Positions 1 to 64,000 of a stretch of 64,000 nt of DNA are shown here, one piece after another. The notes beneath the pieces were generated by a model. That model saw only the letters and a list, made by a program, of their open reading frames with translations. It was not told where the DNA came from and ran no database searches. The stretch comes from an uncultured Gemmatimonadaceae bacterium (GTDB taxonomy: Bacteria > Gemmatimonadota > Gemmatimonadetes > Gemmatimonadales > Gemmatimonadaceae). Numbering within the stretch: position 1 is the stretch's first letter; each line of letters starts with the position of its first letter. A program made the translations under genes and the position numbers. The stretch is taken from the NCBI GenBank assembly GCA_963829055.1, contig CAWHHI010000016.1, positions 736,001 to 800,000 on the forward strand. Direction: 5' to 3'.

Positions 1-708
1 GCCTGCAGGGCGCCGCCGGCCAACAGCCGGTCGTACAGACCGTGGCGGGCAGCGCGGATGGCCGCGTTGTTCTTCATGACCTGCAGCCCTTTCGTTTTCT
101 TGCTCGGGTGCAGCGCGACGGCGAAGACGTTGACGAGCACGTATGACCGCGTTAGGCCGAGCTTCGCGAGGAAGCCCTGCGTCTTCTGCCCGGAGTCGCC
201 GACCAGCGTGCGGCGCATGAACGGCAGGCATTCGGTCGGGCCGGGGTCCGAGGCGATGCACAGCACGCGCGCGGTCCCGTCCAGGCGCCCGCGGTAGAGG
301 ACCGGGCCCGAAGTCATACCAGAAGGTCGTCGCGTCGCCGACCTCGGCGCGGTAGTCGGGGGTGGAGTCCATGAACGCCTTCATCGCGCCGGTCGGGCCG
401 GGGTCCGACTGCGCCATCTCCGCCGGCGGGATCGGGCGCAGCACGGACCGCTTCAGCTCCAAGGTATCGCCGTCGACCGTGCCCGTGAGGAGACCCCGCT
501 TCACGATCGTGAGTTCGACGACGGACCCGCCCCCGGTTCCCCGAAAGGTCTTCGCCGCCGGGTCACCCTTGAGGTTCCACCGCTGGCCCGCCAGTGACAG
601 CGTCCCCTTTGTGGCGTTCTTCATCCGGAGCGTCGCCTCCCCGACGACCGCTCCCGCGCGCGTCGCTTCGAAGTACCCTGTGGCGCCGATCGTGACTGGG
701 GCCGCCAT
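1..708 (-). CDS. Uracil-DNA glycosylase superfamily protein with ~100-aa N-terminal extension; runs off the window edge, one frameshift near 305
   Basis: Not in the ORF track; translated by hand. ATG at 708 with GGAGG RBS: MAAPVTIGATGYFEATRAG...FWYDFG/PVLYRGRLDGTARVLCIASDPGPTECLPFMRRTLVGDSGQKTQGFLAKLGLTRSYVLVNVF, which resembles the UDG-like motif pattern (YRGRLDG, xDP, LVGxxG, YVLxN). Confidence 0.7.
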   Translation of the reverse strand, partial: MAAPVTIGATGYFEATRAGAVVGEATLRMKNATKGTLSLAGQRWNLKGDPAAKTFRGTGGGSVVELTIVKRGLLTGTVDGDTLELKRSVLRPIPPAEMAQSDPGPTGAMKAFMDSTPDYRAEVGDATTFWYDFGPGPLPRAPGRDRARAVHRLGPRPDRMPAVHAPHAGRRLRAEDAGLPREARPNAVIRARQRLRRRAAPEQENERAAGHEEQRGHPRCPPRSVRPAVGRRRPAG

Positions 709-725
709 GTCCGCCTCCCGTGTTG

Positions 726-839
726 TTACGTCCCGCGTTGAATCGTTAGGCGTCGCCGCTGCAGGGCGGTGCCGCCGGAGAACTCGACCACCTCGACGAC
801 GCTGCGCCGCTTGCCCGCCCTGCCCTGCTTGGTGGTCAT
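726..839 (-). CDS. Possible small ORF (37 aa) coupled to the amidohydrolase stop
   Basis: ATGA overlap with the amidohydrolase TGA at 836-839; MTTKQGRAGKRRSVVEVVEFSGGTA...; may be frameshifted or spurious. Confidence 0.3.
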   Translation of the reverse strand: MTTKQGRAGKRRSVVEVVEFSGGTALQRRRLTIQRGT

Positions 840-2377
840 GCGTAGAACCCCGCGAGTCCGTCGAGCAGCGTCCCGTGGAAGCCCCGCCCCTTGATCGCCT
901 TGAAGAACGCGGCGTCGTGCACGAGCGAGGGCAGCGGCGGGATCACGATCTCCGCCGCGCGGTCGACGATATCGCCGGCGGGACCGAACCCGCCGGCGGG
1001 CATGTCGAGCACCAGCTCGAGCGGCGCGTCCGCCGCATCCAGCGGGCCCGCGAACGCCCGACGCCGCCGGTCCGCATGTGTAAGGGCTGCGACGGGGTCC
1101 TTGCGGACGGCATCGAGCCGGCCCTTGATGTCCTTCCACGACCACGCGTCGGCCGGCGCCTTCGGGTCGGCGATCGCGAACCGCCGCGGGATGCCCCGCA
1201 CGGTGACCGCGCTGGACTTCGTGAGCGCGGCTTGCGTCATCAACTTCGGCGTCGCCGTACCGCGGGATGCCACCGTACACCACCAGCATGACTTCGCGCT
1301 CCGTCGACTCGACGATCTGCGTCCACACGCTCTTGGTCCCGCTCGCGCGGAACACGGCGACGTCGCCTAACGCGCCCGGTTCGAGGCGGCCGACCGTCGT
1401 GCCCCAGCACCGCGAGAGGGCGTCACCCGGGTTGGTCGTCACCATCGAGACGAGTTCACGATCGGTCAGCCCGAGACCGAGCTTCTGGCTCGCAAGCCTC
1501 GCGACCTTGAGCTCCCCTTGTACGTTCTTTGTGCCGGACGGGCCCCAGTCGGACCCGATGCAGACCGACACGCCCTGCTCGCGCGCGGCCTCGATGTCCG
1601 TCGTCGTGCCGTAGAGCCAGAAGTTGGAGAAGGGCGACCAGACGACCGCGCCCGCCTTGGTCTTGTCCCAGCGCTGCCAGTCCGCCGCGGTGACCGCGTT
1701 GCAGTGGATGCCGATGAACGTTTTCTCCAGGCAGCCGGCGTTCGACGCATCAATGAACTCGCGGGCGACCAGCGAACCCGGCTGCCCCTCGGCGCAGTGG
1801 TAGATGAACCCGGCGCCCTGTTTCTGCGCCTGGGCGATCTTGCCTAGCTCGAGCGCGTCCAGGGTTAGCGTCGAGGTGCGAATGCGATTGCGGTCCGTAC
1901 CGCCGGCTGTCTCGTCGTCGACGTTACGGAGCGCCTGCACGAACTTCCGGTTGGCACTCGGCCAGCCTTGGATCGAGGTCGTCCCACCGACCAGGGCGCG
2001 GAGTTGCACGTAGGCGAGGACCGCTTCGGGCGCCGCCTGCACCAATGCGCGGGACGGGCCAGCTGATCGACGACTGATACGTCGGGGAGCTCGTCCAACT
2101 GTTGTGGTGGGCGAAGGCGATCTTCTGCTTCGGTTCCGCCCAGAGTGGCAGGGCGTTGTAGCCGATGTGGTTGTGCAGGTCGATCAGGCCCGGGACGCAC
2201 GAACGCGTTTCCGACGTCGAGGACCGGCGCGGCTGCGAACCCGCTCGGCGCCGGATCGGCGCCCTTCGTCACGCGGTCGATGCTCCCGTCGTCGGCGATG
2301 AACACCCGGCCTTGGAATACAGCGTCGGGATCGGAGCGGTCAAACGCGACTACGCGACCGGATATGACCAGCGCCAT
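836..2377 (-). CDS. Metal-dependent amidohydrolase (nucleoside/nucleobase deaminase-like, MtaD/GuaD superfamily); ~3 frameshifts
   Basis: ATG 2377 with GGAGGT RBS (MALVISGRVV); joined frames give PGLIDLHNH, GGTTSIQG, IYHCAEG, GIHCNA, WSPFSNFWLYG, IGSDWGPSG, GRLEPGALGD; ends GLAGFYA* at 836. Confidence 0.85.
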
Positions 2378-2812
2378 GGCACCTCCGAGTGTTTGTATTA
2401 TCGCCCCGCCGGAGCGATCGACGCGCCCATTCGGTCTGGCCAACGGGCTTCTTGGACAGGAAGTCGGCCGCCAACCCCTTCTCTCCTCATCAGGACGTGT
2501 CGAATGCGAACAATCTGGCGCGGTTCGACGTTCAAGTCATCTAATCGCGGAGCGCAATTCGTAGCGCGCTACCAGCGCTGATACGACCGAGGCGCTCCTG
2601 TTGGCTTTATTCGCGGCGGACTAACGAGCTCCAACACCGGTCGCTCGTCGCTTTCGGCCGCGATGAGTCGGAATACCCATGTCGCGACACGGCGGGAAAA
2701 CCCAGTGGCGCGTCCGTCAAACCTAGCGAGAACGTTCTCACCAACGGACTCGAAGTGGCGGCGTACTGTAAGCAGCAGTACGCGTGCGTCCATTTTTCGG
2801 AGATCACCGACA

Positions 2813-4792
2813 ATGCGTACCTCTGCACTCGTCGTCATTCTCGCCATTGCGCCGGGGCAACCGACGAGCCGCACCGCGGCATCCGGTGCAGAGTGTCGCC
2901 ATCTGCCGGCGGCTCCGTCTGCTCGAGCAGTTGCCAACGATAACCGGTCTGCTGCTGGTACGGTCCGCGACGGTGTGCTCACGGTCAGACTCGTCGCGCA
3001 CAACGTCGCATGGCGTCCTGACGGAGCGAATGGTTGTGCGCTGACAGTCAACGCCTTCTCTGAGGAAGGGCGACAGACGCAGATCCCGGGGCCGCTCGTT
3101 CGAGTGCGCGCGGGAACCGAAGTGCGCGTGAGCGTCCGCAACGCACTGACGAAGAGCCTCTGGGTTCGGGGACTCCAGGACCGCGCCCCCGGCGTACTGG
3201 ACTCCACCGAGATCGCTCCCGGAACAAGTCACGACTTCCGCTTCATCGCGAACACGCCAGGAGCTCGGTCCTACTGGGCGGGTCGCATCGATGCGGGCTT
3301 TCCCGTCTCCGACGCGGACGGACAACTCGTCGGAGCATTGGTGGTCGATCCACCGAACGAGGCGGGCAGCAAACCGGTGCGTGACCGCGTCATGGTACTC
3401 ACGCGATGGACCCCGGGCGGCACGCCGGAGAACCGGGGCTTCCAGGTGAATGCGTTCAACGGACGCTCATGGCCAAATACGGAGCGCCTGACCTACACGG
3501 CCGGCGACTCCGTGTTCTGGCACGTGATCAACGGGTCGGACGTTAGACACGAGATGCATTTGCACGGCTTCTACTTTCGAACCGATGCGGCCGGATTCGT
3601 CATGGAGGACGCGGGCCCGCCGCGCCTCAGCACGGGCGGAATGCGGGTGACCACCGCGTTAGGCCCAGGCATGTGGACGTCCATCGCCTGGTCGCCGGAT
3701 CGACCGGGGAACTGGCTCTTCCACTGCCACCTGCTGACGCACATGAGCGGCGCCCAGCGGCTCAATCGAATGCCCGGGGCGAGCGCCGCGAGCGCGGCTC
3801 ATGATCACGCGCCAGGCGCCGCCGCCAATCACGCGCTCGACGACATGGGCGGACTCGTGCTCAGTCTCGAGGTGCGTCCGTCTCGCGCGGCGACCGTGGC
3901 GGCGAGCGGGAACCCTGCTGCACCGCCACCGCGCCGGTCCATCGATATTTTCGCCGGCAAACGGGCCCGCACGTTCGGCGAGGCTCCGGGATATGGTTTC
4001 GTCGCGCAGGAAGGGTCCGAACCGCCCGCCCTCGATTCGATCCGGATCCCCGGTTCGCCGCTCATCCTGACGCGGGGAGAGCCGGTCCGCATCACAGTGC
4101 ACAACCGCCTAACGACTCCGCTCAGCGTGCATTGGCACGGGATCGAGCTGGACAGCTACTTCGACGGCGTCGGCGATTTCAGCGGCGCCGGGAAACGAAT
4201 TGCCCCGATGATCGCTCCCAACGACTCGTTCGTCGTGCGTTTCACGCCGCCGCGCGCCGGGACGTTCATGTATCACACGCACGGCGAGAGCGGCGAGGAA
4301 TTGGCCTCGGGTCTCTACGCGCCGTTGATCGTGCTCGAACCCGGCGCGACGTTCGACGCGCGAACGGACCGCGTCTTCATGTTGGCCGACGGCGGTCCCG
4401 GCGAGGGAAAGCCGATCTTCGTCAACGGCACCAGCACGCCCGACAGCACGCAGATGGTGGTCGGAACCACGTATCGCCTTCGCTTCATGGCCATCTCAGC
4501 CAACGAGGCGTTCGTGAGCGCGATGATCGGCCCCAGCGGCCCGGTGTCGTGGAAGCCGCTCGCGGTCGACGGCTACGAGGCGTCGTCGATTGCCCAATCG
4601 ACCGCCAGGCCGGCGCGGTACATCGCCGGCCCGGGCAAGACGACCGATGTCGCGTTCACCCCCGCGACACCCGGCGACTATGCGTTAGTGGTCGGGCAGA
4701 GCGTCGGCGGCGGTACCGCCACGAAAGGCCCCACGACGACGGTTCCGATTCGGGTCCGCGCTAACGCATCGGCTGCTCCAGGCTCGCGTTGA
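2813..4792 (+). CDS. Secreted multicopper oxidase-domain protein (four cupredoxin domains)
   Basis: ORF 2663..4792; likely start MRTSALVVILAIA (signal-like). Copper motifs HEMHLHG, WLFHCHLLTHM, SVHWHG, FMYHTH. Confidence 0.85.
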   Translation: MRTSALVVILAIAPGQPTSRTAASGAECRHLPAAPSARAVANDNRSAAGTVRDGVLTVRLVAHNVAWRPDGANGCALTVNAFSEEGRQTQIPGPLVRVRAGTEVRVSVRNALTKSLWVRGLQDRAPGVLDSTEIAPGTSHDFRFIANTPGARSYWAGRIDAGFPVSDADGQLVGALVVDPPNEAGSKPVRDRVMVLTRWTPGGTPENRGFQVNAFNGRSWPNTERLTYTAGDSVFWHVINGSDVRHEMHLHGFYFRTDAAGFVMEDAGPPRLSTGGMRVTTALGPGMWTSIAWSPDRPGNWLFHCHLLTHMSGAQRLNRMPGASAASAAHDHAPGAAANHALDDMGGLVLSLEVRPSRAATVAASGNPAAPPPRRSIDIFAGKRARTFGEAPGYGFVAQEGSEPPALDSIRIPGSPLILTRGEPVRITVHNRLTTPLSVHWHGIELDSYFDGVGDFSGAGKRIAPMIAPNDSFVVRFTPPRAGTFMYHTHGESGEELASGLYAPLIVLEPGATFDARTDRVFMLADGGPGEGKPIFVNGTSTPDSTQMVVGTTYRLRFMAISANEAFVSAMIGPSGPVSWKPLAVDGYEASSIAQSTARPARYIAGPGKTTDVAFTPATPGDYALVVGQSVGGGTATKGPTTTVPIRVRANASAAPGSR

Positions 4793-5040
4793 CTGACGAA
4801 CGAGACGCTACAACTGTGCTTGGTGGAACAGCACGTAACGAGTGCGTTAGGCGCCTCGCATCGGCGTTTACGCCCTGAGTTACAGCCGCGTTGTGCATCG
4901 TCTGCGACGGAGACACGCGATGGCGGCTTGTGGCCACTGACGTCGAAACAGCTTGCGATCGTGGCAACCGCTTCGTTGAGGTTCATCTATGATTGGGCGC
5001 TCCCTCTCCTCACGCGACGTCACACCTTGAAGGGGTCATC

Positions 5041-5515
5041 ATGGGCATCAATACCGGACGCGTCATCGTCGGTGGCCTAATCGCGGGCGCCATCAGACTC
5101 GTAGGTGATGGTGTAACAACCGCGTTAATCTTCGCCCCCGTCTACGGGGCCGAGATGGCCAGGGTGAGTCCCGGCGCCGCCCGCCCCATCGGCGATGATC
5201 GGCGTCGTTACAATCAACCTCCTCTTGGGAATTGCGCTGGTGTTCGTGTACGCGGCCATGCGACCACGCTTCGGTCCCGGCGCCGGAACCGCGGTCAGGG
5301 CAGGCCTGACGCTGTGGTCCGTCGCGGCACTGGTCTGGGGCGTCACGGTCACGATGGGCATTTTCTCGTTGGGTTTTTGGATCGCGAGATCCATAGGATC
5401 GCTCGTGACGGTGCTGCTGGCGGCCTACGTCGGCGCGATGCTCTATAAGGAAGCAGAGGACGCACCGCGGGCGGCACCGTCAAGGGAGCGGCCCGCGGCG
5501 GCGCCCACGCTCTAA
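5041..5515 (+). CDS. Uncharacterised ~4-TM membrane protein; frameshift near 5180
   Basis: MGINTGRVIVGGLIAG... joins ...LLGIALVFVYAAMRPRFGPGAGTAVRAGL...GAMLYKE; hydrophobic helices; AAGGGG RBS-like sequence. Confidence 0.7.
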
Positions 5516-5638
5516 CGACAAACGAGCAGGATCGGAGCGGGGACGCAGGCCCGGGCGCGCGCCTGTGAACGAATGGACCATTGTCCACAACGTGGCACGC
5601 GGGAACGACGAACGCATGGGCGCCGTTCGGTTCTCTCT

Positions 5639-5710
5639 ACCGGTGTGATCGAGCGCATAGCGTTTGCGTGATCTGCGTTTTTGCGCCCGGAGTTAACACC
5701 GGAGTCAACG
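5639..5710. repeat. ~72-bp direct repeat, copy B' (other copy at 11969-12040)
   Basis: Near-identical ggtgtgatcgagcgcatagcg..tgcgtgatctgcgtttttgcgcccggagttaacaccggagtcaacg at both loci. Confidence 0.95.
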
Positions 5711-5887
5711 CTCTGCTGACCCCGCGATCAACCTGAGGCGGCGCAGAGAGCGGGGGTGGGGCTCGCCATCAACCGTCGCATCGCCCGACTCCTGGGCGGC
5801 GACGTGACCGTCCAGAGCGAGGTCGGCCGGGGCTCGAGCTTCACTCTCCGGGTGCCGCGGTCCGGCCCGCAAGAACCGGCGCCCTGA
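5711..5887 (+). pseudogene. 3' remnant of a histidine kinase HATPase domain
   Basis: Hand translation ...[44 protein letters not shown]; no start codon; begins immediately after repeat B'. Confidence 0.75.
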
Positions 5888-5912
5888 GCGTTCCGGCCTA
5901 ACGTCCGACGCA

Positions 5913-7050
5913 TCACACTGGCAGCTCGAACCAGAACGTACTGCCTGCGACTCACGCGGGAATCGACCCCGATGGTCCCGCCATGGGCTTCGATGGCCAG
6001 CTTGCAGAAGGCAAGCCCCAGCCCCGCGGAGTGGTAGCTCCTCGCCCATTGAGTCTCGACCGACTCGAACTTCTCGAAGATTCTCTCTCGGGCTTCCGCG
6101 GGCACTCCGGGACCCTCGTCGTGCACGGCGACACGAACACGGTCGTCCCCGCCGGCAATGGAGATACGCAGACGGCTGCCCGACGGCGTGTGCCCGATAC
6201 CGTTGGCGACGAGGTTCTCCACCACCCGCCGGACCAGAGCGCCATCACAGTTCACGGCCACCACCCCCGGGCTTTCGATGTCGATGTGCCGGTCGCGGTC
6301 CAGCGTTCCCAGCGCCGAACGCACGTCGCAGGCCATCTGCGTCAGGTCCCACACCGCGCGCTGGAGCGGCATCTTGTCGTCTTCGAGCCGGCTCACGTCG
6401 AGCAGGTTGTTGGCCATCCGGTTGAGCGCTTCCGCCGACTGGATCGCATCCTCCAGCGTCTCGCGGCTCTCGTCGTTGAGAGCGGATCCCGGCCGCTTCA
6501 GGACGCGGAGGTTGACGAGCAGCGCCAGGAGCGGCGACCTCATGTCGTGCACGACCATGTGCACGAGATTGTCGCGCAGCTGTTCGAGGCTGTGCAGACG
6601 CCGGTAGCTGCCCGCCAGCGCGACCCGCGCCTGCCTGAGGGTGACGTGCGTCTTCACTCGCGCCAGCACTTCCTCGAGCTGAAACGGCTTGGTCACGTAG
6701 TCGACGCCACCGGCGTCGAACGCCCGCACCTTGTCCGCGGTGTCGGTCAACGCCGTCAGGAAGATCACCGGCACGTCCTTCGAGCGATCGCGTGCCTTGA
6801 GGCGTCGGCACACCTCGTAGCCGTCCATCTCCGGCATGTTGATGTCCAGCAGGATGACATCGGGCGGGTCGCGCTCCACCGCCTCGAGCGCCTGCGGGCC
6901 GTTGGTCACGGCCCGCACGTCGTAACCCTCCTCACTCAGCATGTTCGACAGCAGCCGCAAGTTCTCGATCGTGTCGTCGACCACCAGCACGCACGCTGGA
7001 GAAGCCGCTTCCTGATTCAGCGCGGTGTCTGCCGAGGTCTCATGCGTCAT
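5913..7050 (-). CDS. Hybrid response regulator/histidine kinase (REC-HisKA-HATPase); frameshift near the 3' end
   Basis: [63 protein letters not shown], then [10 protein letters not shown] in the adjacent frame. Confidence 0.9.
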
Positions 7051-10000
7051 CGCGCGTTCTCGATGGCAGCGCCGACACCAGTGTGCCATACTCGAAGTTT
7101 CGGGCCAGCAGTCGAATCTCGGCCGAGACGGCTTCTGAATGTTCCTCCGCCTGATCGGCGAGCGCTTCGAGCCGCTTGGCGCGGCCCTCGAGCGCTGCAT
7201 CCCGCAACTGATCTATCAGCGCCGATGGCAGGCTGCTGAACTGCTGCAATAGCGTCGTTCGTCCGACGGGTTTGCGGTGCGCGACCGACGAGTCGCCACC
7301 CGTCGATGCATACACGTAACGCACGCCGAGACGCTCACCAATGAGCGAGAGCAGCTCGCTCGCGCGGTACGGTTTCCGCACGAACGCATCGACACCGGCT
7401 TCGCGCGCCTCGCCTTCGGTGTCGGCCAGACCGCTCGCCGTGACGGCGATGATCGTGGCCTTCGACCGACTCTCTCGTAACCGCCGCACGGCTTCGAGTC
7501 CGCTCATGCCGGGCATGCGCACATCCATGAGCACGAGATCGGGCTGCCACTCGTGGTGCATAACGATGGCTTCCTCGCCGCTCGCTGCCATGCGTGTGGT
7601 GAAGCCTATCCGCGACAACAGCTCGTCGAGTAGATCGCGGTTGGTCGCCACGTCGTCCACGATGAGCACTTTCCAGGCGGGTTCATCCTGGGCGAGCCCC
7701 ACCGGTAGCGGACTCACGACGGGTGACGAGACCGCGCTGACCGACGTGGTGGCCGCCTCGAACCGGAATGTGAACACGCTGCCTTTCCCGGGCGTGCTCT
7801 CCACGACGACGTCTCCGTCCATCAGGCGCGCGTAGTTCCTGCTGATGGCGAGCCCCAGCCCGGTGCCGCCCTTGCCGACCCTCGGACTCCGCCTGATGAA
7901 ACGCGTCGAAGACTCTGACGAGGTCCTTCTCGCTCGATGCCCGGCCCGGTGTCCTCGACGGTGATGACGACGGCGTGCCGGTCCACTCCCGCCGGGCGAG
8001 AAGAGGCGTGAACGGCGACTCGCCCGCGCTCGGTGAACTTGACGGCGTTGCTCAACAGGTTGATCACGACCTGTCGGACCTTCCCCTCGTCGCCCAGGAG
8101 CACACGCGGCAGCTCGGCATCCTGCTCGAACGTGAGCTCGAGTCCCTTGTTCTCCGTCAGCTCGCGGAACATCCACTTCACGTCGTTCAGCAGCGCGTGC
8201 AAGGCAAATGGTTCGACCGCCAGCCTCGCACGACCCGCCTCGATCTTCGACATCTCCAGAATGTCGTTGATCAACGTCAGCAGATGATCGCCGCTGGAGT
8301 GGATGATGTCGATCTTCCGCTTCTGATCGTCGCCAAGCGCCTCGTCGTGCCGAAGCAGTTGTGCATAGCCGAGGATGGCGTTCATCGGCGTGCGGATTTC
8401 GTGGGACATGTTGGCGAGGAAGGCGCTCTTCGCCTGACTGGCGCCTTCTGCGACCTCCTTGGCGGTGCGAAGCTCCGTCGTGCGGCTGGTGCACGAGCTC
8501 CTCCACTCGCACCTCCAGCTCGCGGACGAGCTGTTCGCGTTCGCGCTCGGCGCTGATCAGATCCGTCACATCGCGGTTGATACCGACCATACGAATGGGC
8601 CGGCCCTCCGTACTGCGGATGGTCTGCGCCACGCCGCGAATGATGCGGATGGCACCGTCCCGTCGCCGCACCCTGAAATCGGACATGTACTCGCGGTCGC
8701 CGCGAAGCGCGGCCTCGACGTCAGCGGTGGCGCGCGCGACGTCTTCCGGCAAAAGGCACCGTGACCACGCGTCGAGAGCGCCGCTGAACTCGTCCGCGCG
8801 AACACCATAGAGCCGGTACATGGAGTCGTCCCACACGAGGCGGTCCTGCTCCACGTCCCAGTCCCAGATTCCGAGACCAGCCGCGTCGACGGCGAGCTGC
8901 AGGCGATCTTCGCTCTCGCGCAGACGACCTTCGCTTTCCTTCAGCTCGCGCTCGCGACTCTTCCGTGTCTCGACCTCTCCGACCAGATCGTCGAACGACG
9001 TCTTGAGCCTGCCGGCCATGTCGTTGAACGATTGCGCGAGCGCACCCAGCTCGCCCAGCTTGCTGCCCGGCACCCGCGCGCTCAGGTCTCCGCGAGCCAT
9101 GGCCTGGCTAGCGCGCGCCACGCGCCGGAGCGGCGCGGTCACCGTCGACGCCAGCGCGGCGGCCAGGACGAGGGAGAGCACCAGCGCCACCGCGAACACC
9201 ATCGCGGAACGACTGCTCGCCATCCGCAGGCCCGCCATATAGAACGCTTGAGGCGTGGCCGTGACCAGAATCCAGTGACGGCCGGCGCTGTCGTCGCGAT
9301 ACGTCGTTGCGTAGGTCAGCCACGTGTCCCGCGAGGGCGGCTTCGCCGTCACGTGGTCGAAGCGGAACTCCCTCGCGACTGTGGACATGCTCCGGACACC
9401 CTGCCGGCTCAGGCCCGCGATCGCACTCGCCACCACTGGGTCGTCGTACGGAAGCCGACGAAGCGACAACCGCACCCGCGCTGTCGAGGATGAACGCGCG
9501 ACCATCGGTGCCGGCAGCCTGGCTTCGGAGCAACGCGACGAACGTGTCTTTGTGTCGGGCGTCCATCGGCAGCGGCGATTGCGCGAGGTAATCATCCAGC
9601 CGCATGCGAAGATTCGCCGACAACTGCTCATGGAGCTTCGTGGCCAACCTCTCCGCATCATCGTCCGCGCTCCGCAGGGCGACAGTCGCGGTGCCGCCAA
9701 CCATCAGGAGCACCAGCGCGATGAACGGCGTGAAGATGAAGATCCGGATCGGCAGGCCTTCCGTGCACCGGGACCGGGTCACCTCGGGCCTCCCCGCGAC
9801 CCGACTTCCCAGATCCATTCGCTGCTTCCAATCGCGCGTTCTCTGACGTGTCCGGGGATCTCAGCCCAGAACCATCCGAACCGCCTCGCCACGGGCAGCG
9901 CGACCAGAAACGCAGCCGGGGCGAGGAGCCACGTCACGATCAACGTGAAGGCCAGCGCTGACGAGATGTTCCGGTAGGAAATAGCGGACGTGAATTGGGC

Positions 10001-10570
10001 CGAGCAGATGAACCCCCACATCACCGGGTCGAACAGCATGATCAACGCGACGAACACGGCGTAGCGCCGCCACGTTTGCATGCGGCGGAAATCCGGGTTT
10101 CGACCGATGAGCTGATAGGCCATCCACACGAAGGCCGTCCAAAAGAAATAGCCCTCCGCCCAACTGAGGACGAAGCCTGGCGGCACTCCCTCGATCAGAT
10201 CCGAGAGCATGTACGCCGGCGGGACGGCGATCAGCGCGGGATAACCGAAGAGCACGATGCACAGCAGGACGACCAGGTCTTTCAGGGACTCGAATGTCTG
10301 TGCACCCGGCACCAGCACGATGGACGATCCGACGTAGCCGCTTGCGCTGACAGGACGAACGTCAGAGGCATAGCCAGGAACGCCTTCGTGTCCCACCGCT
10401 GCTGCTTCCGGCCGAACTTGCCACCGCTCGCCGATTCGGAAGGTGAAGCCGCCGTACGCACAGACCGCCAACACCAGGCCGGCGAGATAACTGAATCGAC
10501 CCCACACCTCCAGCAGCGGGAGTGGGATGGCGGCGACGATCGCCTCGAGCCAGTTGATGACAGCGGTCAT
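7040..10570 (-). CDS. Large hybrid sensor kinase: multi-TM N-terminal domain, periplasmic/Cache-like region, HAMP, PAS, HisKA, HATPase, REC; several frameshifts
   Basis: Joined ORFs 9779..10570, 9108..9818, 7040..9700 and 7822..8409: [13 protein letters not shown] (HAMP), GIWDWD...[10 protein letters not shown] (PAS), [43 protein letters not shown]...[13 protein letters not shown]. Confidence 0.85.
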
Positions 10571-10940
10571 GACCGATTACCTCGGCGACCGTTGCTCGAT
10601 CGCCGGAACCTTCGGTCAGTATTCACGATTCAAACGCTCACCACAATTCCCGAATCTGGCGGGACCCGACTCGGCCGAAAGGGCCGACTCGTACGGGGTC
10701 GGAGGGCCACACCGTGGCGCAGCCGACAGCCACGCAGCCCAGCAGTCCCCGTGCCGGCGGCGAGCGTACGGGGAATGCGTTAGGAGGCGCGCACGGGAGT
10801 GGGCGGCGTGCCCGCCTAACGTCTGACTGCTGGGACTGCCTCAAGGTCGCGCGGTCCTGACGACTTTCATATTGGACCAAGGTCGGACAATGCGTCCCGA
10901 GCACATTGCCGACCTCTGTTCGGCGTTCATCCCTCCCCGC

Positions 10941-11135
10941 CGCCCAAGGGATTCGTCAGGACGTTGTACATTCGCGATGGGCTCTCGACGAACGGACAGC
11001 AGGAACGGACAGCACGGCCGATTTGCCGGGAAAACAACGCCCCGCCTAACGTCGGAACGTCAAACGGGGCATACGCGATGGGGCGAGATTCGAACTCGCG
11101 GTAGCTTTCAGTACACACGCTCTCCAGGCGGCGCC
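10941..11135 (-). repeat. Degenerate copy A' of the 3' half of tRNA-Ser(GGA) plus ~130 bp of its downstream flank (att-like)
   Basis: Aligns by eye with 12135-12329; includes CCTGGAGAGCGTGTGTAC...GCGAGTTCGAATCTCGCCCCATC from the anticodon arm onward. Confidence 0.92.
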
Positions 11136-11371
11136 GGTGAAGCGGGACTTCGGGCGCGGCCGTTGCCGTCGATCCAGTCGTAGAGCTGCTGGATGGAGCC
11201 GCTCAACAGCGTGCCGCCGGCGTAACCCACCATGGTGGCGTCAGGGAGGAAGCCGGGGCGCATGAGTGAACTCTTGCCCGCCCGTCCACCGTCGATGTAG
11301 TACCTCAACGTCGCGACGATGGCGTCGTACTCCGTCGCGTAGGCGGCCGGTGTCTGGATGGCGTGCGGCAT
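11136..11371 (-). pseudogene. Truncated NTF2-like (putative lumazine-binding family) gene
   Basis: ATG 11371 with GGAGG RBS; MPHAIQTPAAYATEYDAIVATLRYYIDGGRAGKSSLMRPGFLPDATMVGY...LYDWIDGNG, then runs into the tRNA fragment; C-terminal part missing. Confidence 0.7.
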
Positions 11372-11968
11372 GACGACATCCTCCGGGGTTGATGTGCGCC
11401 CGCGTGTGAGTCGGCATCGGGTCCGCCCCATGGCACACGGGCGAGCCATGGGCCGGCCGGCTCTGACGCCCCCGCGATGATGCCGGCCACTGGAACTCAC
11501 GTCAAGAACGGGTCTGGGGACAGGTATCCCGAGGGTATCGGGCCCGCGGTTTGCGCTGCCGTGCCGCGCCATCACGTCGCCGCACGGAAGGCCCGCCTAG
11601 GATTGGCCGGAGGGAAACCTCTTCAACAGGCGTGGCCGGCGACCCGCGTGCAGTCCGGAAGGGCCAAGGCCGGCGCGTGGTTCGTCGGCGCCGATCATCG
11701 ATGAACTTGAACCAAAGGGTCAGGGAGATGAGGCGCGCGCAGCGCCATAGATTCCCGCGGCCCGGCGAGCTGGCGTCGTTTGAGGCGCGGACGTTCAGGC
11801 AGTGGGGACCGCGCGTCGTTAGGCGCGCCGCGGCGGGCGATCGAGCGGCGGCGGAATGACCGGGACGGCAGCGGCGTGGACCTCTACTGGTGGATCGCCG
11901 CCCAGCGTGCGGCGCGCGGCCAAGCGCGTCGACGATCGGGCCGATCGAGTGAGTCAGCCGAACACGTC

Positions 11969-12040
11969 ACCGGGTGTGATCGAGCGCATAGCGGTGCGTG
12001 ATCTGCGTTTTTGCGCCCGGAGTTAACACCGGAGTCAACG
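11969..12040. repeat. ~72-bp direct repeat, copy B
   Basis: Matches 5639-5710; contains the tandem 12-mers ccggagttaaca/ccggagtcaacg. Confidence 0.95.
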
Positions 12041-12265
12041 TTGGTTTGGAAAGCCCCCAAACGTTGCTGGCGGTCTACCAGCGCGCCGATGAAACGACCA
12101 TGCGGGCAGGGCTCGCCGGTCGTGATGGGCGGCGCGCCCACGGGATTCGTTAGGACGCTGTACGTTCGCGATGGGCTCTCGACGAACGGACAGCAGGAAC
12201 GGACAGCAACGGCCGATTCGCCTGGAAAAACGACGCCCCGCCTGACGTCGGAACGTCAAACGGGG

Positions 12266-12352
12266 CGGATGGGGCGAGATTCGAACTCGCGGTACGCTTT
12301 CACGTACACACGCTTTCCAGGCGTGCGCCTTAAACCACTCGGCCACCCATCC
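12266..12352 (-). tRNA. tRNA-Ser(GGA)
   Basis: GGATGGG-TGGCCGAGTGGTTTAAGGC-GCACGC CTGGAAA GCGTG-long variable arm-GCGAGTTCGAATCTCGC-CCCATCC-G; CCA not encoded. Confidence 0.97.
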
Positions 12353-12446
12353 CGAGAGGGGCGTGACGTCCAAGCCGCGGCCGCCAGCGTACCCTCGACA
12401 CCACGTGTGCTGTGACTCCGTGGGCACCCACGGCGGTCGGTTGGTA

Positions 12447-12535
12447 CGGACAGGGAGAGATTCGAACTCTCGATACCGCGTAAACGGTATGCCGGTTTTC
12501 GAGACCGGTGCCTTCAACCACTCGGCCACCTGTCC
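12447..12535 (-). tRNA. tRNA-Ser(CGA)
   Basis: GGACAGG-TGGCCGAGTGGTTGAAGGC-ACCGGT CTCGAAA ACCGG-long variable arm-GAGAGTTCGAATCTCTC-CCTGTCC-G; CCA not encoded. Confidence 0.97.
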
Positions 12536-12548
12536 AGCAGAGCCGAGA

Positions 12549-12577
12549 AACCTAGTCAGGCGAAAATCCATGGTCAA
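12549..12577 (-). promoter_or_regulatory. Sigma70-type promoter for the tRNA-Ser pair
   Basis: TTGACC-17 bp-TAGGTT directly upstream of tRNA-Ser(CGA). Confidence 0.65.
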
Positions 12578-12732
12578 CGCGCGCAAGCACCTATTCTCGC
12601 GCCGCCCGAGGCCCTGCACGTAGCGCCAAATGGCGAGCAGGTGGCGGCAGCTCGTCGACCAGCAACCAGCACGAGCGACCAGCCCTCAGCCGAGCTTCCG
12701 GTTCCCCGTTCCCGGTTCGCCGTTCCGTTGGC

Positions 12733-14451
12733 TTACGGCTCTCCCGGGAACTCGACGTGATACGCCACTGTGCTCCCCTGACGACGCTCCATCACCAGTC
12801 GCACGTTCCGCCGCTGGAGCTCGGCCACGAGGCCCGGTTCGGCACCGTCGAGCGCGAACATGTGCGACCCAAAGACCCAGAGACGGGGCCGCGCAATCGC
12901 CGCCATGCGCGTGACCTCGAGCTCGGCCCAGCCACTATCGGGCTGCAGCGGCAGGGCAAGCTGGTCCGGCGTGAGCGTGGGGTTCAATGATCGCGTAGAC
13001 GTGCGATACTGCCGGCCCGTTGGCATGCCTATGATCTCGGCTCGTCCGCGGTAGCGGCGCGCGAGCAGCTCGGCCGAATCGAGTCGCGCACGCCCCCGTG
13101 GAGGCGCATTGTTGTGTGCCGGTGCCCCTGCCCCGGCGATCGAGGCTGCCCAGCGCAGGCGATCCACGTCGGGCGCATTCCAGTCCGTCGTGTAGAAGAT
13201 CCAGAGCGGAAACGACCGCGCCGCGACGTACACCGGTTCGCCTCGACTCATGCTGTCGACGTCCGCGATGATCTGCTTCCCGACGGCGAAGTAGACCGGA
13301 TGCGCGATGCGGTCGACGTGCGTTGGCGCCACGGCAATCGCGATCGCGCCGGTGGCAGCCGCCAGCGCGCCAGTCGCGACGCGCACCGGCGCGAGCTCCA
13401 CCAGCCGCGCGACGAGCGATGCGTACGCGATGAGCGTGAGCGGCGCCGCGAACAGGAAGAGCCGATCCATCACCGGATACAGACCGAGCGCGCACGCCAC
13501 CGCGCTCAACACCAGAGGGGCCGCCACGAGCACAGCACCAACCCGTCCGCGTCGCCAGAGGGTCCAGACGCCAGCGAGCCACAGCAACGCGAAGACGCTA
13601 CCAGGCACGAACAGCGCAGCGCGGAGTGTCGGCGCGGCAAGCGCCGAGATTGCGAAGAATCGAAGACGCTGCACGAAATCGGGCGCGCGCGGATCCAGGA
13701 AGGTCCCGTCCCAGAAGGCGCGCATATACGCGCTCGATGCGGCCGATCGGTAGATGAGCAGGTACAGCATCGAGAACACGATCGCCCACGACACCGCCGC
13801 AATCGCCAACCGTCGACGGCCGTCGCTCGAGCGGCGAGTCTCGCGATCGACGAGCAGCGCGATGACGACGCCGCCTAACGTGAACACAGCCGGCTGCGAA
13901 AGCAGCAGGCAGACGACGCCACCGGCTGTGAGCTGTAGCCACGCGGTACGCGCGTGCGGATTCGCGGCGACGCGCAGCGCGAGCCACACGGCCAGTCCGG
14001 TCGCCAACGGGTCCACCCCGTACTGCTTCGCTTCGGCGGCGAACGTCACGAGCGTGACGGACACGGCAACGAGCACGATCGCGACGGATGCCGTCGCAGC
14101 ACCGGCGATCCGCCGCGCCAGGACCCAGGTCAACGGAATGAGCGCGACGCCAGCGACGAACGGCAACACGCGAAGTGATCGCTCACTCACACCGCCGACA
14201 CTGACCGCAATCCGCTCGATCCAGAGATAGAGGAGCGGCGCGGTCTGATCGTAATCGAGCGGCCGAGCGAGCTGTCCCATCGACCGCGCGCCGATGTTCA
14301 ACGCGAGCATCGCCTCGTCGAGCCACAGCGGCCGATCGCGCATGAACTCGGCTATGCGCAGCCCGATCCCCACAACGCTCGCCAGAATCGCGATGACGAT
14401 GGGAACGAGCGCAGAGCGGTTGTGGTTGGCGGCGGGCGCGCCCTGCTCCAT
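12733..14451 (-). CDS. GT-C fold integral membrane glycosyltransferase (ArnT/PMT/GT39-like)
   Basis: RPLWLDEAMLALNI, QTAPLLYLWIER, AAEAKQYG, many TM helices; start could be at 14574. Confidence 0.8.
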   Translation of the reverse strand: MEQGAPAANHNRSALVPIVIAILASVVGIGLRIAEFMRDRPLWLDEAMLALNIGARSMGQLARPLDYDQTAPLLYLWIERIAVSVGGVSERSLRVLPFVAGVALIPLTWVLARRIAGAATASVAIVLVAVSVTLVTFAAEAKQYGVDPLATGLAVWLALRVAANPHARTAWLQLTAGGVVCLLLSQPAVFTLGGVVIALLVDRETRRSSDGRRRLAIAAVSWAIVFSMLYLLIYRSAASSAYMRAFWDGTFLDPRAPDFVQRLRFFAISALAAPTLRAALFVPGSVFALLWLAGVWTLWRRGRVGAVLVAAPLVLSAVACALGLYPVMDRLFLFAAPLTLIAYASLVARLVELAPVRVATGALAAATGAIAIAVAPTHVDRIAHPVYFAVGKQIIADVDSMSRGEPVYVAARSFPLWIFYTTDWNAPDVDRLRWAASIAGAGAPAHNNAPPRGRARLDSAELLARRYRGRAEIIGMPTGRQYRTSTRSLNPTLTPDQLALPLQPDSGWAELEVTRMAAIARPRLWVFGSHMFALDGAEPGLVAELQRRNVRLVMERRQGSTVAYHVEFPGEP

Positions 14452-14610
14452 CGTGTCACGATTCGAGACCGGTCGCGCCGAGTGCGCGTGAGAGAAGGAC
14501 GCGCAGGATGGCGCCCGAGGCACGCGGACTGGAGCTCGCTCGGCGTCCGTCATCCGCTGTCGCCGTCCGGCCATTGGCCTCCTTCCTCCGGCCTCCTCCT
14601 TCCTAAGGCC

Positions 14611-15096
14611 TCAGCCCCTCCGCTCCCGAAAAAACCCAGAGAGTAGAGCAGCACAGTCGTCCGCTAAAACGCCCGCCACCACTTCCGGCCGGTGATTGAG
14701 CCGCGGATGTCGCAACAGGTCGCCCACTGATCCACCCATGCCAGCTTTCTCGTCCCACGCCCCGAAAACGACACGCGCCATGCGCGCGAGGACGATAGCC
14801 CCCGCACACATGGCGCATGGCTCGAGCGTTACCACCAGCGTGCAGTCGTCGAGGCGCCAGCGGCCGAGTGCGCGCGACGCCTCGCGGATCGCGAGCACCT
14901 CGGCGTGCGCGGTGGGGTCCTGATCGCGAACCGTGCGGTTCGCGCCACGCGCGAGGATCCGGTCGTGCTGAATCACCACCGCGCCCACGGGCACGTCGCC
15001 GACCGCAGCGCTATCCGCAGCGGCGGCGAGCGCCTCACGCATCCACGTGTCCCACGCGCCGCTGCTCACCTGATCGATGCTCGAACGAGCAATCAA
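14611..15096 (-). CDS. tadA: tRNA adenosine(34) deaminase
   Basis: [35 protein letters not shown]. Confidence 0.93.
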
Positions 15097-17714
15097 CGAG
15101 CTGCGACGACGGGCTCCTCCTGCTGCGCCTCCGCCTTCGTGAACACGATCTCCCCGTCGGCACCCTCGGTGGCGAGGATCGCGTCGCCGTCGTGGAACTG
15201 ACCGCCGAGCAACGCCATCGATAGCGGGTTCTGAATCATCCGCTGGATCGCCCGCTTGAGCGGACGTGCACCGTATGTCGGATCATACCCCTCCGACGTG
15301 AGCGCATGCTTCGCCTCCGGCGAGAGCTCGAGCGTGATCTTCTTCTCAGCCAACAGCTGCCGGAGGCGCGTGAGCTGCAGTTCCACGATGTCCTCCAACT
15401 GCTCTCGGCTGAGCGGACGGAACACGATGATGTCATCGACGCGGTTCAGGAACTCGGGGCGGAAATGCCCGCGCAGCGCGCCGAGCACCTGCGACTCGAC
15501 TTCGGCCCAGTCGGCCGTGCCGCGCTCGAGAATGATCTGACTGCCCACGTTGGACGTCATGATGATGACGGTGTTCCGGAAGTCCACCGTGCGGCCCTGC
15601 GAGTCCGTGAGCCGACCGTCATCGAGAATCTGCAGCAGGATGTTGAACACGTCCGGATGCGCTTTCTCGATCTCGTCGAACAGGATCACGGAGTACGGCC
15701 GGCGCCTAACGGCTTCCGTCAGCTGACCACCTTCCTCGAAGCCGACGTATCCCGGAGGCGCACCGATGAGGCGAGCGACGGCGTGCTTCTCCATGTACTC
15801 GGACATGTCGATGCGCACCATCGCGTGCTCGTCGTCGAACAGGAAGTCCGCGAGTGCCCGCGCCGTCTCGGTCTTTCCAACGCCCGTGGGGCCGAGGAAG
15901 ATGAACGAGCCGATCGGACGATTCGGATCCTGCAACCCGGCACGCGAGCGGCGGACCGCGTTCGCGACGGCTTCCACCGCCTCACGCTGTCCGACGACGC
16001 GATGCGCCAGCTCATCCTCGAGCTTCGTTAGGCGCTCGCGCTCGCTTTCCAGCATGCGCGTGATTGGAATTCCAGTCCACCGCGACACGACCTCGGCGAT
16101 GTCATCCGCCGCGACTTCCTCCTTCAGGAACTGGGGGCGCCCCGAGGCGCTCGCGAGACGCTGCTCCGCATCGCGCATCTGCTGCTCGAGCTGCGGAATC
16201 CTCCCGTACGTGATCTCGGCCGCCTTGCCGAGGTCACCTCGGCGCGTCGCCTGGTCTGCCTCGATGCGCGCCTGTTCGATCTCCTGCTTGATGCGTCCAA
16301 CAGCGCCGAGCGTTTCCTTCTCGTGCTGCCACTGCGCCTTCATGCCTTGCGAGCGCTCGCGTAGCTCCGCGAGCTCACGCTCGAGGTTCTCGCGGCGCTC
16401 CACAGACGCGGGATCCTTCTCCTTCTGCAGCGCCTGTCGTTCGATCTCGAGCTGCACGATGCGGCGCTCTACTTCGTCGATCTCCTGCGGCATCGAGTCG
16501 ATCTCGATGCGGAGGCGAGATGCGGCCTCGTCGATGAGGTCGATGGCCTTGTCCGGCAGGAAGCGGTCGCCGATGTAGCGGTTCGACAGCGTGGCGGCAG
16601 CAACCACCGCACCGTCGGTGATACGCACACCATGGTGTGCCTCGTAGCGCTCCTTGAGGCCGCGCAGGATGGCGATCGTGCTCTCGACGCTTGGCTCCCC
16701 AACGAACACCGGCTGGAAGCGCCGCTCCAGCGCCGCATCCTTTTCGATGTATTTGCGATACTCGTCGAGCGTGGTTGCGCCGACCACGCGCAGCTCGCCG
16801 CGAGCGAGCATCGGCTTGAGCATGTTGCCCGCATCCATCGCGCCTTCGGCCTTCCCTGCACCAACGAGCGTGTGCAGCTCGTCGATGAACACGACGAACA
16901 GCCCCTGGCTGTCGGTGATCTCCTTGAGGACGGCCTTGAGCCGCTCCTCGAACTCACCGCGGAACTTGGCGCCAGCGATGAGCGCGCCGAGGTCGAGCGC
17001 GATGAGACGCTTGTTGCGCAGACTCTCGGGGACGTCGCCGTTCACGATGCGCTGCGCGAGCCCTTCGGCGATGGCGGTCTTGCCGACGCCGGGTTCGCCG
17101 ATGAGAACCGGGTTGTTCTTCGTGCGCCGCGAGAGCACCTGCATAACGCGGCGAATCTCCTCGTCGCGACCGATGACCGGATCCAGTTTGCCCTTGCGAG
17201 CAGCATCGGTGAGGTCGCGCGTGTAACGCTGAAGCGCCTGGTACTGGTTTTCTGGCGTCTGATCCGTGACGCGGTGCGAGCCGCGCACGGCCTGCAATGC
17301 CTCGAGCAGCGCGTCGCGAGTTGCGCCGAGGGCGCCGAGAATGGTTCGGCTCTCGGAGCCCTTCGTCTCGGCGAGCGCGAGCAGCAGGTGCTCGGTCGAG
17401 ATGTACTCGTCGCCGAGCGCCTTTGCCTCATCCTCGGCCTTGTCGAGGACCTGGTTCATCTCGCGCGACATCGACGGCTGCGCGTTGCTCTGCTTGGGGA
17501 ACCGCGCGGACTCCCGCTCGACCTGCTCGCGGAGCTGCGTGACATTGACGCCGAGCTTTTGCAGGATGGGCACGACGATCCCCTCGTCCTGCCCAAGCAG
17601 GGCGGACAGGAGATGGAGGTCGTACACCAACGGATTGCCGGCGCGCCGGGCCTGTGCAATGGCCTCGTTCAGCGCTTCGGCTGATTTGACGGTAAGACGG
17701 TCGGCGTTGATCAT
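15093..17714 (-). CDS. clpB: ATP-dependent chaperone ClpB
   Basis: Two AAA+ modules ([16 protein letters not shown]), coiled-coil middle domain, [21 protein letters not shown]. Confidence 0.98.
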
Positions 17715-17796
17715 GTGCTGAGCAATAGGAACTGGGGAAGCGGGCCGAGCCCGCTTCCCTCGTCTTGATACCTGGTTGAAGTAGGCACCCCTAGAG

Positions 17797-17813
17797 GGCA
17801 ACCGCAATGCCGC
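17797..17813 (-). promoter_or_regulatory. Possible sigma54 (-24/-12) promoter upstream of clpB
   Basis: Minus strand GCGGCATTGCGGTTGCC fits GG-N10-GC with GGCA...TTGC, ~85 bp upstream of the ATG. Confidence 0.4.
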
Positions 17814-17861
17814 ATGCAGTGCGCCGTTGTGGCGCACTTTTGCCAACTTCGCCGACCGCGT

Positions 17862-18548
17862 TCAGCGCTCCTGTGCCCGAGCGGCAGCGACGCGACGCAA
17901 AGCGGCTGCGGCGTCGTCGACCAGCCGCGTGAGGGCGCGAGAGGTGGCGGCCGAGAGCGCCGCCACGACGGAGTCGATGTTTCGGGACTCGGCAACCAGT
18001 TCCACCTCGTGCGCCGCGCCCGACCAGACGACGGAGTCGTCGGCAACGCGGATCAGCCTAGCCGCCAGAGACACCGACGTGGAGACGGACGTGGGCCCAT
18101 CGACTTCGTCGAACTCGCGCACGACGCCGCGCCACTCGTACTCACCCGGCCGAGCCGCCGACCGGTCGAATGCGACGCGCCCAGACGTGAGGACGCCGCC
18201 ACCGGCGATCGTCTCCGTTCGCGTCGCGAGCATGTCGGCAAGCGGAATCGCCCACTCACGCGATGGGTACTTTCCGTAGCCCGTCGCACCCACGCGGTAC
18301 ACGAGCGATCCGTCGCCGTAGATGCCGGGTGTCTCGTACGCGAGGATCGCGATCGTCCCCGTGAGAGGCGCTGCGGCCGTTGCCGGAGCCGTGGTAGCCG
18401 CCGAGTCGACCGGGGCGAGTCGATAGAACTCGCGCGGTGGTAGCGTGCCGCGGAAGCATCCCGTCTGCACCACGTAAACGGCCACGGCCGCGACGGTCGC
18501 AAGCGCTCGCGCGCCGGTCCGGCGCCACGCTCGTCGCGGACTACTCAC
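17862..18548 (-). CDS. ABC-type transport auxiliary lipoprotein (PqiC-like)
   Basis: Lipobox-like VVQTGC, FYRL, TPGIYG..LVYR, EWAIPL; directly downstream of the MlaD gene. Confidence 0.75.
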   Translation of the reverse strand: MSSPRRAWRRTGARALATVAAVAVYVVQTGCFRGTLPPREFYRLAPVDSAATTAPATAAAPLTGTIAILAYETPGIYGDGSLVYRVGATGYGKYPSREWAIPLADMLATRTETIAGGGVLTSGRVAFDRSAARPGEYEWRGVVREFDEVDGPTSVSTSVSLAARLIRVADDSVVWSGAAHEVELVAESRNIDSVVAALSAATSRALTRLVDDAAAALRRVAAARAQER

Positions 18549-19449
18549 GGAGGGGCGGTCCCAAAGGCTTCGGAGCGAGCGTGCGACGCTTGAGCAGACT
18601 CGAAGGGTCGCGCTCGAGCCGCGCGGACAGCTTCGCAAAATTCTCCGATGCGGAATTGAGGTTCTGCACGAGCTGGTTCACGCCGCCGCCCTGGTCCATC
18701 GCGCTCCGCAGCTCGATGACGAGCGATCGCGTCTCGCGCAGCGTCTCGAGCGCCTCGCGCTGCGTGTTGGCGAGTCCGGGGCTCGCGCCTGCCACCGCGG
18801 TATCGATCGTTCCAACGAGGCGCTCCGAATGCGCGAGCAGTTCACCGAGCTGGCGCGACGCGGCGTCGAGTCGATTCAGAAGTCGCTCCGAGCCCACCGT
18901 CGCGCCGCGCACGAGCGTGTCCGCGCGCGCGAGCGTCGAATCCAGTCGTGCAAGTGGATTCGCCTGCGTGAGCCGCTCGACGGAAGCGAACACGCTGTCC
19001 GCGCGATCCAGCGACACAGCGAGCCGGCGCATCGCATCCTGGACACTCAGGTTTGTCTCGCTCGGAATGCGCGCACCGGTCGCCAGGGTCGGCCCCTCTC
19101 CTGCGCCCGGCTCGAGCGCGAGGTAGGGCTGTCCGAGCAGGCCGAGTTGCGTGATGCTCGCGCGCGTCCCGGCGCGAACCGGCGTTAGGCTGCGCACGCG
19201 AAACCGAACCACGATGGCGGACGGCGGGGCTGAGTCGATGTCGAGCGCGGTCACCGCCCCAACACGGAGGCCGCCGTAACGCACCTCGTCACCCACGTTC
19301 AACCCGGCCACGTCGCGAAACGTGGTGCTGTACTCGTGCTGTCGATCGAGCAATGGCGTGCGTCGCGCGAACAATACGAGGCTGATGAACGCGATCGTGC
19401 CGACTCCCACGAGAACGGCAACACGCGCTCGCTCCCTTCGTGCGCTCAC
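18541..19449 (-). CDS. mlaD: MlaD/MCE family protein
   Basis: N-terminal TM, FRDVAGLNVGDEVRYGGLRVGAV, GLLGQPYLAL, helical C-terminus ending LERDPSSLL. Confidence 0.88.
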   Translation of the reverse strand: MSARRERARVAVLVGVGTIAFISLVLFARRTPLLDRQHEYSTTFRDVAGLNVGDEVRYGGLRVGAVTALDIDSAPPSAIVVRFRVRSLTPVRAGTRASITQLGLLGQPYLALEPGAGEGPTLATGARIPSETNLSVQDAMRRLAVSLDRADSVFASVERLTQANPLARLDSTLARADTLVRGATVGSERLLNRLDAASRQLGELLAHSERLVGTIDTAVAGASPGLANTQREALETLRETRSLVIELRSAMDQGGGVNQLVQNLNSASENFAKLSARLERDPSSLLKRRTLAPKPLGPPLRE

Positions 19450-20192
19450 GCCGCGCCTCGGCGATCGATGAAACGACGCACAGCCTGGTGTTGACTCCGG
19501 CGTAGGTGGTCGAGATCACCATGTTCGACGACTCGCCCGGCGGACAGCACGGACACGGCATCCGGGGACCGGAATGCGTAGCGCACCTCCTGCGAGCAGA
19601 TGAGCGCCGCGCAGCCGTATCGCAGCTGGAGCGCGGCGAGCGTGTCGTCGAGCTCCGTCGCGGCATGTGGATCGAGCCCGTGGCCTGGCTCGTCGATGAG
19701 CAGCAGTGGTGGCTCGAGGATGAGCGCCCGCGCCAGCGCCGCGCGGCGACGATCGAGTCGTGACAGGAACTCTGGCGTCCGGTCGATATCGCCTTCCACG
19801 CCCACCTCGCGAAGCAGCTCGGCGGCGCGGTCTCGCGCGGCACGAGCATCCATGTCCGTGTGCTCGACGAGTGGTAACTCCACGTTCTCCAGCATCGTCA
19901 GGCGTGAAACGAGCGCCGAGCTGTCGAACAGCACACCGACTCGACGACGCGCGCGGGCGAGCTGCTCGTCGTTAGGCGCGGCGGCATCGAACGAGATGCC
20001 GTCGATGGTCACCGTCCCGTGTTCGGAGCGTTGGAGCCCGAGCAGGAGTCGAAGCAACAACGATTTTCCGGAGTGCATCGGGCCCAGCACGATGTGCGTG
20101 CCGCCGCGCGGCACCGTGAGCGACACGTGCCGCATGATGGGTGAACCGGCGGGACCCGTCAGGTCCTGGACCTCCAGCGCAACGGAGCTCAC
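19446..20192 (-). CDS. mlaF: MlaF-like ABC ATP-binding protein
   Basis: Walker A GPMHSGKS, ARALILEPPLLLIDEP; lies between mlaE and mlaD. Confidence 0.8.
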   Translation of the reverse strand: MSSVALEVQDLTGPAGSPIMRHVSLTVPRGGTHIVLGPMHSGKSLLLRLLLGLQRSEHGTVTIDGISFDAAAPNDEQLARARRRVGVLFDSSALVSRLTMLENVELPLVEHTDMDARAARDRAAELLREVGVEGDIDRTPEFLSRLDRRRAALARALILEPPLLLIDEPGHGLDPHAATELDDTLAALQLRYGCAALICSQEVRYAFRSPDAVSVLSAGRVVEHGDLDHLRRSQHQAVRRFIDRRGAA

Positions 20193-20983
20193 GTGAGCCC
20201 CGGGATGAAGTACACGAACGCGTTCACCATCGTGTCGGCGGCGAGCACGCTGATGAGACAGTGCACGACGGCCCGCGTCGCGGCATCGCCAATCGCGCTC
20301 ACGCGACGCTCGACGCGCAACCCCTCGTCGGCCGCAATGAGTCCGATGAGAATCGCGAACATGACCGACTTGGCGAGGCCCACGCCCACGTCCCCTAACG
20401 CGAGCGATTCATGCACGTGCTGCAGGTACAGCGCGCTGTTGTAGCCGAGCGCGACGGACGTACCGAGCCATCCACCAACGACCGCGAGCATCACCGCGAC
20501 CGCTGTCAGCGCCGGCAGCGCGATCAGGAGCGCGGCGAGCTTCGGCACCACGAGATACTTCACCGGATCGAGGCCCATCGCACGAAGCGCGTCGATCTCG
20601 CCGTTCGCGCTCATCGATGCGAATTCACCGGCGATGGCGGCCGCGCTCCGCGCGACGACGAGGATCGCGACGACAATCGGACCGATCTCGCGAGCGACGA
20701 ACCAGGCGAGCGCACGGGCGCTCACGACTTCGGCGCCATAGGGCGCGAGTTGGTACGCCACCTGGAACACCGTGATGAGGCCCACGAGCAGCGCTGACGC
20801 GGCGACCAGTCGAATCGCGCCGAAGCCCAGGACGTCGAGCTCGCGCGTGACGCTCGCCGCCACCGGAGTCGGACGATCCGAGGCACTGGGCGCGAGCAGC
20901 GACGCGAGCCAGTAGGCCGAGCGCAGGGCGAGGCGACCACGCGTGATGAATCGGCCGCCGGGAATGCCGAACGACTGCGACAT
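20189..20983 (-). CDS. mlaE: MlaE family ABC permease
   Basis: REIGPIVVAILVVARSAAAIAGEF...EIDALRAMGLDPVKYLVVPK, ATRAVV; GGAGGA RBS. Confidence 0.9.
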   Translation of the reverse strand: MSQSFGIPGGRFITRGRLALRSAYWLASLLAPSASDRPTPVAASVTRELDVLGFGAIRLVAASALLVGLITVFQVAYQLAPYGAEVVSARALAWFVAREIGPIVVAILVVARSAAAIAGEFASMSANGEIDALRAMGLDPVKYLVVPKLAALLIALPALTAVAVMLAVVGGWLGTSVALGYNSALYLQHVHESLALGDVGVGLAKSVMFAILIGLIAADEGLRVERRVSAIGDAATRAVVHCLISVLAADTMVNAFVYFIPGLT

Positions 20984-21060
20984 GTCCTCCGTCGCGTCGG
21001 CGTCGCCGGGCGTCACGCTCGCTTGACGCATTCGAGGCCGGTGGATAGCCTTGCCGCCAC

Positions 21061-21429
21061 ATGGGAACGCCGTCGATCGCCAGGCATGTCTCGCTGATTG
21101 TTCTGGTAGCTCTCGCTGCAGTCACAGGCTGCCAGCGCTCACGCTCCGCCAACGGCGTGAGCGACGCGACGTTCGTGGCCGTGATGGCAGACCTGAAGCG
21201 CGTGCAGGACGCTCCGGGGTTGAACGCCAGCCAGAAGGCGGCTCGTCGCGACTCGGTGTTGCAAAGTCGGGGCCTCACGCCAGCTCAGCTGGAACAAGCG
21301 GCGAGGGAGCTCGCCCAGAATCCGACGCGCGCGCAGACGGTCTGGCAGGCGGTCCAGCGTCGCGCCGCCGATACGGCGGCTAAGGCCGTTGCGCCTCCGG
21401 CGCCCGCGGCGCCGCCCACTCCCAAGTAG
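21061..21429 (+). CDS. Small lipoprotein (possibly DUF4296-like)
   Basis: Lipobox AVTGC, helical body ...RRDSVLQSRGLT..., followed by a strong hairpin. Confidence 0.6.
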   Translation: MGTPSIARHVSLIVLVALAAVTGCQRSRSANGVSDATFVAVMADLKRVQDAPGLNASQKAARRDSVLQSRGLTPAQLEQAARELAQNPTRAQTVWQAVQRRAADTAAKAVAPPAPAAPPTPK

Positions 21430-21459
21430 CGCAGTACGGCCGTATCGCCGCGCATAACG

Positions 21460-21492
21460 CGAGCGCCCCCCGGAATTCCCGGGGGGCGCTCG
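21460..21492. terminator. GC-rich hairpin between convergent genes (likely bidirectional terminator)
   Basis: cgagcgccccccgg-aattc-ccggggggcgctcg perfect inverted repeat; no clear U-tract. Confidence 0.75.
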
Positions 21493-21512
21493 ACACCTGC
21501 ACGATATGTTCG

Positions 21513-21964
21513 CTACTTCGTGACGAGCATTCGTTTGACGAGAGGATTTCCGTCAATTCGGAGCTCGTAGAGGTAGACGCCCGAGGCGACCTCTGTTTTG
21601 GTTCCCATCCACTTGCCGTCCCAGTACGCGACGTAGTCTCCGCACGTCAGCATGACGTCGACGAGTCGGACTCCACCTGCCACGCCTCCTGCCCCGCCCT
21701 GCAGAACCGGTATCGCCACCAGTTGCGACAAGAATGTTGTAGATCCGCAGGGAGACTTTGTACTGCCTGCCCGGATCCTCACACTTCTCGTCGATCGTGA
21801 ACGGGATCCGGGTCTCAGGGTTGAAAGGGTTCGGATAATTCTGCTTCAGAACCCCGGGTTTTCGATCACGGGCAGGGTTCTGGTTCCCCTGCGCCGTCAG
21901 GACACGTGGCATGAGCGCGCTGAGAACAAGCACGGTACACAGTGCCCCCCAACGATAGCTTCAT
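21513..21964 (-). CDS. Small secreted protein consisting mostly of a T9SS type-A sorting-domain/FlgD-Ig-like fold; one frameshift near 21735
   Basis: Signal peptide MKLSLGALCTVLVLSALMPRVLTAQ; LKQNYPNPFNPETRIPF...VSLRIYNIL/SQLVA...YWDGK...VASGVYLYEL...KRMLVTK. Confidence 0.8.
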
Positions 21965-22056
21965 GTTGACTTCTCCAGCTGACGAAATAGGTCCGAAACG
22001 CTAACTCCTGAGCCAGGTTGACGGTTTACTACGGTTCGCTAAGCCTACTTCGCGCG

Positions 22057-22085
22057 AACATAGAACCGGCGGAAACACTTGTCAA
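22057..22085 (-). promoter_or_regulatory. Sigma70-type promoter upstream of the sorting-domain gene
   Basis: TTGACA-17 bp-TATGTT in an AT-richer intergenic region. Confidence 0.7.
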
Positions 22086-22141
22086 GCAACTACATCACTG
22101 CTTGCACAGTACACGATCCCGCAATACCGCCGCTATGCGAC

Positions 22142-23998
<1,857 letters not shown>

Positions 23999-24002
<4 letters not shown>

Positions 24003-24772
24003 GGTGCCACCTCGGCCGCGCCCCAACTGTTCCGCTCCCACACGTCGTACGCGCGAAGCGGACGGCCGTCCGTGAGATGTTCGGACAGGAATTCGCGCAA
24101 CAGTCGCTGGTGCGCGCGCCGCGCCAGCGCGTCCGCGAGCGGCGCGCGCGTTCCACCGATCCATGTGCGGAGCGTCGCCCGCGCCTCGGCGGGAAGCAGG
24201 CGCCTGCTGCTCGCGAGCGAAGCGCACCGGCTGCACAGCGCGCCGCCCGCAGGGTGACTGAACGCGGCCGCCGAGTCGGGGCCAAGGCTGCTGTGGCACG
24301 ACGCACACTCGTCGAGCGACGGCGCGAACCCCATATGGGCGAGGATATACCAGGCGCCACCGAGGGCCGCGTCGATGCTCGCGCCCGCCGAGCTGTCGCC
24401 GATCACGTCCAGTGTGCTCACGAGCGCGTCGTACAACTCGGTGTGCGACTCGCCGGTGCCGAAGCGCATGCCCAGCTCCGCGATCGCGGACGCGGCTGTG
24501 AACCGCTCGAGGTCCGCCGCGAGCCGCCCGCGAGAGCGGCTCACGTCGAAGCTCGCGAGCGTGTGGAGCTCGCGACCAGGCTTGATGAAGATCTCCGCGG
24601 ATCCCGAGGCGAAGAGGTCGAGCGCCGTACCGTACCTGCTCTTTGGCCGTCGAGCGCCGCGGGCCAGCACAGACTGCAGGCCGGCCTCACGGGTCGCGAG
24701 CTTGAAGATTCGCGACGTTTCGAGGTAGTCGAAGACATGCAGGACGACGGCGTCGGTGCGCAGGGACGGCAT
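23999..24772 (-). CDS. recO: DNA repair protein RecO
   Basis: TDAVVLHVFDYLETSRI...LARGARRPKSRYG; Zn finger CASC...CSRC. Confidence 0.92.
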
Positions 24773-24830
24773 GGCGAAAATCTACTGCCCGGCGCACCGG
24801 TCGTTCGAAATTGTGTGTACGATCCGCGAT

Positions 24831-26779
24831 CTACGGCCGCGGGCCACCAAGCGTCGCGCGCGCTCCGAGGAGCACCGTTCGGCCAGGTGCCGCGAACCCG
24901 AAGGTTGGTTCGTACTCGTGATCGAGCGCGTTCTCGATGCGCGCGGTCAGCGTTAGGTGCGACGCGCCCGCCCACAGGCGATCCAACGCTGCCTCAGCGC
25001 TCAGATCCAGGAGCGTGTAGGACGGCAGCTCGACACGCGCTTCCGCATTGAAGTCGCGGTCGTCGCGTGGCCCGATGAATCGAACGGCAGCCCCGACGCG
25101 AGATCCGCGCGCGAGCCGGTAGTCGGCGTTGAACGCCGCGGTGTGTGCGGGTCGCCGCAACAAGCGCTCCCCATTCACGAACGTGCCGAACGCGCCGTTC
25201 CCGGCGTCCGTGACGCGGGTTCGGAGCAAGGTGACGTTCGCGCCGAGGTCGAACGCGCCAACCATCGGTGCTCGCGCTTCGAGCTCCACTCCACGGGCGG
25301 ACGCGGCACCGAGGTTCTCATAGGTGCTCCGAAACTCGGTCGACGCGTCACCGGAGACATACTGGATGAGATCGCGGAAGCGCTGGTCGAAGTACGTCGC
25401 GCTTGCGAGCACGCGCTCACCGAATCGGTGCTGGGCGGACGCTTCCCAGCTCATGGTCCGTTCGGGCTGCAGATCGGGGTTCCCGATGCTGAACGCGGAT
25501 GAGAGCGCCTCCTCGAACGCCGGTGCCTTGAATGCATTCCCGACGGCGGCGCGTACGCTTGTCAATGCGAGGAGCTGCCAGGCGAGCGAAGCACGCCCGG
25601 TGACGAACGTACCGTACGTCGCGTTGTCGTCCACGCGGCCGCTGGCCGTATACGTTAGGCGCCCGAGTCCGGCGCCGATGAGCTGCGCGTACGACGGCTT
25701 CGTTCGTTCGATGCGCTGCCGTAGACGACGTCGATACCGGGAATGTCATGAACTGGCTCTCGCCCGAGCTCCGGACCTGCTCTCGCTCGACCGCTCCGCC
25801 GACCGAGAATGTCGTCTTGTCGTTGGCGTGCACATCAGCGCGCAGGTCTGCGCTCCGCCGCTCGATGCGCGAATCATCGCGGCTGTAGAACCCCGCGCTG
25901 TCGCCGGGGCTGTCGGGATCGTTCGACGATTCACCGTCCAGGCGCGATGCGGCTCCCAACAGTCGCAGATCGATACGCGACGTTAGGCGGTGGGTCGCAT
26001 CGAGTCCGATCACCGTCCGGTGATCGCGACGGACGGAATTGCTATCGACCACCGCACCGGAGCCGTCCGTTGGAAAATGGTACGTCGCGTCCGTGTGCCG
26101 AGCAGTGAGGTCCACCGACGCGAACGACGGAGCGAACGAGAGGCGTGCGCTCTCCGACCTGATTTCGATAGTCGTTGTTGAACGCGAAGATGCCGTCGCT
26201 CTGACGCCTCGACGCACCGAGCGAGTAGCCGACCCGCGGCGTTCCTCCGGCGATGTTGGCTTCTCCCTCGAGGCTCCCATACGACCCGCCCCGAACGTCG
26301 GCGAATCCATGTGCGGAACCGGCGCCGCGCCGCGTGAAGAGTTGCACGACACCGGCGACGGCATCCGATCCGTACACGACGCTCGCGGGGCCGCGCACGA
26401 CTTCGATGCGATCGAGGTTCTCCGTGGTGAGATTCGCGAAATCGAAGGCGCCGCCGGGGTTGTTCAGCGGCACGCCGTCCACGAGCACCTTCACGTAGTC
26501 ACTCTCCCCTCCGCGGGCGAAGAGCGACGTCGTCGCGCCGAACGAGCCACTTCGAACGACCATCAAGCCCGGGACGGAGGCGAGCGCGTCGCTCACGTTG
26601 GCGATGCCGCGCGATCGCAGGTCCTCGCCGCGAATGACGGTCACGGACGCCGGCGCACGCTGCTGGTCGATCGGTACGCGGGTCGCGCTGATGACGACCG
26701 GGCGAAGCACCGTCGTGTCGGTCGACTGCTGGGCAAGCAAAGGTGTGGCGAGAAGGCAGAGACTGAAAAGCAGTTTCAT
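24831..26779 (-). CDS. btuB: TonB-dependent cobalamin receptor (BtuB-like); frameshifts
   Basis: Signal peptide, TonB-box-like PVVISATR, plug VLVDGVP...RIEVVRGPASVVYGSDA, GNPDLQPE, ARIENALD...GRT; last gene downstream of a cobalamin riboswitch. Confidence 0.85.
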
Positions 26780-26804
26780 TGTCTGACGGGAAGCGGGAAC
26801 GGCG

Positions 26805-26880
26805 GCTGGTGGCTGGGTGGTCGTGCTTGTTGCTGGGTGACGCTGGATGCTGCTGAGTGCTGCTTGCCGATTGCTGCTCG
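26805..26880. repeat. Degenerate GCTGGGTG/GCTTGTT-type intergenic repeat (same family as 46750-46847)
   Basis: gctggtggctgggtggtcgtgct.gt.gctgggtgacgctgg is shared with 46750-46791. Confidence 0.8.
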
Positions 26881-27670
26881 TTAGGATCTCCTCCCTGCGC
26901 GCAGCGGCACGAGCGCCGGGGCGCCGACGGCCGGGTCGCGCGTGACCACGAGTGGCCAGTCGTACACACGCTCCAGCACGTCGCCGCGCATCACGTCAGC
27001 CGGCGTCCCCGCGGCGGCGACGGCCCCGCGGTGCAGCAACACGACGTGCTGCGCGAAACGCGCGACGAGGTTCAGCTGGTGGCTCACGACGAGAATCGCC
27101 TGGCCACGTCGTGCAAGGACGTCGAGCAGCTCGAACGCCGACATCTCGTGCGCAATGTCGAGGTACGTGGTCGGCTCATCGAGCACGAGTGCCTTCGCGT
27201 CCTGCGCGAGCGCTCGGGCAATGCGCACGCGCTGCCACTCGCCCCCCGACAGCTCGTCCGTCGTGCGACCCATGAACGCGGCGACCTCGGCCTCGTCGAC
27301 GGCGCGGGCAACGGCGGCCGCGCCTAACGGGTCGGCGGTGCTCCACAGACGCGTATGCGGGTGACGCCCAAGCGCAATGTACTCGCGCACGGCGAGCGGG
27401 AAGGCAGGTTCCTCGCGCTGCGACACCACCGCCACTCGCCGCGCCAGTTCGCGACGGTCGAGGTGCGCCGTGTCCTCACCATCGACATTGATGGCACCCC
27501 CGCTCAACGGCACGCGGCCGAGCAGGGCGCGGACGAGCGTGCTCTTTCCGCTCCCGTTAGGCCCCGCGACCGCGGTGATAGCGCCCGGGAGGCACCTCGA
27601 ACGACACGTGATTCACCGCAGGCTCGGCCGCCTTCGGATATCGCACGACGACGTCGTCGAAGCGGATCAT
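26881..27670 (-). CDS. btuD: Cobalamin ABC transporter ATP-binding protein; frameshift near 27580
   Basis: GPNGSGKST, LSGGEWQRVRIARALAQ, LDEPTTYLDIAHE. Confidence 0.85.
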
Positions 27671-28653
27671 CGGTAGCGACGGAGCTGAACGAGGAAAAAC
27701 GGGACGCCGGCGAGCGCTGTCACGGCGCCAAGCGGCAGCTCGCTCGGCGCGCGCAACGTGCGGGCGACGAGATCCGCCGCAATGAGCAGCGCCGCACCCG
27801 CAAGCCCGGCCGCCGCAATGACCGCACGGTGGCGCCGACCGGCGCGCGAGCGCACGAGGTGTGGCACCACCAGGCCGACGAAGCCGACAAGCCCTGCGGC
27901 CGCGACAGTCGCAGCGGCCAGCAGCGATGCGAGGATGTACGCGCGGCGGCCGGCTCGGTCGACGTCGACACCGAGCCCCGCGGCCGCGTCGTCGCCGAGC
28001 GCGAGCACGTCGATCTCTGGCGCCCAGAGCAGCAGCGCACTTGCCGAAGCGATCGCGTACGCCGCGAGCCATCCAACCTGCACCCAGGTCGCGCCGGCGA
28101 CGGAGCCCATCATCCACCACAGCGCATTGCGGACCGCGTCCGGTGGCGCCGACGCCAGCGCGACCATGATCACGGCGTTCGCGAACGCACCGACGACTAC
28201 GCCCGCCATGAGAAGCACGCGTGGATCTGGCCGCCCGGCGCCTGCACGCGCGATCGCGAGGACGAGCACGACGGCGACGACAGCACCCCCGAACGCACCC
28301 ACCGGCACGAACCCGAACGGCGCTCGGCTCGCGACCGCGATGACCGCGCCGACCGCCGCACCGCCGGACACGCCCAGCAGATACGGCTCGGCGAGTGGGT
28401 TGCGCATCGTGCCCTGGAGTGCGGCTCCGCTCATCGCGAGCGCCGCCCCGACGAGCGCCGCGAGGACGACGCGAGGCGCCCTGATGTCGCGCATGATGGC
28501 GACGGCCGTAAGGTCGCCCCGTCCAGCGAGCGCCGTCCACACTTCGGCTGGCGTTAGGCGCACCGGCCCGATCCCGAGTCCGAGGAGGGCAGCGACTCCC
28601 ACCGCGGCCAAGAGCCCGACCCAGAGCGCGACGTTCGATCGCGTCACCGTCAC
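27667..28653 (-). CDS. btuC: FecCD/BtuC family permease
   Basis: IRAPRVV...LQGTMRNPLAEPYLLGVSGGA, GFVGLVVPH, ELPLGAVTALAGVPFF. Confidence 0.9.
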   Translation of the reverse strand: MTVTRSNVALWVGLLAAVGVAALLGLGIGPVRLTPAEVWTALAGRGDLTAVAIMRDIRAPRVVLAALVGAALAMSGAALQGTMRNPLAEPYLLGVSGGAAVGAVIAVASRAPFGFVPVGAFGGAVVAVVLVLAIARAGAGRPDPRVLLMAGVVVGAFANAVIMVALASAPPDAVRNALWWMMGSVAGATWVQVGWLAAYAIASASALLLWAPEIDVLALGDDAAAGLGVDVDRAGRRAYILASLLAAATVAAAGLVGFVGLVVPHLVRSRAGRRHRAVIAAAGLAGAALLIAADLVARTLRAPSELPLGAVTALAGVPFFLVQLRRYR

Positions 28654-29657
28654 GGCACGGCCCCTGGGTGGAGCAGGCGCGCGAGCGACACTGCCGCCTC
28701 GCCTAACCGCACCCCCGGCCGGCCCACCAGCATTGTGTCCACGATGAGGACGCGGCCGTCTCGCACGGCACGCAGCGCGCGCCAGGCGGGCGCCGCGCGC
28801 ATGCGCCGGGCGGATTCCGGGCCCGCGAGGACGACATCCGGGTCGCGCCTAACGACGTCTTCGATGGTCACGTCGAGTGACGGCCGCGGATCATCGCCGT
28901 AAATGTTGCGGCCGCCGGCAATCTCCACCAGCTCGGTGAGAAAACTGCCGCCGCCGATCGCGATCACCGGGGAATCCCAGGCCTTCCAGAACGCCGCGGG
29001 CCTCACCGCGCCCTGTGTCGCGGCCCGAACGCGTGCGAGCGTCCGGTCGACGGAGTCGACGACGGCATGCGCGGCGGTGGTGTCGCCGAGCACGCGTCCC
29101 AGCACCAACACCGTGCGGCGAAATTCCGCGATGCGATCGACGCGAAGGGTGAGCGTCGGAACGCCGGCCGCGCGGAATCGCTTCGCCGCGTCGCGGTTCT
29201 CGTTGCTGGCGTAAAGCACGACGAGGTCCGGACGCGCGCCGAGCACTGCCTCGACGTTAGGCTGCATGCCATTCCCGAGGTCAGGCACGGCGAGCGCGGC
29301 GCTCGGATAGAGATCGTAGTGCGTGCGGCCGACGAGGCGGTCACCAGCGCCGAGCACGAAGAACAGCTCGGTGGTCGCCGGATTCAGCGAGACGATGCGG
29401 CGCGGCGACGGGCCCAGCACGAGTGTATCGCCGAAATCATCCTGGATCGTCGAGACCCCGAGCGGCCGAACTGGCTTGCGCACGCGGTGATGCCCGTTCG
29501 GCGGATGGCCGATCACACGCCGCGCTCGCGCCCAGCAACGCCGCGAGGGCGACGAACGGGAACCGCGACCGGCGATGATGCACGAAGGGCATCCTCCTGA
29601 TGGGAAGATGCCCGGGCAGATGCGCCGCGCCTGGTGCGAAGCCGCAAATTGCCACAA
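28650..29657 (-). CDS. btuF: Cobalamin-binding periplasmic protein; N-terminus uncertain
   Basis: DDFGDT...PRRIVSLNPATTELFF...LVGRTHYD, PNVEAVLGARPDLV, GRPGVRL. Confidence 0.85.
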   Translation of the reverse strand: MWQFAASHQARRICPGIFPSGGCPSCIIAGRGSRSSPSRRCWARARRVIGHPPNGHHRVRKPVRPLGVSTIQDDFGDTLVLGPSPRRIVSLNPATTELFFVLGAGDRLVGRTHYDLYPSAALAVPDLGNGMQPNVEAVLGARPDLVVLYASNENRDAAKRFRAAGVPTLTLRVDRIAEFRRTVLVLGRVLGDTTAAHAVVDSVDRTLARVRAATQGAVRPAAFWKAWDSPVIAIGGGSFLTELVEIAGGRNIYGDDPRPSLDVTIEDVVRRDPDVVLAGPESARRMRAAPAWRALRAVRDGRVLIVDTMLVGRPGVRLGEAAVSLARLLHPGAVP

Positions 29658-29689
29658 GCCCCTCCCCCGAGGGCGTGTGTACGTGGCGC

Positions 29690-29828
29690 GGACGACGAGT
29701 CGTCTCCTGGCTCCGGGCCGCGTCGCTCGCCTTCCCGACCGAAGTCAGTGGCGTGCCGAGCGCGCGTGTATGCCCGTTACAGTGGCGGGGCCGCACCGGC
29801 ATTGCACCGGTTTCCGGGTCTCCCGTCC
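29690..29828 (-). promoter_or_regulatory. Cobalamin riboswitch
   Basis: Minus strand GGAAACCGGTGCAATGCCGGTGCGGCCCCGCCACTGTAA...GCCACTG...GGGAAGG...CCCGGAGCCAGGAGAC (B12 box). A downstream hairpin gccctc-ggggg-aggggc (29658-29674) covers the GGAGG RBS of btuF. Confidence 0.93.
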
Positions 29829-29850
29829 GCTTTCGAGTTGTGCCGCGAAT

Positions 29851-31044
29851 CTAGACCGCGACTTCCTCGTTGGCAAGCACCGCGGTGAGTTGCGCCTTCA
29901 GTGCATCGCGTCGCGCCTGATACGATGCGCGCTGCGCATCGGTCGCCGATGCGTTGCGCGCGAACGCCTCGTCGAGGTCGGCAATGTCACGCGCGAGGTG
30001 AGCGGCATCAGGCGGCGCGTTGTCGCCCGCGACGACCGTGACGGGACGTCGCCTCGTTAGGGCGACCGCCAGCGCGAGACACATGATCGTCCCCGCCGCA
30101 ATCATGAGCACCGGGAGAAAGCGGTTGCCGCGCGGCGCGGTTGGCGCGCCAACGCCGATGGTGATCTGCCCACCCTGACGCACATCCTGTCCGAGGAATC
30201 GTCGGAATCGACGACCCTCCAACGTGGCGACGGGTTGCTCTGCAAGGCCACCACCGGCGACCGTCGCATCCGGATCCTCGACGAGCACCTCGAACACGCC
30301 GACCGACTCGGCAACGGGAACGGCGAGCGGAAAGTCCGCAGCCGGTACCGAATACGAGAACGCGACTTGGCGAATGCCCGGCGAGATCGACGCGTACGCG
30401 AGGACGCGGCCGTCGCGGAATTGCACCGCGTTGCTGCCGATGTCGCTCTGGCCGACCTGGAAGTCCGTCGCGTTAGGCGGCAGCGCCGTGCTCCAGGTGG
30501 CGCGGCCGCGCGCGCCCGGCACTGCCGTGACTGTGGTGTCGTTGGAGAGCTCGAACACCTCGACCAGCGTTCGTCGTCCGTCGACGCCGCTCGCGGACAC
30601 GACGAGATGCCGTCCTCGCGTACGCACCGGGACCGGGGCCAATGTCGTGTCGAAGACGGTGATCTCTCCGGCGTCACCAGCCGCATCGGTCGCAGGAAGT
30701 GGCGCGGTGAAATACGCGACGCCACCGAACATGCTCGCCGCGAAGTACACCGCGTCGCCGGCGACGGGCTTGTAGCGCATCGAGTATCGTCCGTTCGCGT
30801 CCGAGCGAACGGAGTCCACCGGTCCGCTGCTGTCGGCCGCGACACGGTGCAGCGTCACCCACGCGCCCGGCACCGTGATCATGCCGCTCCGACCGGGACG
30901 CACCACGCGCCCACTCACCGTACGCGGTGCCAGAGACTGCGGAGCAGCGCGACTGGCCGTATCCTGCGCGATCGCCACCTGGGCGCTCAGCATCGCGCCG
31001 AGCGCGAGTCCAGCACCACGCGCGAACGCCGACCGAGCACTCAC
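29851..31044 (-). CDS. Uncharacterised exported protein with beta-sandwich domains, C-terminal TM and short helical tail
   Basis: Signal peptide, TVSGRVV...SDANGRY, TM FLPVLMIAAGTIMCLALAVAL, tail LARDIADLDEAF. Confidence 0.7.
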   Translation of the reverse strand: MSARSAFARGAGLALGAMLSAQVAIAQDTASRAAPQSLAPRTVSGRVVRPGRSGMITVPGAWVTLHRVAADSSGPVDSVRSDANGRYSMRYKPVAGDAVYFAASMFGGVAYFTAPLPATDAAGDAGEITVFDTTLAPVPVRTRGRHLVVSASGVDGRRTLVEVFELSNDTTVTAVPGARGRATWSTALPPNATDFQVGQSDIGSNAVQFRDGRVLAYASISPGIRQVAFSYSVPAADFPLAVPVAESVGVFEVLVEDPDATVAGGGLAEQPVATLEGRRFRRFLGQDVRQGGQITIGVGAPTAPRGNRFLPVLMIAAGTIMCLALAVALTRRRPVTVVAGDNAPPDAAHLARDIADLDEAFARNASATDAQRASYQARRDALKAQLTAVLANEEVAV

Positions 31045-31559
31045 AAGTTGAATTTGCCGAAGTCTTCAGGGCGAAGATTCTCGAGATACTCCTTCAACTG
31101 CTCGGCGTTGAGCTCCTCGGCGCTCTTGGCCGGCTCGAGCTCGGGTGTCTCGATCTCCTCTTCCTCATCGGCCTCGACGGCGGTGAGGAGTGCGTCCTGC
31201 GCGTAGATCGGCGCTGACAGACGGAGCGCGACGGCGATGCTATCAGAGGGACGGGCATCGATCTGCACCAGCACGTCACCGCGCATGATGTGCAGCTCGG
31301 CGAAGTACGTGCTCTTCTGCACCTTCGTGATCTGCACCCGGCGCAGCTGTCCGCCGAGCCCGACGATGAGGTTCTTGCAGAGGTCATGTGTCAGCGGGCG
31401 ATCGCGCTTGATGCTGTTGATGTGCATCGCGATCGATTCTGCTTCGGGCTGCCCGATCCAGATGGGCAGCAGCCGTGAGCCTCCCTTCTCCTGGAGGATC
31501 ACCACGTACGAATTGGTCGAGCTGTCGAGCCCGAGACGGGCGACCGTGACTTCCACCAT
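31041..31559 (-). CDS. Bifunctional nuclease family (DUF151) protein
   Basis: RLLPIWIGQPEAESIA, RPLTHDL, IDARPSDSIAVALR. Confidence 0.92.
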   Translation of the reverse strand: MVEVTVARLGLDSSTNSYVVILQEKGGSRLLPIWIGQPEAESIAMHINSIKRDRPLTHDLCKNLIVGLGGQLRRVQITKVQKSTYFAELHIMRGDVLVQIDARPSDSIAVALRLSAPIYAQDALLTAVEADEEEEIETPELEPAKSAEELNAEQLKEYLENLRPEDFGKFNL

Positions 31560-31716
31560 CAACGATTCCTGCGAGGGTGATCTGGTGTCGTCTGCCGAAA
31601 AATGCGCGAGGGCGCGCAGGGGTGGAAGTCACGCCCTCGCCCGCCCTCGAACTCTTCCGCGGATTTCCGCAAGATTTACACGTCGCTCACCAACTTACCC
31701 CAGCCTGCCGCCAACC

Positions 31717-32886
31717 TCAGCGGACTGCCTTCTTGAGCGCCGCCGCGCGATCCGTGCGCTCCCACGTGAACAGCGTCGCTGAACCGCGGCCGTTCTTGAT
31801 CGTCTCCGGCGTGCGTCCGAAATGCCCATACGCGGACGTCGGCGAGTAAATCGGCTTGCGAAGATCCAACGCAGCGCCAATGCCACGCGGCGTGAGATCG
31901 AACGTCTCGCTCACGGCGCGCATGATGTCGGCTTCGGGAACCTCACTCGTGCCGAACGTATCGACCATGACCGAGACCGGCTCGGCGACACCAATGGCAT
32001 ACGCAAGCTGAACTTCGCAACGGCGTGCGAGCCCAGCCGCAACGATGTTCTTCGCGACCCAGCGCGCCGCGTAGCACGCGGAGCGATCGACCTTCGAGGG
32101 ATCCTTGCCACTGAACGCGCCGCCGCCGTGACGACCCATGCCGCCGTACGTGTCGACGATGATCTTCCGTCCGGTGAGGCCGGCGTCGCCTTGAGGCCCA
32201 CCGACCACGAACCGTCCGGTGGGGTTGATGTGGTACTTCACCTTCTTGCCAAGCAATTCGGCCGGAATCGACGGCTCGATGACCTCATCGATGATCGCGC
32301 GGCGGATCTTCGTGTTCGAGACCTTCTCGTCGTGCTGCGTGGATACGACGACGGTATCGACGGCAACTGGGTGCCCGTCTTCGTAGACCACCGTGACCTG
32401 CGCCTTACCGTCCGGACGAAGCCACTTGAGACCACCGCGGCGGCAATCGGCGAGTCGCTTCGTGAGTCGGTGCGCGAGCAGAATCGGCATCGGCATGAGC
32501 TCATCGGTCTCGTCGGTCGCGTAGCCGAACATCATGCCCTGGTCGCCGGCACCGCCGGTGTCCACGCCCTGCGCGATATCGGGAGACTGCTTGTCGATCG
32601 TGCTGATCACCGCGCACGTCTTGTTGTCGAAGCCGTACGTGGCATCGGTGTAGCCGATACGCTCCACTGTGCTGCGTACGAGCTTCGGAATGTCGACGTA
32701 GGTCTTGGTGGTGATCTCGCCAGCGACGCACACGAGGCCCGTGGTCACGAGCGTCTCGCACGCTACGCGAGCTGCGGGGTCGTCTGCGATGATGGCGTCG
32801 AGTACCGCGTCCGAGATCGCATCGGCGATCTTGTCCGGGTGACCCTCGGTCACGGATTCCGAAGTGAACAGGTGACGATCGTACAC
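31717..32886 (-). CDS. metK: S-adenosylmethionine synthetase
   Basis: [50 protein letters not shown]. Confidence 0.98.
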
Positions 32887-32965
32887 GCGGTTATTCTCGA
32901 TTCTGAATGTGAAAATCGCGCCGGCTTCCAGCACCGGCGCGGACGGACGAACGATATCCGGCCCT

Positions 32966-34735
32966 CTAGCTGGCGAGCAAGCCGTCGCCCAGGAAGGACG
33001 CGTCGCCAAACGCAGCGCGCAGACGTCCGGCCAACTGCCGCTCGGCACCGGCCGCATTGTCCGAAGCGAGCGCCGCTTCTGCCGCCTCCACTGCCAATTC
33101 CACGCTGATACCGCGGACAATGTGCTTGACCAGCGGCACCGCCCGTGGACCGACGCTGAGTTGCCGGACGCCCAGACCGATGAGGGCAAAGACCATCACC
33201 GGTTGAGACGCCATCTCGCCGCATACAGCAACTTCCAGCCCAGCGGCTCGGCCTACTTCGACCGTCCGCTTTACCAGGCGGAGAACGGCCGGATGGAGGG
33301 GGGTGAATCGAGCCGCGAGATTCACGTTCCCCCGGTCCACGGCGAGGGTGTACTGGACGAGATCGTTCGTTCCGATGCTGAAGAACGCGACCTCGCGGGC
33401 CAGCACGTCGGCTCCCATCGCGGCGGCAGGCGTCTCGACCATCACGCCCAGGGGCAGGTCGCGTCGGAATGGAACGCCACGCGCCTCGAGGTCCGCCGCC
33501 GCCTCGTCCAGCAGGTGACGCGCTTCCCGGACCTCATCGATGGTCACGATGAGCGGAAGCATGATGCGAACATCGCCGTGCAGTCCGGCACGCAGCAGCG
33601 CCCGAAGCTGGGTCTTGAACATCTCCGATTCGTCGAGACACATGCGGATCGCGCGCCAGCCGAGGAACGGATTCGCCTCGTGGGGAAATCCACCGGCCGG
33701 CAGCTTGTCGCCGCCAATGTCGAAGGTACGAATGACGACCGGCTGTCCGCCGAACGCTTCCACGACGCGGCGGTACGCACGGTATTGCTCTTCCTCGTCA
33801 GGCATTGTCGTCCTGCCGACGACGAGAAACTCCGTTCGCATGAGGCCAACGCCTTCTGCGCCACTCGTAGCCGCCAGCGTCGACTCCTCGGGCAGGTCGA
33901 CGTTCGCGCGCAGCGTTATGCGAACGCCATCAGTCGTCACCGGTTCTGCCGAGAGCAGCAATCGAAGCTCTGCTTCGTCGCGTGCCTCGCGCTCGGCGCG
34001 ATGCTGGAAGACCGCGACCTCGGCGTCGGTTGGGTTGATCACCAGCGTGCCGGTGGACCCGTCGAGGACGGCGTTCTCGCCTCCCGTTAGGCGGCTGATC
34101 GCATCGCGCAGACCCACCACCGCAGGCAATCCGAGCGACCGCGCGAGAATCGCGACGTGCGATGTGCGCGTGCCCGCGTCGGTCGCCAGCCCCGCGATCG
34201 CATCGCGATCCAACTGCACCGTGAGGCTGGGCGTCAGATCGTGCGTTACGAGAATCGCCTTCGCGCCCTTCGGCACGTCCACCGGATCGTGATCCGGGAG
34301 GCCGAGCAGGATCGACAGCACGCGGATGTGGACGTCGGTGAGATCGCCGACGCGCTCGCGCATCATGGGCGACGCGTGATGCGCGAACCGCGCGCGCCAC
34401 TCGTGCAGCACGACGTCGAACGCTTTCTCAGCCGCGAGATTCTGCCGGATGTACGACCGGACCTGATTCCCGAGATCGTGATCGTCGAGAATGGAGATCT
34501 GCACGTCGAAGATGGCTGCCTCTTCGGGGCCGGCGTGACTCGCCGCTCTGTCGCGAACCTGGGCCAGTCGTTCTTTCGCGCGCTCGACGGCCTCGTCGAA
34601 GCGCGCGATCTCCGCCGGAATCGCGTCGTCGGGGATGATGCGCGTGGCGACGTCGGGCACCTCCCAGCGGAGGAGGTGCACGGGCCCCACGACAATGCCC
34701 GGCGAGGCGGGAATTCCGGTGAGTGCGCGATCCAC
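32966..34735 (-). CDS. ptsI: PTS enzyme I
   Basis: [57 protein letters not shown]. Confidence 0.96.
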
Positions 34736-34737
34736 GG

Positions 34738-35004
34738 TCAGGACTCGCCGAATTTGCTCTCGATCAGCTTCGCGATCGCGGACACCGCGTCCTCCGCATC
34801 TGTCCCATCAGCCCGGAGCAGCAGCTGTGAACCATACTCTGCCGCGAGCATCATGACACCCATGATGCTCTTGCCGTTCACCTCGAGGTCGTCGCGCACG
34901 ATGGTGATGTCACTCCGGAATCGCGCCGCGGCTTTCACGATTTCGGCGGCCGGACGAGCGTGGAGACCGTTCCTGTTGATGACCTGCACGGAGCGTTCAA
35001 CCAT
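34738..35004 (-). CDS. ptsH: HPr phosphocarrier
   Basis: NRNGLHARPAA (His15), VNGKSIMGVMMLAA (Ser46). Confidence 0.95.
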   Translation of the reverse strand: MVERSVQVINRNGLHARPAAEIVKAAARFRSDITIVRDDLEVNGKSIMGVMMLAAEYGSQLLLRADGTDAEDAVSAIAKLIESKFGES

Positions 35005-35763
35005 CAGCGAACCACCGAGTAGAGGACGAACAACGCGAGCAGGCCGATGGCGATCTTCCACCCCTCGGCGCGCCCGTGCAAGCGAGCGAGCACGAATCCC
35101 CCAAGTGCGACGGCACCAAGCACGATCCCGAACAGCGCGCGCCCTGGACCGATGACCTGATCCAGCGCGAGCGGCAGCGCGATCCCCCCAATGAGCGCGG
35201 CGGCCTGCGCGAGGTGTCTGGGTCCGCGTCGTAGCACCGGCCCACCGAGCGCCGACGCCACGCGCATCCCGTGATCGAGACCGGCGCTCAACCCCCATGC
35301 TCTCAGCGCGATGTGCCCCGCGTTGTAGATGCCGAGAAACACGAAGATCACGCCGCCGGTGCCAACGCCAAACCCGAACGCGGCCAGCGCTGCCAGCGAG
35401 CACGCCGGGAGCCACGCCGCCCAGACGAGTTGGTCCCCAACGCTTCCCAGCGGACCGCACAGCGCGGTGCGAAAACGATCGATGCGCGCTGGGGCTTCGC
35501 CATCGAGCTCGGCGCGCGCGAGCGCTCCGACCGCGACGGACGCCATGTACGGATGCGCGTTGAAGTACTGGCTCTGGCGCGCGAGCGCGGCGCGGTACGC
35601 GGGCCCCTCCTGGCCACCCGGCAGCAGCCGCAACGCCGGCTCGACACAGAAGCCGATGCCGTTGCCGAGCAGTGTCTCGTAGTTCCACGCGCCCTGGATG
35701 GCGAGCAGCCTGACGAACATCGCGAGGCGCGTCCGCACCGGGATCTCGACGTGCGTCTTTCAC
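35004..35763 (-). CDS. PTS mannose-family IID component
   Basis: IQGAWNYE, YFNAHPY, GPLGSVGDQLVW. Confidence 0.88.
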
Positions 35764-36446
35764 TGAGCTGCCAACAGTGCGAGCCCAACGCCGATGCCAC
35801 CGAGCAGCAACCACCGCGCGGCCGGAGCGGCATGCACCACTTTCCAAACGGCACCGCCGGCGACGCTGGCGGCGACGCCGACGACGACGGCGCGCGAGAC
35901 GCGCGGGTCCGACCCCCACGCCCCGAGCACCCACGTCTGCATCGGGGTGAACAGGGCGAGGATGATCGCCGTGAGCGCGCCGCCTCGCACGAGATCCGCC
36001 GTGAGGCCGAACACCTGAAGCCCCTCGACGACGCGCTTGGATCCGCTGGCGACAGCGTCGTGGCGCGCGCGAGCAAACCGCGCGTTCAACTTCCGAAGCT
36101 GTACCATCGACCACCCTCCGATCCACGCGCATACGAGACCCGCGAGCACCGCGATCGTCAGGGCACCGGGACTCGCATCCCCGTGCATCGCGAACAGTCC
36201 GCCTCCGACGACGGCCGCCGACCCCCACTCCGGGTAGCGCGATGCGCCGAACGGCAGCGTCTCCAGCGCGAACATTTCGAGCGTCGCGCCGACCAGCAGG
36301 CCGCGTGCGGGGTCGCCTAACAACGTCGCCGCCGCCGTCGCCGCCACGAGCGGACGCGATATCATGGCCTGCGGGAAGCTCACCACGTCGAGCCCGAGCA
36401 CGGCACCGAGAACCGCGAGCGGCAGCAACTGCACGAAGTCGGTCAT
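35760..36446 (-). CDS. PTS mannose-family IIC component
   Basis: QAMISRPLV, GATLEMF..PFGASRYPE. Confidence 0.88.
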   Translation of the reverse strand: MTDFVQLLPLAVLGAVLGLDVVSFPQAMISRPLVAATAAATLLGDPARGLLVGATLEMFALETLPFGASRYPEWGSAAVVGGGLFAMHGDASPGALTIAVLAGLVCAWIGGWSMVQLRKLNARFARARHDAVASGSKRVVEGLQVFGLTADLVRGGALTAIILALFTPMQTWVLGAWGSDPRVSRAVVVGVAASVAGGAVWKVVHAAPAARWLLLGGIGVGLALLAAQ

Positions 36447-36934
36447 CGGTTGCCTTCTCCGGACAGCACTTCGTTCAGCGCCAGCGGCCGTGCGGCAGGC
36501 ACGTCCTGCGCGCTCACGTCCACGCCGCGCGCTGCAAGCGAGCGGAGTGCCTGCTCCTCGTCAGGCGCGAGGAACACGTAGCGGAGTCGCTGAGTCCGAC
36601 CGATCCGATGATGGATGCCACCGAGGTTCACGCGCGGAATCGCGCCGGTGAGGTCGATCAACCGCGCCATCGTTTCGATGTCGCCCGTCAGCAGCGCGCC
36701 GCGACGTTCGTCGCGCTGATAGCCATTGAGCTTCTCGGCGGCCTCGTCGACCGTGTGGAAGTGCACATCCATTTCAGGTGGCACGCCCATGCGATACAGC
36801 TCCTGCTCCCATTCGCTGCTCGCGACCTCATCGTCGACGAGCACGATGAACGTGAGGTCGAGTGGCTGCCCCCAGCCGACGACGACTTGTCCGTGAATGA
36901 GGCGGTCATCGATGCGAAAGAGCTCAATGGCCAC
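36443..36934 (-). CDS. PTS mannose-family IIB component
   Basis: RIDDRLIHGQVVVGW, VNLGGIH. Confidence 0.92.
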   Translation of the reverse strand: MAIELFRIDDRLIHGQVVVGWGQPLDLTFIVLVDDEVASSEWEQELYRMGVPPEMDVHFHTVDEAAEKLNGYQRDERRGALLTGDIETMARLIDLTGAIPRVNLGGIHHRIGRTQRLRYVFLAPDEEQALRSLAARGVDVSAQDVPAARPLALNEVLSGEGNR

Positions 36935-37340
36935 CCGTCGATCCCCCTGTCACGACGAGGGCGGCGCGTCCTTTGTCCGCGGCGTGTCGGGCAGCTTCAC
37001 CCGCGGGCACGTCGGTGTGGAAGACGAAATCGAGCAGCGTCGCGAGATTGGTTCCGGTGACGAGTACCATGTTTGGACGCTCGCGTTGGAGCCGACGCGC
37101 CGCCATGGTGCAGCTGCCCGCGGGCAGGTCAGTGAAGATGACCTCGACAGCGCCCGCTTCCACCTGCTCACGCATCGCGCGCTCGACATCAGCGGCGCTC
37201 ATGTCTCGATTGGAGAGCGCGAGAAACGCCTCGCCGCGGCCAGTGATCTGGCCAACCGCCGACAGGAGACCGGCAGCGAAGTCGCCGTGCCCGGCGATGA
37301 GCGCGCGGACTTCCGCGTCCGCATCACCCGGCTCACTCAT
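36924..37340 (-). CDS. PTS mannose-family IIA component
   Basis: ALIAGHGDFAAGL, IFTDLPAGSC, VTGTNLATLL. Confidence 0.88.
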   Translation of the reverse strand: MSEPGDADAEVRALIAGHGDFAAGLLSAVGQITGRGEAFLALSNRDMSAADVERAMREQVEAGAVEVIFTDLPAGSCTMAARRLQRERPNMVLVTGTNLATLLDFVFHTDVPAGEAARHAADKGRAALVVTGGSTGGH

Positions 37341-38302
37341 CGTCTTCCACCAGGTACTGCCTAACGTCCGCCTGCTCGCGCATGCGCCCGATGAGCCGTT
37401 CGTTGAACGCCTCCGCCGGGTTCACGCCGCTGTAGCGCAGCAGATGGTTCATCGCGATGACTTCGGCGATCACGGTGATGTTCTTTCCAGGATTCAGGAA
37501 CACCTTGATCTTCGGCAGCTCGACACCGAGGATCGTGGTCGTCTCGGTATCGAGACCGGTGCGGTCGACGACGGCATCCTGGTCCCACTCCTCCAGGTGA
37601 ACCACCACCTCCATGCGCTTCTGCTGGCGCACGGCCCGGATGCCGAAGATCGCGGGAATGTCGATGAGCCCAACGCCGCGAATTTCCATGAAGTGGCGCT
37701 GGAGCTCGTGCCCTCGTCCGATCAGGAGGTCGTTGCCGCGGCGCGTCATGATCACGAGATCGTCAGCCACGAGACGGTGCCCACGCTCCACCAGATCGAG
37801 CACGCATTCGGACTTGCCGATACCGCTCTTTCCGGTGAAGAAGAGGCCGACGCCGAAGACATCCGCCAGCGAGCCGTGGAGCGTCGTGGAGGGCGCGAAC
37901 AGGTCGTCGAGAATCGGCTTCGTGCGCCGATAAAACTCACCGGTCTTGAGCGGCGTGCGGAACACGGGCACGCCATGCTCGCTCGCGATCGCCTGCGAAT
38001 CCCGACGGCAGCTCCTGCGCTTTCGTGACGAACACGCACGGCAGCTCGAGCGCGAAGAACATTCGAAGCACGTGCTCGCGGGCCTCCCGCGCCAGCGAGC
38101 CGAGATACTGGATCTCCGTCTCGCCGAACGCCTGAAGCCGATGCGCAGGAAACCGATCGAGGTAGCCCGCCAGCACGAGTCCGGGGCTCGACACGTCGGC
38201 GCTCGTCACGAGGCGATCGAGTCCGCCGGTGCCGATCTGTTCCAGCGGGAGCCCGCGCTTCAGGCGCGCGACGAGGGCGCCGACGGTGAGCGGTCGATTC
38301 AC
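37333..38302 (-). CDS. hprK: HPr(Ser) kinase/phosphorylase; frameshift near 38000
   Basis: SPGLVLAGY...GETEIQYL; LHGSLADVFGVG, GKSGIGKSE, LVADD, FMEIRGVGLID, PGKN. Confidence 0.93.
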
Positions 38303-38610
38303 GCGCGCTCGATCTTCTTATTGCGCGTCTTTGGCGTCCGCTTGAGCTGGCGGGCCTGCGCTTCCAGTCGGCCGATGGCGAAACCGAGCGCCGGTCCGAA
38401 AAAACGGGCGCTGCCCTCCGCCACCATCGCGCGTCGTCGCGGCGCGTGCAACACGATCTCGACGCGGCGCGTCGGTCCGTCCTCCTCGAAACGAACGACG
38501 GCCTTCACGGCGCGGCTCAGACGAGCGGCGAGCCGCATGACCGCGATGCGGGCACGCTCACGCATGCGATCGGACACCTGCGCATGGTGCGACTGGAACA
38601 GAATCTCCAC
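38299..38610 (-). CDS. HPF/RaiA ribosome-associated family protein
   Basis: EILFQSHHAQVSDRMRE...RVEIVLH...AIGRLEAQAR; typical position upstream of hprK. Confidence 0.7.
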   Translation of the reverse strand: MEILFQSHHAQVSDRMRERARIAVMRLAARLSRAVKAVVRFEEDGPTRRVEIVLHAPRRRAMVAEGSARFFGPALGFAIGRLEAQARQLKRTPKTRNKKIERA

Positions 38611-38624
38611 TGTATTCCTCCTAC

Positions 38625-39719
38625 TTACGACGCGTCTGCCAGATGAGACTCGGTCTCGAGGGTCGCACGCTCCCAGGTAAACGACTCGGCGAAGGTACGG
38701 GCGTTGGCACCGAGCGTTCGCACCAGCTCAGGCGAGCCGGCGATACGCCGGAGGGCCGCCGCCATTGCAGCGGTATCGCCATGTGGCACAAGGAAGCCTG
38801 TGTCCCCGTCGCGTACCGATTCACGGATCCCCGGCGAGCTCGAGGCGACGACCGGCGTACCGCAGGCTGCCGCCTCGAGATTCGTGATCCCCCACCCTTC
38901 CTTCGGCGACGCGAACGCGAGCGCCCACGAGCGTCGAAGAAGCGAGACCTTGTCCTGCTCACTGATACGCCCAAGAAACCTTGCCCGGTCGCCGAGGTCA
39001 AGCGATCCGGCGAGGCGCTCGAGCTGCGGCCGATAGTCGCCCGCACCAGCGATTTCGAGCGTCGCGTCCGGGATTGCCGCCTCGGCGAACGAGCGAATCA
39101 CGAGGTCGACTCCCTTGTACTTCTTGAGGCGGCCGAGGTACGCGAACGACGGGGACGCCGAGCGGACCTCGGCCGCCGGCGTGTAGTGGCGGGTGTCGAT
39201 CCCCGGGTAGATCACACGGACGAGGCGACGCGGGATGCCGCGCTGCACGAGATCGTCGGCCGTGCTCTCGCTGATGGCGTGAAAGGGGACGCCGCGATAC
39301 TCCGACGCGAGTGGCCGCTCCGATAGCCACACAACCGCCGCAACAGGCGCTGGAAGCTCCTCGAAGGCGGTGCCCCCGAACAGGTGTGGAACGAGGGCGA
39401 CGACGCGCCGTGCACCCCAGCGCGGCGTGAAAAGGGGCACCTTGTTCACGTCCTCGACGAGGACGTCGTGCGGCCGGTCCGGAAAGAGACGGCGGTAAGC
39501 CCCACGCGCGAGCAGGGGCCACGTAAGCCGCGTCCCGATGCGGATGACGTCGATGCCGTCGAGCGTGGCACGCGGCGGACATCCTGGCCAGCCCCCGCAG
39601 AGCAGCGTGACCTCGTGCCCGCGTGCGGCCAATCGTCCAAAAATCTCGTGAAGGTGGATCTCAGCCCCGCCAGCCTGCGGGTTTTCACGGTCCTGCCAGT
39701 TAACAAGCAGAATGTTCAC
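38625..39719 (-). CDS. Glycosyltransferase family 4
   Basis: NILLVNWQDRENPQAGGAE, YLGRLKKYKGVD, KEGWGITNLEAAACGTPVV. Confidence 0.92.
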   Translation of the reverse strand: MNILLVNWQDRENPQAGGAEIHLHEIFGRLAARGHEVTLLCGGWPGCPPRATLDGIDVIRIGTRLTWPLLARGAYRRLFPDRPHDVLVEDVNKVPLFTPRWGARRVVALVPHLFGGTAFEELPAPVAAVVWLSERPLASEYRGVPFHAISESTADDLVQRGIPRRLVRVIYPGIDTRHYTPAAEVRSASPSFAYLGRLKKYKGVDLVIRSFAEAAIPDATLEIAGAGDYRPQLERLAGSLDLGDRARFLGRISEQDKVSLLRRSWALAFASPKEGWGITNLEAAACGTPVVASSSPGIRESVRDGDTGFLVPHGDTAAMAAALRRIAGSPELVRTLGANARTFAESFTWERATLETESHLADAS

Positions 39720-39731
39720 GGACAGGAGTTG

Positions 39732-39820
39732 GGGCGGATGGCGGACGGCGGACGGCGGATGGCGGGGCGACAACGCAACGCCGTTTGGCCGCCGTCCGCC
39801 ATCCGAGGGCCGCCTTCCGG
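39732..39820. repeat. Tandem heptamer GGCGGAY array with an inverted copy
   Basis: ggcggat ggcggac ggcggac ggcggat ggcgg ... ccgccgtccgccatccg in the nusB-GT4 spacer. Confidence 0.8.
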
Positions 39821-39822
39821 GC

Positions 39823-40242
39823 TCACAAGCGTCCCATCTTCCGAGCCAGCGCGTCCAGCACGCCGTTCACGAACTTCGCGCTCTGCGGGCTGCCATAGCG
39901 CTCCGCGAGGCGAATCGCTTCCTGCAGCACCACACGCGGCGGCGTCTCGCCGATCGAGAGCTCGGCCGCGGCAAGGCGAAGGACCGAGCGCTCGATAGCG
40001 CCCAGGCGCTCCATGCGCCAATTCTCCGTCACGTCCGCGAGATTGCGGTCGATCTCCGCACGACGGCCGGCGATGACGTGAATCAGCACCGCCGCCAGGC
40101 GACGCTCATCCGCCGAGACCGCGAGGTCGTCCCAGACGCGTTCCGAGACTCGCTCGAGGTTCTGCTGCCCACGCATGTCCCACGCGTAGAGCGCCTGCAA
40201 GGCCCGCGAGCGGGCGTGGGTTTCAGTCCTCCGTGGTGCCAT
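39823..40242 (-). CDS. nusB: Transcription antitermination factor NusB
   Basis: ARSRALQALYAWD, NWRMERLGAIERSVLRLA, KFVNGVLD. Confidence 0.95.
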   Translation of the reverse strand: MAPRRTETHARSRALQALYAWDMRGQQNLERVSERVWDDLAVSADERRLAAVLIHVIAGRRAEIDRNLADVTENWRMERLGAIERSVLRLAAAELSIGETPPRVVLQEAIRLAERYGSPQSAKFVNGVLDALARKMGRL

Positions 40243-40702
40243 CGATCTGATCGAAGAGATCCGCCATCTCGAGCGCCGCCAACGCGGCGTCCCACCCCTT
40301 GTTTCCGTGCTCGCCGCCAGCGCGCGCCTCGGCCTGCGCCATCGTGTCGCACGTGAGGAGCCCGAACGCGATAGGGACGTCGAAGTCGGCGCTCGCGGTC
40401 GCGAGACCACGGGACGCTTCACCGGCCACGAAGTCGAAATGCGGTGTGTCGCCGCGAATGACCGCGCCGAGCGCGACAACCGCCTCGTAGCGTTCCGTCG
40501 CCGCGGCGTGCCGCGCGGCTCCTGGTAGTTCCCACGCGCCCGGCACCCAGAAGACGTCGACGTCGTCGAACGCCACGCCGTGCTTGATGAGTGCGTCCAT
40601 CGCACCGTCCAACAGCCGCTGCGTGATCATTTCGTTGAACCGGCTGACGAGGACCGCGCAACGACGACCCTGACCGCGCGGCGATCCAGTGAACTCTGGC
40701 AT
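40223..40702 (-). CDS. ribH: Lumazine synthase
   Basis: SRFNEMIT, WVPGAWELP, LGAVIRGDTPHFDFV, GNKGWDAA. Confidence 0.96.
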   Translation of the reverse strand: MPEFTGSPRGQGRRCAVLVSRFNEMITQRLLDGAMDALIKHGVAFDDVDVFWVPGAWELPGAARHAAATERYEAVVALGAVIRGDTPHFDFVAGEASRGLATASADFDVPIAFGLLTCDTMAQAEARAGGEHGNKGWDAALAALEMADLFDQIDGTTED

Positions 40703-41911
40703 TTACAGCGCGCGCAGGTGGCCGAGCTTCTGCACTTTCGTCGCCAGGTAGCTGGCGTTTTCCTCGGTGGTCGGCGCTTCGATGCGCACGCGATCCACGA
40801 CGCTCAGCCCGTAGCCCTCGAGGCCCACCAGCTTCTTCGGATTGTTCGTCAGCACACGAATGGATTTGAGACCGAGATCGAGCAGGATCTGCGCGCCGAT
40901 GCCGTAGTTCCGGAGATCAGGCTTGAAGCCTAACGCCTCATTGGCCTCGACGGTGTCGTGTCCGCCATCCTGGAGCTCGTACGCCTTGAGCTTGTTGAGG
41001 AGGCCGATGCCGCGCCCTTCCTGATCGAGGTACACGACGACCCCGCGGCCCTCGCGGGCGATCATCTCCATCGCCGTGTGCAGCTGCCAGCCGCAGTCAC
41101 AGCGCATCGAGTGAAACACGTCGCCCGTTAGGCACTTGGAGTGCATGCGCACGAGCACGGACTCGCCGTCGTCGACGTCGCCGTACACGAGCGCCACGTG
41201 CTCGCGCGTGTCCACGTCGTTGCGATAGCCGACGATGCGCCAGTCCTTGCCCGCGATGTCCGTCGGCAGGCGCGCTTCCGCGACGCGATGAACGAGCCGC
41301 TCGTTCTCGAGCCGGTGCGCGACGAGCTGCGCCACCGTGACGAACGTGAGGCCGTGGTCGGCGGCGAAGCGCGCGAGATCATCGCGCTTCATCGTCGTGC
41401 CGTCCTCATTCAGGATCTCGCAGATGACACCCGCGGGATAGAGCCCGGCGAGTCGCGCCAGGTCGACCGCCGCCTCGGTGTGTCCGACGCGCTGCAGCAC
41501 GCCGCCGTGCCGTGCGCGCAACGGGTGCACGTGCCCGGGACGCCTCAGATCACCGCGAACCGTGGCCGGATCGACCGCAACCTGGATCGTTCTCGCGCGG
41601 TCGGCGGCACTGATGCCGGTCGTCACGCCGAAGCGCGGCGCCGCATTGATGCTCACCGTGAACGCGGTGCGGAACGCGTCGGTATTCTCGTCGCCCTGCG
41701 GCGGAAGTCCGAGCTGATCGACGCGCTCGCCCGTGAGCGCGAGACAGATCATGCCCTTCGCCTTGAGCATGAAGTTGATGATCGCGGGCGTGACGAGCTG
41801 CGCCGCGCAGATCAGATCACCTTCGTTCTCGCGGTCTTCGTCGTCCGCGACGACGACGAGCTTGCCGGCGCGAATGTCCGCTATTGCCTGAGGGATAGTA
41901 CCGAATTTCAT
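40703..41911 (-). CDS. ribBA: Bifunctional DHBP synthase/GTP cyclohydrolase II
   Basis: [57 protein letters not shown]. Confidence 0.96.
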
Positions 41912-42583
41912 GGTCGAGGGGACTGGGGACTCGGGACTGGGGACTCGGCTGCGTCGCGTTGCATTCGCTTCCCTGTTCCCGGTTCCCTGTTCCCGTCCGT
42001 AAGGACGGATCAACTGCCTAACAAACTTACCTATCACATTGCCTTCCACGTGCACGGCGTCGCCGGTCGTCAAATCGCCGAGCGTCGTATGCCGCAGTGT
42101 GTACTCGATCAACGACAGCTGGACCACGTTCGGTTGCGGGATCGCGTTCACCGTGAGGCTCACGCCATCGACCGTGATGGAACCGTGCGGCACCAGCAGT
42201 TCTCCGATCTCAACGGGAACCGCCACGTCGACGAGCACGGCATCCTCGAACGGCTCGACGCCGCGAACGGTTCCCACGCCGTCGACGTGACCCTGCACGA
42301 TGTGGCCGCCGAGTCGATCGCCGGCACGGAGCGCTCGCTCGAGGTTCACGCGCTTGCCTTCTGCCCAGCCGCCGATCGCCGTTCGCCCCAATGTTGTAAC
42401 GACAGCAGCGACAGAAAACCGGCCATCCGCACGATCGCGAACCGTCAGGCACGCGCCATTCACGGCAATGCTCTCGCCGTCGACGAGGTCGTCATAGCGT
42501 GAGCGAATCACGAACTCGCGACCGGCTGACGTGTCCGCGACGCGGTCGATGATGCCAACATCGTCGACGAGCCCGGTGAACAT
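41912..42583 (-). CDS. ribE: Riboflavin synthase; reads in frame into ribBA as assembled
   Basis: MFTGLV, SIAVNGACLTV, VNLERAL..RLGGHIVQGHVDG, GSITVDGVSLTVN; no stop before the ribBA ATG. Confidence 0.9.
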
Positions 42584-43683
42584 CAGATTGGATGCAGAGC
42601 GTACACGGTCATGAGATCGTCGTCCAACTCGACCCTGCGCACGATCGGAAATCGCCGTGCGCCCGACGCCGCCATTGTAGGGGCGTTCTCGAACCCCGGC
42701 AGCGAACCGGCGCCAAGCAGGACTGGAGCCTGAAAGATAATCAGCCGATCGACGAGGTTGGCACCGAGCAGCGCGCCCGTGATCATCGCGCCGCCCTCGA
42801 CGAGTAACGAGCGGATCCCGCGCTGGCGGAGCGTGCGCATCGCTTCGTCGAGCGATGTGGCCGCAACCACGTCGACGCCGAGGGCCATGAGCCGACGCGC
42901 GTGCGCGAGGTCGACCGATTCCGCGACCACGATTGTCGGCACTTCGCTCGCCGTGCGAGCCAGCGCGCTCGCGAGCGGCAGTTGGCCGCGCCGCGTGAAC
43001 ACCACGCGGGCAGGCGGCACGCGCGGCGGCGGCGCATCGCGAACGGTCAGCTCCGGGTTGTCCGCGCGCACGGTGCCGAGTCCAACGCCGACCGCGTCGC
43101 TGCCCGCCCGTAGTCGGTGGACCTCCCGCCGCGCTTTCTTGGCGGTGAGCCAGGCCGGTCCGCGACCGGCGTCCGCGATGGCACCGTCGATCGACAGCGC
43201 GAGCTTCACGCTCACCCACGGCCGGTCGGACGTTACCGCATGGAAGAACGGCGCGTTCAGCTCGCGCGCCGCCGCGACCTCGATATCGAACGCGACGTCG
43301 ATCCCGGCGGCGCGCAATCGCTCGGCCCCACCCGACGCGGGTGCTGTTGGATCGCGTGTCGCGGCCACGACGCGCGAGACTCCGGCAGCGATGAGCGCGT
43401 CGACGCACGGAGGCGTCTTGCCGAAGTGATTGCAGGGTTCGAGCGACACGTAGACTGTCGCCCCACGGGCGCGATCGCCCGCGGCGCGGAGCGCTTCGAC
43501 TTCCGCGTGCGCTTCGCCATAACGCGAGTGATACCCCTCGCCCACGACTACATCGTCCTTCACGACAACGGCGCCGACCATCGGGTTCGGCGCCGTCTGC
43601 CCCCAGCCTTTTTTCGCGAGCGTAAGCGCGCGCCGCACCATGGCGGCGTCGCGCTCATCAGCACGCCGCGAGGCGTAGCTCAT
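42583..43683 (-). CDS. ribD: Riboflavin biosynthesis deaminase/reductase
   Basis: TAPNPMVGAV, HAEVEAL, SLEPCNHFGKTPPC, KLALSIDG, LLVEGGA; TGATG overlap with ribE. Confidence 0.95.
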   Translation of the reverse strand: MSYASRRADERDAAMVRRALTLAKKGWGQTAPNPMVGAVVVKDDVVVGEGYHSRYGEAHAEVEALRAAGDRARGATVYVSLEPCNHFGKTPPCVDALIAAGVSRVVAATRDPTAPASGGAERLRAAGIDVAFDIEVAAARELNAPFFHAVTSDRPWVSVKLALSIDGAIADAGRGPAWLTAKKARREVHRLRAGSDAVGVGLGTVRADNPELTVRDAPPPRVPPARVVFTRRGQLPLASALARTASEVPTIVVAESVDLAHARRLMALGVDVVAATSLDEAMRTLRQRGIRSLLVEGGAMITGALLGANLVDRLIIFQAPVLLGAGSLPGFENAPTMAASGARRFPIVRRVELDDDLMTVYALHPI

Positions 43684-43697
43684 CCGGAGTGGGTCAT

Positions 43698-44743
43698 TCA
43701 GTTTCCGATACGAAGTCCGACGGACGCATAGGTGAGCGCGTCGTCGGCACGCTTGCCCGAGAAGCTGTTGTACGTCTCGATCGTGCCACCCGACACGCGC
43801 CCGAACTCGGCCGCGAACTTGAGGAACGGGAAGTTGAGCGACACGTCGGCGAACATGTTCGACCGCGTCACCTTCTGCGTCAGACCGTACGGGCCGCCGT
43901 CGATGCTGAAGTTGCCCTCGTTCACGCGCACTGTTCCCGTTGCACGCGAATCGTACTGGTCTTTCCCGGCGCCGGCCGCGAGGCCGAGGAAGCCAAGCGA
44001 CTTGCCAACGACGCCACGCCATGCGGACGTCTGCACGCCGATGTCCGAGATGCGTGATGTTGTCGTCGCCGGATATCGCCGAGATGCCCGTCGTCGGGAG
44101 GTCACGCCGGAGGTACGTCACCGAAACCGACGGCGTCGCGACGGACTCGGTGAGGAGTCCGAGGCGCCCGCCGAAGCCGAGCTTGAGCGAGCCGCCGGGG
44201 ACGGAGAGCGCGACCTTGCTGCGCGTGAACTCCGGCACGTACGTGGCACTCACGAGCGCATCGAGCGCGAACGCGTGAGTGACGCCCATCGGGACGCCAC
44301 CGAACACTCCCAGCGCGCCCTCGACGGTCGGCAGCCCGACCACCTGGTCGTTCACATCATAGTCGCTCCGGACCGCCCCAGTGATCGCGGCGTCCATGTT
44401 CTCCACCTGCGGCACGCGTCCGCGAATGCCGTTCCCGCGCACGCCGATCGAGAAGTGGCCAAGGCCGCCTAACGCGCCGCCGGTGCCGAGCGTCGCACTG
44501 CCGCCGACGAGCCCGATGCCGAGCTGCGGCGTCATGAACGCGAAGATGTCGACCGCCTTCTGACAGGCGTCCTGTACCGCGCGATCAGGCAGCGTCAGCC
44601 CGGGGCAGCGCGGGTCGATGCCCTGCGCGTGGAGCGCGGCCGGGACCGAGAGTGCGACCGCGAGACCGGAGAGCGCAACAACCGTACGGAGCGGGGAGCT
44701 CGGTGAAACCTTCGAATGCGATCGACTTCGAGTGCGACTTCAT
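43698..44743 (-). CDS. Putative outer-membrane beta-barrel protein; frameshifts
   Basis: Signal-like ...LAVALSVPAALHAQ, Cys pair, amphipathic strands, C-terminal TYASVGLRIGN. Confidence 0.6.
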
Positions 44744-44755
44744 GCCGGTGGATCC

Positions 44756-45815
44756 TCAGCTGAGAGTGACACGCCCGCTGCCGGGGACAACTCGCCCCAG
44801 CGGCCAAGCGTTCACGCCCGCCGCGGCAGCGCTCGCAACGATCGCGTCGGCACCGCTCGCCGAACTGACGACGATCATGCCGACGCCCATGTTGAACGCG
44901 CGGAACATCTCATCGCGCGGGACTTGCCCCGCGCGCTCGAGGACCCGGAAGGCGTTAGGCACCTCCCATGTTGCCGTGTCGACCACGGCGTCCAGCGAAT
45001 CCGGCAGCGCGCGGTTGAGATTTCCCGGGATACCGCCGCCCGTGATGTGCGCCATGGCGTGGACGTGATCCTCCGCACCATCGAGCACCGGGAGCAGCGA
45101 CGCGAGATACGACTGGTGGACTCGCAGTAACACGTCGGCCACCGAGCCGTCCTCCCCCGGAAAGGGGTCGTGCGGACCGAGGCGCAACCGCTCCGCCACG
45201 ATCCGTCGCGCCAGCGAGTACCCGTTGGTATGCAACCCCGAGCTCGCCAACCCGACCAGCACGTCCCCGTCACGCACACGCCCTGAATCGAGCACGCGCG
45301 CCTCTTCCACACATCCGACGATGAAGCCCGCCAGATCGTAATCCGGCGGCACATACAACCCTGGCATTTCGGCAGTCTCGCCGCCGATCAGGGCACACCC
45401 GTTCTCGCGACAGCCTGCCGCCACACCACTCACTACCCCTTCCACGACCGCCGGCTCGAGCTTGCCGAACGCGACATAATCCAGGAAGAACAGCGGCCGC
45501 GCGCCCTGCACGAGGATGTCGTTCGTGCAGTGGTTCACGAGGTCGTGACCGACCGTATCGTGCCGATCGGCCTCGATGGCGACCTTGATCTTCGTGCCGA
45601 CACCGTCCGCGCTGGCGACGAGCAGCGGACTCGTTAGGCCCGACGGCATCCGGAACATTCCGCCAAAGCCGCCGAACGCGCCGCGCATGCCCGCGGTGCG
45701 CGTCGACTCGACGAGACGCGCGAGACGCCCCTTCGCGTCGTCGGCCGCCTCGATGTCGACGCCCGCGCTGCGATAGTCGAGCGCCCCGCTCGTGGCGCCG
45801 TCGGGGGCCGGTCAC
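44756..45815 (-). CDS. purM: Phosphoribosylformylglycinamidine cyclo-ligase; frameshift near the start
   Basis: DYRSAGVDI, GGFGGMF, ADGVGTK, LIGGETAEMPG, SSGLHTNGYSL, AHITGGG, FNMGVG. Confidence 0.95.
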
Positions 45816-46729
45816 GCGGGCAGATCCTCCTCGTACGCGACGAGTCGTCGGAACTCGGTGAGACGTTTCCGGATGTCCGACGTGTCGATCTCGAGCAGGC
45901 GTTGAATCGAGAATCGCTCCACCGCGAACGAGCCCATCGCCGAGCCGTACACGACCGCGCGACGGAGACTGTCGTCGTCGATGCGGCCCGTGCGCGCCAG
46001 GTAGCCCATGAATCCACCGGCGAAGGAATCGCCGGCGCCCGTCGGATCGAACACATCCTCGAGCGGGTAGGCCGGCGCGAAGAACACGGAGTTTTCGGTG
46101 AACATGAACGCGCCATGCTCGCCCTTCTTGATGATCACGTGGCGCGGCCCGCGCTTCATGATCCATCGCGCGGCCTTCACGAGGTTCGCCTCCTCGGTGA
46201 GCTGCCGCGCCTCGCTGTCATTGAGCGTGATGAGATCCACGTGCTCGAGGAGCGCGAGGAGATCGGGACGACGGCTCTCGATCCAGAAGTTCATCGTGTC
46301 GCAGGCCACGAGCTTCGGGCGCTCCACTTGCTGCAGCACGTCCAGCTGAAGCCGCGGATCGATGTTCGCGAGAAAGACGAACGGCGCTCGGCGGAACTGT
46401 TCGGGGATCTTCGGCCGGAAGTGCGAGAAGACGCCGAGTCGCGTCTCGAGCGTTTCGGCGGAGTTGAGGTCGTGCCGGTATCGCCCGCGCCAGCGGAATG
46501 ATTCACCGTCGGCGCGCTCGAGTCCCGCGAGATCGACGCCGCGTTGCGCCAGCGGCGCGAGCTTGTCGACGGGATAGTCACTCCCCACGACGCCGACGAG
46601 CTGCACGGGCGCGAAGTGGCTCGCGGATGCGGAGAAGAACGTGCCCGACCCGCCCAGCACATCTTCGGCTTTGCCGAAGGGAGTCTCGACGGAATCAAGG
46701 GCGACAGAGCCGACTACCAGGACGGTCAT
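45812..46729 (-). CDS. PfkB family carbohydrate/nucleoside kinase
   Basis: VVGSVALDSVETP, GGSG, DTMNFWI, KKGEHG, DPTGAGDSFAGG. Confidence 0.92.
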   Translation of the reverse strand: MTVLVVGSVALDSVETPFGKAEDVLGGSGTFFSASASHFAPVQLVGVVGSDYPVDKLAPLAQRGVDLAGLERADGESFRWRGRYRHDLNSAETLETRLGVFSHFRPKIPEQFRRAPFVFLANIDPRLQLDVLQQVERPKLVACDTMNFWIESRRPDLLALLEHVDLITLNDSEARQLTEEANLVKAARWIMKRGPRHVIIKKGEHGAFMFTENSVFFAPAYPLEDVFDPTGAGDSFAGGFMGYLARTGRIDDDSLRRAVVYGSAMGSFAVERFSIQRLLEIDTSDIRKRLTEFRRLVAYEEDLPA

Positions 46730-46749
46730 GATTTCGGGGGAAAGAGCAA

Positions 46750-46847
46750 GCTGGTGGCTGGGTGGTCGTGCTGGTGGCTGGGTGACGCTGGGTGCAGCTG
46801 GTCACTCAGCATCACCCAGCAACAAGCACCCACACCCAGCAACAAGC
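46750..46847. repeat. Long imperfect palindrome built from GCTGGGTG/CACCCAGC units
   Basis: ~45-bp arms around cagctg; same family as 26805-26880. Confidence 0.8.
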
Positions 46848-46859
46848 CGCAGTCGTCGA

Positions 46860-48512
46860 TCACATTCTCTCCGGCGCCGAGATGCCGAGGATGCCTAACG
46901 CATTGCGGAGCACGATCTGGGTCGCGCGGGCGAGGACGAGGCGTGCCGTGCGCAGCGGTTCCGGTTGGTCGAGCACGTGATGCTCGTGATACCAGCGGTG
47001 GGCGAGTCCCGCCGTGTCCTGCAGGTAGGCAGCGATGCGATGCGGCTCCAACGCGTCGGCCGCGCCAACGACGAGCGACGGAAAGTCCACGAGTTGCTTC
47101 GCGAGCTCTCGCTCTTCCAGCGTGTCGAGCACGGCGAGGTCGACGCTCGATGCGTCGATCGACGCCGGGTCGATCCCGCCCTGCCGAAAGATGCCGCACA
47201 TACGCGCGTGCGCCATCTGAATGCGATAGATCGGATTCTCGTCGGATTGCGTGCGCGCGAGATCGACGTCGAACCGGAGTTGCGACTCCGGCTTGAGCAT
47301 GAGGTAGAAGTAGCGAACAGCGTCGCGCCCGACCCAGTCGATCAGGTCGCGCACGGTGACGATGTCGCCCGCTCGCTTGGAGAACTTCACCTCCTGCCCC
47401 TCGCGCATCACCGTCACCATCTGGTGCAGCGCGTACTCGGGGTACCCCTCCGGGATACCCATGCCTAACGCCTGCAGACCCGCGCGGACACGGGTGACCG
47501 TGCTGTGGTGGTCGGCGCCCTGCACGTTGATGGCGCGCTGGAAGCCTCGGCCCCACTTGTCCACGTGATACGCGACGTCCGGCAGGAAGTACGTGTAGTC
47601 GCCGCCGCGCTCCCTGCTCCGGCGCATCACGCGGTCCTTGTCGTCGCCGAATCCGGTCGTGCGCAGGAACAGCGCGCCATCCTGTTCGTACGTGTGACCC
47701 GACTGGACGAGCGCCTCCACGGTCGAACCGACCTTGCCGTCGGTGTACAGCGAGCTCTCGAGAAAATAGTTGTCGAACTTGACGCCGAACGCCTGCAGGT
47801 CGAGGTCCTGTTCCTTCCGGAGCGCTGCAACCGCGAACTTCCGCACCGCGTCGGCGTCCTGACCCTCCGGATCTTCCGGATGCTGGGCCATGTAATCGAA
47901 CGCGATCTCGCGGATGTAGTCCCCGTGGTATCCGCCCTCGGGGATCGCGAGCGCACCGGTGCGTGACTCCGCGATGCGCGCCTGCACGCTGCGGGTGAGG
48001 TTGGCGATCTGCGCGCCGGCGTCGTTGTAGTAGAACTCGCGCGACACGCGCCATCCGGTCCATTCGAGCAGACTCGCGATGGCGTCGCCTAACGCTGCCT
48101 GACGGCCGTGGCCGACGTGCAGCGGGCCGGTGGGGTTCGCCGACACGAACTCCACGTTCACGTGGCGCCCCTGGCCCACGTCCGCACGGCCATACTGCGC
48201 GTCCGCGGTGACGATGTCGCGCAATCCACCAGCAACGGTCCCGGTGTCGAGCCGGATGTTGATGAACCCCGGCCCGGCGACGTACGCCTCGCTCACGCCG
48301 GCGCGCGCGAGATCCATGAGCCCGATGAGATCGGTGGCGATCTCCTGCGGCTTGCGGCGCAACGGCCTGGCGAGCGTCATGGCGAGATTCGTCGTCCACT
48401 CGCCGAACGACGGATCACGCGGCCGCTCGAGCACCGGCGCCACCGGCTCGGGCGCGCCTAGCGAGCGGGCTGCGCGAGTCAGCTCGTCACGAATGAGATC
48501 AGGCGCGCTCAT
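46860..48512 (-). CDS. argS: Arginine--tRNA ligase
   Basis: AGPGFINI, VEFVSANPTGPLHVGHGR, REFYYNDAG, FSKRAG, ISAPERM. Confidence 0.97.
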   Translation of the reverse strand: MSAPDLIRDELTRAARSLGAPEPVAPVLERPRDPSFGEWTTNLAMTLARPLRRKPQEIATDLIGLMDLARAGVSEAYVAGPGFINIRLDTGTVAGGLRDIVTADAQYGRADVGQGRHVNVEFVSANPTGPLHVGHGRQAALGDAIASLLEWTGWRVSREFYYNDAGAQIANLTRSVQARIAESRTGALAIPEGGYHGDYIREIAFDYMAQHPEDPEGQDADAVRKFAVAALRKEQDLDLQAFGVKFDNYFLESSLYTDGKVGSTVEALVQSGHTYEQDGALFLRTTGFGDDKDRVMRRSRERGGDYTYFLPDVAYHVDKWGRGFQRAINVQGADHHSTVTRVRAGLQALGMGIPEGYPEYALHQMVTVMREGQEVKFSKRAGDIVTVRDLIDWVGRDAVRYFYLMLKPESQLRFDVDLARTQSDENPIYRIQMAHARMCGIFRQGGIDPASIDASSVDLAVLDTLEERELAKQLVDFPSLVVGAADALEPHRIAAYLQDTAGLAHRWYHEHHVLDQPEPLRTARLVLARATQIVLRNALGILGISAPERM

Positions 48513-48961
48513 TCGCTGGTGCCGCCCTTCGTCTTCCCCGACGACGGTTTGCTCTCGGTGCTCTTCGGCGTCTTCGCGGGCTCGGCCTTGGCGGTGCTAT
48601 TGCTCGATTCCGCTTTCGGCGCGGCGCTGCTGCCGCTGTCCGATTTCGCGCCGTCGCTCTTACTCGACGATTTGGCGTCTCCACTCGACTCGCTCTTCGA
48701 GTCAGCCTTGGGCTCGCCCTTGGATTCGCCCTTGGCCTCAGAGCCCGACGACTCCGGTCCGGACGTTCGGTGCGCGTTCCGCCCGTAATCGGTCAGGTAG
48801 AAGCCGCTCCCCTTGAAGACCAGTCCGGCACCGGCGGACATGCGTCGCTCGGCGATGGCGCCGCAGACCGGGCATGCGAACTCGGCCTGCGCGTCGCTGA
48901 TCTTGCGAAAGAAATGCTCGAAATCGTGCCCGTTAGGGCAGCGATACTCGTAAGTGGGCAT
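48509..48961 (-). CDS. FmdB family zinc-ribbon protein with low-complexity S/K/E tail
   Basis: MPTYEYRCPNGH...CPVCG...FKGSGFYLTDY. Confidence 0.9.
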   Translation of the reverse strand: MPTYEYRCPNGHDFEHFFRKISDAQAEFACPVCGAIAERRMSAGAGLVFKGSGFYLTDYGRNAHRTSGPESSGSEAKGESKGEPKADSKSESSGDAKSSSKSDGAKSDSGSSAAPKAESSNSTAKAEPAKTPKSTESKPSSGKTKGGTSE

Positions 48962-49020
48962 TGATACGAAACTTAGGGAGCCAGGGCGGACCCGTAACAT
49001 AGCGGGCCCCGGTAGCGCAC

Positions 49021-50656
49021 TCAAGCCGGGCGGTACTCTCCCCACACGGCGCGGAGTGCATCCGAGATCTCGCCCACGGTGGCGCGCGCACGAACCGCGT
49101 CCACGATGAGCGGCATCAGGGCCGTCCTCGGCGTCGCGGCCGATTCCGCATACGGCGGCGCGGCTGCACGCACGGCGGCGAGCACCGCGTTCACACGCTC
49201 ACTATCGCGTTTCGCGCGCACGGCGGCCACGCGCTCGACCTGCTCGCGCTCGAGGGTCGAGAAATCCGGGCGTCGGAATCGCCGGCGCGTCGTTGCCATC
49301 AGTGAATCGATTGACGCCGACGACCACGGTCTCGCCTGCTTCGACTCGCAGCTGATGCGCATACGCACTGCGCGCGATCTCTTCCTGGAAAAACCCGGCG
49401 GCGATAGCACGTTCGGCGCCGCCAAGCTCATCGACTTTCTCGATCAGCGCGATCGCCTGTCGCTCGATCTCGGTCGTCAGGGATTCCACGTAGTAGCTGC
49501 CCGCGAGTGGATCGACGGTGTTCGCGATGCCCGACTCATAGCCGACGATCTGCTGCGTGCGTAACGCGAGCGTTGCTGCTTCCGCGGTAGGCAGCGCGAG
49601 CGCCTCGTCGTAGCCGTTGGTGTGCAACGACTGCGTACCGCCTAACGTCGCTGCCAGCGTCTGGACCGCCACGCGAACCACGTTGTTGAGCGGCTGCTGC
49701 GCCGTCAGTGTGACGCCGCCGGTCTGCGTGTGAAAACGCAATCGACAGCTCGCATCGCCCGCCCCGAACCGCTCGCGCATGAGGCGACTGTAGATCCGGC
49801 GCGCCGCGCGGAACTTCGCGACTTCCTCGAACAGGTCGCTGTGGGCGGCGAAGAAGAACGAGAGGCGCGGCGCGAAGCCATCGACGGCGAGTCCTGCAGC
49901 GAGGGCCTGCTTCACGTACTCGATGGTGTTCGCAAACGTGAACGCGAGCTCCTGCACCGCCGTCGATCCCGCCTCGCGGATGTGATACCCGGAGATCGAT
50001 ATGGGATTCCACTCCGGAACCTCCGCCGCGCAGAATCGGAAGATCTCGGCGATGAGCGCGAGACTGGGCAGCGGCGGGTAGATGTACGTGCCGCGCGCGA
50101 TGTACTCCTTCAGCACATCGTTCTGAATCGTCCCGCTCACCTGCTGACGCGAGATGCCGCGTTCTTCAGCGGCGACGATGTACATCGCCAGCAGCACGCC
50201 CGCGGTCGCGTTGATGGTCATGGACGTCGACACGGACTCGAGCGGCAGCCGCGCGAGCAGGACGTGCATGTCCTCCACGGAATCGATCGCGACACCCACG
50301 CGTCCCACTTCGCCGAGGGCTCGCGGCGAGTCCGAGTCGATGCCCATCTGCGTTGGAAGGTCGAACGCGACCGAGAGGCCCGTCTGCCCAGCGGCGAGGA
50401 GATGCTGGAAGCGCTCGTTCGTCTCCGCCGCTGTTCCGAAGCCGGCGTACTGGCGCATCGTCCAGAGCCGGCCGCGGTACATCGTGGGCTGCACGCCGCG
50501 CGTGTACGGGAATCGACCCGGGTCCCCGAGGTCGCGGGCGTAGTCGGTCGGCGCGTCGTTAGGCCGGTACACCGGCGCGATGGGGATGCCGGACGGCGTG
50601 ACGCGTTCGCCGGACGAGTTGGCGGCTGATGCGGTCGGGCGGGACGTGGCGGTCAG
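49021..50656 (-). CDS. Methylmalonyl-CoA mutase-like large (substrate-binding) subunit; frameshift near 49280, start uncertain
   Basis: [83 protein letters not shown]. Confidence 0.92.
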
Positions 50657-50701
50657 GGCTCTGCTCCGAATGCGGTCACGCCTAATGATACGTCAGAGGC
50701 G

Positions 50702-50876
50702 GTCATTCCGAGCGCAGCCGCGAAGCGGCGGCAGTCGAGGAATCGCGAGTCTGACCGGTAGAGAGCGTTGTCATTCCGAGCGGAGTCGAGGAATCGAGCC
50801 TCTCTCGGTAGAGGGCCCTCTGCCGGACGACTCGATTCCTCGACTCCGCGCCTTCGGCGCTCCGCTCGGAATGACA
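50702..50876. repeat. REP/MITE-like palindromic element (GTCATTCCGAGC...GAGGAATC / GATTCCTC...GCTCGGAATGAC)
   Basis: Two left-end copies (50702, 50769) and one inverted right end (to 50876) in the fbp-mutase spacer. Confidence 0.85.
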
Positions 50877-50903
50877 CGTGTTTCGCGCCGCCGCTCCGAC
50901 CGC

Positions 50904-51938
50904 CTACGCGGGCGTCGCCGACAGCGCAGCCTCGCCCGTGAGCATCTGCGACGCCGCCTCGACCTCGCTCTTGCTGCCGATAAATAGCGGCGTTCGCTGG
51001 TGGAGCTCCGTCGGATTGACGTCGAGGATCCGCTGCTGGCCGTCGCAGGCGAGGCCACCCGCCTGTTCGACGACGAACGCGAGTGGATTGGCCTCATAGA
51101 GCAGGCGGAGCTTGCCTTGCTTGTTCCGGCGATTGGCCGGATAGCAGAACACGCCGCCACCCAGAAGGTTGCGGTGGAAGTCGGCCACGAGCGACCCGAC
51201 ATAGCGCACGCTGAGCGGCTTTCGCGAGCCGCCGATACCGCGATAGCTGCGCATGAGCTGCCTCACCGGATCCGCCCAGTCCTCCTCGTACGAATCGTTC
51301 ACGGACAGGTAGCGCCCGCGCTCCGGAATTCTGATGTCGGGATGAGAGAGCAGGAACTCGCCGATGGACGGATCGAGCGTGAAGCCGTGCGCGCCCTGGC
51401 CCGTCGTGTACACGAGCATCGTACTCGAGCCGTAGATCACATAGCCGGCCGCGACCTGGCGCCGGCCCGGCTGGAGAAGATCCTCCATCTCGCCGCGCGC
51501 GCCGCGCGTGATCTTCCGCACGACCGAGAAGATCGTTCCGACCGGAACGTTGACGTCGATGTTCGATGAGCCGTCGAGTGGGTCGAACAGCAGCACGTAC
51601 TTCCCGCATTTGAAGTTCTCGGGAATGGGGATGATGTCGGGCTCCTCCTCCGACGCCATCGCGCACAGGCGCCCACCGTGGTCGAGCGCCTTGATGATCG
51701 TCTCGTTGGCGAAGACATCGAGCTTCTGCTGCATCTCACCCTGAACGTTCTCCTGCTCCGCGGAGCCGAGAATGTCGGCGAGACCGGCGCTCCTGACCTT
51801 GTTGGCGATCATCTTCGCCGCCAACGCGAGGTCATAGAGAACGCCGGACAGCTCGCCGGTCGCTTCGGGGTGGAGGCGCTCCTGCTCGATGATGAAGCGC
51901 TCGATGGTGACGACCAATGTGGCGGTGTGCTTGACCAC
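50904..51938 (-). CDS. fbp: Fructose-1,6-bisphosphatase class 1
   Basis: [54 protein letters not shown]. Confidence 0.97.
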
Positions 51939-51940
51939 GG

Positions 51941-52342
51941 TTACACGTCCTGCGTTGATGGAGTGGCGCCGCTCCCCGCGAGTCGCGCCGATGCATACCG
52001 CCGCGCATCGACTTCGAAGCGGTTGGCCTGGTAGCCTCGCCGCAACGATTCCCAGATGTAATGCAACGGGAACGACACGCTGGCCTGAAACTGCTGAACG
52101 TGGCGGATTTCGTGCAAGAGCAGTTCCGCTTCCCATTTCAGGCGCGGGTCGAGCCAGATCGTGCGCCATAACGTTATGCCCGACACCGTCGTCGCCCCGA
52201 GACTCCAGCCGCCAACCCGCAGAGGGAGTCCGCCCACACGATACTGAGCGTCGCGAAGTTCCGGGTAGCGCTCGGCCAACTGTGGCGGCAGTTCAACAGC
52301 GCGGCCAAGCAGCGCCTCGATTGCTCGGCTCAGCGGACCCAC
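51941..52342 (-). CDS. DUF4157-like small HExxH protein
   Basis: GITLWRTIW...[12 protein letters not shown]...[11 protein letters not shown]. Confidence 0.7.
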
Positions 52343-54562
52343 CGCCCGCCCCCCGCCTCTACGCTGACAGCGCGACCATCAGTGCGCACGACGACGGTCC
52401 CGAGTTGATCGGTCCGAAGCACCTGGGCACCTGCCTCGCCTAAAGCCCGCACCACGTCGATGCTTGGGTGCCCATATGTGTTCGCGGCGCCGACGGACAC
52501 GAGCCCCACGCGCGGCTGCACGGCGGCGAGAAACGCCGGGGTCGTGCTGGTCCGGCTGCCATGGTGCCCGACCTTGAGGACGTCGGCTCTCAGGCCATCC
52601 GCGTTATGCGCCAGCATCCATTCCTCCTCGCCCGCCTCGGCGTCCCCGGTCATGAGGAATCGTACCTGCCCGTACTGCACCAGCGCCACCGCGCTCGCCT
52701 CGTTCGCATCGCTGAGCGACGCCGTCCACGACGAGTCCGGCGCCAGAAACCGGATGCGCACGCCGTCGATGTCGAGCGAGTCATCAGGATGCACGCGGCG
52801 CCACGCGACATGGTGCTGAGCGGCGGCCTCGAGCGACTCACGGTACGGCGTACTGCCAGCGATGTACGCCGCATCCCAGTACTCGGCCGGTTCGAGCGCG
52901 CTGACCACCGATGCTCCGCCTCCGACGTGGTCGCTGTGCGGATGCGAGAGCACGAACGCGTATACCTCACCGCCGCGCCGGCGGATGTAAGGGATCACAG
53001 TCGAGCGACCAGCGTCGCCACCAATCCAGCTTCGGCCGGCATCGAACAGAATCCATCGGCCTCTCGGGGTGCGGAGCGCAAGCGCGTCACCCTGCCCCAC
53101 ATCGATCATGTGCATCTCCATGACGCCGCCGCCGCCTGATATCTGAACACCGAGAGCGATGGCGGCGCACGCGAGGCCGCCGAGGATGAGACTCCGCGCG
53201 CGCCACGCGCTTCCGGGAGCGCTGGCACACGCGACGACGAGCGAAGCCGAGACGACGCCAAGCAACCCCGCCGTCCATAACGTGGGCGCGACCGGCACCG
53301 CGGCGAACGGGATTCGCGTCGAAACGTTGGCGACGACATCGACTGCCTGAAGCAGCACGTGCGCAGCATTCGCCGGAAACGCGGCAACCGCGGGGACAGG
53401 TGACAGTACGAGTGCGAGGAACAGCGTTGGCTGCAGTACCGTGAAGATCGGCCCGGCCGCCAGATTCGCGAGCGGCGCGACAATGCTCACGCGACCGAAC
53501 GTCCAGGCGATGAGCGGTAGCGACACGATCGAGGCAAGTGTCGATACGATGAGGTCTCGGGCAATCACCCGTCGCCAGCCGGTCACGCGCCCAGCGAGCA
53601 CGTGTCTCGCGAGCGCGCCGGACGCGATGAGCGCCGCCAAACCGGCGACGCTCAACTGGTAGCCGAGATCCACCATGATGCGCGGATTCACGAGCGGGGC
53701 CCAAGCCCCGAGCGCCAACGCCGCCCACGGAGACGTTGGTCGTTGCGTTAGGCGGGAGAGGGCGCTGGCGCCCAGCATGACGGCCGAGCGCACGGCCGGT
53801 GCGGGAGCGCCAATGACGACGACGTAGAGTGCAGTGATGATGAGTGCGAGCCACGTCGATGCGGCGCGCGATGCACGGGCGGCGGACAGCAGCAGCTCGA
53901 CGGCTCCCGCAATGATCGCGACGTGCAGCCCGGACACGGACAACAGATGTACGATGCCGGCATCCGCATAACGCGACCGGATCCCGGCATCGAGGGTGCG
54001 CGTGTCGGCGATCAGGAGCGCCCTCGCGAGAGATGCGTCGGATCCGAACGTCGCGTCTATCGCGCGACCGGCGCGCTCGCGCCACCGCCGTGCGAGGTCC
54101 GGACCCGCGCGGACCGCAAGCGTCGCGTGCTGCACGATGATGACAGTACCGGCGTGGGCCGCATCTCCACCGACCGTGACGCGGGAGCCCGCGACCGCAA
54201 CACCGTGTTGGACGAGGAGACTGGCGCGCATGGCGCAGCCATGATCGTCCACGGTGGCGGGGACGCGAGCCCCGGGACGCGCATCGGCTCTCGACGACGG
54301 CCGTGTAAACGACATGGGCGTCCGCCTCCGCCGTCGCGGGGATCGCCGCCCGCTCGCAGCGCGCGTCCGCATCCGCGGCGACCTTCGCCCGGAGGACGCC
54401 CGCGACCGCGAGCAGGCCCAGAGCTCCAAGCCTCGCGTCGCGGCGAGCGACGGCTGCCATCCCCATCGCGGCTGACGCGAGCAGCCCGGCTAACGAAGCG
54501 CCGCCGAACCCGAGAAGGAGTCCGGCGGCGTGAGCGATGAACGCGGCGGTGATGAGCGGCAA
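52330..54562 (-). CDS. comEC: DNA internalisation competence protein ComEC/Rec2; frameshifts near the 5' end
   Basis: AGIVHLLSVSGLHV, APAVRSAVM, GYQLS, IDVGQGDA, SHPHSDHVGG, LKVGHHGSRTS, NTYGHP, RTDQLG. Confidence 0.93.
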
Positions 54563-54574
54563 GAGAGTCTCCTG

Positions 54575-54871
54575 CTATCCGCCCTCTCCCAGTGGGATGT
54601 AGTCCTCGGGGCCGTGGCGCGGATTCTGGTTGACGCGGCGCATGGCGTCGAACACCAGCACCGCGATCTCGGCTCGTGCCTGATCGCCCGCAAGCGAGAC
54701 GCGCGTGACAGCCGCTCCAATCGGAGAGCCGCCGATGTACCGCGGTCTAGCTTTGTTCAACGCCTGCGCGATCACGTCATCGTGACAGCGCTCACAGGAG
54801 CAATACTCCGCGTGGCGCTGCTTGAGCTGCACGTAGACCTCGCCCACCATCTCTTCCAGCGCGTTTTTCAT
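54575..54871 (-). CDS. comFB: ComFB family protein
   Basis: MKNALEEMV...CSCERCHDDVIAQALNKARPRY...VNQNPRH; ATGA-coupled to miaB. Confidence 0.85.
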   Translation of the reverse strand: MKNALEEMVGEVYVQLKQRHAEYCSCERCHDDVIAQALNKARPRYIGGSPIGAAVTRVSLAGDQARAEIAVLVFDAMRRVNQNPRHGPEDYIPLGEGG

Positions 54872-56205
54872 ACGGCCATCGGCAACGGCGCGCGCTCGCG
54901 ACTGTGACATACCGCACCGGTAAAGGTCGAGCCCGTGGTGCCAGTGAGCTCGACGGTGAAGTAACGACCGATCATCGAGTCGTCGCCCGGCATGAGCACG
55001 GTCTTGAAGTCGCGCGTTCGGGCCTGCAGGAGATCACCCCGCCGCGCACCCTTCTCGACCAGCACTTCGCGTTTCGCGCCAAGGAGCGTCATGTTGCGCT
55101 CCCGGGCACCGCGCCGGACTGTATCGATGAGACGCGCGAGACGCTCTGTCGCCACCGCATCGGGGACGGTCATTTCGACCGGCATGCGTGTGGCGGGGGT
55201 TCCGTCCCGGGGGGAGAACTTGAAGGTGTAGGCATCGTCGAAGCCAACGGCGCGCACCACCTCGAGCGTGTCCTCGAAGTCGGCGTCCGTTTCCCCCGGG
55301 AATCCAACGATCACATCGGTGGTCAGCGCCAGACCCGGAATGGCGGCGCGCAGCCTCTCGACACACTCCAGATACCCCTCGCGCGTGTACCGCCGGAGCA
55401 TCCGTTTGAGCACGGAGTTGGAGCCGGACTGCATAGGCAGGTGCACATGCTCGCACACTGCATTCACGTCGGCCATCGCCTCGATGACGGCAGGCGAGAA
55501 ATCGTTAGGGTGCGGGCTCGTGAAGCGAACGCGCCGAATCCCCGACACCGCGCCGACCGCCCGGAGCAGATCGGCGAAGCCGTTCTCTCCGTCATGGTAG
55601 GAGTTCACGGTCTGGCCGAGCAAGACGACCTCGGTCATCCCGTCGACGACGACCTGCTCCACCTCGCGCACGACGTCCGCCAGTCGCCGGCTGCGCTCGG
55701 ACCCGCGCGTCGTCGGAACGATGCAGTACGTGCAGCGATAGTCGCATCCGCGCTGCACGGGGATCCAGGCTTTGACCTTGTCGAAGCGGCGCGGCGTGAA
55801 GTCCTCGTAGTGTTCCTCGAGGTCGAACGTCGTCGAGATGGCGCGCTCACCGCGGCGGGCGCCGTCGACGAGCGCGGGCAGGGCGCGGTAGCCGTCCGGT
55901 CCCACCACGAGGCTCACGTGCTTCGCCTTGGCGAGGAGCTGCGGGCCGAGGCGCTGCGCCATGCAGCCGGTGACGCCCATGATGGAATCGGGCTTCATGT
56001 TTCGCTTGAGCTCACCGAGCCGCCCGATCACGCGCTGCTCAGCGTGATCGCGAATGGCGCACGTGTTGAGCAGGATCACGTCCGCGCCGTCCGGCGATTC
56101 CACGGACTCGTAGCCGTTGGCGGTGAGCCGTCCGAGCATCAGCTCGGAATCGCTCACGTTCATCTGGCAGCCGTAGGTCTCGATGTAGACGGTTGGACGG
56201 GACAT
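54868..56205 (-). CDS. miaB: tRNA-2-methylthio-N6-dimethylallyladenosine synthase
   Basis: YIETYGCQMNVSDSE, NTCAIR, GCMAQR, radical-SAM CDYRCTYC, RFTSPHP, HLPMQSGS, TRAM domain. Confidence 0.95.
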   Translation of the reverse strand: MSRPTVYIETYGCQMNVSDSELMLGRLTANGYESVESPDGADVILLNTCAIRDHAEQRVIGRLGELKRNMKPDSIMGVTGCMAQRLGPQLLAKAKHVSLVVGPDGYRALPALVDGARRGERAISTTFDLEEHYEDFTPRRFDKVKAWIPVQRGCDYRCTYCIVPTTRGSERSRRLADVVREVEQVVVDGMTEVVLLGQTVNSYHDGENGFADLLRAVGAVSGIRRVRFTSPHPNDFSPAVIEAMADVNAVCEHVHLPMQSGSNSVLKRMLRRYTREGYLECVERLRAAIPGLALTTDVIVGFPGETDADFEDTLEVVRAVGFDDAYTFKFSPRDGTPATRMPVEMTVPDAVATERLARLIDTVRRGARERNMTLLGAKREVLVEKGARRGDLLQARTRDFKTVLMPGDDSMIGRYFTVELTGTTGSTFTGAVCHSRERAPLPMAV

Positions 56206-56304
56206 CGCGTACACGTGGTGAGCTGAGGCGTGCGAGGACCCGGTACGGCAGGGTCTTACGGGCAAGCCAAGAATACTAATCGCGGGAGCCTCGGGGCGAA
56301 CGTT

Positions 56305-56450
56305 TGTCATCCCGAGCGCCAGCGAGGGATCTTCCCGAGAGGTCATGCGTCCGAGCCTGGCCACGAGCGAGGTTCAGATGATCCATCACAGACGCTCGAG
56401 ATCCTGCCGCTGCCGCTCGGGATGACAGCTGCGGCGTCGCTCGGGATGAC
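56305..56450. repeat. REP/MITE-like palindromic element (TGTCATCCCGAGCG...CGCTCGGGATGAC) overlapping the 3' end of mtaB
   Basis: One left end and two inverted right ends; related to 50702-50876. Confidence 0.8.
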
Positions 56451-57656
56451 GCAGGCGCGGAGCGCCTCCGCGCCGCCTTCCAGTCGTGCCCGGAACCGCG
56501 CACCACGCGGAATGGTCGGATCCACGGCGACCGTCAGATAGTCCTCCGTCAGCCCCTCGCGCTGCGCCCCGCTCCCGATCGCGACCACGTCGCACTCCTG
56601 CCCTGCCCTCTCGGCGCGATGCCGCTCCACACACGCGTCGCCGATTGCGCGTAGTTCTCTGGCACGTCGATCAGCCACCACCCCATCCACGCGCGATGGC
56701 AGACGTTCCGCGGACGTTCCCGGACGAAGCGAGAACGGAAACACGTGCAGGTACGTGAACGGCAGAGACTCGATCAGCGCGACAGTCGCTGCGTGATCGG
56801 CATCCGTCTCGCCTGGAAAGCCCACGATCACGTCCGCGCCGAGCGCGAATGGTGCATAACGCGAGACCATCCGTTCCACCGCACCGGCGTAGGTCGCCGC
56901 CGTGTACCAGTGGCGACCCATGCGCTTGAGGAGCACGTCCGACCCCGACTGCAGCGGCGCATGCAGGTGAGGCACGAGTCGCGTGCGGTCGGCGAACAGA
57001 TCGAAGAGCCGATCATCGACCTCCGTCGCCTCGAGTGAGCTCAGACGGAAGCGCACCCGCGGCACGGCGAGCACGAGTCGCTCGACGAGCGCCGAGAGAG
57101 ACTCGCCAGTGTCGACGCCGAAGTGGCCAATGTGGATGCCGGTCAGCACGATCTCCGGATGCCGATCGGCGAGGCGCGACGCTTCGTCCACCAGCGCGTC
57201 GACGTCACGCGACCGCGCGGCGCCGCGCGCGAGCGTCGTGGCGCAGAACGTACAATGCTCGTCGCAACCGTCCTGGATGCGCAGGAGCGCGCGCGTGCCC
57301 GTCTGCACGTTAGGCGCACGCTCCGGAGCCCGGAACCCAAGCGCCGCCGCAACGGCGACGACGTCCGCACCAGGAACGACGCGATCGACGGACGGTAGCG
57401 ATGCAATCGCCCCGTCATCGCGAGCAGCCGCGCAGCCCATGACGACCGTCTGTAGATCCGGGCGCACGCGGGCCGCGCGGCGAACGCTCTGCCGCAGGTC
57501 TGCCTCCGCGGCGGCAGTAACGGCGCAGCTGTTGAACACGGCAGCGTCGGCGAGATCCGGTGTCGCGACGATCTCGCCGCCGGACGCCTCGATCATCGCC
57601 CGCACCGCCTCCGTATCGTACTGATTCGCTCGGCACCCGAACGTTCGGAGGTACAC
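56343..57656 (-). CDS. mtaB: tRNA t6A37 methylthiotransferase (MtaB-like)
   Basis: YLRTFGCRANQYD, NSCAVT, RIQDGCDEHCTFC, RLSSLE, YLHVFPFSLRPGT. Confidence 0.85.
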   Translation of the reverse strand: MYLRTFGCRANQYDTEAVRAMIEASGGEIVATPDLADAAVFNSCAVTAAAEADLRQSVRRAARVRPDLQTVVMGCAAARDDGAIASLPSVDRVVPGADVVAVAAALGFRAPERAPNVQTGTRALLRIQDGCDEHCTFCATTLARGAARSRDVDALVDEASRLADRHPEIVLTGIHIGHFGVDTGESLSALVERLVLAVPRVRFRLSSLEATEVDDRLFDLFADRTRLVPHLHAPLQSGSDVLLKRMGRHWYTAATYAGAVERMVSRYAPFALGADVIVGFPGETDADHAATVALIESLPFTYLHVFPFSLRPGTSAERLPSRVDGVVADRRARELRAIGDACVERHRAERAGQECDVVAIGSGAQREGLTEDYLTVAVDPTIPRGARFRARLEGGAEALRACVIPSDAAAVIPSGSGRISSVCDGSSEPRSWPGSDA

Positions 57657-57719
57657 CCTTCGTCGCGAGCGCTGCTCAGGGCAGGCGCTGGCCGCGTGCG
57701 GCTCGTCAGGCGGGCGCGG

Positions 57720-58919
57720 TCACGACGCAACGCCCGCTCCCGCGCTGGCCCGTGCCACTGGCGCGGAGGGCGGCCGAACCGGGAGGAGGATGTGGAACGC
57801 GCTGCCCGCGCCTTCGGTGCTCTGCACCCAGATGCGTCCGCCGTGCGCTTCGACCACGAGGCGGCAGAACGCGAGGCCGAGCCCGGAGCTGCGAACGCGC
57901 GGGACGTTAGGCGTCTTCACACTCTCGAACTTGTGGAAGATGACCTCGTGATACTGCGGCGGGATTCCCGGTCCATTGTCCGCGACGGTGAACAGCACGC
58001 CGCGCGGATCGATGCGCGCGAACATCCGCAACTCGACGGCGGTCGACGAGTGCACGAGCGAGTTCTGAATCAGATTGCCGAACACACGCTTGAGGAGCGC
58101 GCGATCCGCCATGAACGTCGGAGCGTCGGCCGTAACTTCGATCTTGGTGACGGCGCGCTCCTGCTGCAGGCGAAGCGCCCAATCCTGCATGATCTCGGTC
58201 ACGAGTGTGGCGGGCGCCAACGGCTCGAGATCGAGCGCGATCGATGTCTCCTCGATGCGCGCGACCTCGAGCAGATCCTCGATGAGGTGCAGCAGTTCCT
58301 GCGCCTTGTTCTCCGTATCGCGAAGCGCGCCGTGCTGCGACACGCCGACGGGACCGAGATCGCCGTCGGCCAGCATCTCGAGCGTGGCGATGATGGACGT
58401 GAGCGGCGTCTTGAGGTCGTGGACGATCATCTTCATGAGATCGTCGCGCACCTTCTCCAACTCGCGCAGCTTGCGGTAGCTGTCCTCGAGCGCGTCGGTC
58501 GCCGCCTTGAGCTTGAGCAGGCTCCGCACGCGCGCGCCGAGCACCATGCGGTTGTGCGGCTTCGTGAGGAAGTCGTCGCCGCCGGCCTCGATCGCCTTCA
58601 CGCGATCCGTCGTGTCGTTGAGGGCGGTGACAAAGATGACGGGGATACGCGCCGACCGGGCATCACGCTTGATTCGGCGGCAGACCTCGAACCCCGTCGC
58701 TCGATCATCGACGCCCAGATCACCGGCAGGCATGGACACGTCGAGAATCGCGAGCTCCGGGCGATGCTCGAAACAGGCAGCGAGGGCGGACGGACCGTCC
58801 TGCGCCGTCACGGTCCGGTACCCGAGCGTGTGCAGCTGATCGATCAACAACTCGACGTTCGCCGGAACGTCGTCGGCTATGAGAATGAGCGGCGCGTCGG
58901 GGCGGACTGGCTGCGTCAT
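57720..58919 (-). CDS. Hybrid response regulator/histidine kinase (REC-HisKA-HATPase)
   Basis: LILIADD, ILDVSMP, DFLTKP, VHDLKTPL, DNGPG, GLGLAFCRLVVEAHGG. Confidence 0.92.
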   Translation of the reverse strand: MTQPVRPDAPLILIADDVPANVELLIDQLHTLGYRTVTAQDGPSALAACFEHRPELAILDVSMPAGDLGVDDRATGFEVCRRIKRDARSARIPVIFVTALNDTTDRVKAIEAGGDDFLTKPHNRMVLGARVRSLLKLKAATDALEDSYRKLRELEKVRDDLMKMIVHDLKTPLTSIIATLEMLADGDLGPVGVSQHGALRDTENKAQELLHLIEDLLEVARIEETSIALDLEPLAPATLVTEIMQDWALRLQQERAVTKIEVTADAPTFMADRALLKRVFGNLIQNSLVHSSTAVELRMFARIDPRGVLFTVADNGPGIPPQYHEVIFHKFESVKTPNVPRVRSSGLGLAFCRLVVEAHGGRIWVQSTEGAGSAFHILLPVRPPSAPVARASAGAGVAS

Positions 58920-58923
58920 GGGC

Positions 58924-60066
58924 TCAGGGCCGGACGATCAACCCCAGACCGAACGTCCACGAACGTTCCTTGGCGTCAATGCTCCCCGCGGTGCGATACG
59001 CCCGTTCGACGTAGAGGTCGATCGATGCGCGCCCGCGTGCGAGTGGCGCGCCGGTGCCGAACGTGAACGCGGCCTCCTCCACGCTCTGCGTGCCAGCGAG
59101 AAACGGCAACTCGCGATAACGCGCGCCCGCGCGGAGCGCGAGCTGCGCCCCAATGAGGTTAGGTCCGACCGCGTCGACCCCAAGACCGAAATCCCACGTG
59201 TCCTGAGGGGTCGCACGCTCGGAGCCCAGCCCTGCCATGCGCGACCAGATCGTGCGATCGCTGCGGAATGCGACCACGATACCAGAATTCTCGTACCGGA
59301 CGCCGGCACCCAGGCGCGACGGAGCATCCGCAGTGGTCCGTACAGTATCGGACTCTCGCAGCTTGAGCGTGCCGCCATAGCGCCCAGAGGCACCGAGGGT
59401 GATGGTTTTGACCGGCCGCCACATTATTCCCGCCGACACGCCAGCTCCCGAATAGTTGACGTTGATCGAGTCACGGAACGGCGCGAAGCTGAGCGAATCG
59501 TCGTATTCGCGTGACAGTGACAGCCGGTTCTCGCCCGGGAACACGTGAATCCCCAGGCCGAAAATGATGTTCTCGCGGAACGCCCACGCGCCCCCGACGC
59601 GCACATCGTTGATCGCTCCCTCGGAGCGGAACCGCTCCGTGAAGGCCACGGAATCGCCGTCGAACACCTGCTTGGCGCGCGTTTCTGTTCCCCATGTGCG
59701 ATCGAGCATCGTGGAGAACGATATGCTGAGAACGCCCCGCTCCGTGATGGGCACGGCGGCGGAAAAAAGAGGGAATCGATTGGACCGTGTCGAGCCAGAG
59801 CTACCTTCCGTTTCGATCGAGCGACTCTCCTGCTCGCTCTGCAGATACATGCCGCCGCGACGCAACGTGATGAGCGCGGCCGGGTTGATCGGCGAGAGCG
59901 GATCTGTCTCCCCGGTCGCCCCACCAAGGGAACGCGAATACGCGCTCAACTGGCCCGGCGGATACCCGAACCCTTGCGCGCCAAGCGTCGCCTGCGCGGC
60001 CGCGCGCGATGCGACGAGGGCCAACGCACAACCGATGGCGTAGCGAGTCACTGCGGTCTGACGCAT
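58924..60066 (-). CDS. Putative outer-membrane beta-barrel (FadL/OmpP1-like)
   Basis: Signal peptide, GFGYP...RSLGG...SPINPAA plug-like segment, alternating strands, C-terminal WTFGLGLIVRP. Confidence 0.7.
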   Translation of the reverse strand: MRQTAVTRYAIGCALALVASRAAAQATLGAQGFGYPPGQLSAYSRSLGGATGETDPLSPINPAALITLRRGGMYLQSEQESRSIETEGSSGSTRSNRFPLFSAAVPITERGVLSISFSTMLDRTWGTETRAKQVFDGDSVAFTERFRSEGAINDVRVGGAWAFRENIIFGLGIHVFPGENRLSLSREYDDSLSFAPFRDSINVNYSGAGVSAGIMWRPVKTITLGASGRYGGTLKLRESDTVRTTADAPSRLGAGVRYENSGIVVAFRSDRTIWSRMAGLGSERATPQDTWDFGLGVDAVGPNLIGAQLALRAGARYRELPFLAGTQSVEEAAFTFGTGAPLARGRASIDLYVERAYRTAGSIDAKERSWTFGLGLIVRP

Positions 60067-61335
60067 CACGGAATTCCGAGCTCAACCTTGTTCACGTACG
60101 TGATTCGGAGCCGCGGCCGCTGCGCTGGCGCAGCCTTGCTCGAATAGAACAGCACCACGGGCGCCGACGCACCTTCGGTCGCCGCACGCAACACGATGGC
60201 GCGCTGTAGCGACGACGCGCCGATCGCTTTCCACTCGCGCAACGCACCGACGATCTCGATGGCGCGCTGCCCGCTCTCGTTAGGCCGGAACCGCAAGCGA
60301 GTCGATCTCGAGCGCCGGTGGATTCAGAATGCCGGCCGACTTGACGACATCGGCGAGCGAAACCGCCGCGCGCACCACCTGCGGATAGATCGTCAACGAA
60401 TCGGCTGCGTCCACTGAATTCGTAGGCACCTGCGTCAACAACAACGTCGCCCGCACCACCGTGGCCGAGGAGTCGACGAGGCGAGAGGGGACGTCGAACC
60501 GCAGATAGGTTCGCTGCGACGGCAAGCCTCCGACACCAAGCAAGTTGCCGGCAACGGTCGAGGGACTGAAGGCGACGAGCTGATAGTCGGTGAGATCGCT
60601 CCGCAACGTTGGGTTGTCCGTGGGCGTCGACGACGACGGACTGTTGATGATGGCTTTTACCGTCGTGTCGGGTGATGCGTCGTAGCTCAGTGTCGGCGCG
60701 CCACCGCCATCGCGGGAGACGATCCGGATCTGCGCTGATGCCGCGCTCTGCACGCGGAACCCAAGCCGGAGCCGCCGAGGCGCCGTCCCGGTGAGCTTGC
60801 CCAGCACCTTGTCGTTGAAGAGCGGGACGCGCAGCGTGTCCTTCAACTCGGTAACGGCGTACGTCCTGCCGCCAATCAACCGATCGGGACGGAACAGCGA
60901 GAGCGCCACAGAGGTCGCTGTATCGGCGGCCGTCGTGTCGACGTCGTACACCTGGAGGCTCACGGGCGCGGTGGCCTTGGTGCCGGTGGTGTCCAGCCTC
61001 AGCGTCACCATCGAGCTGTCGACCGTGTAGATCGCGCTGTCAGCCCCACCGCGCGTGAATCGCTGCGTGAGCGTATCGAACCGCATCACCGCTCGCGTGT
61101 CGAGCGTGTCGCCACGAGACGCAACGAGGAGGAACGTCTCCGTACCGATCACGGGATAGCCGAGCACCGTGGTGTCGACCGCCATGAACGTCTCGAGCAC
61201 CGTGTCGCGCGAAACGATGTTCTGCTCGGGGCAAAGCGACGGGCACCCCGCCGTACTGTTCAGATCTTCCGAACACGCGGCGACGGTTCCCGCCACGCCG
61301 GCAACCAACACCATCAACCAGAACCGATTACGCAA
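60066..61335 (-). CDS. Lipoprotein (possibly DUF4270-like); frameshift near 60296
   Basis: Lipobox GTVAAC, beta-rich body, RTYLRFDVP, C-terminal FYSS...RPRLRITY. Confidence 0.65.
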
Positions 61336-61615
61336 GACGTACACTCCGTCCTTCAATGTCGAAACTGTCAACGATTGCCATGATGACGGCGTCGACCGGC
61401 CGGTCCTTCGTGGCCGCGGTCAGTCGTGCCGAGCTTCCGGTGGCATAGAGGATCACTTCACCTAGTCCTGAACCAACACTATCCACAGCGACTACGTACC
61501 CACCCTCACGACCCAGATCGGTGGTCAGGTTCTCCACGATCAACAGCTTGAGCGAGTCGAGCGACGGATCCTTCCGCGTCGAGACGACGGTCCCCACAAT
61601 GCGTCCGAGCTTCAT
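61328..61615 (-). CDS. EutN/CcmL microcompartment vertex (BMC-P) protein
   Basis: MKLGRIVGTVVSTRKD...KLLIV...VAVDSVGSGLGEVIL..TGSSAR...PVDAVIMAIVD; ATGA-coupled to cdd. Confidence 0.92.
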   Translation of the reverse strand: MKLGRIVGTVVSTRKDPSLDSLKLLIVENLTTDLGREGGYVVAVDSVGSGLGEVILYATGSSARLTAATKDRPVDAVIMAIVDSFDIEGRSVRLA

Positions 61616-62040
61616 TGGTGATGCGTCAGCGCGGCGGGTGTGAACGGCTGCGGAAGCAACGTCGCGAGCGTCCACTCCGCCTCGCCGCCGTGCTGCGTGC
61701 AACTCACGATCGACAACGCGGGGGCGAATTCGACCAGCGCCTGACGACACATTCCGCATGGCGGCGTCGGCTCGTCCGCCTCGCTCGCGATCACGAGCAT
61801 GGCGAACTGCGTCACGCCACCCGCGACCGCGGCGGCCAGGGCCGAACGCTCGGCGCAAATCCCCGCGGGGTAGGCCGAGTTTTCGACGTTGCACCCTGTG
61901 AACATGCGGCCGTCCACGCCGACGAGCGCCGCGCCAACACGGAACTGCGAATAGGGCGCGTAGGCGCGCTGCATCACGCTGAGCGCTGCCGCCCGTGCCG
62001 TATCGATCGAAGGCGCGCCCGCCCCAGCGGGGCGCGTCAT
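61612..62040 (-). CDS. cdd: Cytidine deaminase
   Basis: AYAPYSQFRVGAAL, GCNVENSAY..ICAERSA, PCGMCRQ. Confidence 0.95.
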   Translation of the reverse strand: MTRPAGAGAPSIDTARAAALSVMQRAYAPYSQFRVGAALVGVDGRMFTGCNVENSAYPAGICAERSALAAAVAGGVTQFAMLVIASEADEPTPPCGMCRQALVEFAPALSIVSCTQHGGEAEWTLATLLPQPFTPAALTHHQ

Positions 62041-63220
62041 TGCGCTACGATTTCCGAGAGGAACGACTGACCGCGCCCGCGAAACCCAATGCCGAACCAG
62101 TCAGCGACCGTCGCGCCGAGATCGGAGAATGTGGACCGAGTGCCCAGATCGACGGCGCGTACGCGCGGCCCCGCTACGAGCAGTGGAACGCACTCACGCG
62201 CGTGATCCGTTGAAGGCGTCGTGGGGTCGTTGCCGTGGTCGGCCGTGATGAAGAGCAGATCGTCCTCGCGCAGCGTGGAAAGGATGGTTGGCAGAGCCCG
62301 GTCGAACTCGCGCAGCGCTCCATAGAACCCCACAGCGTCGTTTCGGTGCCCGAAGAGCTGGTCGAAATCTACTAGGTTGACGAAGAGGAGCCCACTGGCT
62401 GGCGAGCGCAGCCACTCCAGCACCTTGGCGATGCCTTCTCCGTTGGTCGGAGTGTGCGTGGACGTGATGCCTCGGCGCGCGAAAAGGTCGTCGACCTTCC
62501 CGACGCCCGACCGGGCCACTCCAGCCTGTGCCAGAGCGTCGAGGAGAGTTTCCCCTGGCGGCTCGATGGACACGTCGCGCCGATGCGCGGAGACGCGATT
62601 GAACCGCCCGGGCTCCCCCTCGAACGGCCGCGCGATGACGCGGGACACGTTGTGCGGCTCAACCAGCAGCATCCGCGCAGCATCACACGCCGCATAGAGC
62701 TCGGCCAGGGGAACCACCTGCTCGTGGGCCGCGACCTGGAAGACCGAGTCGGCCGACGTGTACACGATCCACGCGCCGGTGCGCATGTGCTCAGCGCCGA
62801 AGTCGTCGATGACAGCGGTCCCACTCGCGACGACGTTGCCGATCACCGGCCGACCGGTCGCCCGCGCGAACGCGTCGATGACGTCGGTCGGAAAGCCGTT
62901 CGGGTAGGTCGGAAATGGCTGCGGGAGGTGAAGCCCTGCGATCTCCCAGTGTCCTGTCGTGCTGTCCTTGCCCGCTGAACGCGGCTGCATGATGCCCCAC
63001 GCACCATCAACAGGTCGTGACGCGCTCACGCCATCGATCGCACTGATGCGTCCGAGTCCCAGAGCCTCGAGTGCGGGCAGGTCGAAGCCGCCCACGGCGC
63101 GCGCGGTGTTCGCGAGCGTGTCGCTGCCGACGTCACCGTACGCGGCGGCGTCCGGCGCGGCGCCGGCTCCCACGCCATCCAGTACGATGATCGCCGCGCG
63201 ACGAGCGGACAGGCGCTCAC
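62037..63220 (-). CDS. deoB: Phosphopentomutase; start obscured by a probable frameshift
   Basis: IIVLDGVGAGAAPDA, AGKDSTTGHWE, YTSADSVFQVAAHE, RVIARPF, NLVDFDQLFGHRND, TADHGNDPT..TDHARE. Confidence 0.95.
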
Positions 63221-64000
63221 GTCATCCACGTACACGCGCGGCACGCGCAGCTTGAGCCCGACGAGCAGCTCGTAGCTCAGGAGGTCGGCGGTTCGCGCGA
63301 CGTCTTCGACCGTGAGCAGCGCGTCGCCATCGCGACCGATGAGCGTTGCGACGTCACCAACCTCGCAGGCAATGTCGGTCACGTCGATCATCACCATGTC
63401 CATCGTGACGATCCCGGCGACGGGTGCGCGCTGTCCACGAATCAACACCACCCCGCGGTTGCTCGACGCGCGGCGATACCCGTCGGCGTAGCCGATACCC
63501 AGCGTCGCCACCCGCCGTGTTCCGCGAGCGCGCCAGGTTGCGCCGTAGCTCACCGACTCGCCGTCGTCGACCGTCCGCATATCCACGATTCGCGCCCGCA
63601 GATGAGCCACCGGTTCTGGCGTCACCAGCGCGCCTTCACCGCTACCCACGCCGTACAGGAACACACCCGGCCGAACGAGGTCCCAGTGAGACTGTGAGCC
63701 GCGCTCGAGCGCCGGACTGTTCTCGGCGTGCACGTACTGTGGTCGCGCGGGCAACACATCGAGCGCAGTCTGGAAACGCCGAAGCTGCTCTGCCACGGAG
63801 CCGTCGTCGAGATCCGCGGAGTGAAAATGGGTGTACACGCCCTCGGGCGGTGCCGAGCGTAGCGCTTCGCGCAGATCTCCGACGCACTGCCATGGCCCGC
63901 CGGCGCGATTCATACCGGTGTCGATGGACAGATGCCACGGGAGAACGCCGTGCGACGCCCATCGAGCGATCGCCGCGGCGTCGCCCAGCGATGGTCGCAA
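63218..64000 (-). CDS. alr: Alanine racemase (partial; 5' end outside the window)
   Basis: HLSIDTGMNR, YTHFHSAD, HAENS, VRPGVFLYG, VSYGATW, GYADGY, GIVTMDM, SYELL..RVPRVY. Confidence 0.95.

What the first reader, a model, noticed from the sequence alone, without database searches (positions are those of the whole stretch)
150..60285. Dispersed octamer CGTTAGGC/GCCTAACG at ~1 copy per 1.6 kb: candidate undescribed DNA-uptake or HIP1-like genome signal
Seen in sequence: 40 exact copies counted by eye. CGTTAGGC (24) at 150, 744, 3657, 4845, 11817, 16026, 19183, 19970, 23855, 25653, 25981, 27555, 28552, 29255, 30471, 34085, 41126, 44953, 45632, 50557, 53746, 57308, 57905, 60278. GCCTAACG (16) at 1365, 4107, 5896, 10814, 11044, 13873, 15704, 27322, 28847, 37359, 40928, 44467, 46893, 47463, 48087, 49640. 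About 11 one-mismatch copies also occur (e.g. 10778, 12148, 20393, 24951, 26879, 30055, 48931, 55503). At an estimated ~68% GC, a single-base model predicts only ~2-3 copies, and TA dinucleotides look scarce elsewhere. Established knowledge: Neisseria DUS, Pasteurellaceae USS and cyanobacterial HIP1 are short motifs at roughly this density, in both orientations and inside genes; Chi and KOPS are strand-polarised, which this motif is not obviously. Inference: a lineage-specific recognition site for DNA uptake, recombination, methylation or nucleoid organisation. I know of no description of such a motif for this lineage. It also contains the integron core GTTRRRY (GTTAGGC).
Basis: partly seen in the sequence, partly recalled or inferred. 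Interest (0 to 1): 0.92.

Follow-up and report, generated by a model that had tools for sequence, protein, structure and literature searches.

The report
Hyper-abundant DNA word in Gemmatimonadaceae
This bacterium and roughly a third of the genera in its family have written the eight-letter DNA word CGTTAGGC thousands of times through their genes against normal codon choice, much as bacteria with self-DNA uptake tags do; the word is also the recombination core of the family's integron gene cassettes, and what reads it is unknown.

Summary
All 40 copies are at the stated places (shuffles give 0.9), and the genome (7.78 Mb, Gemmatimonadaceae) holds 5,004 copies, 17-49 times more than composition or low-order Markov nulls and about 21 times more than a synonymous-codon shuffle.

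The word is exactly 8 bp with uninformative flanks. It is not strand-polarised (52% on the G-rich strand). Copies avoid each other within about 300 bp. It is kept at orthologous sites (28 of 44 versus about 19% for other 8-mers). It has nearly doubled one encoded tripeptide.

At least 24 of 68 sampled genera of the family are enriched, and sister lineages sit at baseline. Outside the family I saw enrichment in only two genera.

In poor relatives the same word is the R' core of genuine integron attC sites. The dispersed copies have no attC structure, and IntI presence does not track enrichment.

The best reading (0.42) is a DUS/USS-like uptake-and-recombination drive. The reader protein is unidentified. 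Vsr and three methyltransferase families were not found in this genome, and a ComP-type receptor was not found in any of the five genomes searched.

I found no published description. This scan noted the word twice before on other genomes.

The parts
150..157 (+). CGTTAGGC copy; template strand of a crude CDS call, reads G-L-T
744..751 (+). CGTTAGGC copy; outside my crude CDS calls
1365..1372 (-). CGTTAGGC copy; outside my crude CDS calls
3657..3664 (+). CGTTAGGC copy in multicopper-oxidase gene, coding strand, A-L-G
4107..4114 (-). CGTTAGGC copy in multicopper-oxidase gene, template strand, R-L-T
4845..4852 (+). CGTTAGGC copy; outside my crude CDS calls
5896..5903 (-). CGTTAGGC copy, coding strand, T-L-G
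10814..10821 (-). CGTTAGGC copy; outside my crude CDS calls
11044..11051 (-). CGTTAGGC copy; outside my crude CDS calls
11817..11824 (+). CGTTAGGC copy; outside my crude CDS calls
13873..13880 (-). CGTTAGGC copy in PMT_2-family gene, coding strand, T-L-G
15704..15711 (-). CGTTAGGC copy in ClpB, coding strand, V-R-R
16026..16033 (+). CGTTAGGC copy in ClpB, template strand, R-L-T
19183..19190 (+). CGTTAGGC copy, template strand, S-L-T
19970..19977 (+). CGTTAGGC copy, template strand, P-N-D
23855..23862 (+). CGTTAGGC copy in SelB-like GTPase gene, template strand, P-N-V
25653..25660 (+). CGTTAGGC copy; outside my crude CDS calls
25981..25988 (+). CGTTAGGC copy; outside my crude CDS calls
27322..27329 (-). 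CGTTAGGC copy, coding strand, P-L-G
27555..27562 (+). CGTTAGGC copy; outside my crude CDS calls
28552..28559 (+). CGTTAGGC copy, template strand, R-L-T
28847..28854 (-). CGTTAGGC copy, coding strand, V-R-R
29255..29262 (+). CGTTAGGC copy, template strand, P-N-V
30471..30478 (+). CGTTAGGC copy, template strand, P-N-A
34085..34092 (+). CGTTAGGC copy in PTS enzyme I gene, template strand, R-L-T
37359..37366 (-). CGTTAGGC copy, coding strand, V-R-Q
40928..40935 (-). CGTTAGGC copy in RibBA gene, coding strand, A-L-G; kept in G004 and G003, one-off variant in G005 and G014
41126..41133 (+). CGTTAGGC copy in RibBA gene, template strand, C-L-T; kept in G001, G005, G014
44467..44474 (-). CGTTAGGC copy in RibD gene, coding strand, A-L-G; CGCTCGGC/T in G004 and G003
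44953..44960 (+). CGTTAGGC copy, template strand, P-N-A
45632..45639 (+). CGTTAGGC copy, template strand, G-L-T
46893..46900 (-). CGTTAGGC copy, coding strand, A-L-G
47463..47470 (-). CGTTAGGC copy, coding strand, A-L-G; kept in 4 of the 5 relatives compared
48087..48094 (-). CGTTAGGC copy, coding strand, A-L-G; kept in all 5 relatives compared
49640..49647 (-). CGTTAGGC copy in methylmalonyl-CoA mutase gene, coding strand, T-L-G; kept in all 5 relatives compared
50557..50564 (+). CGTTAGGC copy in methylmalonyl-CoA mutase gene, template strand, P-N-D
53746..53753 (+). CGTTAGGC copy inside the ComEC homologue, template strand, R-L-T
57308..57315 (+). CGTTAGGC copy in radical-SAM (UPF0004) gene, template strand, P-N-V
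57905..57912 (+). CGTTAGGC copy, template strand, P-N-V
60278..60285 (+). CGTTAGGC copy, template strand, P-N-E

Best explanation
CGTTAGGC is a lineage-specific recognition word on double-stranded DNA. Copies arise in place by point substitution, mostly synonymous and some changing the protein. A directional process then keeps them in this genus and in many other Gemmatimonadaceae genera.

The most likely process is the one accepted for the DUS of Neisseriaceae and the USS of Pasteurellaceae. A component of the DNA-uptake machinery prefers fragments that carry the word. Homologous recombination of such fragments then spreads word-creating alleles through the population (molecular drive, with or without selection for self-DNA).

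Shown here: the enrichment, its exact 8-bp extent, the lack of polarity, the short-range exclusion, conservation at orthologous sites, the effect on the proteome, the patchy taxonomic range, and the presence of general uptake genes.

Inferred, not shown: that any cell takes up DNA, that uptake prefers the word, and which protein reads it.
For: Enrichment:
- 5,004 copies against 297 (base composition), 102 (order-2 Markov) and 257 (order-3 Markov) expected.
- 3,142 copies in crude CDS against 130-155 in 10 within-gene synonymous-codon shuffles.
- 1,265 of 2,712 TTA codons lie in the word.

Anatomy:
- The flanks carry almost no information, so it is not part of a longer element.
- O/E falls from 17-49 at 0 mismatches to 1.1-1.26 at 1 mismatch and 0.83-0.87 at 2 mismatches.

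Strand behaviour:
- Both strands are equal. 52.0% of copies lie on the G-rich strand (1,515 / 1,399) and orientation runs are near random.

Spacing:
- The mean gap is 1,529 bp.
- Pair density is 0.22 of expectation below 100 bp, 0.45 at 100-200 bp and about 1 beyond 500 bp, in either orientation.
- Treangen et al. 2008 (section 7 read) state that one DUS suffices, that close pairs add nothing, and that mean DUS spacing is about 1.1-1.5 kb.

Proteome:
- 10-46% of the peptide contexts that can carry the word do so.
- P-N-[VADEG] is 1.80 times as frequent in rich as in poor genomes, with the reversed-order control at 0.97.
- Findlay and Redfield 2009 (abstract read) report that uptake sequences about doubled their tripeptides.

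Maintenance:
- The word is kept at 28 of 44 orthologous comparisons in four congeners, against about 19% for all other 8-mers in the same alignments. In G014 the figures are 4 of 8 against 12%.
- Where it is lost, the alternatives are synonymous Leu-codon variants.

GC3:
- Density rises with GC3, from 0.34 to 0.82 copies per kb. This fits long residence or frequent recombination.

Barcode behaviour:
- Three stretches that carry divergent second copies of single-copy genes (47-59% identical) have 0 to 2 copies in 31-50 kb.

Taxonomic range:
- Density is typical for each genus. It is enriched in 24 of 68 sampled genera of the family (my hand tally).
- Baseline genomes match Markov expectation.

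Uptake genes:
- ComEC lies in the window.
- DprA is found in 29 of 31 relatives and secretin in 30 of 31.
- Type IV pilin genes are present.
Against: - No uptake, competence or transformation has been shown for any member of this phylum. In my search none of the 12 listed papers mentions Gemmatimonas.
- The general machinery does not separate rich from poor genomes. ComEC, ComEA-like, DprA, secretin and GspH-like hits occur in both.
- No ComP_DUS-family receptor passes the cut-off in 5 genomes.
- G000 itself has only a weak partial ComEA-type HhH match (35 bits).
- Known uptake sequences sit as inverted pairs in terminators about half the time (preprint abstract). Here only 30 of 4,984 neighbouring pairs are inverted and within 100 bp.
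- One-mismatch forms are barely over-represented, whereas Bakkali 2007 (passages read) found clear over-representation of singly mismatched forms.
- Every signature listed as support would also follow from any strong per-site selection for a DNA-binding protein.
- The identity with the integron core is not explained by this reading alone.
Confidence: 0.42

Rival explanations
1. The word is the binding site of an abundant chromosomal DNA-binding protein that works in place (nucleoid organisation, or a positive 'self' mark read by a nuclease or defence system). Each copy is kept by selection on that function, with no role in uptake.
For: The sharp 8-bp specificity, the conservation at orthologous sites, and the orientation-independent exclusion zone of about 300 bp (which could be a footprint or saturation distance) all fit. 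So do the genus-typical densities and the absence of the word from foreign DNA. Nothing I tested separates this reading from uptake.
Against: No candidate protein was found. I know of no nucleoid protein with a 16-bit asymmetric site that has rewritten codons and peptides at this scale (recalled, not tested). The known self-marking words Chi and KOPS are polarised, and this word is not. Sister lineages do without the word entirely, which is odd for a core chromosomal function.
Confidence: 0.22
2. The word is read by a tyrosine recombinase of the integron-integrase/Xer kind. The dispersed copies are half-sites (R-box cores) that serve or exploit that enzyme, for example as landing or docking sites that couple the chromosome to the cassette pool.
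For: - The 8-mer is letter for letter the R' end of real attC sites in relatives. These are about 95-nt imperfect palindromes with R'' = GCCTAAC and conserved L arms. They recur every 500-650 bp in one orientation between small ORFs, beside an intI fragment, on a contig that also carries ClpB.
- G000 has an IntI at the family cut-off, with a short run of same-strand cores next to it.
- By my estimate, a chance match of an arbitrary 8-mer to this 7-mer core has a probability of about 2e-4 before allowing for the number of other known motifs it could have matched.
Against: - Only 1 of 5,002 dispersed copies has the attC arm.
- The favoured base before the word differs: C is the least common in G000 (16%), whereas the attC sites have C or T.
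- IntI does not track enrichment. It is over the cut-off in poor G007, G008, G009, G016 and G115. It was not found over the cut-off in rich G002 and G004, and it is broken into three frames in G014.
- Copies inside essential genes would be hazardous insertion sites.
- I can see no mechanism by which a recombinase would multiply its own half-site by point substitution.
Confidence: 0.12
3. The word is produced by biased repair or gene conversion tied to a DNA methyltransferase or a sequence-specific nickase. This is a very-short-patch-type drive, as has been discussed for palindromic HIP words.
For: Two-mismatch neighbours are depleted (0.83-0.87), as if drained into the word. G-to-A variants at positions 2, 6 and 7 of the word (CATTAGGC, CGTTAAGC, CGTTAGAC) are very rare (13, 24 and 24 copies).
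Against: - Vsr (PF03852) was not found in G000 or G014.
- C5 methyltransferase (PF00145) was found in 0 of 5 genomes.
- PF01555 and PF02384 were not found in G000, but they are present in poor genomes.
- The word is not palindromic.
- Repair bias does not predict a 300-bp exclusion zone.
- Caveats: G000 is 86% complete, and other methyltransferase families were not searched.
Confidence: 0.08
4. The word is a polar chromosome signal of the Chi or KOPS kind.
For: It is an 8-mer at kilobase density, as Chi is. There is a slight excess on the G-rich strand (52.0%, p = 0.03).
Against: 52% is far from the strong skew of Chi and KOPS (recalled: about 75% and higher in E. coli). There is no correlation with gene strand. 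Orientation runs are near random.
Confidence: 0.02
5. The copies are remnants of a mobile element or of attC sites, or an assembly artefact.
For: The word occurs inside attC sites in relatives.
Against: - The flanks are uninformative.
- Copies lie in frame in conserved housekeeping genes without indels, and congeners show synonymous variants at the same sites.
- The same enrichment is seen in dozens of independently assembled genomes.
- The one abundant repeat I met, a MITE-like element of about 100 nt, does not contain the word.
Confidence: 0.01

Closest known systems
DNA uptake sequences: DUS of Neisseriaceae and USS of Pasteurellaceae
   Same: - A short non-palindromic word at about one copy per 1-1.5 kb.
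- Both strands equal.
- Found inside genes in preferred frames, with its tripeptides about doubled.
- Close pairs are not favoured.
- Kept at orthologous sites.
- Restricted to related genera.
- Missing from foreign DNA.
(papers read.)
   Different: - A different phylum.
- Only 8 bp, with no informative flanks.
- Almost no inverted pairs or terminator copies.
- One-mismatch forms are barely enriched.
- No ComP-family receptor was found.
- No dialects were seen in six other sampled genera.
- Uptake is untested.
- The word equals an integron recombination core.
HIP1 (GCGATCGC) of cyanobacteria
   Same: A hyper-abundant octamer written into genes, evolutionarily conserved, non-random in spacing, and now proposed as an uptake recognition sequence (preprint 10.64898/2026.06.24.733823; abstract and discussion read).
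   Different: - HIP1 is palindromic and is recognised by two methylases (DmtA, DmtC).
- This word is asymmetric, and three common methyltransferase families were not found in G000.
- HIP1 is said to span nearly a whole phylum. This word is patchy within one family.
Integron attC recombination site, R' core
   Same: Letter-for-letter identity of the 8-mer with the R' end of attC sites in Gemmatimonadales chromosomal integrons. The 7-mer core also appears in class 1 / Vibrio attC constructs in the primer list of PMC12614218.
   Different: The dispersed copies lack R'', the L arms, the hairpin, the single orientation, the cassette spacing and the neighbourhood of intI. IntI presence does not track enrichment.
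Chi and KOPS
   Same: Octamer length and kilobase-scale density.
   Different: Those words are strongly co-oriented with replication (recalled). This one lies 52:48.

Membership tests
DNA uptake sequence (DUS/USS type) | Short word over-represented genome-wide by an order of magnitude or more | tested here: met
   5,004 observed against 102-297 expected. About 21 times a synonymous-codon shuffle.
DNA uptake sequence (DUS/USS type) | Both orientations equally frequent, with no replichore polarity | tested here: met
   2,547 / 2,457 copies on the two strands. 52.0% on the G-rich strand.
DNA uptake sequence (DUS/USS type) | Copies in coding frames that raise the frequency of the encoded tripeptides | tested here: met
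   P-N-[VADEG] is 1.80 times as frequent in rich as in poor genomes, control 0.97. Based on crude gene calls and on 4 rich and 4 poor samples that are not independent. Compare the Findlay and Redfield abstract.
DNA uptake sequence (DUS/USS type) | Spacing of about one per conversion-tract length, with close pairs not favoured | tested here: met
   Mean gap 1,529 bp. 71 gaps of <=100 bp against 315 expected. Pair density 0.22 of expectation below 100 bp. Conversion-tract lengths were not measured.
DNA uptake sequence (DUS/USS type) | Frequent inverted pairs forming terminators | tested here: not met
   30 inverted neighbour pairs within 100 bp among 4,984 gaps. Compare 'about half in terminators' in the preprint abstract.
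DNA uptake sequence (DUS/USS type) | Singly mismatched forms clearly over-represented | tested here: inconclusive
   O/E is 1.10-1.26 for all one-mismatch words pooled. End-position variants are enriched 5-7 times under the order-3 model.
DNA uptake sequence (DUS/USS type) | Uptake and processing machinery encoded (ComEC, ComEA, DprA, secretin/type IV pilus) | tested here: met
   ComEC lies in the window. DprA and secretin are present in G000. ComEA-type HhH gives only 35 bits in G000. The same genes are present in poor genomes too, so this does not discriminate.
DNA uptake sequence (DUS/USS type) | A cognate sequence-specific receptor (ComP in Neisseriaceae) | tested here: not met
   PF16732 gave no match over the cut-off in G000, G014, G062, G008 or G115. 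One 20.7-bit hit is an ordinary PilA-type pilin.
DNA uptake sequence (DUS/USS type) | Competent cells take up word-bearing DNA preferentially | not testable with these tools
   Needs culture and uptake assays.
HIP1-type highly iterated palindrome | Palindromic word | tested here: not met
   The reverse complement GCCTAACG differs from CGTTAGGC (read directly from the sequence).
HIP1-type highly iterated palindrome | Cognate DNA methyltransferases in the genome | tested here: not met
   PF00145, PF01555 and PF02384 gave no match in G000. G000 is 86% complete, and other methyltransferase families were not searched.
Integron attC site | Imperfect palindrome R''-L''...L'-R' able to fold as a single strand | tested here: not met
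   1 of 5,002 dispersed copies has the L' arm and the flanks are uninformative. The feature is met for the arrays in relatives.
Integron attC site | Arrayed in one orientation beside intI, separating small cassettes | tested here: not met
   The dispersed copies are interleaved on both strands across all contigs. G000 has only a short candidate array, at C20:209826-218227.
Chi / KOPS polar signals | Strong co-orientation with replication | tested here: not met
   1,515 against 1,399 copies (52.0%). Spearman 0.16 with GC skew in 50-kb bins.

The most novel reading that the evidence does not exclude
The word is an incoming-DNA recognition tag that these bacteria share with, or recruited from, the recombination core of their integron cassettes. 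Under this reading, a reader on the uptake or processing path prefers DNA carrying CGTTAGGC. Transformation would then import both self DNA and attC-bearing cassette DNA, and the genome-wide spread of the word would be the footprint of that preference.

This would physically couple natural transformation to integron cassette capture. A 2025 paper shows the two processes can feed each other in Vibrio: single-stranded DNA taken up by transformation is a substrate for cassette excision and recruitment (PMC12614218; abstract and passages read).
Probability: 0.12. Interest if true: 0.95.

Novelty: new variant of a known kind. Interest (0 to 1): 0.8.

Why it matters
Sequence-specific self-DNA tags are established in only two proteobacterial families, and HIP1 of cyanobacteria has only recently been proposed as a third case.

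A fourth case would show that such tags are a recurrent solution. This one sits in a poorly studied and mostly uncultured phylum. Densities run from Markov baseline to one copy per 0.8 kb among sister lineages of a single family.

It also offers what the classical systems lack: many natural on/off contrasts. Examples are the two subclades of genus g52, and G010 against G008.

The word has practical use as a lineage barcode. Here it exposed about 128 kb of probable chimeric sequence in the assembly.

The exact identity with the integron attC core, if it is not chance, would link two major routes of gene acquisition.

Tried and rejected
- **Longer repeat or MITE:** rejected. The flanks carry almost no information, and the one abundant MITE-like element lacks the word.
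- **attC remnants:** rejected. 1 of 5,002 copies has the arm.
- **Maximal-order Markov null:** uninformative, because the sub-words are themselves dominated by the word (order 5-6 expectations of 4,755-5,066). I used orders 0-3 and codon shuffles instead.
- **Replichore or gene-strand polarity:** rejected. An apparent one-strand run in two g51 genomes was an artefact of listing order.
- **Dialects or other hyper-abundant words in six other sampled genera:** none found in samples of 40-120 kb.
- **Avoidance of the word in poor genomes:** rejected; they sit at Markov expectation.
- **Motif-free stretches as prophages or islands:** the three large ones are probable chimeric or contaminant DNA instead. 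The five medium ones are mixed and gave no clean answer.
- **Driver candidates that did not separate rich from poor genomes:**
  - Vsr, PF00145, PF01555 and PF02384.
  - ComEA-type HhH, ComEC, DprA and secretin.
  - IntI.
  - ComP_DUS and GspH/FimT-type pilins.
- **First ClpB tree:** spoiled by antisense ORFs and discarded. Rebuilt from tblastn matches.
- **Gene calling:** my first call (51% coverage) was too strict. The second (72%) is still crude, so every coding-context number is approximate.

Full report
**1. Observation**

100 dinucleotide-preserving shuffles gave a mean of 0.90 and a largest value of 4. One side remark needs correcting: there are 68 one-mismatch words, not about 11.

The window is G000:C16:736001-800000 of a 7.78-Mb, 20-contig assembly with 66-67% GC. 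The assembly is listed as 85.9% complete and 3.95% contaminated. The best ClpB match among named genomes is a Gemmatimonadaceae MAG at 82% identity, followed by other Gemmatimonadales.

**2. Size of the excess**

- The genome holds 5,004 copies (2,547 / 2,457).
- The word is the 14th most frequent 8-mer and the only one of the top 30 that contains TA.
- Expected counts are 297 (base composition), 131, 102 and 257 (Markov orders 1-3). Higher orders are swamped by the word's own sub-words.
- Under order 3 it is the strongest outlier of all 8-mers with at least 200 copies. Most of the next entries are its own shifted versions.
- With a crude gene call of my own (72% of the genome), 3,142 copies lie in CDS. 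Ten shuffles of synonymous codons within each gene gave 130-155. Those shuffles keep the rare codons that the word itself inflates.
- 1,265 of the 2,712 TTA codons in my CDS set lie inside the word.
- tRNAs for TTA, CTA and AGG are present.

**3. Anatomy**

An alignment of all copies with 15 bases on each side shows full information at exactly eight positions and almost none outside. Position -1 disfavours C (16%) and position +8 is G in 46%. The copies are therefore not pieces of a longer repeat.

Pooled by mismatch load, O/E is 17-49 at 0 mismatches, 1.10-1.26 at 1, 0.83-0.87 at 2, and about 1 beyond that. Among single variants, the ends tolerate change: TGTTAGGC has 435 copies and CGTTAGGT has 827. 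Positions 2, 6 and 7 of the word do not: CATTAGGC, CGTTAAGC and CGTTAGAC have 13-24 copies.

In genes the word uses only the four frames that avoid its two stop codons. It reads [SPTA]-L-G, V-R-x, x-L-T or P-N-x. Of all such peptide contexts, 22%, 10%, 20% and 46% respectively are spelled with the word. In the window, 31 of 40 copies lie in my CDS calls. These include two in ClpB and one in a ComEC homologue.

**4. Polarity and spacing**

- Orientation does not follow GC skew (Spearman 0.16 in 145 bins of 50 kb) or gene strand (0.10).
- With smoothed skew on the large contigs, 1,515 copies lie on the G-rich strand and 1,399 on the other, i.e. 52.0%.
- Orientation runs number 2,415 against about 2,502 expected.
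- The mean gap is 1,529 bp, but short gaps are scarce: 71 of <=100 bp against 315 expected, and 218 of <=200 bp against 611.
- The pair-correlation function is 0.22, 0.45, 0.77 and 0.89 in the first four 100-bp bins and about 1 beyond 500 bp. It is the same for same-strand and opposite-strand pairs and has no periodicity.
- Inverted neighbour pairs within 100 bp number only 30.

**5. Maintenance and turnover**

Four congeners and one other rich genus (G014) match window 40001-60000 at 70-85% DNA identity. In BLAST alignments of that stretch:

| Genome | Word kept at G000's sites |
|---|---|
| G001 | 8 of 10 |
| G005 | 7 of 10 |
| G004 | 8 of 13 |
| G003 | 5 of 11 |
| G014 | 4 of 8 |

All other 8-mers in the same alignments are fully conserved at 18-20% in the congeners and at 12% in G014. 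A first pass with short queries gave similar counts. These comparisons share ancestry and are not independent.

Where the word is absent, the relative usually has a synonymous Leu-codon variant such as CGCTCGGC or CGTTGGGC. Each relative also has sites that G000 lacks. Copies therefore arise and vanish by point substitution in place and are held longer than neutral sequence.

Occupancy of permissive contexts is high, so the sites shared between G000 and G014 do not prove common descent of individual copies.

**6. Effect on proteins and relation to codon bias**

- P-N-[VADEG] is found 174 times in 164,753 codons of four rich samples and 57 times in 97,131 codons of four poor samples, a ratio of 1.80. 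The same residues in reverse order give 0.97.
- V-R-[LPHQR] gives 1.31 (control 1.05).
- The two Leu contexts change little.
- Gene calls are crude and the samples are related.
- Word density rises steadily with GC3, computed with the word masked: from 0.34 per kb in the lowest decile to 0.82 per kb in the highest (Spearman 0.22). The word is therefore commonest in the most strongly GC3-biased genes.

**7. Where the word is missing in G000**

Three stretches at or near contig ends have 0 to 2 copies:
- C6:5440-55037
- C6:591808-623330
- C11:1-46789

Their GC is 0.66-0.73. They encode housekeeping proteins, many of them split: chorismate synthase, DAHP synthase, FtsK, PepA, GreA, GlnA, FolD and IlvD. 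FtsK, AroC, DAHP synthase, PepA and FolD each have a second copy elsewhere in G000 that is only 47-59% identical. I read these stretches as chimeric or contaminant sequence from a distant organism.

Five gaps of 12-16 kb are mixed. One has a plasmid-type replication initiator with efflux and MerR genes. The others have ordinary metabolic genes.

**8. Taxonomic range**

*Nearest relatives (31 genomes).* All seven genomes of the genus have 2,501-5,112 copies. G014 has 6,360 in 5.1 Mb, G010 has 605, G030 has 345 and G018 has 194. The rest have 3-65.

*Family survey (251 genomes, 68 genera, completeness at least 80%).* Counts run from 2 to 7,821. By my hand tally of that table, whose genome sizes are rounded:
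- 24 genera have at least one genome with 100 or more copies per Mb.
- 3 genera lie at 30-100 copies per Mb.
- 41 genera lie below 30 copies per Mb.

Density is typical of a genus. For example, it is about 1,150-1,340 per Mb in all 6 genomes of g9, about 470-650 in all 7 of g51, and about 190-230 in all 7 of g76.

*Phylum survey (301 genomes).* The 230 genomes outside the family include only one enriched genus: f2 g102, with five genomes at 181-1,061 copies. The other 225 have at most 91 copies.

*Baseline check.* Poor genomes sit at Markov expectation: 2.8-14 copies per Mb observed against 6-10 expected at order 2. Samples of 40-120 kb from six other genera show no hyper-abundant word of their own.

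*Tree.* On a single-gene ClpB tree (FastTree, local supports):
- The window's genus is monophyletic.
- G010 (605 copies) is sister to G008 (28 copies), with support 99.
- In genus g52, a rich pair (G233, G152) is sister to a baseline pair (G115 with 66 copies, G253 with 8), with support 98. ClpB is only about 83% identical between the two pairs.

The trait is therefore patchy. A species tree is needed to count gains and losses.

*Unpublished genomes.* G013, G048, G094, G241, G256, G304, G331 and G400 appear in these tables, and G013 also appears in the ClpB trees. Seven of them are baseline rows and G094 is a mild one (138 copies). No conclusion here depends on any of them.

**9. The integron connection**

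In poor relatives the few copies cluster in one orientation every 500-650 bp between small ORFs (G021:C95, G021:C80, G019:C3). Each copy ends a conserved imperfect palindrome of about 95 nt: R'' GCCTAAC(A), paired L arms with bulges, a variable loop, then (C)GTTAGGC. These fold at -20 to -42 kcal/mol with DNA parameters.

G021:C80 carries an intI fragment beside its array, and G021:C95 also carries the ClpB orthologue. These are therefore genuine chromosomal integrons, and the 8-mer is their attC R' end.

IntI (TIGR02249) passes its cut-off in 18 of 31 relatives. G000 is among them, at C20:208041-208958, with a short run of same-strand cores next to it.

The dispersed copies of G000 are a different thing:
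- 1 of 5,002 has the L' arm.
- The base preferred before the word differs.
- IntI does not track enrichment. It is present in poor G007, G008, G009, G016 and G115. It was not found over the cut-off in rich G002 and G004. It is split into three frames in G014.

The identity is unlikely to be chance, by my estimate about 2e-4 for the 7-mer before allowing for other known motifs. I cannot explain it.

A 2025 paper shows that DNA taken up by transformation is a substrate for cassette excision and recruitment in Vibrio (PMC12614218; abstract and passages read). That makes a functional link between uptake and attC sites conceivable.

**10. Search for a reader or driver**

| Family | Result |
|---|---|
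| Vsr | not found in G000 or G014 |
| C5 methyltransferase (PF00145) | 0 of 5 genomes |
| PF01555, PF02384 | none in G000, present in poor genomes |
| ComEA-type HhH | weak in G000 (35 bits), present in rich and poor genomes |
| ComEC | present in all five g52 genomes (weaker and split in G253) |
| Secretin | 30 of 31 relatives |
| DprA | 29 of 31 relatives |
| ComP_DUS | nothing over the cut-off in five genomes |
| GspH-type | weak hits in both rich and poor genomes |

One 20.7-bit ComP_DUS hit is an ordinary PilA-type pilin. No candidate separates rich from poor genomes. All absences are 'not found in those searched', and G000 is 86% complete.

**11. Reading**

The signatures match point for point what is published for DUS and USS:
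- kilobase spacing with no benefit from close pairs (Treangen et al. 2008, section 7 read);
- tripeptides about doubled, and absence from genes without homologues (Findlay and Redfield 2009, abstract read);
- accumulation by point mutation with a steep fall by mismatch load (Bakkali 2007, abstract and passages read).

HIP1, the other famous octamer, is now also proposed as an uptake sequence (preprint 10.64898/2026.06.24.733823, abstract and discussion read).

I therefore rank an uptake-plus-recombination drive first, at 0.42. The differences are:
- no terminator pairs (against the preprint abstract 10.1101/2025.10.24.684340);
- a very sharp specificity;
- no known receptor;
- no evidence of competence in the phylum.

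An in-place binding function (0.22) predicts the same statistics and cannot be excluded. A recombinase-linked reading (0.12) rests on the attC identity alone. A repair or methylation drive (0.08) lacks its enzymes here. Polar signals and element remnants are close to excluded.

**12. Novelty**

Four searches found no paper describing this word as a genome signal or reporting uptake sequences in this phylum:
- the two 8-mers;
- Gemmatimonad terms combined with uptake, octamer and integron terms;
- the 7-mer combined with over-representation;
- Gemmatimonas combined with competence terms.

Only open-access papers and bioRxiv were searched, and supplements were not read.

This scan itself noted the same word twice before on other Gemmatimonadota genomes (e1-7736792, e1-7737463), the second with the integron match. 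I saw those notes only after reaching the same points. They are not independent evidence.

Noticed in passing
G000:C6:5440-55037, G000:C6:591808-623330, G000:C11:1-46789 (outside the window): Three stretches at or near contig ends have 0 to 2 copies of the word and GC of 0.66-0.73. They carry fragmented housekeeping genes whose second copies elsewhere in the genome are only 47-59% identical. They are probably chimeric or contaminant sequence in this assembly.
   Followed up: partly
window 50760-50890 (between the methylmalonyl-CoA mutase and FBPase genes): A palindromic MITE-like repeat of about 100-130 nt, with terminal inverted repeats of the TGTCATTCCGAGCG type. It folds at -85 kcal/mol, has 377 BLAST hits in G000 and well over 100 listed matches in congeners, and contains no copy of the 8-mer. 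It explains the odd top words of the maximal-order Markov list.
   Followed up: partly
L001 (G021:C95:1-20000), L002 (G019:C3:1-9000), L003 (G021:C80:1-7000): Sedentary chromosomal integron arrays in Gemmatimonadales relatives. They have very homogeneous attC sites of about 95 nt and cassettes of about 500-650 bp. Cassette contents were not examined.
   Followed up: partly
G000:C20:208041-218300 (outside the window): G000's own integron integrase scores 265.7 bits, just at the family cut-off. It is followed by a run of same-strand GTTAGG cores about 0.5-2 kb apart that may be a short cassette array. The attC structure was not checked.
   Followed up: no
window 52330-54429 (-): A ComEC homologue (Competence plus metallo-beta-lactamase domains) that itself carries one copy of the word at 53746.
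   Followed up: no
G000:C16 about 540000 (outside the window): Cumulative GC skew peaks at about 540 kb on this contig, next to a Xer-type recombinase gene (C16:540795-541592). This may be the replication terminus / dif region.
   Followed up: no
G014:C182:835-1781 and G253:C61:11929-12584: The IntI of the word-rich G014 is split over three reading frames. The ComEC of the baseline G253 matches in two pieces with a weak score. These are either broken genes or assembly errors.
   Followed up: no
literature search: The last six letters of the word equal the C. elegans telomere repeat unit, which is why a telomere paper appears among the hits for the 8-mer, beside primer-table papers. I see no biological link.
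   Followed up: no

Follow-up and report, generated by a model that had tools for sequence, protein, structure and literature searches.

To our knowledge, sequence-specific DNA uptake tags have been established only in two proteobacterial families. The reader of one of the tags, the DUS of the Neisseriaceae, is the minor pilin ComP. As far as the accessible parts of the literature describe them, the DUS and the USS of the Pasteurellaceae occur approximately once per 1–1.5 kb, are non-palindromic and without orientation bias, originate by point mutations, form dialects, and are not additive when close to each other (PMC2817400, PMC7811141, PMC1939737, PMC2397512). They are positioned in several reading frames and increase the counts of the peptides that they encode (accessible part of PMC2817400). 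Chi and KOPS are also non-palindromic octamers over-represented genome-wide, and both are polarised along the replichores. HIP1 of cyanobacteria (GCGATCGC) is a palindromic, hyper-abundant octamer, periodic at tens of kilobases, which is kept beyond codon needs and whose function is given as unknown in the accessible text of PMC5861425. The word analysed here resembles the USS and DUS in its frequency, asymmetry, balanced orientation, use of several frames, enrichment of encoded peptides, point-mutation origin, and dialects. However, it comes from a different phylum and is a different word of 8 bp, whose flanks carry no information beyond these eight bases.

The window, a 64-kb stretch of the genome of an uncultured Gemmatimonadaceae bacterium from soil, contains 40 copies of the word CGTTAGGC/GCCTAACG, compared to the 0.90 ± 1.00 expected from 100 shuffles. 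Thirty of the copies are within gene calls, one is on a stop codon, and nine are outside the calls. In the whole 7.78 Mb genome, CGTTAGGC is the top 8-mer, with 5,004 copies (2,547 forward and 2,457 reverse), a mean spacing of 1,529 bp (1 per 1.5 kb), and a 49-fold excess over an order-2 Markov model. The rRNA loci, of 4.5 kb each, contain zero and one copies. The 5,611 gene calls, produced by a rough caller from an assembly with frameshifts, hold 3,022 copies in exactly four frames: xCG-TTA-GGC (1,228), CCT-AAC (827), CTA-ACG (566), and GTT-AGG (401). The remaining two frames are stops, and the word includes 184 of the 724 TAA and 145 of the 1,473 TAG stop codons. The word is thus not limited to one frame or dipeptide, in agreement with the earlier note, which had proposed at least four reading frames. 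The note had also tied the rare codons TTA, CTA, and AGG to the word. This is the case for TTA, 48% of which (1,228 of 2,550) are inside the exact word, less so for CTA (566 of 3,389, 17%), and only weakly for AGG (401 of 5,056, 8%); the corresponding counts in the window are 10 of 21, 8 of 31, and 3 of 41. TTA is not equally frequent elsewhere: it encodes 1,228 of the 2,738 leucines in the context xCG-Leu-GGC, but 2,550 of the approximately 167,000 leucines overall. Peptides encoded by the word are enriched (xPNx 1,415 versus 820 reversed, ALG 2,607 versus 1,696), with the exception of GLT and PLG in the same genome-wide count.

Six sites named previously in clpB, selB, and argS are all at the positions and with the readings first given for them. 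The clpB gene contains the word at 15704–15711 (−), read as GCC GTT AGG CGC (A-V-R-R) and exact in all three aligned same-genus genomes, and at 16026–16033 (+), read on the gene strand as CGC CTA ACG (R-L-T), where three of three aligned relatives have the same peptide without the word. The selB site at 23855–23862 (+), CTG CCT AAC GTC (L-P-N-V), is exact in five of five relatives. The three argS sites all read GCG TTA GGC (A-L-G): 46893–46900 (−) is exact in four of six word-rich relatives, with G-L-x in distant ones; 47463–47470 (−) is exact in five of six; and 48087–48094 (−) in six of six, with distant relatives mostly using CTC or CTG for A-L-G. Leucine followed by glycine is also encoded at 13873–13880 (−) and 49640–49647 (−) (T-L-G), 27322–27329 (−) (P-L-G), and 40928–40935 (−) and 44467–44474 (−) (A-L-G). 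Leucine followed by threonine is encoded at 19183–19190 (+) (S-L-T), 41126–41133 (+) (C-L-T, a peptide invariant among word-poor relatives), 45632–45639 (+) (G-L-T), and, as R-L-T, at 28552–28559 (+), 34085–34092 (+) in ptsI, and 53746–53753 (+) in comEC. Sites encoding proline and asparagine are at 19970–19977 (+) (A-P-N-D), 29255–29262 (+) (Q-P-N-V), 30471–30478 (+) (P-P-N-A), 44953–44960 (+) (V-P-N-A), 50557–50564 (+) (R-P-N-D), 57308–57315 (+) (A-P-N-V), and 57905–57912 (+) (T-P-N-V), and those encoding valine and arginine at 28847–28854 (−) (V-V-R-R) and 37359–37366 (−) (D-V-R-Q). Further copies in called genes are at 150–157 (+), 3657–3664 (+), 4107–4114 (−), and 5896–5903 (−). The copy at 60278–60285 (+) provides the stop codon, TAA, for the gene spanning 60280–61314 (−). 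Copies outside the gene calls are at 744–751 (+), 1365–1372 (−), 4845–4852 (+), 10814–10821 (−), 11044–11051 (−), 11817–11824 (+), 25653–25660 (+), 25981–25988 (+), and 27555–27562 (+). The names clpB, selB, argS, ptsI, and comEC pass the NCBIfam cut-offs.

Of 111 positions aligned in six word-rich relatives, 76 have the exact word, and restricting the count to conserved peptides gives 62 of 74; the background 8-mer identity is 16–19%. Relatives have 34 of 69 sites in common over 225 kb and 93 of 146 over 266 kb, both aligned at 78% identity. Word-rich genomes contain 124 sites in 83,800 codons, whereas word-poor genomes contain one in 112,986. The word-poor relatives keep the host peptides with ordinary codons (S-L-G in 30 of 32, C-L-T in 22 of 22), and the orthologous non-sites are mostly one to three substitutions away from sites. 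Because the word is placed silently on peptides that word-poor relatives encode ordinarily, and because its conservation in word-rich relatives is far above the background, it is kept genome-wide by a force acting on the DNA itself. The earlier inference that the DNA and not the protein is the target of selection or drive is thus supported by the four frames, stop codons, spacers, silent placement, and conservation. The same alignments provide no sign of compensatory turnover of sites, with no excess in six tests (best p 0.05). The use of TTA and CTA in word-rich genomes mirrors a DNA signal, not translation. An effect of codons, dipeptides, or translation, such as pausing at rare codons, would fit TTA-GGC being the commonest frame and the slight dip in occupancy over the first fifth of a gene (0.20 versus 0.22–0.26), but it is refuted because the word is independent of frame and is present on both strands, in spacers, and on stop codons. 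Remnants of a mobile repeat do not agree with the uninformative flanks and the few substitutions that separate sites from non-sites, and together these explanations have a negligible probability.

Sites avoid each other over approximately 200–300 bp, whatever their orientation. The occupancy of usable slots is 3.4% at less than 50 bp from another site and 32% at 600–1,000 bp. Pairs closer than 150 bp number 41, 36, 29, and 24 by orientation, with 114 expected for each; the last two counts, 29 and 24, are those of the inverted pairs. Four near-variants of the word show the same mutual avoidance. The sharp 200-bp avoidance curve constrains the mechanism of the reader. In the accessible part of PMC7811141, 23% of USS are less than 100 bp from another one, in contrast to 1.4% of neighbours here. 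Unlike in USS and DUS, where they are common and not needed for uptake, close inverted terminator pairs were not found among the sites; the close pairs listed are attC sites or lone cases, and local clusters of sites do not indicate an autoregulated gene. The word has no replichore polarity beyond gene-strand bias, unlike Chi and KOPS. At dif, the KOPS-like GGGNAGGG flips from 49:3 to 10:64 on the same contig, whereas the word shifts from 160:112 to 185:208, which is less than a control 8-mer (87:41 to 57:91).

Word-rich genomes are scattered across the family tree, and this patchiness distinguishes the word from USS and DUS. The dialects differ by genus, but the core GTTAGG is fixed. Variants of the word with T at position 1, T at 6, or T or G at 8 are tolerated. 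As GC3 becomes more native-like, slot occupancy climbs from 16% to 31%, and the word is absent from foreign-looking stretches of the genome. In two relatives, the unaligned DNA is no poorer in the word (0.37 versus 0.32 and 0.78 versus 0.58 per kb), a contrast to DUS as described in the accessible part of PMC2397512. The word also fills some Verrucomicrobiota contigs. In phage contigs it is present at 0.6–2.1 per kb, at the host level or above, in frame and using rare codons. Phage pairs closer than 200 bp number 14, compared to 30 expected, in loci that were chosen for containing a pair of sites. One word-rich phage contig is 98% complete, and no tyrosine integrase was found in it. Several word-rich phage contigs are temperate or possibly so.

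The consensus of the R box of integron attC sites is GTTRRRY / RYYYAAC. In attC hairpins of Gemmatimonadales, the R′ and R″ ends have the same letters as the word: it is the R box in word-poor relatives and also near the intI gene of the window genome. Among the 24 ends of 12 attC hairpins from word-poor relatives, ten are CGTTAGGC and ten TGTTAGGC, a spectrum biased by the use of the word to find the attC sets. On the basis of this identical spelling, the word and the attC R box may be linked. However, the dispersed words are single, unpaired, and mostly coding; they avoid each other at attC-length distances, and most of them lack the paired R″/R′ and L boxes in a hairpin of 57–141 nt.

The reading that we tentatively favour is that the word is an uptake-sequence-like tag built up by drive. 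The word would be recognised in either orientation by a sequence-specific receptor, predicted to be a component of the competence (type IV pilus) system. Fragments bearing the word would enter and recombine more often than others, and the word would accumulate by molecular drive. The protein reader would have a catchment of approximately 200 bp, so that a second nearby site would add little, and each site may have an advantage of approximately 100- to 200-fold in odds relative to local codon usage. The bias would have been gained or lost repeatedly along the family tree. In H. influenzae, a pair of USS less than 100 bp apart brings no gain in uptake, according to the accessible part of PMC7811141, and such non-additivity would yield the avoidance pattern observed here. 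The context of the window is compatible with uptake, as comEC, encoding the DNA uptake channel, is at 52330–54429 (−) (TIGR00361, 247 bits, cut-off 190), and the genome has a comEA match and a pil locus.

The presence and absence of candidate genes were compared in 80 self-chosen genomes, of which 40 are word-rich (one at 72 per Mb), three intermediate, and 37 word-poor; neither this set nor the pil loci identified a reader gene. ComEC is present in 77, ComEA in 78, ComM in 76, and PilM in 76 of the 80 genomes. The uptake reading is weakened because the 37 word-poor genomes hold these genes just as often as the word-rich ones. The layout of the pil locus in four rich and four poor genomes shows no separating gene. 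IntI (63 of 80 genomes; its N-terminal family 69 of 80) and Ku (61 of 80) do not separate the groups, and NurA is absent from the five genomes searched. The genome of the window has only three tyrosine recombinase domains, and the XerD arm of dif differs from the word. An AddAB-type nuclease domain is present in 3 of 40 word-rich and 19 of 37 word-poor genomes; as a correlate its absence is broken within the genus of the window, where four of seven genomes (G000, which is the window genome, G381, G462, and G413) contain the domain, and relatives are not independent. Unlike for DUS, no ComP-like reader was identified among the pilins examined. One orphan pilin has matches in five of five rich and poor genomes, without separation. 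A second orphan pilin (G000:C16:947,580) is a weak lead as a candidate reader: at an arbitrary cut-off, 15 of the 40 rich genomes and one of the 37 poor genomes have a match, leaving out two further matches that represent another paralogue, and this query recovered no member from ten rich genera. The family of this pilin comprises 421 clusters at E 1e-10, is mostly acidic (11 of 16 members with pI < 6), and is without cysteines. It has a type IV pilin fold, with a Z of 9.1 to C. difficile PilA1 (rmsd 3.0, 107 aligned) and of 4.9 to ComP (rmsd 3.7, 86 aligned), which is no nearer than other pilins; sequence and Foldseek searches found no close solved relative.

The main rival is an intracellular self-mark or chromosome-maintenance site, a less probable explanation that deserves serious weight. 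A cytoplasmic protein would bind the word and protect or license approximately 200–300 bp around it, the purpose being defence from a nuclease, repair, or the organisation of the nucleoid, with each isolated site bringing a small fitness gain and phages copying the word to pass as self. Such a mark would account for the saturation independent of orientation and for accessory DNA that is not poorer in the word. The high density in phages, including the contig in which no tyrosine integrase was found, is explained more simply by an intracellular benefit than by uptake. The in-frame rare codons and spaced pairs of the phages speak for the mark as well; against it, the loci were selected for holding a pair and several of the contigs are or may be temperate. 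Against the uptake reading, a tag common to two phyla cannot mark a species, and the results on compensatory turnover, close inverted terminator pairs, and unaligned DNA also count against uptake. The AddAB contrast hints at a link with DNA-end processing, but it fails within the genus of the window. Neither a reader nor a partner of the mark was found, and with sites 1.5 kb apart on average, a range of 200–300 bp spans only approximately one-third of the chromosome. A signal like Chi or KOPS, read by a directional helicase-nuclease or translocase, would be in keeping with a non-palindromic octamer, and also with the ability of temperate phages to carry host Chi. Such a signal is nevertheless hardly probable, being largely refuted by the missing polarity at dif, by the avoidance between opposite orientations, and by the 37 of 40 searched word-rich genomes that show no AddAB-type nuclease domain.

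An integron integrase or a related protein is very unlikely to read the scattered words directly, whether as solitary attC-type R boxes or as sites of genomic insertion. The spelling of the R box and the tolerated variants, which resemble attC ends, fit this explanation, but IntI is distributed among rich and poor genomes alike, GTTAGAC, which occurs at attC ends, shows no genome-wide enrichment (24 copies), and the window genome has 33 attC-like hairpins by our own filter against its 5,004 words. Insertions would break genes instead of writing silent codons. The dispersed word demands bases not required by IntI, as IntI1-3 need only GWT for genomic insertion, according to the accessible part of 10.1101/2022.09.11.507474. 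That the word is HIP1-like and arises from a methyltransferase combined with biased repair, or from another mutational bias, is similarly improbable. The abundance and silent conservation are similar to those of HIP1 (accessible part of PMC5861425), but the word is not palindromic and is spaced at 200–300 bp. Its C-to-T decay products are rare (13–24 copies), and a mutational bias would neither space the sites nor need two changes in one leucine codon. The method of the published Gemmatirosa kalamazoonensis methylome detects 5mC weakly. Three methylated motifs are reported there, none of which is the word (PMC3974934). In contrast to HIP1, which is tied to methyltransferases in the accessible part of PMC4390886, the word is unmethylated in this methylome, and 5mC is possible.

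A doubtful extension of the favoured uptake reading is that soil Gemmatimonadota and Verrucomicrobiota more than once tuned an uptake receptor to the attC core, fishing cassettes from environmental DNA. The integrase would insert the captured cassettes without homology, and the chromosomal and phage copies would be a by-product of drive. If true, this would be the third family of uptake sequences, the first that crosses phyla, and the first to target foreign modules instead of self DNA. The identity of the word with the attC core may connect natural transformation with gene-cassette traffic. A literature search that was thin on subscription journals found no publication on this word in Gemmatimonadota or as an uptake sequence of Verrucomicrobiota. 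Sister lineages rich and poor in the word are natural contrasts for locating the reader. Since a comparably strong word is present in abundant soil phyla, and also in a cultured strain whose genome has been published, the origin of such genome words becomes testable. The cultured and named G. kalamazoonensis is itself word-rich, with 32 sites in 50 kb of its plasmid 1.

The octamer CGTTAGGC (reverse complement GCCTAACG) occurs 40 times in the window against 0.9 copies expected, and 5,004 times in the 7.78 Mb Gemmatimonadaceae assembly that contains the window (G000), which is 49 times the order-2 Markov expectation. Named argS relatives give G000 its family placement. Its information is limited to the eight bases; in G000 the core GTTAGG is nearly fixed, and tolerance is found at positions 1 (T), 6 (T), and 8 (T or G). 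The six sites in clpB, selB, and argS named by the earlier note are all exact and use the codons it described, and its claim of at least four reading frames is borne out: the 5,611 called genes contain 3,022 sites, spread over all four stop-free frames, and 378 sites overlap stop codons. Genes were called with our own rough caller (72% coding), and assembly frameshifts inflate the count of sites outside genes. Many genes, including those for a ComEA-like protein (G000:C12:494,300) and AddAB (C15:10,400-16,000), appear split by frameshifts that are likely assembly indels. The expected concentration of rare codons within the exact word holds for TTA (48%), much less for CTA (17%), and hardly at all for AGG (8%). 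The relaxed core accounts for 1,881 of 2,542 TTA codons. TTA is chosen in 1,228 of 2,738 xCG-Leu-GGC contexts, and CTA in 566 of 1,057 xGC-Leu-ACG contexts. The octamer-encoded peptides xPNx (1,415 vs 820) and ALG (2,607 vs 1,696) exceed their reversals; GLT and PLG show no excess in the same comparison.

In six relatives rich in the word, the exact octamer stands at 76 of the 111 positions aligned to window sites; among the 74 positions that retain the peptide, it stands at 62. The background identity is about 0.5 for synonymous codons and 0.16–0.19 for 8-mers. At 21 more distant loci the octamer is exact at only 4 of 199 positions, three of which belong to L013, a locus that is itself word-rich. 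In the ptsI region of 70 genomes, word-rich genomes contain 124 sites in 83,800 codons and word-poor genomes one site in 112,986 codons. The positions at which sites recur encode peptides that are invariant in word-poor genomes. Therefore, sites arise mostly by silent change, with amino-acid change in some cases. Site turnover is also real: 34 of the 69 sites of the relative G381 (225 kb aligned) and 93 of the 146 sites of the relative G343 (266 kb aligned) are common to both genomes compared. Compensatory gain or loss of sites was not detected over these alignments.

Octamer sites repel each other. Their pair correlation is 0.19 at less than 50 bp, 0.52 at 150–200 bp, and approximately 1 from 500 bp, and control words show no such repulsion in the same analysis. 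The occupancy of slots, calculated as the fraction of protein-permitted positions that hold the octamer, was binned by distance to the nearest other site. It rises from 3.4% (<50 bp) through 4.0% (50–100 bp), 10% (100–150 bp), 13% (150–200 bp), 20% (200–300 bp), 25% (300–400 bp), and 27% (400–600 bp) to 32% (600–1,000 bp). Close pairs are depleted in all four orientation classes. The near-variants TGTTAGGC, CGTTATGC, CGTTAGGT, and CGTTAGGG are likewise held off exact sites (0.39–0.45), whereas CGTTCGGC and CGTCAGGC are not avoided (1.03–1.05), so that a functional logo is obtained from spacing alone. G343 and G381 show the avoidance too, as do other genera, and it is weaker in pooled phage loci; in a pooled row including genome G283 it is seen at 100–200 bp and is absent below 100 bp, a range that holds short tandem runs.

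At least 100 copies per Mb are found in about 78 of 251 genomes of the family (hand count) and in three of 231 genomes elsewhere in the phylum, all of one genus; these totals include three unpublished genomes, used in no other result. In a three-protein FastTree of 71 genomes, word-rich genomes fall into eight or more groups with word-poor genomes between them; local support is good and deep support weak. Dialects at the octamer flanks differ by genus: on small counts, position 1 is relaxed in g25 and position 8 in g4. In Gemmatirosa kalamazoonensis, plasmid 1 carries 32 sites in 50 kb. Two metagenome contigs of Verrucomicrobiota affinity have eight in-frame sites in 16.4 kb and four in 1.4 kb, two of each count being owed to how the contigs were selected. 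A contig with portal, terminase, and capsid genes contains 31 sites in 17 kb, and further phage contigs, all likewise chosen for holding a pair of sites, contain 15 in 7.1 kb, 29 in 44 kb, 29 in 46 kb, 26 in 25 kb, and 43 in 41 kb; reversed-word controls, where given, number 2–8 copies. The majority of viral matches are attC arrays, other repeats, or chance pairs. In a Mu-like provirus (L321, genome G491) with 26 sites in 25.5 kb, 11 of 25 spacings measure 560–730 bp. Two large phage contigs of 42% GC (L180 and L204) carry 14 and 7 copies of a different 16-base repeat that contains the octamer, is intergenic and restricted to one strand, and is likely a phage regulatory site. Long word-free stretches of G000 (C6:9,000-55,000; C11:1-42,000; C6:592,000-623,000), with housekeeping genes of another style, are probably foreign DNA or mis-joined contig ends; absence of the octamer offers a quick contamination test in such genomes.

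The force acts on the DNA, ignores orientation, and saturates within about 200 bp, which suggests as candidate reader a protein that binds double-stranded DNA and has a short catchment. To our knowledge, no process other than uptake bias with drive yields the whole set of features. The octamer would work like the DNA uptake sequences DUS and USS, and filing it with them would need evidence of uptake. According to PMC7811141, the effects of close USS pairs do not add up. Against the uptake reading stand the phages that carry the word, its undiminished density in accessory DNA, and the presence of uptake genes in word-poor relatives too. The main rival is an intracellular self-mark that phages have copied. 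The literature we covered, which lacks most subscription papers, contains no description of the octamer in Gemmatimonadota or Verrucomicrobiota, or as an attC or uptake word. The features tested set the octamer apart from attC, HIP1, Chi, and KOPS.

None of seven gene families searched for a reader separates word-rich from word-poor genomes in a panel of 80 (40 rich, 3 intermediate, and 37 poor). AddAB was rejected as a correlate: it is found in 3 of 40 word-rich and 19 of 37 word-poor genomes, but the pattern breaks in the window's own genus. No AddAB-type nuclease domain was detected in 57 of the 80 genomes, and NurA was not found in any of five genomes searched. An orphan type IV pilin-like protein, with matches in 15 of 40 word-rich and 1 of 37 word-poor genomes, is a weak lead. 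Its gene (G000:C16:947,580-948,030) adjoins tRNA-Met, ftsB, and eno, and is frameshifted here and intact in G343. The family is undescribed and has a plain pilin fold; its members are mostly acidic, and in 15 of 16 the N-terminal motif is the only part that matches Pfam.

Site clusters in word-poor relatives are attC arrays, the two ends of which read CGTTAGGC and TGTTAGGC, an identity of spelling that chance would hardly explain. G000 has an integron at C20:170,000-209,000, with intI at 208,007-208,943 and attC-like sites beyond the intI 3' end. IntI is nevertheless unlikely to be the reader, because its presence does not track word richness in the 80-genome panel and, according to the attG preprint (10.1101/2022.09.11.507474), it requires only GWT at genomic targets.

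A dif-like site lies at G000:C16:560,796, where the GC skew of contig C16 reaches its maximum. The KOPS-like GGGNAGGG is polarised towards it and flips orientation there; the octamer shows no flip at dif on this contig beyond gene-strand bias. The window contains a nested hairpin repeat at 50702-50880, starting GTCATTCCGAG, which has many copies in genomes of the same genus and resembles the Ssn-related motif (SRM/NTS) of PMC11893778.
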